The position numbers and the translations under genes were made by a program. A DNA stretch of 61,310 nt, counting the filler, from Cystobasidiomycetes sp. EMM_F5 (taxonomy: Eukaryota), in the NCBI GenBank assembly GCA_051047955.1. It is 3 parts of 3 records of this genome, joined end to end, with 100 filler letters (N's around TTAATTAATTAA, not from the genome) between each part and the next. Parts side by side here need not be neighbours in the genome. Positions count along the whole stretch, not along the records: positions 1 to 26,811 come from JBPGPT010000070.1; positions 26,912 to 51,027 come from JBPGPT010000071.1; 1 more part is not named here. One strand, 5' to 3'. This document shows positions 1 to 61,310 of the stretch, one piece after another (the stretch's first letter is position 1; every line of letters starts with the position of its first letter). The notes under the pieces were generated by a model. That model searched no databases. It was given only the letters and a program-made list of their open reading frames with translations, and was not told where the DNA came from.

Positions 1-2
1 GC

Positions 3-93
3 CAATGAGGAGGTCACAGACACGCTGTTGTGCGAACGCAAGTGTGTATACTGCAATCAGCTAGCCGCTAGCATGTATGGACTTGATCTGGTT
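3..93 (+). repeat. Inverted repeat X, copy 1 (left end of contig 1)
   Basis: Reverse complement of 26719-26809: 91 bp with 3 transition mismatches (positions 17, 38, 84) by manual alignment. Confidence 0.95.
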
Positions 94-1805
94 GCTGTCT
101 TTCCCCACTTTTCCCTGTCCCATAATCTAGTATGATCAACTCTGCCTGCCTCACAGCTGTACAGCGTGTTATTAGCATCTGATATCGTCGGGATGAAATC
201 GCGATTCCCCTCATCATCTTTTTATGGTGACCTCTAATCCAAATTTGCAGGCACAGCGCAAATACTATCGATCAAAATGCGCATCAGATGGCTGTGCGTG
301 ACGTCTGTAGTACCCGTAAAAGCCAAAAATGCCCGCTGTACGTGGACTCTTTCGTCGTGCCACATGGACTAGGTACTGCCGCGGCTTCTCTCATGATGGG
401 TGCACGAATTCGGCCACCTCGTTGGTGCAGCAAGCCACTGTTGCGACCGGTCCCGCCTAAGGTTGGCTCGCTGACAGCTTTTTACGATAAGCATGCCAAT
501 TTGGCAATCGCCTGCGCTCGATATCTTCGAGGTATGAGACGGTATTTCTTGACGTTTTGGGAATGAAGTAGAAGGATGCTGCACCGCCAGCTGCAAGGGG
601 TGTTAAGAGGCGTACTGGGAGGATGCGATGTCTCGAAATTATTGAGCCCAGCAGGGTAGCGATGCCGACGCTACAGGGGGAGGGGGAGGGGAAGGGAGCG
701 AGATGAGAGAATGAGCTATTGAGTGTTGAGAGAATAGAGGGACGAATGTAGCGACGACTTACTATAGAAGGCCGGGATTGAGGTCTTCACCCGGTGCGTG
801 AAGCGATCTCAAGTGGCCTGTCGTACCGCACCAGGGTATGTGCGAGCGGCAATCGACATTAGGTCATTATCCCGTGCGCTCTGATGCGGACAGACACCCA
901 CGCTCAAACCCGCGTTCTGCCCCTATCAGATCCGAGGAGGCAATCCTGAAATGTGTGCGCAGCTGCGCAGCCAAAGCTTCGGACGTCTTGCGCGCGGACG
1001 ATACTTGGTGCTGCAAGGCGGAGGGAGGTAGAGGGACGAGGACGACCGGCGAGGAAGGGTGGTCGTAGATGGACAGATGCGCTGGCGGCGTCTACGGATG
1101 ACACAGGAGAGACAGCATCAGCTCGGACGCGCCAGGAGAGAGGACCGCATAGCCGTCTTTGCGCAAAGCAGCGCGAGCTGTGAAGGGCCCACGCAGACAT
1201 GTTGGATTGACGTACAGCGTCGGGGGAAGGCATGATGGGTATGCAGAGAGGCGGCGGCGACACGGCGCACTACTAGGCTGCAGGATACAGAAGAGTACGG
1301 CGTCCGCAGGCGTAGTCACTGCAGTCCAGGACCAAGTCGGCACAAAGCTTTGGTCGAGTGGAAACAAAAGAAAAGAAAGGGTTCTCCGATGAGCGCAGGC
1401 CACTTTTAAATAATGTTGGTCGGCTCCTCGTCAACGCTGCGCCATACAAACCTGACAAGCTGCCTGCTCTCTCCAGCTGCTGCACGGCACCCACTGCTAC
1501 GCTCGTAAGGACCTCGCTCGGACACTCGTCTCTTGTGTCCCGTAGCGCGCTCTGGACGTTTGGTGTTGAAACATTCAAAGTACCACACACCCACGGCCAG
1601 CATTGACAGCGAATTGGAGTGTTTTGCACGCGTAAAGCTCCCCACAAGGCAAGCCAACTGCCTGTAGCCGCATCGACCAGTCATCGCCGCGACGAAACCG
1701 CCTGACGCGCGAAACTGTGCCCATCTTACTTGGGCCTAGGCGGAACGGCAGACAACCTCTGCTCTGCTCACGGCGCAGATAGAGTATCAATAGTCTGCGC
1801 GATCC

Positions 1806-4730
1806 ATGGCTTCCTCTTGGAACGGTGCGGCCCTGCAACCCTCGCGACCGGCGCCCCCTGTACCGGGATCTACGGGTGCTGCATGCCACAATGCTCCAGC
1901 TAGCACAGCTCCTACAGGCTCACTCCGTCCGCTGCTCACGACTGCATCATCCAGCTCATCGGCTCGATCAGCTCAGAGTGATGGACTGTCGCGGTCCATG
2001 CACGGGCTGAATCTAAACCCCGGCTCGTTCAATTCCGCTGATTACGCCCAAACGCGCACCTCTCAACCGCAGCCGCAGTACAGCACAAGCCAAGCACGAG
2101 GAGGCCCTTCGACACCAGCGCCAAATCGCCATGGCTTCATTCGCGATGGCCCGGTACAAACCAAGGAGGATGGTATACGCAGCATGTTTTTCGTAAAGCG
2201 CTATGCTATTCTCAGGGACACGGCGCTAACGTTTCACAAAAGTAAAGAGGTGGGTCTATTCGTGCGATCTTACATCTCCCAGTATCCGACTTATCCGTTT
2301 ATCCGCATCCGCCTTAACCCTCAATACGAACTCTCGATACGAACTTTTAACACGGCGCATTCGCATTACACAGGCTGCTGGAACCGCCTCTGCGATAATA
2401 TTTCTGCGGGACATAGACGCGATTTCGCGTACAGACCTGAAACCATACTGCATCGAAATATCTTGTAGAGACAAGACAATGTATATGGTGTGTAGAACTC
2501 ATGGCTACTCCTCAATTTCCCGCAGATAATGATGATGCGCTTCCTCCCCTTTTCGTCTCAATAGTCAGTAAAGAGCGATGACGAGCTCTATGGCTGGATG
2601 GACGACATATACAATAGCTCACCCCTCGGTGCCTCGGTGCCGACAAACTTCGTGCATCAAGTGCACGTTGGCTTCGATCCCGTCTCAGGAGCATTTACAG
2701 GCCTTCCAGAACAATGGACTCGCTTGCTCACTTCGAGCGCCATAACCAAGGAAGACTATGCGCGAAATCCGCAAGCAGTGCTGGATGTATTGGAATTTTA
2801 TACCGAGAATCAACGGCGGGGTCAGGACGAATGGGGCGTACCTGGCTCTGGCGGAGTGTCCGACTACATTGGCAGCATGGCCAGCGTCAAGCCGAGCTCC
2901 CAGGCGTATCCGCCACCTCCCCCCGCAACACGTTTTGTCACAGGAACCGGCTATTCCGGTGCGGATTCGTCAAGATCACAATCGCCCTTTGCGCCGGTAG
3001 TGGATTCTACCTCTTCTACCTCATTCTCCGCATCCGTCAATCCAACTCGAGACGCTATCTCCTTCACCACTTCCGCGGACGGCTTGTCCAGCAAATTACG
3101 TAACGGAGCGACGCCCACGGCTACCAACGAGAAGTATCGCGCGCCCGTTCCTCCGACAATCGAAGATGCGCACTTGCAAACTGCGAAATTAGCGCAGCCG
3201 ACCTTCGTAAACCCTAGTAGTCGAGTAAAGGGGCATGAAAATGCAGAGCGGAGGGACGTCGATGCGGGACCAAAGTCACATCATACCAAGACTCCTACAG
3301 ACTCCATAGCTATACGCGACGTCCGAAACCCGTCCGGCGATGCACAATCAGCATTTGATGGCGCCGGACCGAATACATTAACATCAGCAATACCGGTCTT
3401 GTCGCAGCCGGCTGCCCGTCAGATTGCCGATTCGCAGATGAGTCGCGCTAAACTCAACAGTGCAGTTGCCCCCTCCAGAAGTCCACCGACCGCGCCGTCT
3501 TTGCACCCAGCGGTCAAACCGTTGCAAGCCGCGAAGCCGCCGGCGAGTGCAGCGAGTGGCACCGGTACTGCTGGTCAAGAAGACAAGCGCATTTCGTCAA
3601 TGACAGAAGCTCAAATCACGGCGAAGTTACGTAGTGTCGTTTCGGCTCGAGATCCGTCCAAATTATACGCTAAAATCAAGAAGGTCGGTCAAGGCGCGTC
3701 TGGTTCAGTCTATGTTGCCAAGGATCTGGAATCCGGCACCAAGATTGCGATCAAGCAGATGGATCTTTCCGCGCAGCCCCGGAAAGAGTTGATCGTCAAC
3801 GAAATCCTGGTTATGAAGGATTCGAAGCATCCAAACATTGTCAACTTCCTAGACTCTTTCCTGGTGAAGAATAACGAGTTGTGGGTAGTGATGGAGTATA
3901 TGGAGGGTGGAGCTCTCACGGATATCATCGACAACAATACCTTGGAAGAAAGCCAAATTTCCTGCATATGCTTTGAGGTGTGTCTGCTCAGCCTGTCTGA
4001 CAAACTGTTCTGCTGATGAAGGTTGATCTGATTTATGAGTAGACGTGCAAGGGCTTGCAGCATCTGCACAATCAACACATCATTCACCGGGATATTAAGT
4101 CCGACAACGTTCTGCTGGACGCGTTCGGACACGTGAAAATAAGTGAGAGCTCGCGAGGTTAGCATTAGCAGATATTGCATTAACACCGTGTCTCGGTAGC
4201 CGATTTTGGATTCTGCGCAAAGCTCACAGATCAGAAATCCAAGCGAGCAACCATGGTAGGCACGCCTTACTGGATGGCTCCAGAGGTTGTCAAGCAGAAG
4301 GAATACGGCGCTAAAGTGGATATTTGGTCTTTGGGTTCGTGGTATCTTTGCGCATACTGCTGGTGAGAGACTGAGTGCGACCATCAGGCATAATGGCAAT
4401 TGAGATGATTGAGAACGAGCCTCCCTATTTGGATGAAGAACCGCTGAAGGCACTCTACCTGATTGCGACAAATGGCACACCAACACTCAAAAGGCCAGAC
4501 AAGCTTAGTCAAGAATTAAAGAATTTTTTGGCCGTATGCCTGTGTGTGGATGTGAAAAGTCGAGCAACAGCGGACGAACTGGTGCGAGTAAGCCGGCTGA
4601 TACGGCAATTGCTTCGATGCACGGCAGACTGACATCAAGCGCGCACCTGAAACAGCACGAGTTTCTCAGCAAGGGGTGTGAGCTATCCGGATTAGCAGCC
4701 TTAATGAAGTTCAAAAATGGTAGTCGGTAA
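1806..4730 (+). CDS. STE20: PAK kinase with PH-CRIB-kinase layout (STE20/CLA4 type)
   Basis: Spliced ORFs give a PH domain ([19 protein letters not shown]...[11 protein letters not shown]), CRIB ([25 protein letters not shown]) and kinase motifs ([28 protein letters not shown]). GT-AG introns, e.g. 2250-2373 and 2488-2564. Confidence 0.93.
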
Positions 4731-5206
4731 ACTCAGAGTGAAACCAGAGAACGCCTCCGCACTGCGAAACATTTGGTTTATGGTAACCTCCCGGCCAAAA
4801 TTGTCACTTTGTAAGGAGCTGCTGCACGAGAGGAATCTACTGCCTGATATCACCAATCCATTAGCAAAGCACATGGTTCTTCAACTGAAAGTGCGCATCA
4901 TTAGGGGCGACGAGCTGACTCGTCTCGCAAGCAGTAGGCGGAATCGAAGACGGTCCTGTAAGATACACTTACAGCACACGATTTATGACAGCAGGGGCCG
5001 GCAGGACAACATCAGGGATGTATGGAGGATGATGACGCGAATCTTGGTGAGAATTGACTCAGCCCAATACATACGCAGCAAAGCGAAAGAAATATTGCGC
5101 AGCGCCGACAAACAATGACGATCACCCAATCACAACACGGAGGAATTGGCTGGAGTGGCATGCATTTCGTACACACAGCAGAGGATGCTTTGTAGTGAGT
5201 CGACGA

Positions 5207-6089
<883 letters not shown>

Positions 6090-6772
6090 GCTTGCTTGCT
6101 GGCTTGCACCGTCTTAGGTCAGTCCCTTACGGCAGGTCCAGCACTCCCTGGCCGCGAAATTCCAGCTCTGATCGACTTGGAAAAATCACAGAAGCCGCTG
6201 AAGCGCCAGCCGCGACGTTGAGAGGGGGTGAGAGAGAGCGTATGGCGGCGCGACGCGAGTATTGGGTGATGGGTTTGATCCTGTTGCATGCAACAACGGC
6301 GTTTCCCATCATCTGCTGAAATAAATTCGCGAGACACACAACGGTACCAAATTTGAAGATCACGAGACGCCGGCGCCCAGCAGGATGCTTCAGTCTCAAA
6401 CAAGCAGAATTCCATGCTGAAATACATTATAGAAGTCACGACTGTCACGATCCTCTGGCATCGCTTCGGGAAGTTGGCTCAGATAGTCTCCTAGACTCGG
6501 CACTAATCGTGATGGATTTCTCTCTGCGCTTTTGTAACTCAAGCTTGCGCAACTACCGCTGTCGGCGGAATGATGCACAACGGGCGACTTCGTACGAGAT
6601 TCAGGCTGCTCTGAGCAGACTTCCGATACCATTTGTATCATCTCGACGCTCTCGCTGCCTTCGTAATGAGAGCTCATGTACTGCAGAAGTCTGCGAATAC
6701 GAAAGGTGCTCGAACACGCTCGAACACGTCCTCATGCTGATCCCGCCGGCATGAAACGGCAAGTCACAACGA

Positions 6773-8099
6773 TCAATTCTCGGAGGAGACCAGATGGGCG
6801 TCCCTGTCGTTGATCGAAGTATCCTCGTATTTTTTGTTTAGGCGCGATCTTGCCAAACGTCTCCATACATCTGCACAGTCGTCAATCAGTATGTCCGTTC
6901 AGTATCAGTGCCAAGACAAAGATCAAACCGCCTACATTCGCCGGCGGATATGGGCGGAAACTTGACTTCTTCGCCTTCTTTCAAGCACGTCGGCGCAGTC
7001 TCGATCATAGCATCGTAAGCTTCGCAAGCAGTAATCAGATCTCTGTTCAAGCAGCGTCCATTCTGCCAGGACCTACAGAATCCAAAAAATACAGGTACCG
7101 AATAGCGTTCCATTCCAGTCTTGTTGATGACTCGATGAACAGTCGACAAGAAGCGGTTGTTTGAGCAACGACAGAGCATGTCCCCAAGATTAACAACCAA
7201 GGTGCCAGGAATGGGAGGTGCTTCGATCCATTGACCTGACTTGTTCAGAACTTGTAGGCACGACAAATCTGAGCCCTGCGCCAGAAACGTGAGGCACTCG
7301 ATGTCTGCGTGTGCTCCGATGCCCAGGGACGCGGCGTCCGGTGGCTGAGCTGGATAATGCAGCAGACGGCCAAGACATCCAGGCGTTCTGACAAAGTCGT
7401 CGAAATACGTCTCCGGAAGGTTTAGGGCTAAGGCTAGGATGCCAATGAGTTTCCTGCCAAGCATGAGGACTTGCCCATAGTAGTGGAAAATGGTACTCTT
7501 CAGTTCGGGTTGAGCAGCCTGCGGTAAACACCATTTGAGACATCACGCGTGCGATACGCACTCGCTGCTACAAGGCACGTACAGGCCAGACGTTATCGCC
7601 TGTCATGGGGTTCTCTGGCAATTCTGGAGGACTGGACGATCCCGTGTATAGAGGGTCCGCCTGAATTTCATAGCCCCAGTTGAAAGCTTCTTTGCAATCC
7701 CCAGGTTTGTTCAACTCTTCGCCTTGTTTGGACACAGGCTCAAAACCACGGAAAATTGGGGACTTTAAATGGTGGATCGACATCTTCTCTCGATCCGGGA
7801 GGTTGAAGAAGTGTCGTGCTTGTGAGAAGAGTTCCTCCAATCCGCTGATGCCATGATCCCTGTTTCTCTGTCAGACCTGGAGTATCAGTAGACGCGGTAG
7901 TTATAACCTACTTGATGTAGAAGAACCCAATAGTCTGCGCTACATGGCGAATCTCGTCGACGAGTGTCTTTTTGGTTGCAGCATCGTCTTCGAACAAAGC
8001 TTTGACAGAGATAACTGGTATCGTATCGAAGGACGATTTGACCGCTGTATCCGACACAATCTTGCGCGACACACCGAGATAGTCCACAACTTCATCCAT
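6773..8099 (-). CDS. 2-oxoglutarate/Fe(II) dioxygenase (IPNS/DIOX_N family), copy A
   Basis: IPVIS...GFFYIK..HGI N-terminus, RLLHYP, iron triad HAD...STVHRV and RYS 2OG-binding motif. Confidence 0.9.
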
Positions 8100-8392
8100 G
8101 GCGCCGCTTCAGTCTTGGAGTAACAATTCTCATATGGTTGCTTTTCTGCGATGGCAGAGCCGGCCGGCAGCGGCCACCAGATCGGCACCTGGTCCGATAA
8201 GAAAATTGTCGTGCGCAAATATACAAAATTTTTATCAGTAGTGCAAAACAACAGTACTTGACATCGTCCGCACTGCGCGCTTGAGACCATAGCTGCGATT
8301 TCTCCGCCTATGCTAAAAATAAGTAGCTATAGGTACGTACAGACTCAGACGCTCAATACAGCGACAAATCATGCCTTCTGAATCAGCCGAGA

Positions 8393-9749
8393 CTATTTGT
8401 CAAGGACATAAGTGAAATCGTATCTTCGACGCATGAATTGTTCCACGGTTTCATAATCGCCAGTGTCGCTGGCACCAATGGGCTTGACTTTGGCATCCAA
8501 GCTGCCTTCCAAGAAAAAGGGTATGCTGTATCTGCTTATTCATCACGTCTTCAGGTGCGCACACGATAGCATGACTATGCACCAACAAACCTCTCTTGTT
8601 CAGTAGCGTTGATGACCCGATGCAGGCTAGACTTATACTTGTAAGGTCCGCTGATGTCAGACAATAGATCTGCTACGTTGACCACGTAGGAGTATGCTGG
8701 AGCTTCGACTGCATACCATCTGTTCTTGTAAGAGACTTGAAGGCCTGGGACGGACGGAGGCACAGCCAGCCAAGTTCTGTCAACGAGATGGCACACTTTA
8801 CTGTCTGATCTGAATCCTCGACAGTGGTTTAAGCAACACTCACGTTAGTCCGAAATCTGAATGCGGTGCTACCCCAATCTGGACGGATTCGGCTCTAGCT
8901 TCAGGTTGAGGTGGGTATCTCAGCAAACGGATGGCTGCTATAGGTTCGTCCAGCATGTCGTCAAAGTAATTCTCGGCCTGGTCGAGAGAAATTGCCACGA
9001 CCTTCATGAACAGCTTTGACCTGGCGTCGAGCGCTTCCCAATACCTGAAATACATTACATTGGAATGTTGATCATCAGCTAGCTGGCACTTGCTTGCGAT
9101 AGAACCTACTTTTGGCAAGTTGCGCGAAGACCAGGAACTTGACTATCATCGGGCAACAAGTTTGGACCATGTGCAAATCGCCCATAGTATCTGCAGTGTT
9201 TTCCATGTTTGTCATCGCCGATCATCCATCCCTCCTGTGGAGATACTGCGCTGTTCAGGGGAAGAAATCATACACGGACTTGTTGCAACTTGAAACCCGC
9301 CTTCAGATCCGGGACGCCGTGGTGAGCCTCATACTCTTTTGCATCGTGACCGCCTGCGACTTGTCCGTACAAAGACTGCTTGCCCATAACTGTCCGACAT
9401 GCACATGTCAGCACACACCTGGATGTCCCGCAATCTTCCTTTTTTTCTCCTACCCTCATAGCCTTTGCCTGTGAACAAGTCTCGCTGCAAAAGAGCGACC
9501 CGTTGGTTTGTAACCGCGACATCCTTACCACAAACTCACCTCGAATGCTGCTTTCTCTTCTTGCGGGAGCGCAAATAGTTTTTTCGATGCTTCAAAGAGC
9601 TCGTCTATTAAACTTGACGGGATGCCATGATCCACAAACGCCATAAAACCCGTCGTCTGTGCCGCTAACCGGAATTCCTGAGCGAGTCGTTTTCGTCCAT
9701 CTGCTGTGTCAAGGTTGGCCAAAGACAAGATGGGAACGACAGAAGTCAT
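8393..9749 (-). CDS. 2-oxoglutarate/Fe(II) dioxygenase (IPNS/DIOX_N family), copy B
   Basis: VPILSL...GFMAFVDHGI, PDLKE, RLLRYPPQ, HSD...SSLHRV and RYSIPFF across several exons. Confidence 0.88.
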
Positions 9750-9844
9750 GCTGTGCGTGACAGGATGGCTCTGAGTGGTGGTGGTCACTGCGGCAGGACT
9801 GCTCAGAGGCGTTACGCCTGCAATCGCCCGCAAAGGCGGAATCG

Positions 9845-9916
9845 CTTATCGCGTTCCTGAAAGCGCCGCTCTATCCGCCGATGCCGATCTTGTGATATTA
9901 CCTTATCGCTGATAAT
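9845..9916. promoter_or_regulatory. Cluster of GATA elements in the divergent promoter of dioxygenase B and the permease
   Basis: CTTATC twice, GATAAT and TGATAT within about 70 bp of a 245-bp divergent intergenic region; matches the AreA/Gat1-type HGATAR consensus. Confidence 0.45.
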
Positions 9917-9994
9917 CCCGGGACGCTTCTTTTCTTTCTCTCCTCATCTTACCATCTTGTCTCGCACTTAATTAGCCATTTCTGGCAGCGCATT

Positions 9995-12239
9995 ATGTTA
10001 AACAGAGGAGTAGTGGCAGAGCTGCCCAGGGCACCAACTCCAGATGACCTGGAAAAGGCTGCTGATCATGACACTCGAGTCACTATCCGCCAAACACACG
10101 ACTTTTTCGGCAGCAAACATGAACGCGCTGAGGCTGAAGCGATCATGCACGCTGAAGATCATGGTGAGTCCCCCGACGAGCTGACGGAAAGGGTCCAATG
10201 ATCTGATAAATCTCACAGTCCCCCGTCAAAAGGGCGTTTTCGCTCCCTTATGGCGATTTGTAGTCAAGTCTGCCGATTGGGGCGTCGAGGTTCGTGGCAT
10301 TGAGCGCGTTTCAGAGGACAACCGCACCCACACTCGCATTATCGACAATTTCACAATGTGGCTTTCCGTTAATGTAAGGAAGTATGGCCTTCTCCTTCAC
10401 ATGCCATGGCTGACATATCTCTCTTAGATGGCTATCACAATCTTTGGATTGGGTGTCCTTGGCCCGGCCGTGTTTGGCCTCGGACTCAAAGAGGCTTTGG
10501 CTACCATCATCGTGTTCAATGTAGGTAAGGTGTACGCTGCTTTTGACTCTCCTCTAAGGTCAAGCCTCGTTTGTGGGTGTAGTGCACGACCCACTTTTTT
10601 GTTGCCCTCTTTGCCGTTTGGGGCTGCAAGACTGGCCTTCGGACCTTGCCTCTGGCCCGCTTCAGCTTTGGCTATTGGGTTTCCTACATTCCCGTCCTAC
10701 TCAGTACGCCCTCCAGCCGCGAATCGCAACATGCGATACTGAGAGAAGTAATCAGATCTCATTGGTACTGTTGGATGGGCCACCGTCAATTGCATTGGGG
10801 GTGTTTCCGTGCTTCAGAACGTATCCACATCGAACCGAATACCCACGGCGCCAGTGAGTCGTACACTCTCGAATCTGCCAGTCTCTTACTTTTCTCGCCC
10901 CAGGCTGTAATCATAGTCGCTGGACTGACACTCATCCCGTGCTTCTTTGGATATAAATTTATCCATAAATGTACGCTGCTGGTCTTGCTCTGAGACACTG
11001 GGCCCTGGAGTGCTGATAGTGCTGTTGATAGATGATCGATACTCTGGGATCCTTCCAGGTGTCATTTTCATCATTCTTCTTGCCTTGGGAATTAGAAACT
11101 TCGAAGTAACTCCGTATGCTGGTTCGGGAGCGGTCGAGGCAGCCAAGGTCTTGTCTTTCGGTGCCACACTTGTCGGATCCTGCTTTGGTTGGGCGTCTTT
11201 CGTGAGCGTGCCTCCCCAGGCCCTCGTTAGCAATTCCAATTGGCTGACCTTGTCTGGGTCGAAGGGTGCGGATTGGTCAGTCAATCAGCCAGTGAATACA
11301 CCAGGCTGGAAGATCTTCCTTTATGTCTGGTGCGGGCAAAACGCCGGTCATCTGTTCACAGAAGGTCTGGGCGCTGCGTACGGTGCTGCTCTCGCTTCGC
11401 ACCCAGACTGGGCGAACGCCTACGCGACAGGAGATATCGTACGCAGCTCTCTTTGACCGCACTTAATATATCTAAATTTCCAAGGTTTAGGGCGGACTAC
11501 TTCGCATTGCTTTTTCACCTGCTAAAGGCTTCGGCCAGTTCCTCCAAGTCTTGTTGTGCCTCCAGATCGTGGCTGGAAACACTCCTAACATTTGTAAGTG
11601 CCTGTTGACTGACTGGTGCATCTGCATGAGCTTTGCTTATGTGTGATTGGTTGACAGACTCCTTCTGCATGACATTCCAAACGTTGGGTCCATGGTTCCA
11701 AGCCATTCCTAGAGCCGTCATTGTCATTATAATGACAATTCTGTACGCTGTTCTAGCGGGAGTTGGCGCTGACACGTAAGTGCTATCTAGTATGTGTTTG
11801 GGCCTCGTGACTAAGTTTTCTTCAGCTTTTCGAGCACGCTAACGAATTTGATCATTTTCCTCGGCTACTGGTTGTCAAATTTTTGCATCATCCTGTGCTT
11901 GGAGCACTTTGTCATTCGAAAGGGCAAGTGGAGCAATTACGAGTTGGACGAGTTTCAAAATTGGCGCAGACTGCCTCTAGGTGCAGCTGCGTTTGGAGCT
12001 GTCTGCATGGGCTGGGTTGGGGCTACAATGGGTATGAGTTCATCATTCTTTGTTGGCCCAATTGCGAAGAAGATCGGTGGATCAGGCGACATTGTGGGTT
12101 GCTTCGTCACTCTAGTGGCTCTGACCACACTATTTCTGATGTCATTAATCTCTATAAGGGCTGGGAAATGGCTATGCTGTTGGGCGGTCTCACCTATCTC
12201 CCACTACGTATCATCGAGAAGAAGTATTGGGGATATTGA
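9995..12239 (+). CDS. Purine-cytosine permease (NCS1, Fcy2/FcyB-like)
   Basis: WGVEVRGIERV, FTMWLSVN, GVLGPAVFGLGL, ADWSVNQP, FLGYWLS...LEHFVIR, LPLGAAAFGA; multi-exon and hydrophobic. Confidence 0.9.
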
Positions 12240-13380
12240 TATGGAAGTACATGGGCGTTGTTATTATGTTCTACGTTTGGACATCCGACCAGATTTCAGT
12301 GACTTTAACGTATAGAGAGCATGGTTTGGGATGTACAGCAATAAGGAAGCTATCCACCAACTTGGTGACATCAGCCAAAAAGGATCTGCGAATTGGATGC
12401 TTTGAAAAACGCAAAAAAGGCGTGTGCACACCTTGCTTGATGTGGTGACGGTCGAAAGCTTGCAATGCTTAGCGGAAGATCATCCTTAGCAGAGTTGTCG
12501 TCGTGATCCTGAAGGCAAACGATGTCCTCATTCCCGGAAGTACGAATCATATCAGCATTCGCTCGCATCGTAAGAGACTTCCATCGTCAAGACTCGGAGC
12601 CATTCCCAAAATTTCAGTGACTCGGATGGACAGGCTTGTGCGCCACTTCAGCGCAACAAAGATGCGCATACGCACTACCGAACCGCCTCTCCGCTTTGGA
12701 TATGAGCAGGGAGTGAGCCAGCGAGGAAGGTGCCGGCACAAGTTGCAATACCGCACATTAGAATGCCTGACTGTGAGATCTACTTCACATCTTGTTTATG
12801 AGTATGATCCAGCCTCAAAGACGTAGAACGCGTAAAACGGCGCGCACAGGGCTGAAGTCATAAGCAGGCTGGACGGTAAAGTACTAGACGAGGTGTCTTC
12901 TACGTCGTGACTGCCAGAGTCGTCGCCTTGATGCCGTGTGGTCTGTGTCATCAGCTTTGACGTTACTTTGCATCAGAAAGCGGCGAAACTGTCTGCAATA
13001 CAGTCGCAACCTCAGATCTCTCGGAATGCACTAGACGAGCGTGCGTTATTCTTATATGCAGGCTGGACTTGCGCCTGACATCCCTTGTGACAGTCGGGTA
13101 TCCAGCATCGGTCTGAATCAACGTCAGCTATACTATGCATGTCGAAACATCTGCGGTGACAGCAGCCACAAGTAGCGGTTGAGACGTTCTCGTGTGACGA
13201 TGAGAGAATATGCAGAAATTCACCGTTGTACCAGATTCAGAGGGGAGAGTCCGAGTTGGTTTTCGATCTCGGACTAAGCACAGGGAAGGCTGGGGGGAAA
13301 ATTCGACTTCACGCCCCTCGTCTTTCCCTCGAGGCTCCTCAAGAGGCGCGCACCGTCAACGTTGACACACTGCCACCACC

Positions 13381-14236
13381 ATGCCCGTCGCCGGTGTTCC
13401 TCGCAAGCACAGCAAAACCGGAAAGGTGCCACGCCGGCCATTCGAGGCGACACGTCTCGATGCCGAGCTCAAACTCGCTGGCGAATAGTGAGCATAGAAT
13501 GACTGGCGAACGATGGCGCCTGTTATGGCGATGCGGGAACAATGTCACTGACCCATCCTGCTTTTTCCTACAACAGCGGTCTTAGATCCAAATCCGAGAT
13601 CTGGTATGCTTCGCAGTTCCATCAACGGAACGTATAAAAGCACAAGCAGTATGCTGACATGCCGCTACCGTGACGCATCTGCATCATTATCAGGCGCATC
13701 GGCTTAACGCTTTCGAAGATTCGTCGTGCGGCCCGAGAACTGCTCAAACTTGAGGACAAGGATCCCAAGCGACTGTTTGAAGGGAATGCACTCATTCGAC
13801 GACTTGTTCGTATTGGAGTACTCGACGAGACTCGCATGCGCCTCGACTATGTTCTGGCTCTCAAGATTGAAGATTTTTTGGAGCGTCGCTTGCAAACGCA
13901 GGTCTTCAAGTCTGGTCTTGCCAAATCCATTCATCACGCCCGTGTACTCATCCGACAACGACATATTCGAGTAGGGAAGCAAATTGTAAACGTACCATCC
14001 TTCGTAGTGCGGTTGGATTCGCAAAAGGTCAGTCTAGCCACGCGCTGTGGTAGCATTGTCGTTCCCTCGCAGACAGAAATCACTAACTCCTCCTCATCTA
14101 CGATCCTGCATTTCAGCACATTGATTTTGCATTGACTTCGCCGTACGGTGGGGGTCGCGCCGGGCGAGTCAAGAGGAAGAAGGCGAGAGCGGCAGCAGGA
14201 GGTAACGCGGAAGCAGCCGAAGATGACGAAGAGTAG
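13381..14236 (+). CDS. RPS9: 40S ribosomal protein S9 (uS4)
   Basis: [22 protein letters not shown]...[11 protein letters not shown]...[30 protein letters not shown]...[14 protein letters not shown]. Confidence 0.96.
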
Positions 14237-14549
14237 ATGAACACCGAAGACATTTCTGCCTAGTCCAGTTGTTAAATGGTGGAGTCTGTCGGCACTGGCT
14301 AGCCCACTGCATTGGACATTCGCATGGTCATAATGTCACTAAGCTGCACCGGAGTGGGATTTGTTAGATTCAACCGGATGCAATCGGAAAGTTGCCTCAT
14401 GATTCAGGCCATTTTGCCAGCGTACTTCCTTACCGCTACACTCAGGTTGCGTCTCGTCTGAGTAGAAACGATGGGCAAAACCTATGATGACACTGGCACT
14501 ACTAAGTTGGCAATGGTATGCAGACACGAACCTTTGTGTCTGCCAATGT

Positions 14550-15789
14550 TCAGCTCTCATTCACGATGCCTTCCGTAACCTTCAAGTCTTCCAGTTTGCC
14601 GGTAGCGATGTCGTACACCCAGCCTACGCGTGATTATCAGCATTCAAAGTTACCCCTGTCAACGGACAAATCATCCGCACCGTGCACAGCGATGCTCCTG
14701 CCACTCCTCCAAGCTGTTTGCAGTACAGAAGAGCTAGCGACGTTGCTGACCTGAGCACACACATTTTGGGTTACTAGAGTGCGTAGTGCGCTGGCATCGC
14801 TCGGGGCGTCGACCTCGCCCGCCGGCGACGATTGCGTTGCGCGAATGTTGGACACTGCAAGTGCACGGATGGGGCTCAGCCACTGCTGAATAGCCTGACT
14901 CCCTTCATCAACTGTGTCGACAGCCGACGCAGCCGTGCGATCCTTGGCGCTTGCAAGAGCAGCTTGCACTCCTCCGCATCCATGATGACCGCAGACGACA
15001 ACGTGTGAAACGCCTAGGACATTGACAGCGTATGCCAAGGCTGCCAGTGCTGAAGTATCCTTATTGTGGAACGTGTTTGCAATGTTACGCTGCGAATAAG
15101 CAGCATCAGTCATTCGTTGCCTACAGCCCGGAATGAGAGTCATTTGTACGTGGACAAACAGATCACCTGGCATAGCACCTGTAATGAGCTATTCATACCG
15201 AGATTCACAATCATTAGCTAGACCTTGGTAATGAATAGCTTGACCCACTTCAGCAGGAACACGGCTATCGCAGCAACCGAGCCAGAATATTGAGGGCTTC
15301 TGCCCTGATTTTGGGATGCAAACGCACTCAGCCTTCTATATGCATTATGCCGCAAGACAATGTCACACCTTTGGCAGTTGTAAGAAATAGCTGGGGGTCC
15401 GTATCCCTCACCCATTTGGCGCTAAGGATAGCATGACGGGCTCGAGGTCAGAATCAGCAGTTTCTTGGCTCTACATCTACCCTACTTTGTCTCGAGCAGA
15501 TGCTCCGGAGTCGGAGCATGATGTCCAGGCTGCCACATTGGTCCCAAAGTTTTGGTAGAGTATGTTCGCGACCGGATGATTGACCAAGGAAACGCGGTCC
15601 GCCCGCTTGCGTGAGGCAGCTGTGCTGCCGTAGAAAGAGATCGAGCAGCCAGTCGAGGTTGTTCAATCCAGATCGAAGGTAGCCGTGCTTCAAGGTTGAG
15701 GAAAACCGGCAAGCGGCGAAGCTGGTCGAGCCAAATGTGAGAATAATGAGCAAACGATCTCAGTGGCAGTTTCAAACTTGGCTGACCAT
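14550..15789 (-). CDS. Beta-carbonic anhydrase with probable mitochondrial presequence
   Basis: GQKPSIFWLGCCDSRVPAE, PGDLFVHRNIAN, VVCGHHGCGG, HGWVYDIATGKL. First coding exon is ATG only (intron 15722-15786), giving MLRRLPVF... Confidence 0.9.
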
Positions 15790-16022
15790 GCAAATTAGCG
15801 AGTGTGTTGTTCCGATGGAAGGAGGACGTAGTACGGCAATTCAAGGATGGAAAGCTAGGGAGACGGGGCAAAAGCTCTTACGATAAATTTGGTGTCTGCA
15901 AACAGGCATTAGCAGCGATTAACAGGCGATTTATATGCAATTGACAATTCCAACGGTGAGAAGATTCGCTCTTGCAATTTCATGATATTATTCGGAGTAT
16001 TGCGCAGAAAAGTAACAATTGT

Positions 16023-18434
16023 CTAACAACCCGTTCCTGGACAGCCAGTAGCTACACCCTTCTCTGGTCCCGCTCCGGCGATAGTGAGAATGGCTTGCAT
16101 GACTCCGCCCAAACCCTCTCCCGTGATCATGCCTGCAGCGAATACGAAAGCCAACTTCTCATAAGAAACTGGCGAGCGACGCTTCCAATACCAGCCAGCG
16201 AGCGCAGCAACCGCCATGGCTGCACCATAGTACGTTTGGTAGATGACAAATGCAAGACCTGCGGCACTCGGATTGGGTACATAACCCTTGTACCTCGCAG
16301 GAATGACATATACTCGCGCCAGAATGATGAGGACAGAGATGATGGTGAAGACGATGGCGAGGATTCCAGAAGTTGTTGGGACTGGTAAGCCTTCGGTTGC
16401 TGTTATGGCGATAGCCACAGATCGCCACGCAGACGCGCTGGGAACGCCATACGGGCAGCTCTTAGGACTGATCTGTATAATGCAAGGTGAAGCAGTCGTA
16501 AACAAAACAAAGAAGGCCACAGAGAGGAAGCACGAGCAGAAGGCGCCAATGAGCTGTGCAAAGTACTGAGTCACTGGCTTGGCTCCAATAAGATGACCAG
16601 TCTTCAGATCCCCAGTCAAATCTGTAGCCTGAGCAGCCGCACCTGCGGAAATCATTCCGCACAAAAGGTTGATTCTGATGGCGTGTAGGTTTCTGCCGGT
16701 AACAGGATCGACACTATCGAGATACTTGCCGTGGGTTGCGCCTCCGACGACGAGCTGTGTAGCCTTAGCGCAAGTCGAGACCGGATTGACGTCCGTGACA
16801 CCGGCGCTTAATACTCCGATGAAGCTGAACAGGAAAGCCAGGATGATGGCCAATATTGACAGACCCACGTTGACTCCGAAGGATACACCTTGCACGATGC
16901 AAGTGAGGGCAACGCCGACAACTGTTACGGGAACCCATATCCACCACCGAACTTGGTCCTTCAACGGCGCTGGATCTACCACCGGCACATCGAGCAGATT
17001 CTTGATCGGCTCCTTGCCTCTCCGTACGCGGATGAAGTTGCGGGCTTTCGTAAAAATCGGTGCCATGCCAGCGGAAATAGTTCTCCATTCAACAGCCAAT
17101 TCAACGAAAGCTGAGACCAACATCACGAGTACACCGATCCAGAGTAAATTATAACGCGGCGATGTTGCTGTAGACGACGGATCCTTTGGTGACATGCTAT
17201 AGTAACTGCGGTAGTAAGGAATGGTGTCGCCATCGGTGGCGTCTTCTGAAATGTCAGAGCCAGTCGCACGGCCGGTAGCGACAAGCGCAGGTCCAATGAT
17301 TCCCCAAGCCAGCACGAAACCGCCGTAAAAGGACAACGAGGCATTGACACCCGATAGAATGCCAGCGCCGAAGAAGGCTGGTGTCCACTCCCACCACCAG
17401 CCCCAATTATCGAGAAGCTGCGCCTTTGGAGCACCCCAGACGGCTATCCAGTTGAAGACACTAAATAGTGTAACAGTTCAGCGACCACAAAATAGTAAGC
17501 GGATATGCAGCACGTACTGCCAGTCGTACAAAACACCTGGAACGTAAGTGGAAGCGATTTTTTGCACGAAACAAACCACAAAAGTCCACAACAGCCAACG
17601 TCCCTTTTGCTTAGCATCAGCAGCTCCGGTTTTGGGTGCATGAAGAGAACGAATAGCGTAGGCGGTCGCCGACGGTGTTGGAAAAACCAGGCGCTGACGC
17701 AAGATGTAGAACTGCAAGAATGTCAGCCCATGTCAGACGTAAAGTGCCTAGCATGCGATCTCACAGCACGGAGCGGGACAGCAAAAGACATGCCGTAGAA
17801 GGCGACGGACAGCATATACCCGATCAGCTTTCCGAAATCATCTTGAGGCTTTGCGCTGAGTAGTCCGAGCTGGTACATTGCGGGAAATCCAGAGACAAAC
17901 AGAATACCCAGCCCTCCAGCAGCGGTAGCTGCGCTTTGGCAAGTGACGTTCTCACGAGGACCGAAGTAGCCCGATCCAAACCAAGCGGGCATAACATTTG
18001 GAATGATGCGCGAGAGGGCTTTTAGAATAATAAAGCCTCCGATTCCGCCCAGAAGCTGAGGACCGAAAGTGAAGCCTGTCTTTAACCCCAGATACAAGTT
18101 TGAAGCCTGTACGACGGCCCCAAGAGCGCATCCTCTAATGAAGACCGAAAATCATTAGAATGAATACCAGCATATGCGTCACCTGTACGTACACGAGAAC
18201 GGCACGGAAAGTGAACTGCGCTGCCTCCTCTGGAAGGCTTGGATCGAGCCTCAGCGGGTCACCGGGAATGTAGTGCTCCTCGACATCTTGGACGTCTAAT
18301 GTGGCTTGATGGTAATCTCCAGTCTCTTTCTTATGATCTCCCAGGTCTTTCTCGACTTCATACTCTGGCGTGACAGGCTGAACCAGATCGTGGGACAGGG
18401 GCTGCGCTGTGACAGCCATTCGTTCGGCGTCCAT
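16023..18434 (-). CDS. OPT/YSL-family oligopeptide transporter
   Basis: QFTFRAVL, ASNLYLGLKTGFTFGPQLLG, FGPRENVTCQSAATAAG, LVFPTPSATA, DLTGDLKTGHL, AGMITGEGLGGV. Confidence 0.93.
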
Positions 18435-19596
18435 AATTGGCGATTTGCTTAGGGCAAACACAGCAAGAACGGTGATGGAAGCAGAGAAGAAACGGGAAAG
18501 GGAGCTAGAGTTAGTGGTGAATTGCCTATCGGAGCAAATAAGAGATTAGAGCCATTCCGCCAGAATCTGTATGGATACCGCGAGGGCGCAGACGAGAGTA
18601 GCTGTAGCACACGGTGCGCAACATGATAGTTGTGTGCTAGCGGGTCTGCTGATCCTACTGAATTGGGCATGCGATAGCAGAAAACGCATGTCTTTTTGCC
18701 ACCGCGTCAAAGGTGTCACATGCGACGGCGACAATCGGCATGCGGTAAAGTGAGCAAGGTCATCAAATGCACACATTTGCGGAGAAAACAGTAGTAGTAG
18801 TAGTGTGCACCGTAGGATATATTATTAGCAATATAAGTTAGCGGCAAGGCAGCGGAACAGCATGAATTTCTTATTATGCTGTAGATACTGAAGTGTTATC
18901 GCTAGTTTGTGGCGTACCCATATTATCAGGCTCTGATAATTGCTATCGATAAATAAAGCTGTAACCCACGGTAGCCGCATTGACGGCTTGGGCTAGTGAT
19001 ACTGTAGTGAATTTGTAATCCGGCTCACGGTTCAAAGACGCTCGCTTGTCGATAATGCACCGATATGTGATACTACCTGAATGACCGGCGTACGACCTAG
19101 TCGCCTTTGCTAGCCTTCATAGGTGGTGCATTACGACTGTACTGTGTAGCGTCTCCAGTGAAGTATCGCTTGATTAGCTGAAGTTAGTACACGACGGGTA
19201 TTAGTGCGCCATACTTTGGCAGACAGACTTCGAGTGCTGTGCAAGGGCGAACCCTCTAACAGGGCTGGTTGTCGCAGATCTGCGTATATATGTAATGGTA
19301 TTTACGAGCCGCATTGTACGGTGCACACTTGTATCAGACTGAATGAATACCTTTCCGCAAGCAGGGCTGTTGCTTTAATCAGCGGGTCTCGATCCCGATT
19401 GCCTATCGTATACTCGCATCTGCTAAATGAAAGCGTCGTGTCATTGGTGACCATTGGGGAAGCAGGCCTGCTGTTGGTATTTGCAGCATCTGCAATGGCC
19501 TAGGCAGTCATAGTATCAAGTAGACGGATTTGACCCGCCATACACATATCACTGCTCGCTCCGGTACGGCTAAGTCGTGGCCTTTTGCAACACCTT

Positions 19597-20669
19597 CTAA
19601 TCAACTTTCTTTGCCGATGCGGAACCCGTCGCGGTACTGTACTTTGCTGACAAGGCATCGTAATCGCTTTGCAATTGCTTGAGTTTTACGCCATCTGCTG
19701 AAGAGTGGGCACCATCTTTGGAGGTGATCTTGTTCTTTTCAATGATGGCAAGCTGTTCCTGACATTTAATGAGATCGAGGATTAGCGTGTACGTGCGGTT
19801 GAGACTGAGGGCCAGAAAGAGCGTGAACTGCGCAAAAAGGTAGTTCAAAGAGCAATTAGCAATCCATTCTGACACCAACATTGTTTACGTACGCCGGTAA
19901 GATACGCATTGCGCTCGGACAGAAACTTGCGGCTTCTCCAATCGGTCTCGGCGCGGAGATCGCCTCTTACGCCTTTCTCTTTCGCAGCAAGACCTTCGTT
20001 GTGTACCCGGAGCATATGTTGCAGCGAGTCTGACAAGTCGACATCCATGTCAACGTGATCACGGCATGTCTGATACGCATTTTGCTCTTACCGATAAACA
20101 ATACTGTGACAAAGCTGTGAAATTGTCAGTTGCTTCATTTCCAGTACAATGCGTGAGAAGCCTACATGAACAGGATCTGAATAGTTTGAGGATCCAACAT
20201 AGCGTTGAGGCAGAAGATCGGCATATCGCCATTAGCTGAAAAGCCATATAATTGTCATAACGGTGGACAGCTGTACCTTCAGGCCGTAAATGCCTCTCGA
20301 CACCATAGGACTGTTTGAAAGGAAGACAAAGAGAGCCTTCCGCCATTTGAACGGCATCGGTACCTACCCAGTTGAACGCATGCTAAATCAGACGATTTGA
20401 GCGAGTGCAGCGCACGACCTACAACCAAGACTATGAAGAGCGCAAGCTGATACACCCGTGAAAGTGCTACTGGTCAGCGGCTGTCGAATATCGCAATTCT
20501 ACGTCATGGTAACTTACCTCGAAAGTGACTAGGAATATGTAGATACGGAAGTTCACATAGTCGCAAGAGTCAGTACAGCACAGTGAGTTTCAGCGACGGC
20601 AGAGGCCCGATGTGCAGCTGCCAGCAACGACGTACGCAATGCGAAGACTAGGCGAAGGTAGAGCGACAT
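19597..20669 (-). CDS. BAP31: B-cell receptor-associated protein 31 homologue (BAP31/Yet3)
   Basis: Spliced MSLYLRLVFALLTFELALFIVLVVPMPFKWRK..., RKFLSERNAYLTGFTLFL, coiled-coil tail ending in the dilysine ER-retrieval motif KKVD. Confidence 0.88.
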
Positions 20670-20988
20670 GATTGAGGCGAAAGCGATATGCCGGCAACGG
20701 TACGGTGCTGAGGCTGACTGAGCGTGATTGTCGACAGGTCACCGAGAAAGGCAGAACAGCTGGGTATTTTCGCGACTTCGCCGTGGGCTGATTTGACTCA
20801 GGCGCAAGTTGGAGGGTAGTCGAAAATGACGTTTGACGCAAATGGTCAAGACGAGAACAACCGGACGACGGGACACAAGCACGTCCGCATACATATCTGT
20901 AACTTGTGAGCATGCACGGACAGCAACTACTGGCTGACTTCTCTGTCTTGAGGTACCGCTAACCAGCATCCATCTGATAGCCGTGCAA

Positions 20989-21965
20989 ATGGCTGTGCGT
21001 GACACGAAGAAATTTCGCAAACCAAAGCGGGGCGGAGGCAAGAGGTGAGTTGGAGGATGCGAAAGATTCTGCTCGTGCTCATGAGAACAAAGCTTAGAAA
21101 CGCACCGCTTGATTTGCTGAATTTGTGACCTCTGAATTGTTGACCGTTCTGCGCAGGTTCACCGATGCACGGACATTGAGCGCCCAGAACCAAGCATCGG
21201 ACGACATTACCGATAGCGAGAGTAAAAGCGACAGCAGTAACGATGACCATGAAGAGAGCTCAAAAGGCAGCACTGCAGACGATAGCGTGGACGCGAATTT
21301 AGATGCGAAACCGCCCGTCACACAAAACAGCGGTGAAGCATTCAACTTAGGCCCACGTTACAATGAGATGCTGACCGACAACATTACAGACGTCGTAGGA
21401 GCATACGCAAGCCTTAGTCTCAACGCGAGTGCGGTGCGCCCGAGTGAACTGCTCCAACAGCCGACCAGCCAACGCGGAATGGTAGTCAATGAATCTAGTT
21501 TAGGTCCTGGGCGAAGTCCATCAAGCAAGCAATCCCGTCACCGCACAGTGGTGTCACATGACTCCGACGAGAAGGTGATATCTGACCGTGCTGCCGTGAA
21601 AGCCGGTCCGTCTGACAAGCAGTCAGAGGATGATCTCAGCATGGGTCTGCTACCCAAAAGGTCAGTCGGCTCTGGTACGACCAATCGCAAGGAGAGGTTA
21701 GTGGTGTATCTCTCCTCAATGTGGCGCGATCATTACCTCATTCTTGAATCCTCTGGAAAGGGAAGCAAAAGCGAGAGCTGATGCGCACGAACGATACCTG
21801 ACTGCAACTCGTGCTGGTAAGACCGATCAGGCTAAATCGGACCTCGCGCGCTTGGCGGAGATCCGTCACCAAAGGGCCCTAGCGGCAGAACGCAGGGAAG
21901 CAGAGCGAAATCAGGCAGAACTTGCCCAAAGAACAGCTTTGACAGGCAGCAGTCGGAAGCAGTGA
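20989..21965 (+). CDS. 28 kDa heat/acid-stable phosphoprotein (PP28/PDAP1-like)
   Basis: N-terminal KPKRGGGKR|F, acidic linker and C-terminal NRKER|EAKARADAHERY...AGKTDQAKSDLARLAEIR PP28 motif. Confidence 0.82.
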
Positions 21966-22140
21966 CGTTGACCTACAGAAGCACATGAGCAGCGCAGGAA
22001 CTACGCGCAGACCCTCGCGACTATGCGATCGCTGAGCGGGCTTGTTTGTAAGCGTTCCGCGCAGGCAATTCTCACCGCAGTACACTGGTACAAATGTATA
22101 GTCTTTTTCGAGCTACAACTTGGGGACGGCCGCAGACAAG

Positions 22141-23529
22141 CTAACAAGCGTTGCGTGCTTCACTCGATTGGAACACCTTGATGCCTTCTGCGTTGTGAAT
22201 GCTGTATCTGGGCTTACTGCTGACATTGAATGGACCATCGTACTCATAAGATTGATATCCAAGGGCAATAGCAGGATCCGCTTGGGTTTCAACATCACTG
22301 CAGGAACCTGTCTTAGCCGGCCTTCCTTGCCCTTAGATGTAACGCTCACCTTCTTAGTGTCACGAGAGTGATTGTCTGTTTATGCTTCAAGTCATCCTCC
22401 GACGCCGGTGTGGACCGTGCCCTTCCTTTTAGGCCCAGCTTTCGAAAGACTAAACTGTAATACGACCAGGCCTCTCCACCAAAGCCAAAGAAAATCATTA
22501 CCAGTATTCCGGCAATAGCGCTGTTCCATTCTGTAAAGGCCGCTCGACCTTTCAAGGGAAAGTAATCCGTGTACGCAAACTGAAGCAAGGTCTGGTTAGG
22601 TTATTGTGTTAGGATCGTGACAATGACCGGGACCCGCCTGTGAATGTATGTATGACCAATGCGACGGAGCATACACTCCAAGTCCTGGAACGCTAGTGAT
22701 GACATTATATATCGAGAGCGGCAGGTTTAGGAGAACCACTGCTGTGGACAGCAGACCAAGGCGCAGAAAGCGGGATGCGGTCAACGCAGAGTTGGAATTA
22801 GTAACTAATCTGTTGAAATCCCATCTATGGCGCATCAAGCGGTAACCGACGTGGACTATCGGTAGGTCAGCCTGATTTTTTCTCGCATAAATACGAAACT
22901 TCACCGTACCTGCTAGGATGCATCCAAAGAAGGAAAGTAACGGCTGCCAGACAATGAAGCACACCCATGCAGTCCAAGTATTCACAATGATTATGAGGCA
23001 ACCAGTCGACCGCGCCACGCCGTTTCGGTATGGTTGGTATAAAATGTGTGTCGCCATAACGAATGCGGGTAATCCGAAACAGAAGCTATAGTCGATGACG
23101 GCTCGCAGATGCCTCTCTCTCTGGGTGATCATTCGGGTAGAAGAACCAACGACTCTGCATAGCAGGAGCAATATGCAGATGTCCGAAGCTAGCATACCAA
23201 TGCCTTGCGCCAGAAGTATCTGAGGGGTAAAGTGGGTAAGCCCGAAGTTTTCATACCTGAAAGGGCACTACCTTCTGAGATATATCACAAAAGACAGGGC
23301 TCCTGTTGATAGCGTCGTCCCGCCAGACAACAGCGTTGACCTTATATACACGTGAGCAATTATGCCACAGCGTACGGGATGTATTTACCAGAGTATTGAG
23401 ATTCGCAAGTATCACCCAAGTGCTCAAGCATACAGGACCAGAGTTGCGGTGTTTGACTTGCCAACACCAGGGAACGATGTTGAACACGATGACCAGTGCA
23501 CTTATGACGATGAAAGGAATGTCAGCCAT
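22141..23529 (-). CDS. STE3: STE3-type pheromone receptor (7-TM GPCR)
   Basis: PWCWQVKHRNSG, NAVVWRDDAINRSPVFCDIS, IDYSFCFGLP...HILYQPYR...GC, LTASRFLRL, WSYIHS, FFGFGGEAWSYY: the STE3 family motif series. Confidence 0.93.
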
Positions 23530-24798
23530 CTGGCAATGACGGAAGATTTGATGTCGATGTGCTGGGACGATTTTGGAGAATTACCAAACTATGGTACAAC
23601 ACTGCGACTGCTGTGTGTATACGTCTCGATAGGCGATATGAATGGGGAAATCACTTATTGTTGATCGAGCTTTCAAAAGCCAACAGAGACGGTCTTTTGT
23701 CAGCATGTATGCTCAATCATAGGCGGATGGGAGCTTTACAGTAGTTACTACACCACAGTGCTGCAACTGAAGTGGTGATACGTCATAAATCACGAGTGTC
23801 GAAGAAGGGAGGCAGGGTGCACCGTGACTTGCAAGAAGCGGCGTCCCCAATGAAGAAAGAGTCAGACCATCGATATCACCTTGGACACCCCGACGCATCC
23901 AAGGAGGCTCAACTGAGTTCATACTGATTTACTAGATACAGTAATTTGTCCAACAAAATCGACTTGCTTCAATTTCCTAGCCCATCGGGATCAAATACAT
24001 ATACATAGACGTGGTCGATTGTTTTCCGTTATGACCAATGCATGATTCTTGCAGTTTGGCTAAAGGCGAAGGAGCAGGTTCTTGTGACTAGTACGCTAAT
24101 AAATATATTCTTCTAATACCGTCTAGACGACTTGTTTTCGCCCATGCAAATCCTTAATTCCACACAGAAAGGGCATTAGTGTTGTACTGTATGATACAGG
24201 GTATGTAGTTAAACCATGACATTGTAGCTCAGCTCATCCAGCCATATGCTTTCCAAGTATGACAGTATGTCAATATTGAAAGGCGGATGCTGCACGTAAA
24301 TCACTCGTTGAGACAGAATCTTGCTAGTGAATGAACTTGCCATATGATTCTCGAATACTAATAGCTCGCGCACGAAAAGAAAAGAAAGGAGCACGGTTAC
24401 TAGTAGGGCATTGATACTAGATCAGGCGTGGCACGCGCGCTTAGGATGGACCATGTGCATAGCTGACGTCAAGCCTGTCAAAGACTCCTTATCTTAGTCC
24501 CACTGGTCAAGGACCATCCACATTAAGATGGCCACGACTAGGTAATGCTCCGGAAGAAGACCCCAGCAATTCATTAGCGCCTCGTTCAGATCGACTAACG
24601 AACCGCGGTTTCTTGAAAGGCCTTATAAGGACTTGCATGAGAAGATTCAGGATTCCCACTTTTGACGAAAGCTTCTACATCCCGATAAGATGAGATCTTT
24701 TACAACTGCCCGATCGACTCGGTGCTGTGGAAGTAACAGTTCAACTGCAGTATCACACACAGATTCTTCAATGCCTTAATGCGGGCAATGCATGTGCC

Positions 24799-25548
24799 TC
24801 AGTAAAAAGTAGAAGGCCGGTTTGCAGTGAAGATGGAGCGACCCTTGATGACTCGGTGTGGTAATGGAAAGCGCAAGTTTGGAACGAGAAGTTGCTTGAT
24901 GTTGGGTCGTCGAATGTCAGAAGTCTTTTCAATTTCTGCTACGCGTAGAATCTGTGTGCGTTGGTTGCCCCCAAAGACCATGCAATCAGTTTTTTTACGT
25001 GGCCGCAGCAGGCACGGCTGAGGGATGCTGCTGTGCTCACCTGGACTGAACGGAAGCGAGCGCGATGACGAGCTGCCATATCCTGGTAGCAAGCCTTGAC
25101 AGCATCGGCGCGTGAGAGCTCTCTGAATTCCTTGTACATGTTGTGTGTACCGGACCGAGAATCGTAACGCAGCCATATTCCGAAATTCTTGACCTTGAGG
25201 GGTTTCCGCTCCGAAATCTGAATGTAGAAGTAGTGTGCGCTGTCAGCCCACGGTCGTCGACAGTTGTCGACTGCCAAGCAGCACACGCACCTCGTTGATG
25301 GCAACGAGCTCTCCTGCTGCCTTTTTTACTTTCCGCAGCTTGCGCAAGTAGTACCAGAATCGAGACTTTGCGACTACTTCATTTGGCGCAAAGACGCGCA
25401 TGCGGTAGAGCTTGGGACTATCATCCTTCTCGGACGGCAGCTTGCGGCCAATTACTTGATATTCCTTCATCGACCTGAAACCGGGTTTGGGAGAAATCCA
25501 AGTGTCAGTCCAGACTTCATAGCAGGGCCGTAATAAGCATACTGACAT
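24799..25548 (-). CDS. RPL20: 60S ribosomal protein L20 (eL20/L18a)
   Basis: [11 protein letters not shown]...[48 protein letters not shown]...RPSTFY. Start codon probably split AT|G by an intron. Confidence 0.96.
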
Positions 25549-25970
25549 GACTGCAGCATGTAACTGTGGACTCCCAGAAGAATTGCAATGGAGTGCAGCA
25601 GCGCTGTCTCCTCGCGGCCCTGCTTCCCTCTGGGAACTCTCGATCATGATGGAAAAATTGCAGAAGCTTGCGGGAAAGGGGCCGGGGAGGATGAACGCAC
25701 GCTGCGAGCTGCCAAGGTGTAGTCGCGCGGAAGGGCTTGTGCTCCTGCTGCGTACAGCGTACAAAGACAATGTCGTCCCCTCCCCGACTGGACGACTCCC
25801 CGACAGCTAACAGCTGACAGCTGACAAAGTGGTATGCGAGATCCTGTTTCCAATGACAAAGCGCAGTGCAGAAATCACACGGCGGATGGATTCAGTCGCT
25901 GCAGTCGTGCCATCCCGGCCAGCCAACCTACATAGCTGGCTGACTCTGATCAAAGATTTAGCTAACGCCG

Positions 25971-26650
25971 ATGCCAACGCCCATCTTTGGGACCCTCCTA
26001 ATCCGTCTCATTGCGCTTGCTGCAGAAGCAGGCATCGAATCCGCCAATGTCTCTGGTCTTTGGACTGGACACCGCAAAATGATCAAAATATTGATGGGGG
26101 AAGACTGTCAAGAAGATGATTTGCCTGCCGAATTTCTCGATGCGTGCAACGGGGCACACCATCGATTTGCCATCACTATCGCTCTCAGCGGTACTATCAT
26201 CATCGTTTCGAGAAGGTTGCGAACGCTTCTTCTCAACATGTACGCCAAACCTCCAGATCTCTCTTCACTCACCCTCCTCATCATCCCGTCTGATTCAATG
26301 GCTGACGACTTGTCCTTTTTGCAAATATCAGCTCCGACTCTATACAGTATGCTGGTTCCGGCAAAATATTCTTCAAAGCTTCTATTGCAAGGCCAACTAA
26401 GAAGACATTGCTCAAGAAGCTCGGCGAAAGCATAAGGCAACGAGATGCAAATGACCTGGTAGCTGCTCAGCTTGTATACGCCCTCAAGCTCAATCTAGTC
26501 CATGCCAGCTGTCTGTCAAGAATTGGGCGCTCCTCTCGCTACACTTGGCGTTCAAACGATAGACTACACTCCCATGGTCAGCTATACGATGGTCATGTGG
26601 CTCATCAGCCAGTCGTGTCCGGTCAAGTGTCGTCTGTGTATGATGATTGA
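25971..26650 (+). CDS. Hypothetical orphan protein (two exons; 5' end uncertain)
   Basis: Removing a GTACGC...GCTGAC...TATCAG intron (26240-26331) joins ORF 25971 in frame to ORF 26408-26650. No recognisable domain. Confidence 0.4.
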
Positions 26651-26718
26651 ACTCTAGTCCATGCTTGGACCCGCTGTCAGTCGCAATATTTTCCCCAACG
26701 AAATGGAAGTGCTGAGAG

Positions 26719-26809
26719 AACCAGATCGAGTCCATACATGCTAGCGGCTAGCTGATTGCAGTATACACACTTGTGTTCGCACAACAGCGTGTCTATGACC
26801 TCCTCATTG
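26719..26809 (-). repeat. Inverted repeat X, copy 2 (right end of contig 1)
   Basis: Reverse complement of 3-93; ends 2 nt before the gap. Confidence 0.95.
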
Positions 26810-26811
26810 TT

Positions 26812-26911
26812 NNNNNNNNNNNNNNNNNNNNNNNNNNNNNNNNNNNNNNNNNNNNTTAATTAATTAANNNNNNNNNNNNNNNNNNNNNNNNNNNNNNNNN
26901 NNNNNNNNNNN
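26812..26911. other. Assembly gap / artificial contig linker
   Basis: 100-nt block of Ns with central TTAATTAATTAA (stop codons in all frames). Confidence 0.98.
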
Positions 26912-27322
26912 TTGAAGGTCCAACAGTTGGTCGGATTGGCAGCTTACTGAGCCGTTATGACAGGCCTAGCCGTTTCTATGTAGAGAGCGCAGATAGTGAC
27001 AGCCATTGTTCCGTGGCGTTTCTAAATAAGGTGTCGGACATCTAAACAGGAAGATAGCACGTTTTCGTACGTCTTCATGCTTGCCGCTTGCAATTGTCGC
27101 CAGGTCGTTGTCACACAAGTTAACGAAGGTTGGCCAGCTAAACACCAATACAGACAGGCACCGGATAAGTCAGTACGACCGGATCAGGGCTTGCTGACCG
27201 CGATGCGTAGCACCGTGGCTTGAGGGTGCTGAATGGTAGTGAAACAGCCGGAATGGTATACGCAGACGACCCAGCCAGTCTCGAGTTCTGCCGGAAGCGG
27301 CGTGAGACATAGCATTGAGGAG
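26912..27322 (+). repeat. Inverted repeat Y, copy 1 (left end of contig 2)
   Basis: Reverse complement of 50618-51027. About 6 mismatches in the first ~100 nt including a 44-nt exact match, then progressively more diverged to about 410 bp. Confidence 0.95.
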
Positions 27323-27417
27323 CATGTCAACAGAGTCTGAAAGTCAACGCGATATTGCCGAGCGCGTTCTCATGTTTTCATCTGTTTCACGACAAGAGTT
27401 CGGATTACAGAGTCTGT

Positions 27418-30306
27418 TCAGTACAAAGCGTCGAATATCGTATCGTTGACGAAATTCTCTGTTCTGAGTAACCAGTCGAAGTCGTCCGCAAGAGTAAGCA
27501 GAGGGCCTGATTGGGTATCGATAGTTGATGACGGTGCTCCATCCGCAGGTATAGGCGCGGTTGCAGCCGCATCTGCATGAGCAGTATAAGACGTCGACAG
27601 GGAAGCCGAACGACTTCCAAGCGGGTCCTCAATTCCGCTGGTTTCGACCTTTCTTTGTCCGAGCATGCACTCGAGCAGTGCACGTCCTTTGGACACGATG
27701 ACGCTGCTGCCATCGTCGCATGCTTGCAAAAAGTCTACAAAGACTTGTACCTCTTGTCCCAGGGTGGTTCTGGCTTGACACTCCATCTGTCCGTAGAGAT
27801 ACTCTGTCGCCAACGTCATGCCACATAAAACGATATTCGAAGTGACATGCCTGTAATTGAGTATTTAGGGCCAATCCGCGAAGCTCAATCGTACACACGC
27901 ACCAGGACCGTACATACATCTGTGGGATAAACTTGCGCAATTCTGCCAAAACAGTCCCTGCGGCTTCCAGACACATCTGCATTCGATCTCACCACGATCA
28001 GAGACACCACGTTCGACACACCATATATTTGCATACCTTTCTCGCTTCCATGAAACGAAGCTCGCTGTAGCTTCTTCGGAAGAGCGAGCGAAATACCTCG
28101 ACGCGGCGGCCAGCCATCCCAATAGCTAAAGTGAATCGCGATATTGATACAAAGTCGAATGGGTCGTCCAGATTCGCTTGCGGCACATATCCATCACTCC
28201 GGGCTGCTAGGACAGGACAGAAGTCCAAGAGAGCCACAATCTCGCCGTGGCTTTTCAGCGCATGTTCCAGGTGCTCATCGACGTTTGTGATACTTCTCAT
28301 TTTGACGTGGAATCGAGCCATGAGATCCGACAATTTGCGCATTGCCAGTAAGCTGGTATTCAACGCCAGCCAGCGCATTTTGTGCAATGTCAGTCTCGGA
28401 ACAATCATACGACCGCTGTGTTCAACTGACTGAGATACGGGAGTCGGCGTGCTCAGGGGTAATACATGCACTGGACAAGGGACTGTCGTTTCGGGGTCGT
28501 AGACGTTGAGAGGCAAGATAGTCTGCGCGTCTGTAAACCAACATGTTAACACTACTGCTCGAAGAAGACAGTCGATCGCTCTGACCTGGCGTTAGCAGTC
28601 TCAGCGGCGACTGGTTTGTGGCTAGACTGTGATGACACGAATGAAGGGAGGGTACATCCTCAGCTGAGCTGAACCAAAGCGACAGATAACGAACCGCTCA
28701 TTCGTGACGAGGCAAGACCAGATCCGACGACCTAGCTCGCGACTCAATTGCTCCTCAACGGGTACATGGCTGTCGTGACCTAGGAGATGTAAATGCAGCT
28801 GCTGTGCCTGGAAGAGTGCAGCAGAAAGTAGAAACGACATGTAGGCGGAAGCCCTGACACGACGACAGACAGGTATCACAATAGATTAGCTTTCTACGTG
28901 GAAGGAATGAAGCCGATCTGATTATGTCGTACCCAAAGGCGTGCGAAACCTGTAGCAAAAGCACGACGGGACACTTAGAGCATTGACAAGGAGCACGAGC
29001 CGGAAGCGGGCAGATGACTGACCATGGGAAGCAAACAAACTGCTTGCAATGCTTGTAGCGATGGCCTGTACATCATGTGACCAAGATGTAGAGCAGCAAG
29101 TGCCGTGTCAAACCAGAGCTTTGGGAGCGTAGCTACTTCGGCTGCGAAAGATCATGCACAGATGTCCGAGATTGCAACGGCGTATGTGAACTTACTGTCG
29201 GAGAAACCTAAGGAAGACCCCAGGTCTGGTCCAATCACGTACAGACCGCACTTCAAGCCAATCCATTAGCCACGTACCACGATGGTGTAGCAAGCCGCAT
29301 TCTCACCGATATTATAGCGAAATCTATGACATACATACGTGCCACATGTTCAGCCTACGTAAAAACACCGACAGTGTGTAAATGTTGCCGCACATAGCGC
29401 CAGAAAATCATTACAGGCCTTAGAATGCCCAAGGGATACCGAGGCTAGCCACTCATCGTGTGCTTGCAAAAAAGTAGGCGCGTGCACGGTCGAGTGGTGC
29501 CACGACGTGAACTTGAGACTTGCCTCGACCAGATTCCGACTGCGTTCAAAGGGAACCCGATGTAGCACAGAAGTAGAATTAGCCGGGGATGCTTCTGCCC
29601 ATGGAGGTGACCATGGAGCCGGTGGATCTTCCACTCCAGCCTGCGCTTTAGGCTGCGTCAATCCGAGAGCTTCCAGGACAGTACTGAGCAAATCGATGGT
29701 ATCGCTTTCTGCTGATTCATTGACCGAAGTGGACTCCACATTCTGTTGACGAGTGCTCTCCACAAGTTGATTTTCCAGCATAGCGATCCGCTTGGCTTGC
29801 TTAGCGATTTGTACGTGCAGGGCTGCATTCTCCGCTGAAAGCTGCGCGGAGGTGAGCGGCTGCCTGGGTCCGGCAGCCACAACGGTTCCGCGCACGATGA
29901 CGGTTCTAAAGACGCGATAGTACGTCAGGTCAGTCGCGCTCGACATGTCATGCAGCGGCTTGACCGACTCTCTCTGACACCTGTATCAGTTGCGGAAGGA
30001 CAAGAGCTCAGCCTAAGTCTTGGACAGGGGAACCGCGCATCGTCGACATAGAATGCCCTTGACTTGCATGTCTGCTCGGCCGCGGGAAATGCATCCATCG
30101 CATGGTATATTTCGACTACATCGTATCTGCGTTGACGATTAGCCTTCAGGCACAATACCGAACGCACTCGCAAGATAACGGACCTACCTTACGAGTTGTG
30201 CAGAAGGTACAGCTGACCCGCAGGCGCATTAAACAAGAACCGGTACCAGCAAGTCTTGCTGCACCCACCTCGTTGGAGCCCGCTGACTTGCTCGTATTGG
30301 TGTCAT
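27418..30306 (-). CDS. Zn(II)2Cys6 transcription factor with fungal-specific TF middle domain
   Basis: Spliced CTFCTTRK|IRCSRNIPCDGCISRGRADM|CQRE|TVIVRG binuclear cluster, coiled coil LSAENAAL, and RELGRRIWSCL. Confidence 0.85.
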
Positions 30307-30880
30307 TGACGGCAGTGAGTCAAGGGCTGATCAGTCATCGCCGTGCAGCTTCCCAGACTTGCATTTATGTCGTCTTGGGTGCATAAATGTGCGTACAGCT
30401 CTGATTAACCTGGCATCGCCTGAGTTTCATTCGAATTCGGGCGTGTTGTACGTTGTGTACTGCGATACTGTAGTTGGCCGTCCCATGTTGGCTTTTCTCC
30501 AAGCCGCACATTCAATCGAAGCATCCCTATGTCGACGCAAGTTGTAGTGTGTGTAGTCATTACGACTTCATTGCAACAACTTCGTCGTGGATGCGGTCGC
30601 TCCATGATGACGGTAGAGGCACAGCGTCAGGCGCTCGACGGAATGCAAAAGCGTTTCCGAATCCGAGCACGGTCACCTTTCGACAGCACTGGCGAGGTGG
30701 TCATTATTCTGCGCACATATGCTTTCAAGGCGCAATGCAACTTCAGTTCCGACTTTAGTGATTCTTTCATTGTAAATTATTGGCTGAAAAACTTGCTCGT
30801 AAATAGGTCGTCGTGCACTACATACATTGCCGCAGAAATTATAGGCTACATTCGCGTATCTCACACGGACATCTCCCCAA

Positions 30881-31592
30881 CTACAATTGCTCAATCAAGC
30901 GCTGCAATCTCTTGTTTGCACCAACTGGCGCCTCCCACGATCCCTGTCTTGTAGGCACAAAGTTGGCGAACATTAATGCTCGCTCGAAATGGCGGTGATC
31001 ATCTGAGGTATCGAGTGTGGGCTCATCGGAGAGAGCAACCAACGCTTGGACCTTCCTGGACAGAGCGTCTCCCGCTGACTTTAGATTTGGGTTTTGCGCA
31101 GCGACTCTTGACGAGACGAGCGGGGAAAAGGATGAGGAGGACATGAAGAAGGCAGATGATCCCTTGCGGGTGCTCTTGGAGACTTTCTTGGATGTGCGAG
31201 GCTTGGATGAGTCTGGTTGTGCAGACTGCGCGTCTCGAGCGAGATATGATTGGAGATCCTCGTCATCCAGGATGAAGTCGCCTATCCTGACTGAAGACTT
31301 GGATGCAGACGATCTGATAAGCAACGCCTGGTGTTAGGATGGCACATCAAAGTCTGCCAGGCAACGTTACTCACGAAGCTGATGTAGTTGAAGTACCGCT
31401 AGATGTCGAGGCATCCGAAAAGTAATACTCCTCATCGTCGTATTCGCTGCTCGCGTACGAGGATTCAATTGGTGAACCAGCGACTGATCTTCGCTTCTGA
31501 TAGGTGACTGATGGCTCTGCAGCAGCTTGCTTGCCCTTCGCAGTCTGGCTGATTGGCCTGAAGCTGACGGATTCGAAGCGGAAGGACGACAT
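30881..31592 (-). CDS. Hypothetical Ser-rich protein
   Basis: ORFs 31371-31592 and 30881-31324 can be joined by a GTGAGT...CTAAC...ATCAG intron. Low complexity; 3' end uncertain. Confidence 0.5.
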
Positions 31593-32126
31593 TGTGTGTT
31601 GTGATCTGATCTGATCTGATTGGGAGCAGATTATCTTGCTGATGGAGGTCGGATAGTGAGAGCTGTATGTGAAGGAAAGGAAAGACTGGCATCCTCTCCG
31701 CTGCTTTTATATCGACTCGCGGGCTCATCGCAGCTCGCCTTTACCGCCGTTGTCAGCGCGTCGCAGTTTACTAAACTCGCTGATAGCACGCGCACTGTGC
31801 GCCTTTGTCGGGCGGTGATGACAGAGTCGGACATAAAACTCCGACAGGCACCGGCAAAATTAGCGCCGACAGTCAGCAATGCCCCACGTCAGCAAGGCAA
31901 ACAGAGAGTCGCGCAGCTATCGCGCTCGCAGGCACTATCACTAACGCCTGCTTTCGTCGGCTTGCATCGCAATTAAGACTGACACAGATGCTGACTCCTG
32001 AGCCCCGTTGACCGGGCTGGCGTATAACGAGGAATGCATGGCTTACAGACTGATAGCTAAGAGACAACCGTATCCCAAGTGGCTTACACAGAGCTCAAGT
32101 AAATCGGACTACTTTCTGGCTGCATT

Positions 32127-32499
32127 TCAACTCAACGTGATGCAAGCCATGGTGCCAATGCCTGCGCCGATCGTAACAGGAGCGCAATCGTGACTGCAAG
32201 TGACAGACTCGCCGTTGACTTGGTCTTTCCAGCCATAGATATTGTTGTCTGCGAGGCAAGTCCATCCGCTTCGATTGTCCGCCCCGCAGGATCTGTATAG
32301 AATTCGGTCAAACCCCAATCTTTCAGATCTTACGTGGCTAAGCTTACACTTGATGATCTATACTGGCATTGCAGGTGACAGTAGGCGGCTGGCGGTCTCT
32401 TGTCTGGACTGCAGCGCCGTAGACTGTGCTGACACTCGATGCGAGAGTCATGGCGAAGGTCGCGAGAATTGGGAAAGATCGTGATTTCGGGCAAAGCAT
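32127..32499 (-). CDS. Small secreted cysteine-rich protein (105 aa)
   Basis: Exons 32499-32348 and 32292-32127 (55-nt GT-AG intron). Hydrophobic N-terminus FPILATFAMTLASSVSTVYGA and 6 Cys in the mature part. Confidence 0.65.
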
Positions 32500-32804
32500 G
32501 GTAGAGTGGGTGCAAGTGGTTAGCAAGGCGACTTCGCGTGCAGAATTGGATGGTAAGGGTTCATGTGGCAGCTTTGCACTTGACGCCGTACCTGCTACCG
32601 GCATACAGCCGTCTGTACTGGGAACAAGGGTCGTCCGAATGGCCTCGAACCGGTCGAGACAGTGTTCGGATAGGCGACACAAATTCTTGTGCTCGTCGAA
32701 CACGCTCAATAGTCACTATCTTCGGGGACAGGGATGCGGCAGGCAGGGTGCGATCTGGCCATCGAGAATTCCACAAGCATTAATTAACGCTACATTTAGA
32801 CTGT

Positions 32805-34727
32805 TTAGTTTACACGGATACTCTCTAGGTGGGGCTGACACCTTTGCATGTCTCCCATAGCCTTTTCGTAGTGTGCAATGTGACCGTCAGCCAGGCTCAA
32901 CAGCAGATCCCTGAGTTCTGTTCGCTTGGCTGCTTGAAAAACTCGATGTTCACGTAAGACTTCTTCGTCGAAAGCCACAGATGTATCGTGCGCTGCACTG
33001 ACTGCGTCTTGCAGCTGTGCAGAGAGAGTGTCAGTAATAGGGATCCATGCAATAGTCGTAGATGTCGACACTGACTTCCTTGATCTTGCCATCAAGTTTC
33101 CGTATCTTGCCTTCCCGTGTCAGGTCGGCATCTCCGCCACGCAAACTCTCCACTTTGTCCTTGAAGTAACTCCCGAGACCTGTTCCAGCCGAATAGCCGT
33201 TCGCTAGCCGGTCCCGCTCCATTGACAGGTTGGATAGATACGCCGACAGGTCTTCGAAATCAAGCTGCTTCTGATCGCGCAGCTTCAATACGTTTCTGAA
33301 GGCATGAGTGTACTGGTGCAGCGAGTGCACCTGCGCTAAAAATATTTCTGCAGATTGCGCTGTCTGTGTCGGTGACAGGAAGGATTAGCCTTCTCTCACG
33401 AAACTCCAGTTAAGGCCACTTGGCGTACCGACGTCCGCAGGCTCATAGCAAAATCAAGCAAAGACTGTTCGTACCGAGCAAGCGGTTCTGTGATACCACT
33501 CTCAAGTTCGCCTAGACCTTGCACGCTCGCCGCAAAGTCTTCATAGTCATTAGCCAAGTCTGCCGTGTTTGTTAAGCAATCAGCGAAATATTTCAGAATA
33601 TGAGGTGTACAAGACACACCTCCCAACCTTATCCTGGCTCGAGCTTCCGTCCTTTCGATTGCTAACAAACTCTCCTCAAATTTGTCCAGGCTGTCTCGCA
33701 CTTCGAGAAAGCGCTCATCGGGTTTGCGGAGCTTAGCAAACGCGTTGAGCAGTGTATCGGATAGGCTGTCGATTATGGATCCGGGGACGGAGGAGGCTGA
33801 ATCTGGCGACATGGGTGGATGTGCTGCGTGCTTGTGCATCCTGATATTCTGTATTGCAGCAGAGTGAGTCAAGTTGCAGCGCTTGCCTCGCGAGCTAGTC
33901 TTACCCATTCTGTGGATTCACAAAAGTCTTGTAATAGCGTGGCGCGGGAAAGTGTAGGATGTCGAGCCAGTCTTTCGAGAAAGCGATTCAAGCTGAGCAT
34001 ATACCTCGTCAGTGTGAAATCGCGATTTCGCGAATCCCGCACGAACTCGTGTGTCCTTTTCTCCACAAATTCCGGTCCAAACCTATCTCCCTTCAAGTAT
34101 TCTAGAGCGTCATATACATTCAGCTGCGGCTCATACAGCTAATGACCACCCATCCATCTCGCACCTAAGCGATGCTTGCCGGGTAAGGGAGGGACTACGC
34201 AAGCCGGAAAATCCTTCATGAGATGGTCGTGCAGGAACACAAAGTCTTGAAAGCGTCTTCTGCATTCGAAGTTGCTCTTCTCGTACTGCGGCAGATTGGT
34301 CTGCAATATGGGCGGCGAAGCATACGACACGCATCAGCCGTAAACATCGAGACCGCAGAAGCGCATCTTGCGCATGACATACCTCGCCCTTGATACAGTA
34401 GGAAACGTATGCATCTTTGGTATTCTCATGCATCTTTAGCGGGTCGCGCACGCCGGCTTTGATATAGTATCGTCCATCCGTGTCCTGCTGTTGACGGGCT
34501 GCAGGACCAGTCGAGCTTGTCCTGCGACCAGTGCTTGCCAACCTTCCTGCGTTACTGCTGCTGCCGCTGCCCGATGTTCCAGCTTGGTGTGATGTGCTCG
34601 CGACTCCGTCATTCAGATGCCCGTCAGCCCCAGCTGCCAGCGCACTGCTGCCAAATGGACCGCCGTCCGTCTCTCGATCCCATGCTACGCTGGCAAATCC
34701 CTCGTTGTGGTCATGCTCAGCCATCAT
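32805..34727 (-). CDS. SNX4: Sorting nexin-4 (PX-BAR, Atg24)
   Basis: GFASVAWD N-terminus, PX domain CRRRFQDFVFLHDHLMKDFPACVVPPLPGKHRL, GDRFGPEFVEKR, VLKLRDQKQLDFEDLSAYL. Confidence 0.93.
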
Positions 34728-34866
34728 TGTTTCGCTGCAAGTCCAAAGGCTGTACTGGATCCATATGACGATATATTGGAACACATCTATCCGGCTATGC
34801 AATACTTCCACTACCTTACTTCCGGAAAGGGGATATCCACATTCTATATGCAGTCACCGCATTTGT

Positions 34867-35924
34867 CTACTTGTGCTGATGCGAAGGATGCACCGATCCA
34901 AGAGGGGGTGCCCTGGTTTGGGGCTGCTCAATCTTCATGGGCAATAGAGCTCAGCATACATGCCGATGTACTTCGGATGAGGCTCACTCACCGATTGCTT
35001 CCAAGAAGCTTGCGGCCGAGTATTCTCGTCTTCAAACTGGAACTGCGAAAGCCCCGCTGTAGCAATCAATACAGCAACCGTCGCCCCCTGCGCAACCATA
35101 CGACCTTGCACCAGCTTTTGAGAAAAGGTTCTGGCAGGTAGATACGTTAGGACAAGCGATGCAGCAAAACATTAGAAAGATGACAAACTGGGTAGGGTTC
35201 TTGGCAAAGATGTATGCGCCAGCTCCAACCATAGTTGCCAACCAGCTGCAGGTAAATTCAGAGCCGCCTCGAACATCAGACGACTCCCATGAACCTACCT
35301 CCCTACGACAATCTGGTACCGGTGCTGTGCTGCCCACCCAAGTAGCCTCTCCTTGGGTGACATGCTAACCCATTCATCATGTATTTGTTGTTCTTGTCTG
35401 TGTAATCTCTCGGCGGTTGGGTCATTCCATTGTTCCCGGATATATCGTTCGTACGTCAATTCCCCACTGTGAGAGGTACACCTTTAAGCTGGAGAATAAT
35501 CGACTGTTAAATCGTCAACTCGTCGACTGACTTTGTAGCGCCGGCCCCGAGCGTTACTACCGTGCCCAGGAAGGCTTTTTGGACCAGCGGTAATCTCCCT
35601 AGTGCTGGAAACCGTCGACTGGCCAGTAAGAATGCCGGTATGAAACTAATGCCCAGAGGAGAAACCACAAGGAGTAGACGGATGGCTATGTTAGCTTGAA
35701 CCCTAAGAGCTCCGCAGCCCAGGTCTCTCACACGGCAAGTCCAGCAGCTGCGCCCTTTGCGCCGCCTGTTGTGTACCAGTACCCGTTAGCTTTTGTTCTC
35801 TTATGACGCCGATATCAGTGGCGGATGAGGTGGCCGCATCGTTGCAAGCCAACTGCGTGTCTCACTCACCGACCATGGTAGCATTAGCGGCAGCATCAGT
35901 CTGTTCTTTGGTTACAATCTTCAT
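34867..35924 (-). CDS. RCF2: Respiratory supercomplex factor 2 (HIG1 domain)
   Basis: Spliced MKIVTKEQTDAAANATMVGGAKGAAAGLA... and HIG1 type-2 motif TFSQKLVQGRMVAQGATVAVLIA. 3' end approximate. Confidence 0.8.
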
Positions 35925-36195
35925 GGCAGGGCGATAGATGTGCAGGGTTTGCGGTAGAAGGTGAGCAGAGAAATTCCTCGAGCTCCATGTTCGTGAAGCC
36001 GGATCGGACGAACTGGATACGGCAATATCAATGGGCTCGAGCAGTCATTCGGCTTCTTTTCAATAGCAGTGAATGGAGCATACAACACTGAAGAGCAAGC
36101 CAAAGCGCTGGTAAAGGATACATGGTCGCATAACATGCTTTCAGCCATGGCATGCGGAATCGAAGAACGACAACACGCCCTCCAAATTGCCCTCC

Positions 36196-38123
<1,928 letters not shown>

Positions 38124-38453
38124 GGTGTGCGGATACGCAGTGCAGGTTCAGTGCTGACTAGTTGGTATGGTCTGAACGGATGGAGCTGTCGATACTCCAG
38201 GTCCCAATTACCATCCATTTGCGGTAAATGACAATCCTTCATCGCCAGTCTGCACTGCACCGACGAGCGACTAATAAGCCATTTGTAATTTCACCTTTTA
38301 CAATTCTGTAACTATCATCAGCACTCCTTTACAATGTCCATTCAGTGACAGTCTGCAATTGTCGCTTGTTGCTCCATCTGTTTCATGGCCGATCGCTGAC
38401 TAACCCGTGGCAACTCTACTCATCGCGTAAACAGTCCTGGCTTTGCGGATTCC

Positions 38454-40572
38454 ATGCGACTGAGGCTGACTAATACGCTGCGATTACTGACACTGACACC
38501 CTCTCACTACAGCAGCATGGCAGCTCACAGAAAACAGGCAAGCCTCGATGGCTTCATCAAGGGCAAAGGCCCGATGACGGCGGCAGCGGCAGACCCCAGT
38601 CCGTCAACGTCGAGCGGGGGAAAGAAGAGACCCCGGACAGACGGGACAGACGTCCCGCCAGAAGCAAAGAAGCCAAGAGCCTACGGGACCTACGCTGCGT
38701 TTCCAGCCAATCCCCCGGAACCGAACGAGGTTCGCGAGGGCGGGCACAAGAGCGTGTTGGCAAAGTTGGAAAGCGTCATGGCCGCGCAGAGCAAGCTGAA
38801 GGCAGGCTTGTATAGTGTGCCCTGTCCAACACAGCGTACTGACTGCATACTGTTTAGCACTCTCAAGGCGGGACGGTCGTCTACTGGCAGCGAATGAAGG
38901 ATATCCGCGTAAAGGACAATATGGCTCTGTCACTCGCTTCCGAAACAGCAGCAAAATTAAACAAGACGCTCATCATCCTCCACGTCCTCTCTCCCGGCGA
39001 CTTTAGAGCACACGATCGCGCGCCCTGCAGAATCGACTTTGTTCTCCGCAATCTACGCATACTCCAGCAAGAGCTGGATGTATACAATATCCCACTGGCC
39101 ATACGCACAATGACGCCGCGTACAGGTATTCCCGAAAAGATCCTAGACCTCTGCAAGTCATGGAACGCTTCTCACATTTTCGCAAATCTAGAGTATGAAG
39201 TAGACGAGCTGCGCCGTGATGTACGCGTGCTGGAGCTCATCAAGCAACGAAAAGACCAGATTGAAGTAGTCCTCTCACACGACTATGTTCTCGTTCCGCC
39301 CGGTAAAATCTCGACCAAGCAAGACAAGCCATATTCGGTCTTTAGTCCATTCCATCGAGCCTGGTCTCCCCTCATCAGCGGCAATTTAGCAGCATACAGT
39401 AAAGACTATCCGCCTCCGCAAGCAAACCCCGATAGAGTGCGCACGGACCCTATGTACAGTTCTCTCTTCACCGAACAAGTACCACAGAGCGTGGAAGGCT
39501 TCGAGATGCCGACAGAAGGTCAATACACGGACGAAGTACATCGTCTCTTCCCCGCCGGCCCAGAAGCAGCGGAGGAAATGCTACACAGATTCATGACCAC
39601 GAAATCTAGAGAAGGGCAATTTGCAGAATCTCCACTGGCAGATGGCGCCGTTGAGGATTCAAAGAGTTCGAGAGCATTCCTGTATAGTAATTCACGGAAC
39701 ATGCCAAACATCGATGGCACGTCGAGACTCTCGTAAGTATCCAAATCAGCTTTGCGCGCCGCAACTGCTAAATGATGCTACTGTATATTCTATGCTACCA
39801 GACCCTATCTCGCAGCAGGCGTCATCTCGATACGCGCGTGTCTTCGAGCCATACTGGCGCATACACCAAATGGGAACCTACCCGTATCGCGTGACACAGG
39901 GCTCGGTAGCTGGACGCAGGAGCTATGTTTTCGTGACTTTTACCAACACGTCATGGCGAGCTGGCCGCGTGTATCGATGGGTCGCAACTTTGTACTAGCA
40001 CTCGAAGCTGTCGAGTGGGACGACGACCCCAATTCCGAGAAGCTCAATGCTTGGATCCAAGGCAAGACGGGATATCCCTTTATTGATGCAGGAATGCGAC
40101 AGATGGCAACACAGGGGTGGATGCACAATCGTGCAAGAATGGCTGTGGCGAGTTTCTTGGTGAAGGATCTCATGATAAATTGGAAAGAAGGTGAACGCAT
40201 CTTCTCGCGCTTGCTCATCGATGGCGATTTGGGTGCAAATAATGGCGGATGGCAGTGGTGTGCAAGCACCGGAACAGATGTAGGCATATCCCTCCGCACT
40301 ATTGTGACCAGATATCTGACAGACTGCCATGTACTCTACAGCCACAACCCTACTTTCGCATTTTCAACCCCATCAATCAGTCTGAAAAGTTTGATCCAAC
40401 CGGAGACTACATACGCTATTTCGTTCCGGAATTACGCAACGTCAAGGGTAAAGCTATACACGAGCCATTCAAGCATCTCAAGATATCAGAATTCAAAGCA
40501 ACAGGTTACCCTAAACCTATCGTTGATCATGCGGCGGCTCGAAAGAAGGCTATTGCGAGGTTTAAGAAGTAA
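38454..40572 (+). CDS. PHR1: Class I CPD DNA photolyase
   Basis: VVYWQRMKDIRVKDN, GTSRLSPYLAAG, GKTGYPFIDAGMRQM, GWMHNRARM, DGDLGANNGGWQW, QPYFRIFNP. Confidence 0.93.
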
Positions 40573-40777
40573 GTACATATTAATACAGGACGACGCACAG
40601 TCAGGCGGGCTAAGTATGGCAAAACAGTCCTGGCACAGCTGCTGATGAGTAAGGGATCGAAAGCGGTGGCCCAAGATTCCGCGTGGAAATGAGTGTGATG
40701 TTGAAGCAGAGCAGAACTTGCATATGTGACAATTGTTGATGTAAAGACAGACTTGGCAATCGAAGAGCGATCAATGC

Positions 40778-43247
40778 CTAGAAAGCGAGCTCTGAAGCGG
40801 TTGGCGAGTCTTTGTGCTTCTTCTGCTTGATTTCGCGGCCAAACTTCTTCGATTTGCCCTTTACAGGCACCCCTGGGGTGCTCTTCACCTCCACTGCTGA
40901 AACCGACTTATGCTTACAATCCAAACAAGCCATATCTCCGCACCTCTGATGATAGATGTGTTGACAGTCATCACAGGCCAGATAGGGCTTGAGCAGCCCA
41001 AGCCGTTTCTCGCACATCTGGCAGCGGGACAGCAGTCCTGCACCAATGAGCTGACGCTGAACTGCTTGTTCTGCTTGCTCGGTAGTCGAGTTATCGTCTT
41101 GTACGCGATTTGCGATGTCGAATGAAGACCTGTTACTGGAAGTGCGACTTCGATTTGAGCTCTTCGGACCAGACTCTTTGCGCGAATTGCTGGATACTGC
41201 AGCTCCGCCAGTCAAGCCTTGTTCCCAAATCGCACGCCAGCCAGGCTTGATGAGCGTAAAGCGATGCGGTCGTGCTCCAGTGTTCGATGCGACCATCGAC
41301 ACCACGTCGCTGTCAGCCAATGCGATTGGGACAGACAGTAGGCGGATAGTAGCAAATTTGGATTCTGGCAAACTACCAGGCATCACCACTGTCACAACTG
41401 GTGTGCCTCGCGGCACGCTGCCTTCGCCGACCTCCTCATTGACGGGTGTCGTTGGCGAGTCAGAGTCCGATGAGGTTGCATCATTGGCTTCGGCAGAAGT
41501 TCTGCCTGGCGCAGCGGGAGGTGATGTGGCGACAATCGCACCCTTCGAGGCGTCTTCTTTGCATTTGACCTTGATGTGATGTGGGTCTTCGACGCCGGCC
41601 ATTTCCAACCACGATGCCGGAAGAGATGGCAACGTCCCATTACTCACGAGTGATGGATTGCTTGGCAGGCAGCCCTTGATGGTGACTAGCGACGACGAGT
41701 GACCTGCGGTATCACGATGATGGTCAAGGAAGCTTGATCGCGCATTGTTCTTGCTGCTCTTGATGACAGAGTACGTGTTTACCGCTGATTCATTGTCATC
41801 ACCATGTCCAGAGGTCAGGCGCGATGTGCTGGTGATAGCGTCCGCATTCAAGAAGACCGAACCTTTACTGCCAACTTGCAGCTTTTCAAGCTTGGACAGC
41901 ATCTCGTCGACGTCTTCGTCGCTTGTTGCATCCGTATCATTCTTGTCGTCATCATCAGCTTCTTTACTCTTGGAGTATGTAAGGCCTGTAATTTGGCCTT
42001 TGAAGCTGGGGATGCGTCCAGGAAATGGTCGTTTGCCTTTTCCACGACCTCCATGCTTTGCGCTGAAGCCGAGAGAACCGACATTGTACGACCCTGCCGT
42101 GGCTTGGGACGCAATGATGTCTGCTTCGATGCCCTGTAGGGTGACGAGGATCTCTCGAATCTTCGGACGCTGGTCAGCGCCAGTAGCAGTGCAGGCGATG
42201 CACAGTTCGACAAAGGCTGCTGGAACCCCTGGAGAAGCACGTCGACGGACCTCGTCATGATCGATGCTGAATGAAGGCACGCCTCGCTCAAAAACGTCCC
42301 CATGCACGAGCTTGCGTGAAGCAATCTCGCAAAAGATGACGCCCAGACTGAATATATCCGTTGCGATGGTAAAGTCTTCGCCCAACATCATCTCGGGCGA
42401 CATGTAGCCTGTTGTAACAGGGCATTCATCAGTCGACGTAAGACACATACCTTGTACAAGTACACACTGACCGTCTGTTCCGCAAAATGACATCCGCCGC
42501 ATTTCCTCCTCGTTGCGTGCTGCCAGACGAGCAAAGCCAAAGTCACAGACCTTGATGCGGTCATTATCGCTAAGGAGCAGGTTCTCGCCTTTCAAATCCC
42601 TGTGGATACAGTTTCTTGCGTGCAAGTAGGCGACCGCGCGAGAAACATCGATAGCGAAACTGATGCGCAACCTCCACGAGAAGTCGAGGCTTGGATTATG
42701 GATCCTACTACGGAGGTTGCCCGCAGAGAGGTACTCGGAGATGATGAGTATGCGACGACGCGGCAGAGCTGCAGCTGCATCTTCGGAGGAATCGTCGCTG
42801 TCCGTAACATTGGGCGCGAGGCACAGACCTATGAATTGCACGATGTTAGGGTGACGGCATTCCCTGGGGTCAGAAAGCCTCAATCAGTGTACTGTTGGTC
42901 ATTCAGACCAGCTTGCCTACTTCATCAGCGTGCATTCGCGTCGAAAGTATTTGTCGACTGTTGTGGTGGCCTTCAGCGCAGTCTCGATGGCGTACATTAC
43001 TGCGTGCTTACCATCGTATTCGGTCGAATTGAATATCTCCTTTATCGCGACCTCCAGGCCGAGATATCTTGTGGAGACACGCAAGTGTTCAGCAATGCCC
43101 AATGAGTTTAGGGTATCCAGCTCACTCACCCTTGTATACGCGACCAAACGAGCCCCGACCGAGTACAGTCCATGTCGTTTCGTCGCTCAGATCGCTGTAG
43201 GGTATGACATCGAATCGACCAGCGTCCGGGTTGCCGACGGTAGCCAT
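40778..43247 (-). CDS. TKL (LISK/TESK-like) protein kinase with C-terminal C1-type zinc finger
   Basis: LGRGSFGRVYKG, VAIKE, HRDLKGEN, DFGFAR, CGTDGYMSPE; C-terminal HRF...CQMC...CDDC..H..C. Confidence 0.88.
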
Positions 43248-43931
43248 GACGATGTGTGTATCACCTGGAGCAGTGTGACCTTGTCAAATACAGTCGATAG
43301 GATCAGCAGTCAGATGTAGCCAGTCTAGTCCAATTCCCGCTCCAGGAGTAACTACTGCCGCGCCGGTCCCTGCACGTCCCTGCTTTCATGCAGCGAGCAT
43401 GTTGGGCATCGAAACGCTGCATCGTCGGGGCTCACACTTGTGACGCACGCTCGCACATTCCGCAGCGCACAGCACGGTTGCCCAACGGCTTCATCGTCCG
43501 TTGACCGGGTCATGGAGGCATAGAGGTAGTAGCGGTAGGACGGGCCGCTTGACAAGCTGGCTTTTGTGAGTAAAGGACTGTCCCTTCACATAGTATCAGG
43601 CAGACATAGGGTCCTCTGAATCATGCATTGTATTGGTTATGAAATCGTTCATCAGCAATTGAGAAAGAAACCCATACTCCGTGACCGATACGACAGCGGC
43701 CGGAATACCGACTATATGCCACCATAGCGATACGACTTGAGCGAAATGCGTTTCACGAAACTTGCAGGGTTGGTGCAAGCGGGAAAGATTCAGTTGCTCA
43801 ATGTCTCAGACACGATGGAACAACAAGCAGCTACAGGGAGAGGTCGAAAGACAAGGCCATGCATCCACAACAGAGCAAAGAACAGGCGCCCGCAAGCACT
43901 TGTACCTGGTGAGCGAAGGAGCTAGGCGCAC

Positions 43932-44363
43932 TTAATAGTCGTACGAAAATCCGTGTTTATAAAAGCCATCCTTCACTCCACCACAATCGTAGGAATTGTC
44001 ATTGACGTCTGCGCAGCGAGTAAGCCAAGTTATCCATGCTGAAACTGTCAGAACTCCACGCACCGTCACAACAGATTCGCCACGTAGACCCTGCCGTGCC
44101 ACCATTGCAAGGCCATTCTTCCGCAGGCTGGCCGAATAGATTAACGTATGGATCGTATCCCAAAGGTACCTTGCATGAGAAGCTCCCGATCGCTTTGTCG
44201 TAGCAAACCTCTTCCCGAGCTTTGCTGAAATCGCCACCAAACTTAGCATAATGACATCGAGCCCTTCCGGCACCTAGACTTACAGTACTGGCCCACCGAT
44301 CACGAGATGAAGGAGTTTTGCGGCCATCAAGACCACGTTGTAACCAACGATGCTAGATTTCAT
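43932..44363 (-). CDS. Small secreted 6-Cys protein, paralogue 2 (105 aa)
   Basis: Exons 44363-44284, 44224-44064 and 44008-43932 encode MKSSIVGYNVVLMAAKLLHLVIGGPVLKAREEVCYDKAIGSFSCKVPLGYDPYVNLFGQPAEEWPCNGGTAGSTWRICCDDVNDNSYDCGGVKDGFYKHGFSYDY. Confidence 0.85.
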
Positions 44364-44917
44364 GACGGTAGGAAACCTCGAGTGTGAATGCACTGAAGTT
44401 TGTTACGTGAATGTACTGAAGTATGTTGGAGGGTGCAAGCAAGGTGTCGATTTGTCGAGAAAGCAGGATGGCCTTCGAGAGCGGAACCACGTTCGATTGT
44501 GTGCCAGTTGGTGCTGACATCTTGTGACCTGGGAGAATTCGAACATAGGTCATCACCGGATTCATTGCGTACCTTTCTTCACTCAAACAAACGTAGTGGG
44601 CCGGACTCGGTATCACGTTGATAGGGAGCTGGCTCAATTCCGCTCATGATGTACAAAGGCTTCAGGTCAGCTGCGAGACCCGCTCAATAGGCGTGTGTGT
44701 CTGCCCTCTTGGCGGTAAATTAAGCGGCATGGAGCGAACGTAGCATTGTTTCAACCGACTGATTGGGCAGAAGGAAAGTAATTTGATCAGACCATATTGC
44801 GGTGTTTACATTACGGAGCCTGCCAAATACAACATTGTCGCACAGAAGGGGGCGCAAAAGAGGAGGGAGGGAAACAAGTCCGCGAATAGAAATTCAGTAG
44901 ATGGCCGGCAGATGAAA

Positions 44918-45349
44918 TCAGTAATCGTAGGCGGCCAATCCAAAGGTCTTAGTTCCGTCTCTGAACCCTCCGCAATTGTAATCATCGCCAGCTGTGTCAT
45001 AAGAGATTTCATTCAGCTGTATATTTATATGCCTTGAAATAAAGTAGACGTACTGTCACAGCAGATCCGCCATGTAGATCCTGCTACGGCTCCGTTGCAT
45101 GGCCATGAATCGGCCGGTAACCCAAAAAGGTCCACGTATGGCTGGTAGCCAACTGCGATGGTGCAAGACGTTGAGCCTGCCGCCTTGTCGAAGCATACGC
45201 TGGCTGATTCACTGTGTACGCAAATGTCAGCCTGCGCACTTACCGTCATGTTTCGCAGCAGCGACTAACGCAACGGGTGCAGCAGCGACCATGTGCCCAA
45301 ATGCGAGCGCAATGACTGGTGCGGCAAAAGTTGTAGTGAAGAACTTCAT
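44918..45349 (-). CDS. Small secreted 6-Cys protein, paralogue 1 (103 aa)
   Basis: Exons 45349-45270, 45211-45054 and 44991-44918 encode MKFFTTTFAAPVIALAFGHMVAAAPVAESASVCFDKAAGSTSCTIAVGYQPYVDLFGLPADSWPCNGAVAGSTWRICCDTGDDYNCGGFRDGTKTFGLAAYDY. Confidence 0.87.
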
Positions 45350-46037
45350 TCTGGGTGTCGTGTTGTTTAGAGATGGGTTACGAGCAGTGTGTCTCGATGG
45401 GGATGAGGCTGTTGGAATGGATAGCTGCACAACAGGGAGCCAGACGCAGGCGCTTTCAGCACTATAAGTAATGGACGAGCAGTCTGCTGATCAACCCTCG
45501 TGCAGCCTGCACTGCCGAAAGTCGTAGTCGAGCCGGCTTCAGCGTGGGTTTCAGAGGCGGTACTAGGGGTGTTGCGAATCTTGCGAACCACGCCAGGCTC
45601 ACTTCCGGGACGGAAGTGCACTATTTGAAGTGGTTCCGTGAGCGTTGATAGTCAGCTGATAGCGCATTGGGGTTTCGAGCCATCACGCGATGGTCGCATC
45701 TGTCATCCCTGACACCACGGTCGGGAATGCTGCGGGGAGGCTTCGCATATGTAGTTTGAATGACACATGCAGTCAGACGCTCGTGCTATCGGGGTAGCTG
45801 CCAAGTTGCGCATCACTGGCGTCCAGAAACCCCTCTCTACGCGTCGCACAGAACTGCAGAACAATTGCAGCGTCTCGATTAGTGCGGTTAGGGTGTATCT
45901 ATACCAATGCAGACATGAAAGTGAACGCGGTGTTCGTAGGAGAGTGTACGTAGAAGTCAGTCGCTCTATCGCCGTGCTGAACCGCGCGAAAGGACAATGT
46001 TGCGAGCTCTCCGACTCCAGTATCGATACTCTGCACC

Positions 46038-46504
46038 ATGGCGCGCGGCTTGCAGAAGGTCCAGTCGCAACAGAAGGCTAAGGAACGTGAGGCTGCCAAA
46101 GCTGGCGGAAAGAGTATACTTAAGGTGGGCGACCGCACCTAACGGAACCGTAGACTGGGAGCTGATATGGTTGCGCAGACTGGCAAAGGCCTCAAGGTGG
46201 GTAGCGTGGTCATAGACCAGCTCGTTCATGAACCCATATCGTCCATTTACTGATTCCAGGTTTGGTTGGCCATAGTACAAATGCCCCAAGGTCAACATGT
46301 GAACGTCCCAGGTTTATACAAAGTTGCTGATGCGTCATTGCGCAAACAGTGCTTGCAAGAGATTGACAGCGTCGCTTCGCTCAAGCAGCATTGGGAGAAC
46401 AAGCATCCCAAAGATGTAAGTATACCTTGTTTGGCACTGACTCTGCTAAAATATAGACACAGCCCGACCCCAACTACGAAAGCTGCAAGATCCCCGAAAA
46501 GTAG
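46038..46504 (+). CDS. Small C2H2 zinc-finger protein (ZNF706/At2g23090-like)
   Basis: Five tiny exons: MARGLQKVQSQQKAKEREAAK...GLK|YKCPK|CLQEIDSVASLKQHWENKHPKD|PDPNYESCKIPEK. Confidence 0.8.
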
Positions 46505-46611
46505 CTGCGCACCATGTTCGTGCTCTCTGGGGTCGTCATCAAGTCGTTTAGTCCTGCTGTTGTTGCCATCCAGAGCATATCCCCGTAAAACATGCATCAA
46601 TTCTATTCATT

Positions 46612-47632
46612 CTAAACATACTGCAAGACCTCTACTTCATGCTTGCTCATTATCACTGAATACGGCTGATCGTCTAGAGACTCGTCCTTCCTGACCTCAT
46701 TCAGCGTATCCTCTAGCTTTGCACGGAAATATGACTTGAGGTACGGTCTTTCTGTGCCAGTATGTGTACCTGCGAGTAGCAGTCAGTGACAGCCTTTTAC
46801 GCCAATAAGACAAGGAACATACACAGCACAACGTGCGTGCCGGACGCCACGGTGGCCAGTATATCGTGATGCTGCATCTCGCCAGTCCACCACAAGTCGG
46901 CTTTCGACCCTTTCAGGAAGGATCCACCTGAGCCCGCACAGACACCGATTGTCTGAACATACTCTATTCCAGATCTAGACTCTGCTACCATCAGTGTCTA
47001 CGCAATATGATGTCAGTCAACGTAGCATGCACAATGCAAGCCGACTCATCTGTTGACATTCCAAGGTGCGCCTTGATCCGCTTGACGATATCTCCTAGAG
47101 CAGCCGCTTCTTGCAGCTGCCATACACGCGGTCGGTCCGAGTGACTTTGCCATTGCCCATCACCTAATCCATGGGCAAGCCAGTCTTGAATGCCTCCGGT
47201 CGCCGCGTCTAGCGAAGTGTGGGGCGAATAGACCGATATTCCACGAGCAGCACATCTGATACCGAGCGTTATTATGGCCGGGATCTGTCACAAATTTGCG
47301 ATACTTACTGCAGCAGACAAGATTGTAATGGATTGTCGTGTGTCAATGCTTTCAAGCCTGAGAATATCGGAGGGTGGTATACGACGATGCTCCCGACGTC
47401 CTCGTTTGCATCTTCTACGATTTGCTTTGTAAGATCTGTCGCTAGAAGTACCGTCCTTCTAGGTTTAGCATTTGGCAGTAAGAATGGCTCGACCAGCAAG
47501 CCGACTAGGTGAAGCATATTCAGTCATCAGATCATCCCGAAACCATTGGCTCTCACCATTGTCCCAGTTCTCTGCAAGGTTGAGCGGCGCTATCTTCTGA
47601 AAGGCTAGCTTTACGGCTTTCGTCAGTGACAT
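46612..47632 (-). CDS. NIF3: NIF3 / YbgI-family (GTP cyclohydrolase 1 type 2-like) protein
   Basis: APLNLAENWDN|VGLLVE, IVVYHPPIF, YSPHTSLDA, GVCAGSGGS, TGEMQHH, HTGTERPYL. Confidence 0.92.
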
Positions 47633-47851
47633 GATGCGCTCGAAGTATGCGTCAGGTGGCGGATTTCGATGATGGGATGGATGCAGAATGTGAATAGGCG
47701 GGAGGAGACTGGACGTGCAGCTGTGAACAAGATCCTGAAGAGTAGAACGAGATCAGAAAGATAATCACCTCTGAGCTCCAATGACGGTATCGATCAAGGT
47801 TGCGAGAATGCTGCTCTTGACAATGCCTCAATAGCCAGCTGGGCACAAGCT

Positions 47852-48829
47852 ATGGTCGGTCACCCACGACGCTGTCCGGCGCGTACCAGCCCTCACACGA
47901 TTCCTCCCACAGACTATGTTCCGGGCAGATAATCGCTTAGGGCGGGAGATTCGACCGATACAATTTACGTTAAACACGACGCCTGCCGCTGATGGCTCAG
48001 CTACGTGCGAGATGGGACTGACCACCGTCCAAGTCGCAATCTACGGGCCAAGACAGTCGACGAGCAATTCCAGAACCGACGCAGCGGATGTGGAAGTCGA
48101 AGTCAGCGTAGCAGGCTTCGTACAAGGCGAGCGGCGAAAGAGGTCGAAAGGCGATAGGTGACTGCACTCGGACAACTCTCCACAGCATCTTTACTCATTC
48201 TTTCCCGTTACTTCGTAGACGGACAGTGGAATTGGCTGCAGCCATTAAAAATACTTTCGAACCTGTCATCATGACACACCTATATCCTCGTTCCGTCGTC
48301 AATATCTACGTTCAGATTCTGGCTCAAGACGGTGGTGCGTGGCGAGAGGCCCCCAAAGCAGATATAGAAGCTAATTATTGATGTGAATCTAGGAATGCTT
48401 TCAGCTGCAATCAACGCAACGACGCTGTCTCTTATACACGCTGGCATATCTATAACATGCCCTCTAGCATCTCTGTCGGTATCTGCCTTGCATGATGCAC
48501 CCTTACTAGACCCGTCTGGTACGGAAGAGAGCGACTTGCCGACTGTGACGGTAGCGTGCTTGGCTCCAGCGCATGGTACCAATGCCGCCGAGGAGATGGA
48601 TCCGTACGAAGGAAGAGTGACACTCGTCAATATGGAAACTCGACTTAGTATAGATCGCTTCGAAGGAATGCTGAAGCTGGCAGTACAAGGGTGCCGCGTG
48701 TTGAGCACAGAGATGGATAGCGTTATCAGGGAGTGGACAGCGAGTACGGCCAGGAAGCTTCGGCAGGGTCAAGGAGCGTCGGTAAAGTCTTCTGCAGCCA
48801 TGGACGCTATGGACATGGACATGGCGTAG
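47852..48829 (+). CDS. RRP41: Exosome RNase PH subunit Rrp41/Ski6
   Basis: RADNRLGREIR, ADGSATCEMG, ERRKRSKGDR, LYPRS..NIYVQILAQDGG, AINATTLSLIHAGI. Start may instead be at 47916. Confidence 0.88.
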
Positions 48830-49028
48830 TCGAAATTGCACGAACCCATTGACGCATATTTCGCTCGTTCCGCTCGTTCCGCTCGAATGGCCTCGGTAGT
48901 CCACGCAGTAATGTCGTTGTACAAATAGATCAGAGTCGCATCAGACCGGTGATGTGTAACGTGTTTGAATTGCGTGCAACCATGTGTGACAGTTTTGCCA
49001 GCTGCAGAGCTTCGTCCTCCCACTACCA

Positions 49029-50510
49029 ATGACCTTTGGCGACTATGGTCTGCTGCGCCAACAATATGAGCAGTTCTCGAGCTGGTATCTTCATCATCTC
49101 ACGTATCGCGTTGTAGCGGGTCCCCGTTCCTTCCTCTGTGCCATACCCGTCATCATCGTACCTCTGGCTCTTTTGACACCATCTGAAACACTGCCGCTGT
49201 GGACACTCCGATGGCTTATCTTTCCCCTCGTAGCGGGTATCCAGGTCAATACGAACATAGCCACAAAACCACTGTATTGAATCGGCTAATGTTGTCGAAA
49301 AACACAGGTTCACGCCTGGTGGACCTATGACTGTTTCGATGTCATTAGTTCCGACTTCTTACTAGCAGCGTACATGTTCTTGGGATGGTTTGACGTGCGG
49401 AGAGATTTCAAGCGGATACTGAGGACCTTCCGGAATGGCGAATTGAGCGGAGAGGAAGAAAAGCCCAAGGTGGAGGCATACCCTGACTCCCGCATTCAAC
49501 GTTTAATGTGGGTTGCATCGGCGTACACTTCTATCCAACTAAACGGCTGGCTAGTCGGCAATAAATCGCACGATGCGAAGCAGCTGGAGAATACTCGAAA
49601 CATAGTCACCTTCAAAGCCCTGTTCCGCCATGTAGCCTTCAAGTGCGCATTGTACTATTGCATGCTCGAGGCAATATACCACTTTGGCCTCGTCACGTCT
49701 AATCCAAACTTTGTGAAGACAGCCAATGCCTCATTTCACGAACCGTCGGTCCTCGGAAACGCCTTATCTTTGGGCAGCCTATTGGCGTACCTATATGCAG
49801 CACTCGCGCTGTATACGTACTATGTACCGATGATGCTCGCCTTGATTGCATCTTACTTAGTGCCATCACTTCGCTCGCACCAGACGCTCTCACCCTTGAT
49901 CATTGCGCCTTATGAAGGTCCGTTCACCGCAATATGGAGGCCTACATCCAGGCGTCGCACATGGGGCCTTCGCGCATTTTGGGGGTCAGTATGGCATCAA
50001 AACATGCGCTACATCACGGCTGTCCCAGGACTAGCTGTTTCGTCGGCTCTAAGCTTGCGAAAGGGAGGATTCGCGCATTATGCGGTAGTTGCTTGTTCTG
50101 CATTCTTTTTCAGCGGCATCATTCACATGGGTATGATACCGCCGTTTCCCCTCTATACAAATGTTCCCGCCATGCAACTCAGACTTTTGCTGGCGACGTT
50201 CTTCTGGCTACAACCGATAGGCGTCCTTCTAGAGACAGTCGTGGATGGCTTCTTTCGGAAAATGGTACCGGCGGAAAATAACTCTCACGATAGTAGCAGG
50301 GCAGTAAGTAAGAACATCGACAACCAGGCTCCGCATCTCGTCGTGCAGCTTCTCATTGTAGTATGGACTTGCGCATTCATGTCATACGTGACCTGGACGA
50401 CAGGCCGGATTGTGGGGAGGGAGATGGGATGGTGGAATCTACACGCCTCCCCAGTCTCAATAGTATCAATGCTCAGAGGCGAAGCGGACTGGTGCAGGAA
50501 ATGGCTATGA
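49029..50510 (+). CDS. Membrane-bound O-acyltransferase (MBOAT_2 / wax-synthase-like)
   Basis: Multi-TM protein with GLRAFWGSVWHQNMR, AFFFSGIIH and FFWLQPIGVLLE motifs. Confidence 0.82.
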
Positions 50511-50617
50511 ATGATGACAGGTATTGACACCACAATAAGACAACAAGAGGATCGCAACAATGACAAGGCTAGGGCGCTGCTTATCGGGCCATCCTACCGA
50601 TACACTTCGTTCTCCAT

Positions 50618-51027
50618 CTCCTCAGAGCTATGCTCCCACACTGCTGCCGGCATCATGCGAGGCTGGCTGTCTTTGTGTGCGTATATCACTCTGGCTGCTT
50701 CACGTCCGTTCAAATGCGCTCAAGCCACAGTACTACGTATCGCAGTCAGCAAGCCCTGAATTGAAGGTACTTAGTTGTCTACTGCCTGTATTGGCGTTTA
50801 GCAAGCCGTCCCTCGTGATTCGTGCGAAGACGACCCGGCCACAACAACTGAGCGGCAAACAAGCAGACGCACGAGAACATGCTATCTTCCTGTTTAGGTA
50901 GCCGACACCACTTCCAGAAACGCCATGGAACAATGACTGTCACTATCTGCGCTCTCTATATAGAGACGGCTAGGCATGTCACAACGGCTCAGTAAGCTGC
51001 CAATCCGACCAACTGTTGGACCTTCAG
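50618..51027 (-). repeat. Inverted repeat Y, copy 2 (right end of contig 2), promoter-like
   Basis: Reverse complement of 26912-27322. Contains TATATA (50957-50962) and AACAATG (50929-50935) within about 100 bp of the gap. Confidence 0.95.
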
Positions 51028-51127
51028 NNNNNNNNNNNNNNNNNNNNNNNNNNNNNNNNNNNNNNNNNNNNTTAATTAATTAANNNNNNNNNNNNNNNNN
51101 NNNNNNNNNNNNNNNNNNNNNNNNNNN
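51028..51127. other. Assembly gap / artificial contig linker
   Basis: Same N-TTAATTAATTAA-N linker as at 26812. Confidence 0.98.
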
Positions 51128-52652
51128 CGAGAACGGGGAGCCGGTGTATGAGTATTCAGAGCAAGAGCGGGCAGACTTTGCAAATGACCCGGACCGTCTT
51201 ACGGAATACCGTCGCATGCTCGAGAAGGACGTTTCGCATCGATGTGAGCCTCTCGCAATACGCCCAAGCACAGCCCATGCTGACGACAGTCGATGCAGTC
51301 CGTCTGTATATGAAGGATCACCCGTCTCAGGCGGCACTGGTCCCTGTTCTGACGGACTACATGAGGAAGCGCTTGGCGAGGAAGCCAGAGCTGGCAGAAC
51401 ATTTGATTCCAAAATGGGTCAGTCGTTTACATACAGGGGGAATACCTCCAATGCTCATTTTCTCAACTACAGCCTGTAGGATGTCGTCGCCTAACTCCAG
51501 GCATTGGCTTCCTTGAGGCTTTGTGCGAAGATAATGTCGACCCCATTTTTTCCGATATCGCCGAGATTACTGCAGATGGAGTGACTACCAAAGATGGGCA
51601 ACATATCACATACGACGTCATCATCTGCGCGACGGTGAGTACTCTTCGTATCAATCTCACCTGGTTGGCAATTCTGACGATCGTGTTCATCTGCAGGGTT
51701 TCGACGTCAGTTACGGTGCGAGGTTCCCGTTCGAGGGCCGTAATGGCGCCAAGCTCGATGAAGAGTACAGCAGAAACCCTACGAGCTACATGGCTATCGC
51801 AACACCGGGATTTCCAGTAAGCCTTGCGAAGTAGAGGACTTTCATATATCGGCTCTGATAAGTCAGCGTCGCAGAACTACTTCACGTTCAATGGTCCGAA
51901 CGCACCTGTCGGAGCTGGTTCGCTCGTGCCTGCTACCGAAGCTCAAGGCGACTACTTTGTCAAGGTAGGCAGAGATGTGGGAAGCGAGTCCGGGACATGC
52001 TAATTGTGCAAGCAGGCCATCAACAAGATACAGAGGCAAGGTATCAAGAGTATGGAAATACGCAAAGATGTCGCTGCCCAATTCATACAGCATACCGATA
52101 CATTCATGCCCCGCACTGTGTGGTCGACGGGATGCAGGGTAAGTGCTGGTGTTTGCATTTCAACATAAGGTGAATTGACATGGAGCTATGCTTCGCAACT
52201 AAATAGAGCTGGTACAAGAATGGCAAAGTGAACGGCAGGGTCACTGCTCTTTGGGTATGCAGAACTTCAAGGTGACTCAACGGCCGACTGATGTGCGATA
52301 ACAGCCTGGTTCCGGTTTGCACTTCATTGGTGCCTTAGAGGATCCTCGCTGGGAAGATTGTAAGGCTCGATGGTGTTGGCAGCAGTGAAGGGTGCTGACA
52401 CCCTCTTCAGACAACTTCGAACACGATGATTCAGCAAATTGCTTCGCCTACCTTGGCGACGGGTTTACACAACTCGAGTGGGATGGAGGAGACCGCACTG
52501 CAGATCTCGAGGAACGCACAGTAAGATTTCGCAATCATCCGGCTCTACAAACAACAGGATCGAGAAAGCCTAAGAAATCATTCAAAGGCGAGGACGCTGT
52601 CCAAGGGGTGCTAGGCGGCTCTTCAGCACCGAGAGTGGATCTTGCGCAATGA
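51128..52652 (+). CDS. FAD-dependent monooxygenase (StcW/MoxY-like BVMO family), 5' part lost in the gap
   Basis: GCRRLTPGIGFLEAL, DVIICATGFD, GPNAPVGAGSL, SWYKNG...ALWPGS.LHF...PRWED. Confidence 0.85.
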
Positions 52653-55040
52653 AATCAAACCTCATATACATGTTCAGAGTATTCCTGGAAGTACGCCTCA
52701 ATTAGTCATCGAATATTAATGCCGCTAGATTGCGTTGGATCTTGACCGCATAGAAAGTTAGTTTTGGGTACCAGTAATTCAGTCGTGTCTTGTTTTCATA
52801 CGCTGACGTTTGCGGGGTCCAGGGTTACAATCGTATTGACATCGGAATCAGGATAGTCAACTGCAATTCGTGCCCTTGCAGCATCCCTTCCCTTTCTGTA
52901 TCAGATCCAGTTTGTAAGGCAGCGTTGCATTTGAGTGTACGCCAAGGCTGTGAAAGCTGTGGGTGTCCTCAGCTCGAGCCCTTTTCTCGTGTCAGTATGA
53001 TTGAATGGGTCAATAAATCGCTGAGTCCAGCGGAGGCACACGATACGAACAAAGCCCATATGCTGTACGGCCCAGCCGTTTGTCTTTGCAAATATGCAAT
53101 CGAGAGCATCGTTTACACGATTACCGACACGAAGACGGCTAGCCAGATGCACAATGACTTTTTCGTGGCCGTGGTGTATAAATGTCAGAAAACTTGCACT
53201 ATATATCCACACTTTCCGTGTCGTGTGGTGTATCGTGTGTAACGGGTTTCGAAGCATTGGTGAGGATACGTATATGTGAGCCGAGAAGTCTGTGATCGTT
53301 TTAGGCGATATGGGCACAGTCAGCATCGTGTCAGAGATTGAGGACAGATTGAGGACAAGTCATTGTTCATCATTCTCCTGTCAAATAGCAAAGGTGTCAT
53401 GCAGATCTGCCCTAATACGCGGACTCCGACAACTCGACAGATGGGCAATGCACGATGCCAGATGTCAGGACGCGAGTGACAAATCCAGACATAAACGTGT
53501 GCCGACCCTGGAATACACGACGTAGGTGTGATGTGCAGAGTGTGTAGGGAGCACTGCAATCAGCTAAGAGCTCAAATGTCGGGACAGAGACCGCAAAAAA
53601 ACATCAGTTTGCTGTTACTCTGGCCATTTTGAGCGGAGCGTCGCCAATCAAAGCAATTGCGAGCAAATTCCATAAGCCAGTTGGCGGCTTTTGCGTCGAA
53701 CCTTGCCACTGCGACTACAGCCGGGAGTCCGTACTGCGTCTGGACGCTGTATTGCGATTGATAACAGCCTACGCTAGAGTTGTCAGCGTCGCTAAATCAC
53801 ACGCACCATGCTATCCGTCCATGGCTTTGTCGCCGTCGCGGTCTGCCGAACGGATCGCTCTTGTTTCAGTACGTCTTTCCTTTCTACCCGGCCCAGAGTA
53901 AAGTAAACGACCATGATGCAGCAAGATCGCGGAGCATATTGTTACAGCTGAATAATCTCTGGCAGCAGCTCTAAGCAGGATGTCGCATTGGTGCAGAACG
54001 AACCTGGCCTGTTGGACTTCTAGCATAACTTGGTGTCCGGACTCGCAACGCCTCGCTACTTTGGGAGGGCTGACAGGGCTAACAGGACGTCATTGCACAT
54101 ACAGTATGGTAATCAGCTGATTTGTAAGGGCAGCAATGACTGTCCGTTTAGGTGAATCGCGTTCTTGAGATAAATTGCCAGCTAAGCAACACCAACAGCA
54201 GAAGAGGTCCCTCACTCTCACAAAGATGTGAACACTACATGGAGGTCTTGGCTCGTACCATCGACGAAGCCGGCGGAACTCTATCATCCCATGCGATTGC
54301 GCTCAGTACCTTGCAATTGCGACCACGCTCATTCCGCATCATTGTGGTTTGAAGGCTGCTGTCTTACCACCTGTCGTCGCCACATCCCGCATGATGGCTT
54401 TCACCGCCTCTGTTTCTTTCTGTTCGCTACACTGCATCTGGGTCGCTTTGCAATGCAGCCAGCGTAGCCCGCTCAGCTGTAAATAGAAAGGCATTGCATT
54501 CGTACTCACCCATGACATCTGTCACCCGCCCCTCTTTATTCCTCCCATTCGTGCAAGGGGCGACAGCCTCTGCGGTTCTGTAGCGTTGGCGTATCCGGTC
54601 TATCGCACCTCAACTCCGCTTACTCGCCATAGAACGTGTGTCGCGATTCTCCAGGCATGAACATCTCCGTCTAATCCCGCTGGCGTGAAAACCTGAAGTG
54701 TTGTCGTATTCAGTCGCAGGGCTTCACTGGGCTCATACACGTTATAAAAACCACGACTATGCTTCAAACAACGTCAAGGCTTGCTCCACTGCCGACTTTT
54801 TTTTCGCAGGTCTGCTGGTTTTGCACTCTCGCCAAAGGCGCCGACCAGCGGTCTCAGCTTTACGAGTTTACTCCGCTTATGCCGCAGACGACCCTGAGTC
54901 ATTCCAATGCCGCTCGGTCTTTCACATGAAGTATTCGAGCAAGGAAGTTGATGAATGCGCTGACTGTATCATGCACCGAGCTTGTTGCGCCGAGTATGAA
55001 TCAGACTCTGCCCCTTTCCTGATGTACAACGGTGACATGA

Positions 55041-56108
55041 TTAACACAGAGCGTGTCGGATCCAATGAAATTCGAGCTCCCTTAGAAAATCCCACCGTAG
55101 TTTCTGCCCTAGACCATCGGCCATCCAATTGTTTAAAGTATGTGGAAAATGCTTGACACCGTCTCGAATTGACGCATCATGGGCGATGATTACGAAGACG
55201 TTGTTAAGGCAGTCGAGTTCCTGTAATGCATTTCTCGTCGTCGTAGCCAGCGGTATATCTAAACCGTAAGTCATATCGTACAGCGAGTCCGTAGCCGAGC
55301 GACCCCTGCTATGTTGCAATTCCTCCCAAGCAGCACCTGGGCACAGAGATGGCAACTCTGAAGAAACGCAGGGATGCGGAGTTATAGATAACGGGATGGG
55401 CACCTGAACAGATGGCCGGAATATGCCTGCGTAGTGACACACGTCACCACCCAGCAGAATGAAAGAGTCTGGCGAGCTTGATGTACGCGCAAGCCCGCAC
55501 ATATGACCGATAGCATGACCTGGGCTATCTAAAATGTAGAAGGATCCATCACCGAAAAAGTCGAAAGCGGGGAACTTTCCGATAGTCGAGACGAGGGGTC
55601 CGTCGAAGCTGATCTCTCGCAGGCGACGACCTTCGTAGTCGCTCTCTTGAATAGGAGAGTCTGGATTGGCAGGAGCTCCTGGCAACATACCCTCTTTGAA
55701 GCCTCTTCCAACGATAAGATCTGTCGATTTGGGAAACGAGTCGGGGTTGCCGATGTGATCCCAATGCCAATGACTCCAGAAGACTCCTTCAATCTCGCTT
55801 GCTGCTATTCCGCCATCTTGTAAAATTTCAACTACGTCTTTCTCGACCTGAATATCGTATTTGGTTGTGGGGATGTAGCGGACGATGCTGGGGGCGTAGT
55901 TGGTGTAGTCTTTGCGAATGCCCAAATCCCATACAAACTTCCTTCCCGATGGATGCTCCAGAAGGAAACTCAACGAAGGAGCTGACTTGAAGGTCTCTAG
56001 CCCTGGAACCGCTGGAGCCATAAAGCGCGACAGAACACTGGGTCCAAAGTTGACTGGGTTGATGAGCTTCACAGATAAGACTGTCTCACCAGGCGGTAAG
56101 CTGACCAT
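55041..56108 (-). CDS. Metallo-beta-lactamase-fold hydrolase (lactonase/lactamase-like), intronless
   Basis: WDLGIRKD, SHWHWDHIG (HxHxDH), DFFGDGSFYILDSPGHAIGH, LLGGDVCH, IIAHD. Confidence 0.92.
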   Translation of the reverse strand: MVSLPPGETVLSVKLINPVNFGPSVLSRFMAPAVPGLETFKSAPSLSFLLEHPSGRKFVWDLGIRKDYTNYAPSIVRYIPTTKYDIQVEKDVVEILQDGGIAASEIEGVFWSHWHWDHIGNPDSFPKSTDLIVGRGFKEGMLPGAPANPDSPIQESDYEGRRLREISFDGPLVSTIGKFPAFDFFGDGSFYILDSPGHAIGHMCGLARTSSSPDSFILLGGDVCHYAGIFRPSVQVPIPLSITPHPCVSSELPSLCPGAAWEELQHSRGRSATDSLYDMTYGLDIPLATTTRNALQELDCLNNVFVIIAHDASIRDGVKHFPHTLNNWMADGLGQKLRWDFLRELEFHWIRHALC

Positions 56109-56354
56109 GATGGTTGTTGTATGGGAGTCGGATCTGGGAACGGTGGGAGACCTGCACATGACTGTGTTTGACGCGTTTCGGCTATACATGACGGCACAAA
56201 ATCACGCCTCGAACTGTACCGAGAATGCAAATGAATAATGAAGGCGACCAAGTCAAGGCTTCACGTAGCACCGCAACATGCAGTACCTTGGCGCAAAATC
56301 TCGGAAGAACAACATAAATGGATTGACGCGTCTCGGCCGCAATACAGAATGTCA

Positions 56355-58124
56355 CTAATCTTGGACTACCGGCTGAGACAGCGCAAAATCGGAGTACTGC
56401 CTCGCTTTGACTTCATCACAGCGTCGTCGGTACTCGTGACCTGCGCCATTGTACCGAAATACTGACCGTTTCTGTTTATGAGCGAGATTTGTATTCACGC
56501 CTGTCATCCAAGAATCCACCTCCTGTGATAGCATGCCCTCGCCAGTTTCCGTGACATGTTGCGTCCAGGCTTCCACACCCTGTTCAGTTGCTTCCATGCG
56601 GGTGATGCAGTTGTCCTGCGCAAATTTGAGATAATCTGCGGTCCAGTTAACCGCGTACTCAATGCTGCGCGGGAAGTTACCGAAGGCCTGGTGTGGACCC
56701 ATTATCATAAGCATGTTTGGAAATCCTTTGACAGTGAGGCCTAGCTGGGTTCGAATACCGTTGCTCCATTCATCTGTCAATTGTTGGCCATTCCGGCCGC
56801 GGATGTCCACATTTCTGAATGATCCCGTTGTCGCATCGAAGCCTGACGAATTGAGCTCAGTAATTACAGCCCCGGCGTGTCCCACCATTCTTACCGGTAG
56901 CATAGATCAGGGTATCCAATTCATATAACTGTTTGCTTGTCTCGACACCTTCGTAAGTAATCCTGACGATGGGCTCCTCATACTTTATATCGACCAAATC
57001 CACATTCGGCTGATTGTAGACCTCGAAATATTGTGTTTCCAGTGGAAGACGTCGGGTTCCGAAGCCATGACATTGTGGGATGAGCTTGTCCGCAACTCTT
57101 TGATCGTGCACTCTGCCTCTAATCTTGGCTGCCATGAAGTTGCTGTAGAGTTTGTTGGCATCCCGATTCACGAAGATATCGCCGTTGACACCCAGAAATT
57201 TTGCAAACCCGGGTTGTTCATACAGTTGCTCCCAAATTCGGAGACGCTCTTCCGGATCCATCTGCAACGTATTAAGAGTTGTCGTATTATGCACAAATCC
57301 CGCCCATGATTCAGAACACTTCTTGAAAATTTCGGGGTACCGCTTCCGTATTTGTACCATTTCCTCAGCTGAAATTTCTGAGTTACGAAGCGGTGCAGAC
57401 CAGTTTGGAGTTCGCTGGAAGACAGTCAAGTGTCCAACCTGCTTTGCAATGGTTTGTATGACCTGGATCCCAGTCGCACCGGTACCGATTATCCCGACTC
57501 GTTTCCCAACAATGCCAGAATTATCCTCTGGCCATCGCGATGTGTGATATGCGTTTGGAAAATCTTGCACTCCAGGTATATTGGGTGGTGTTGGTTGATT
57601 TAGTATTCCCATCGCTGTGACCATATATCGACACGTGAACCTGTTGCCATGCTGGTCCGACAGAATCCAGTAATCTCCGTCGTCTTGGTAATGTGCAGAC
57701 ACGATGGTGGTGTTAAATATCATGTCTTTGCGAAGATCGAATTTATCTGTAAGAAAGTTCGCATAACGCAGGATCTCTGGCTGTCCTGCGAAATGCTCAG
57801 ACCAATGCCATTCATCAAGAACCTCTTGCGAAAAGGCGAAACCGTACGACCAGCTCTCTGAATCGAAGCGTGCTCCAGGGTAACGATTCCTGTTGCATGG
57901 TTGCTGTTGAGCGATGCTCGAAATCATTGATATTCTAGTCCTACTAACCAGTACCATGTCCCGCCCTCCCCAGAGCCAGCTTCAAACGCCTTGACGCGGT
58001 AGCCGAGCTCGCGCAGCCGGTATAGGGAGTAAATTCCACTGAGTCCGCTGCCTATGACCAGAGCATCATAATCGAGTTTGGCATTGACACGGTGAAACCG
58101 TTCTTTGCCTGCTTCAACGGCCAT
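56355..58124 (-). CDS. Baeyer-Villiger monooxygenase (CHMO/PAMO family)
   Basis: VIGSGLSG, GGTWYW|NRYPGARFDS, fingerprint FPNAYHTSRWP, IIGTGATGIQ, FQRTPNW, LIYATG|FD. Confidence 0.93.
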
Positions 58125-58572
58125 TCCGAGTTCCTTAGTGACGAATAGCTGCCCTGTGATACGCTAATAAGTGTCAAGGATAGTACAGCTTCGTAATGGC
58201 TAGCTTACTCGACACGCATGGCATATTAGTTAGCCGGCAACTCGGCAATTTTCCACTTTGCCGACGTGGACAGTGCAACGCGAAAGTCACTCGGCAGAAC
58301 CCGTCGACTGCTGTCGAAGATCTCTCCGCTTAGGCCATGACTACTCGATTATACCGCAATCCTTCTCGGTGGGTGTGTTTGCCGCATAAGATCTATCGCT
58401 GTATTGCCGAGCGGGCCGACTCGGTACTTGCGACTTTGTGCTTCAAGTACTTGGCCGAGAGAAGAATGAAGGCGTCGTTCAGCCGAGAGACCGGAAGAAT
58501 GTCCGCATTGAAAATACGGAGGCCCGCATTGCCCCTGTCGACCATCTTTATTCCCGCCAATCTTCCCGCACC

Positions 58573-60714
58573 ATGTCCCACCTCCCTCAGAAGACTCACA
58601 GCTTCACAGAAGAGAAGCAGAATGTGCCGGACGAATTCGAAAATGCAGGTCCGAGGAGTCCCGGAGAGCCTATCGAGACAGTACACCATGATGAAGGTGC
58701 CGTAATTTACGAGAGCTACAAAGGTCCGAGAACCTGGACGGATGCAGAAGAGATCGCTGTCCGACGGCGTGTGGACTTCCGTCTTATGCCCGTTCTTTGC
58801 ATGACATATGCGCTGCAATACTACGACAAGGCGATGCTCTCGCAAGCTGTGAGCGATGTTTCAAACACACCGAGAGCATATCTGACATTCAACGCAGGCA
58901 ATATTCGGCCTTCGCACGGAGCTGAATCTATTGATAGGCAATCGTTACTCTTTTGCTGCGGGTAGGTCCCCACCAAAATCAACAGATGGCCGGTCTGAAC
59001 CCGTATCTAGCCATTTTCTACATCGGCTTCATCGCTGGTGCCTACCCGAATATGTGGTTGGCACAACGCTACCCTATCGAGCGTGTCGCTTCAGGTGTCA
59101 TAACATTCTGGGGCATTACCTTGCTTCTAACAACGCAGTGCACAAATTACCAAGGCCTGTATGCCGAACGTTTCTTCTTGGGTTTCCTCGAAGCAGGCAA
59201 GCCCGCTCAGAGCTATACAGAATACGCGCTGCTGACTCTCCCTCAAACATAGGAATTTCACCTATGTTCATGGTTATCGTTGGCTCGTTCTACAAGAAGA
59301 ACGAGCAGGCGTTCAGGATGGGAGTCTGGTACTCGATGACGGGCTTGGCATCGGTGGTTTCACCTTTAGGTGGGCGTAGAGCACATGCAGCACGGATCGG
59401 AACTGAGTCTAAATCATGAACTGAACCTTCGGGCAGTTAATTACGGCTGGGGACAAGTTGGTAACGGGGTCAACACGTGGCGTTACATGTACTACTGGGC
59501 TGGCGCTCTTACGATTGCCTGGGGCATAGTCCTGCTGTGGCTCCTTCCAGGTGATCCGGTACATGCTCGCGGTTTCGATGAGCGTCAAAGATACATTATG
59601 GTCGCTCGCTTGCGGTCAAACAATGCAGGCGTTCGCAACAAGCATTTTAAAATGGCACAAATAGTGGAGCTTCTCCTCGATCTAAAATTCTGGATCACCT
59701 TCTCCATCGCTCTGCTTAGCATGATTTGTAACGTAAGATCTTGTTCATATTGCATAGAGGCTCAAGATGACCGAGAAGCTTTCGTCGAACAGGGACCTGT
59801 GTCATCTTTCCTTCCCATCATTATTCAGTCCCTTGGATTCAGTACTCTGACTACTCTGTTGCTGTTCATGCCGGCTGGAGCCATCGCCGCATTCTTCCAG
59901 GTAATTGAGGCAGATAGCGCGCCCTTTCATTCGCATTGATCTTCCATCTTTTTCAGCTTCTGGTACCGTACTTGGCTTCAAAGAAGCCTGGCATCCGGAC
60001 TTATTTAATTGCGGGGACTCAAGCCGTGACCATAGTATCTGCGGTCCTTCTGTGGAAGTTGCCACGGAGCAACACTGGAGGCTTGCGTAGGCTATGCTCA
60101 TTTCCTAAGAAGCCAATCGATGATAGTCATTGACGGGCGAACTACAGTCTACGCGTGTTACACACTCACAACGTACGGAAGTGGCTACGCTGTTATGATG
60201 GGTTTGATTATAGCAAATACCAGCGGGTAGGCTCACCATTCGGAGATACTTGAAAAGAGAAAAGAGCACGCTGACACAGCGTGGCAGATATACGAAGCGT
60301 ACCGCTTCTTCAGCGGGTCTGTACATGGGCTATTGCATCGGTAGATCCTAGATTTATTCATGCCGCAGTGAACCGTTGCTGACATCGTATCACGATGGGT
60401 CTTCGTCCTTTTTCGTGACTGCTGCATACAAAGGCAACATTATCGGTCCATTACTCTTCAAACCGGAGGACGCACCAGGCTATGCGCCTGCTTTCTTGAT
60501 TGTTGTCGTTACGGGCATCGCGGCCTTCATTTTGGCTTTCGCATATCGCTACGTGTGCATCTGGGACAATCGACGTCGTGACAGAAAGGGCGTTGAGGCA
60601 TTCGATAATGCGTTGGACGATGATTTGACGGATCTCAAGGTCAGTTTCTATACATCATTCAGAAAAACACTCTAATTTGGCTAGTAGAATCCTCAATTCC
60701 GATACGTACTGTAA
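58573..60714 (+). CDS. MFS transporter, allantoate permease (Dal5/ACS) family
   Basis: RRVDFRLMP...LQYYDK, ERFFLGFLEA, FYKKNEQAFRMGVWYS, NTSG..KR, GNIIGPLLF, DLTDLKNPQFRY. Confidence 0.92.
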
Positions 60715-61310
60715 ATGGGAAGAGGAGGTGACGGGAAGCGAACAGTGGATCGTGTATAGCTGAAGTAAATGCGGTCTTCAACCCATTAGGCTTTTGTCAG
60801 ACTAAAGAAGATCGTCTTGCCCGTAATTCGCATGCATCCTCAAAAGTCCTCACTATCTAGCACATCTGTATCTGACAGACGTATAGAATCTTGTGATACT
60901 ATAGAAACAAAGTCCAAACTGTCTGCGGATTTCAGTATATGCGCTTCTTTATTAATCGGCGAAAGCACTGCGCTTGATATCGATCAGCATCCATTCCGCA
61001 ATTATGATTCTACGGTCCGTGGAGCAGTCTGCGCAACGGACTGGACTGCGCTTCGTCCAGCTCCATATTCGGCATCCCTTGCTGATTACTATCACCCGCA
61101 ACTGTGGCATTGAATCAATGTATGAAAATTCAACCTACTCGAGCGCACCGCATTGCATCGCATCGCAGCCTATCAGGTCTTGAACTGCGTCCATCCGTGT
61201 ATATGGCCGATGGCGGAGTGAGCTGCGCCTCGTAGCTCCTCTCAGCTCCTCCATCAAACGTCATGCCGGACAGGACATAGGTAGGCTTCAGCTTGTAGCT
61301 TTTAAGCCGC

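Follow-up and report, generated by a model that had tools for sequence, protein, structure and literature searches.

Inverted repeats at contig ends beside a STE20–STE3 mating locus of a Pucciniomycotina yeast: possible flanks of collapsed pheromone cassettes

Introduction

Several basidiomycete mating loci combine pheromone genes with inverted repeats. For Sporidiobolus salmonicolor and Rhodotorula toruloides, the available part of PMC3236058 describes MAT A1 pheromone genes that lie within conserved inverted repeats, probably preserved through intra-allelic gene conversion, and places STE3.A1 usually between RibL18ae and RibL6. In the accessible text of a preprint on Rhodotorula (bioRxiv 10.1101/2025.09.11.675505), rearranged modules of the P/R locus have several inverted copies of RHA at their flanks, and transposable elements accumulate near the RHA genes. 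In Cryptococcus, which belongs to another subphylum (Agaricomycotina), the core genes of the locus include STE3 and STE20, and identical divergent MF pheromone genes act as inverted repeats with which inversion breakpoints coincide, according to the sections available of PMC12510652. No description of the P/R locus of Mixia osmundae was found in the portions of the literature returned by our search.

We analyzed a stretch of 61,310 nucleotides (the window) with a GC content of about 51%. As far as the available descriptions go, the locus resembles Sporidiobolales MAT A1 (Sporidiobolus salmonicolor, Rhodotorula toruloides and Sporobolomyces sp. IAM 13481; RHA1-3) in that STE3 adjoins RibL18ae, STE20 lies in the same region as STE3, and inverted repeats occur at the locus, although there the repeats hold pheromone genes and here only flanks are present. 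It differs from Sporidiobolales MAT A1 in its GC content and in the absence of any RHA gene found in the window; RibL6, KAP95 and LSM7 had no match anywhere in the window, and STE3 is far from named sequences. The closest receptor found was STE3 of Mixia osmundae (E5Q_02558), at only 43-47% over the largest exon. The flank gene named ‘APO’ in the accessible text of the Rhodotorula preprint might, at a guess, be the same gene as the ApoO-domain gene at the left end of our contig 1. Inverted repeats at a STE3/STE20 locus are also a feature of the Cryptococcus MAT and P/R loci as presented in the available part of PMC12510652, where, unlike here, assembled MF copies have been shown to code for CAAX peptides; the cores of the present repeats are unassembled.

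Results

The window consists of three contigs, at 1-26811, 26912-51027 and 51128-61310 (contigs 1, 2 and 3), separated by artificial linkers (Table 1). Their sizes stand in descending order (26811, 24116 and at least 10183 nt), and the order of contigs 1 and 2 may be file order alone, implying no chromosomal adjacency.

Table 1. Coordinates of repeats, linkers and selected genes in the window
Feature	Position	Strand	Remarks
X_L, inverted copy of X, left end of contig 1	1..93	+	88/91 identity to X_R
ApoO (MICOS) domain gene, 3' end toward X_L	460..786	-	PF09769, E 6.8e-14
STE20/PAK kinase, PBD and kinase domain, at least 2 exons	2565..4629	+	PF00786, E 1.9e-23; PF00069, E 3.6e-20
STE3 pheromone receptor, several introns, ATG at 23527	22360..23527	-	PF02076
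Ribosomal protein L18ae/L20 (RibL18ae), adjoins STE3	24802..25325	-	PF01775, E 2.2e-15
Unnamed gene, two open frames, 3' end toward X_R	25962..26647	+	Best codon scores of the region (weak)
X_R, inverted copy of X, right end of contig 1	26719..26811	-	X pair alignment
Linker 1, artificial, no sized gap	26812..26911	.	44 N, TTAATTAATTAA, 44 N
Y_L, inverted copy of Y, left end of contig 2	26912..27325	-	94% at contig end, decaying to ~70%
MBOAT_2 family gene, stop ~100 nt ahead of Y_R	49290..50510	+	PF13813, E 1.3e-10
Y_R, inverted copy of Y, right end of contig 2	50612..51027	+	Y pair alignment
Linker 2, artificial	51028..51127	.	44 N, TTAATTAATTAA, 44 N

Judged by its predicted gene content (STE20, STE3, RibL18ae and an ApoO-domain gene), contig 1 is a P/R mating locus. 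The C-terminal part of the STE20 kinase lies at 4375-4629, and the homologues of this kinase are PAK, Ste20 and Cla4. Matches of STE3 to PF02076 were obtained at 22596-23267 (E 1.1e-36) and in the first exon at 23254-23580 (E 2.4e-12); the gene looks intact, with exons that can be read by eye. A search with STE3 among proteins of similar length returned only the window's own protein and that of Mixia, and a search among longer proteins returned nothing. With so distant a best hit for STE3 and a GC content of about 51%, the source is unlikely to be a red yeast of the genus Rhodotorula or Sporidiobolus.

On contig 2 we obtained Pfam matches for PX, HIG1, two kinases, photolyase, NIF3, RNase PH and MBOAT; none of the P/R-associated genes listed in the accessible text of the Rhodotorula preprint (bioRxiv 10.1101/2025.09.11.675505) was among the genes of this contig. 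Contigs 1 and 2 carry intron-bearing nuclear housekeeping genes, namely ubiquitin-L40, RPS9, RibL18ae, an exosome RNase PH and photolyase. Codon-usage scoring is weak in this genome and does not fix gene strands firmly. Where the orientation of neighboring genes can be read, the ApoO-domain gene and the two frames at 25962-26647 converge on X and the MBOAT gene runs toward Y_R, which fits Y as a 5' side and X as a 3' side.

The two arms of X (3-93 and the reverse complement of 26719-26809) are 96.7% identical (blastn E 6.2e-39), with mismatches at positions 17, 38 and 84 and an abrupt loss of homology past position 93, while their outermost two bases are GC and AA. X holds a 45-nt stretch identical between both arms. 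The unique 31-mers of contig 1 run from 54 to 26758, exactly 26705 nt, and in a protein collection STE3 and STE20 sit on a contig of that same length, therefore an assembly of the k=31 type is interrupted by these 45 identical nt within X. The 26705-nt contig may have been built from the same reads as contig 1.

The arms of Y (26913-27322 and the reverse complement of 50618-51026) are 78.5% identical over 414 columns (blastn E 7.9e-92), and the outermost bases are T and C. For X and Y alike, such E values lie well outside what chance would give. Identity is graded along this pair. In successive 50-column windows counted from the contig end it was 0.94, 0.92, 0.92, 0.86 and 0.80, followed by values of 0.62-0.82; past column 425 it was about 0.35, the random level, and homology is gone near 415 nt. 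The word TATATAG is found in Y_R about 65 nt from the contig end, where Y_L has TACATAG; this TATA-like word is thus not kept between the copies, which would count against reading Y as a promoter flank.

All repeat-bearing contig ends (4/4) stop at a base that is mismatched to the partner, which is what the margin of an identical, collapsed core should look like. Because the arms differ, X and Y are to be taken as genuine paralogous sequence rather than an assembler palindrome. We compared six contig-end pieces with the whole window by blastn at word size 7 and found no copy of X or Y in the 61-kb window beyond the four ends, no similarity between X and Y in either orientation, and no X- or Y-like sequence at either end of contig 3. 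The preliminary description had stated that inverted copies of X bracket contig 1 and inverted copies of Y bracket contig 2, that the terminal bases differ in both pairs, and that contig 3 does not start with X; our alignments agree on every count, and neither end of contig 3 matches either repeat. Its placement of a STE20...STE3 P/R locus on contig 1 was likewise borne out by the domain matches and by RibL18ae.

Open frames run through X and Y, and the differences between copies in these frames are mostly non-synonymous; coding frames running out of the gaps through the repeats were rejected on this ground. None of the 11 flank translations matched a Pfam family above threshold, and together with the non-synonymous differences this suggests that the X and Y flanks are non-coding. 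Pattern scans of metagenome contigs and of viral contigs gave 0 matches for either repeat, with 30 nt of Y and 41 nt of X as the patterns. When three soil sequencing runs from one study were compared with 6812-26811, nothing matched at the contig end; the only pieces recovered were short ones of low identity and a single exact 165-nt contig from run X1, which matches 26103-26245 in the unnamed gene with zero differences.

We scanned the window in six frames for a CAAX precursor, and none of the 151 frames ending in C-x-x-x-stop was credible. The frame at 77-130 (+), with 17 aa ending in CPII, was rejected since it is not kept in X_R, and that at 1575-1919 (-), ending in CVVL, since a frame on the plus strand upstream of STE20 overlaps it and scores better. 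The frame at 47305-47523 (-), ending in CLLQ, adjoins an exon match of the NIF3 family on the same strand (46994-47287) and was rejected; from its own sequence we read it as a probable NIF3 exon. The frame at 23991-24059 (-) ends in CICI 460 nt upstream of STE3; it has no ATG, its sole plausible upstream exon joins out of frame, and it was rejected. No tandem peptide-coding array was found in the window (11 short TRF rows). The scan and TRF thus gave no lipopeptide pheromone precursor near STE3 in the assembled sequence, as had been claimed before; an intron-bearing or atypical precursor within contig 1 may lie beyond the reach of a CAAX frame scan.

Of the 306 N-free ORFs in the window that reach 75 aa or more, 270 were tested by domain search. 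Transposase, reverse transcriptase and integrase families matched neither these tested ORFs (0/270) nor the flank translations (0/11). No rRNA, tRNA or snRNA was detected in the assembled flanks (0 Rfam matches at gathering thresholds; 0 tRNAs with ARAGORN).

Discussion

We propose that contigs 1 and 2 terminate in the diverging flanks of a single small gene cassette, which would comprise an upstream region of about 415 nt (Y), an unassembled core and a downstream region of about 93 nt (X), and would occur at least three times, in alternating orientation, around the P/R locus of a Pucciniomycotina yeast. Y_L would then form the 5' or promoter flank of a cassette reading toward the gap, and X_L the 3' flank of a cassette reading into contig 1. 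We infer the direction from Y through the core to X, the joining of X to Y via one core, and how many copies exist. The cores would most likely be pheromone precursor genes kept identical, or nearly so, by gene conversion between copies; the assembler would have collapsed them and broken each flank at the first difference. The decay of Y identity away from the gap, from 0.94 to about 0.7 and then to the random level, is what would be expected beside a conversion tract centered on the core. Two inverted copies with homologous flanks are seen as far as the flanks go, in both the X pair and the Y pair. A linear chromosome needs one more cassette copy, the outer flanks of which are absent from the four ends. 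We regard collapsed pheromone cassettes around the P/R locus, with cores that join X to Y, as about an even proposition.

The same ends might instead belong to two unrelated inverted-repeat pairs, a core A with X and a core B with Y, on contigs that are no neighbors; their adjacency in the window would be file order, though core A may be a pheromone gene all the same. No link of any kind between X and Y was found, the descending contig sizes resemble those of a size-sorted file, contig 2 has no gene known as P/R-linked from the sources available, and contig 3 does not carry the pattern on. Against this, a three-copy alternating layout predicts an X/X segment followed by a Y/Y segment, the very pattern observed, and it would be a coincidence for two unrelated contigs, placed side by side, each to terminate in inverted repeats and each to break at a mismatch, with odds that depend on the assembly. 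We think unrelated pairs rather unlikely. We place at a similarly low level the proposal that the cores are a transposable element, a solo LTR or another non-pheromone repeat in a locally duplicated segment, with the pheromone genes elsewhere or lost. The core itself is unassembled, short-read assemblies often break at such elements, and the accessible text of the Rhodotorula preprint reports transposable elements in nearly all P/R loci and near the RHA genes (bioRxiv 10.1101/2025.09.11.675505), so that a transposon could equally cause the contig breaks. However, independent insertions would have non-homologous flanks, whereas the X and Y flanks are homologous between arms; copies of the same age would be uniform, whereas identity here is highest next to the core and falls with distance from it; Y fades out at its outer edge without a sharp boundary; X is no inverted copy of Y; and the domain searches gave no match to transposon families.

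An assembly artefact, in which a fold-back or chimeric contig created the terminal inverted repeats, would account for the location of all four arms at contig ends. The arms are imperfect, with 3 mismatches in 91 positions for X and about 21% difference with indels for Y, and fold-back artefacts do not have imperfect arms. The second assembly, in the protein collection, moreover has its break at the place predicted from the 45 nt that both X arms share, and we consider an artefact very improbable. Even less probable, in our estimate, is a closed circle made up of Y_R-core-X_L and X_R-core-Y_L. It would measure about 51 kb in addition to the two cores, and two inverted repeats would separate its two unique segments, which could flip. 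The yeast 2-micron plasmid and the plastid genome are molecules of this flip type. By its geometry a circle makes do with two copies, fewer than any other layout, and calls for no flank beyond those observed, as the four ends pair without remainder; the gene content, however, is that of ordinary intron-bearing nuclear housekeeping genes, and no gene for replication or partition turned up. We give the same low probability to such a circle carrying the P/R locus, and to a milder version in which two neighboring chromosomal segments of about 25 kb each invert freely between three identical cassettes, giving several isomers of the locus in one strain.

Returning to collapsed pheromone cassettes, the preliminary description had proposed such a reading. 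Its inverted repeats, breaks at mismatches and P/R locus stand, and multi-copy pheromone genes in inverted repeats at such loci have precedent in the available parts of PMC3236058, PMC12510652 and bioRxiv 10.1101/2025.09.11.675505. Its assignment of the cores to pheromone genes goes further than these observations and is retained here as a proposal. The arrangement is already known from related fungi, and the present locus is probably a further case, no new kind of system.

Annotators would do well to seek the missing pheromone genes at the gaps, and the locus needs long reads. An inverted pheromone-gene architecture is regarded as a driver of inversions and of suppressed recombination at mating loci. 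Should the cores prove to be pheromone genes, a little-sampled lineage of Pucciniomycotina would share with the Sporidiobolales both the STE20...STE3-RibL18ae module and inverted, homogenised pheromone genes that bracket segments of the locus, and this architecture would reach further back in basidiomycete evolution.

Inverted repeats at the contig ends

The preliminary description had proposed that contigs 1 (1-26811) and 2 (26912-51027) each end in inverted copies of a repeat, X (X_L and X_R, left and right) and Y (Y_L and Y_R), facing an unassembled core, and both pairs were recovered. The X copy at 3-93 matched the reverse complement of 26719-26809 at 88/91 positions (E 6.2e-39), with mismatches at 17, 38 and 84 and an abrupt end of homology past 93. 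The Y copy at 26913-27322 matched the reverse complement of 50618-51026 with 78.5% identity over 414 columns (E 7.9e-92). Counted from the contig end, Y identity was 0.94 over the first 50 columns, 0.8 by 100-150, 0.62-0.82 to about 400 and random past about 425 columns. As had been described, the terminal bases were unlike those of the partner at all four repeat-bearing ends (GC vs AA for X, T vs C for Y), and contig 3 does not start with X; both of its ends lacked related sequence by sensitive blastn. The same search of the window detected no further copies of X or Y and no similarity between them.

The protein collection places the STE3 and STE20 of the window on a 26705-nt contig. In contig 1, the stretch of 31-mers occurring only once in the window spans 54-26758, exactly 26705 nt; this is contig 1 shortened by 53 nt on either side, where 45 nt of X are identical between the copies. 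This agreement points to a k=31-type assembly that breaks at the identical stretch. That assembly and contig 1 may derive from the same reads, so the break at X is not independent proof of biology. The same rule would predict a 24086-nt contig for contig 2.

We compared region 6812-26811 with three soil sequencing runs of one study. A 165-nt contig from soil run X1 (labelled metatranscriptomic) matched 26103-26245 without any difference, inside a plus-strand frame beside X_R (unnamed; 25962-26432). This organism, or one very closely related to it, seems to occur in that sample. None of the three runs gave a match at the contig end, and exact-pattern scans with a 30-nt Y piece and a 41-nt X piece returned 0 matches in the metagenome and viral collections.

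Gene content and the search for a pheromone gene

Of 306 N-free ORFs with a length of 75 aa or more, 270 were tested; the 36 omitted overlap larger frames that have Pfam matches. The genes on contig 1 are, in order, the ApoO-domain gene, STE20, ubiquitin-L40, two tandem 2OG-Fe(II) oxygenase genes, RPS9, a beta-carbonic anhydrase, an OPT transporter, Bap31, PP28, STE3 and RibL18ae. Both oxygenase genes lie inside the STE20-STE3 segment. Contig 2 encodes PX, HIG1, an AGC kinase, a photolyase, another kinase, NIF3, an RNase PH subunit and MBOAT. Rfam and ARAGORN gave no match in the window. The best relative of STE3 was Mixia osmundae E5Q_02558 (43-47%), the best named match of STE20 was from Cystobasidium minutum, and the GC content of the window is about 51%; on these grounds the organism is probably a Pucciniomycotina yeast of a poorly sampled lineage, not Rhodotorula or Sporidiobolus.

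Coordinates of selected genes on contig 1
Feature	Position	Strand
ApoO-domain gene	460-786	minus
STE20 (PBD + kinase)	2565-4629	plus
2OG-Fe(II) oxygenase (DIOX_N + 2OG-FeII_Oxy)	6886-7870	minus
2OG-Fe(II) oxygenase (DIOX_N + 2OG-FeII_Oxy)	8578-9845	minus
STE3	ATG 23527 to ~22360	minus
RibL18ae	24802-25325	minus

The earlier failure to find an assembled CAAX precursor was borne out by a six-frame scan, in which none of 151 C-x-x-x-stop frames was credible, although a precursor with introns or of atypical form could escape it. Candidates with a start codon were few, and each overlaps a frame of better score, lies next to an exon of a known family or differs between repeat copies. Tandem Repeats Finder detected no RHA-type peptide-coding array (RHA being the pheromone precursor genes of red yeasts). 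On the strand of STE3 and about 460 nt upstream of its start, a frame of 22 codons ending CICI-stop (23991-24059, minus strand) opens directly after a good splice-acceptor-like tract. It lacks an ATG, its sole plausible upstream exon is out of frame, and it is probably noise.

Geometry of the putative cassette

Both repeats are crossed by an open frame, of 44 codons in X and 43 in Y. Between copies these frames vary chiefly by non-synonymous changes, and none of 11 flank translations reached the Pfam threshold, so X and Y look non-coding. In both copies the X frame leaving the gap (1-135 and the reverse complement of 26677-26811) continues for 44 codons to a shared stop (TGA 133-135), 40 nt past detectable homology. 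We read this agreement as a coincidence (roughly 1 in 20), because the inter-copy differences are mostly non-synonymous.

The repeats would fit a compact gene cassette with an upstream region of about 415 nt (Y), the core and a downstream region of about 93 nt (X). This geometry and its direction, Y to core to X, which we infer, agree with the orientations of neighboring genes. The ApoO-domain gene is directed at X_L and the frames at 25962-26647 at X_R; about 100 nt separate the stop of the MBOAT frame from Y_R, and beside Y_L the best-scoring frames are on the minus strand, ending about 95 nt from it (weak codon-usage scores for the frames beside X_R and Y_L). TATATAG in Y_R corresponds to TACATAG in Y_L. 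Inside the zone of 62-74% identity, the two Y copies agree at 41 bases of an island about 46 nt long (approximately 27187-27236 and 50705-50755), around TCAGGGCTTGCTGAC...GTGGCTTGAG and some 280-320 nt in from the contig end. This island may represent a conserved cis-element upstream of the core.

Arrangement of the copies and alternative explanations

PMC3236058 gives RibL18ae and RibL6 as the usual neighbors of STE3.A1, one on either side, and places RHA2 between STE20 and KAP95. A preprint (bioRxiv 10.1101/2025.09.11.675505) includes STE3, RHA, STE20 and RIBL18AE among the conserved genes of the pheromone/receptor (P/R) locus, describes rearranged modules flanked by multi-copy inverted RHA genes, and names 'APO', an abbreviation unexpanded there, as a locus flank. 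The Cryptococcus pheromone (MF) genes follow the same logic, identical copies mediating inversions, according to PMC12510652. The pheromone reading of the preliminary description is this published architecture applied to the window. With X and Y flanking one core, alternating copies would give an X/X-bounded segment and then a Y/Y-bounded segment, which matches the observation. We give about an even chance to one shared pheromone cassette that occurs three or more times in alternating orientation; pheromone genes as the cores are plausible and fit the literature.

A closed circle, for which two cores suffice to join all four observed ends, seems to us extremely improbable; since two cores and these ends close a circle, a chromosome would call for a third copy or more, with unseen outer flanks. 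The repeats are very unlikely to be an assembly artefact: the arms of X and Y are imperfect and hence real paralogous DNA, not a fold-back. There is a smaller but appreciable chance that the X and Y pairs are unrelated, or that the contigs are not neighbors. The 100-nt linkers that join the three contigs of the window, one at 26812-26911 and the other at 51028-51127 (each 44 N, TTAATTAATTAA, 44 N), are artificial, so the gaps have no defined size and the contig order is possibly file order only. Contig sizes run downward (26811, 24116 and at least 10183), resembling a size-sorted file; if the file was so sorted, neighboring contigs in the window are uninformative on chromosomal adjacency. A core consisting of a transposon or other non-pheromone sequence is unlikely to a like degree. 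Transposable elements pile up near RHA genes according to the preprint, and none of the 270 ORFs matched a transposase, reverse transcriptase or integrase.

This kind of system is already known, and the window is probably a further case. If the pheromone-cassette reading is true, its main use is as a guide to the location of the missing pheromone genes, and the locus calls for long reads.
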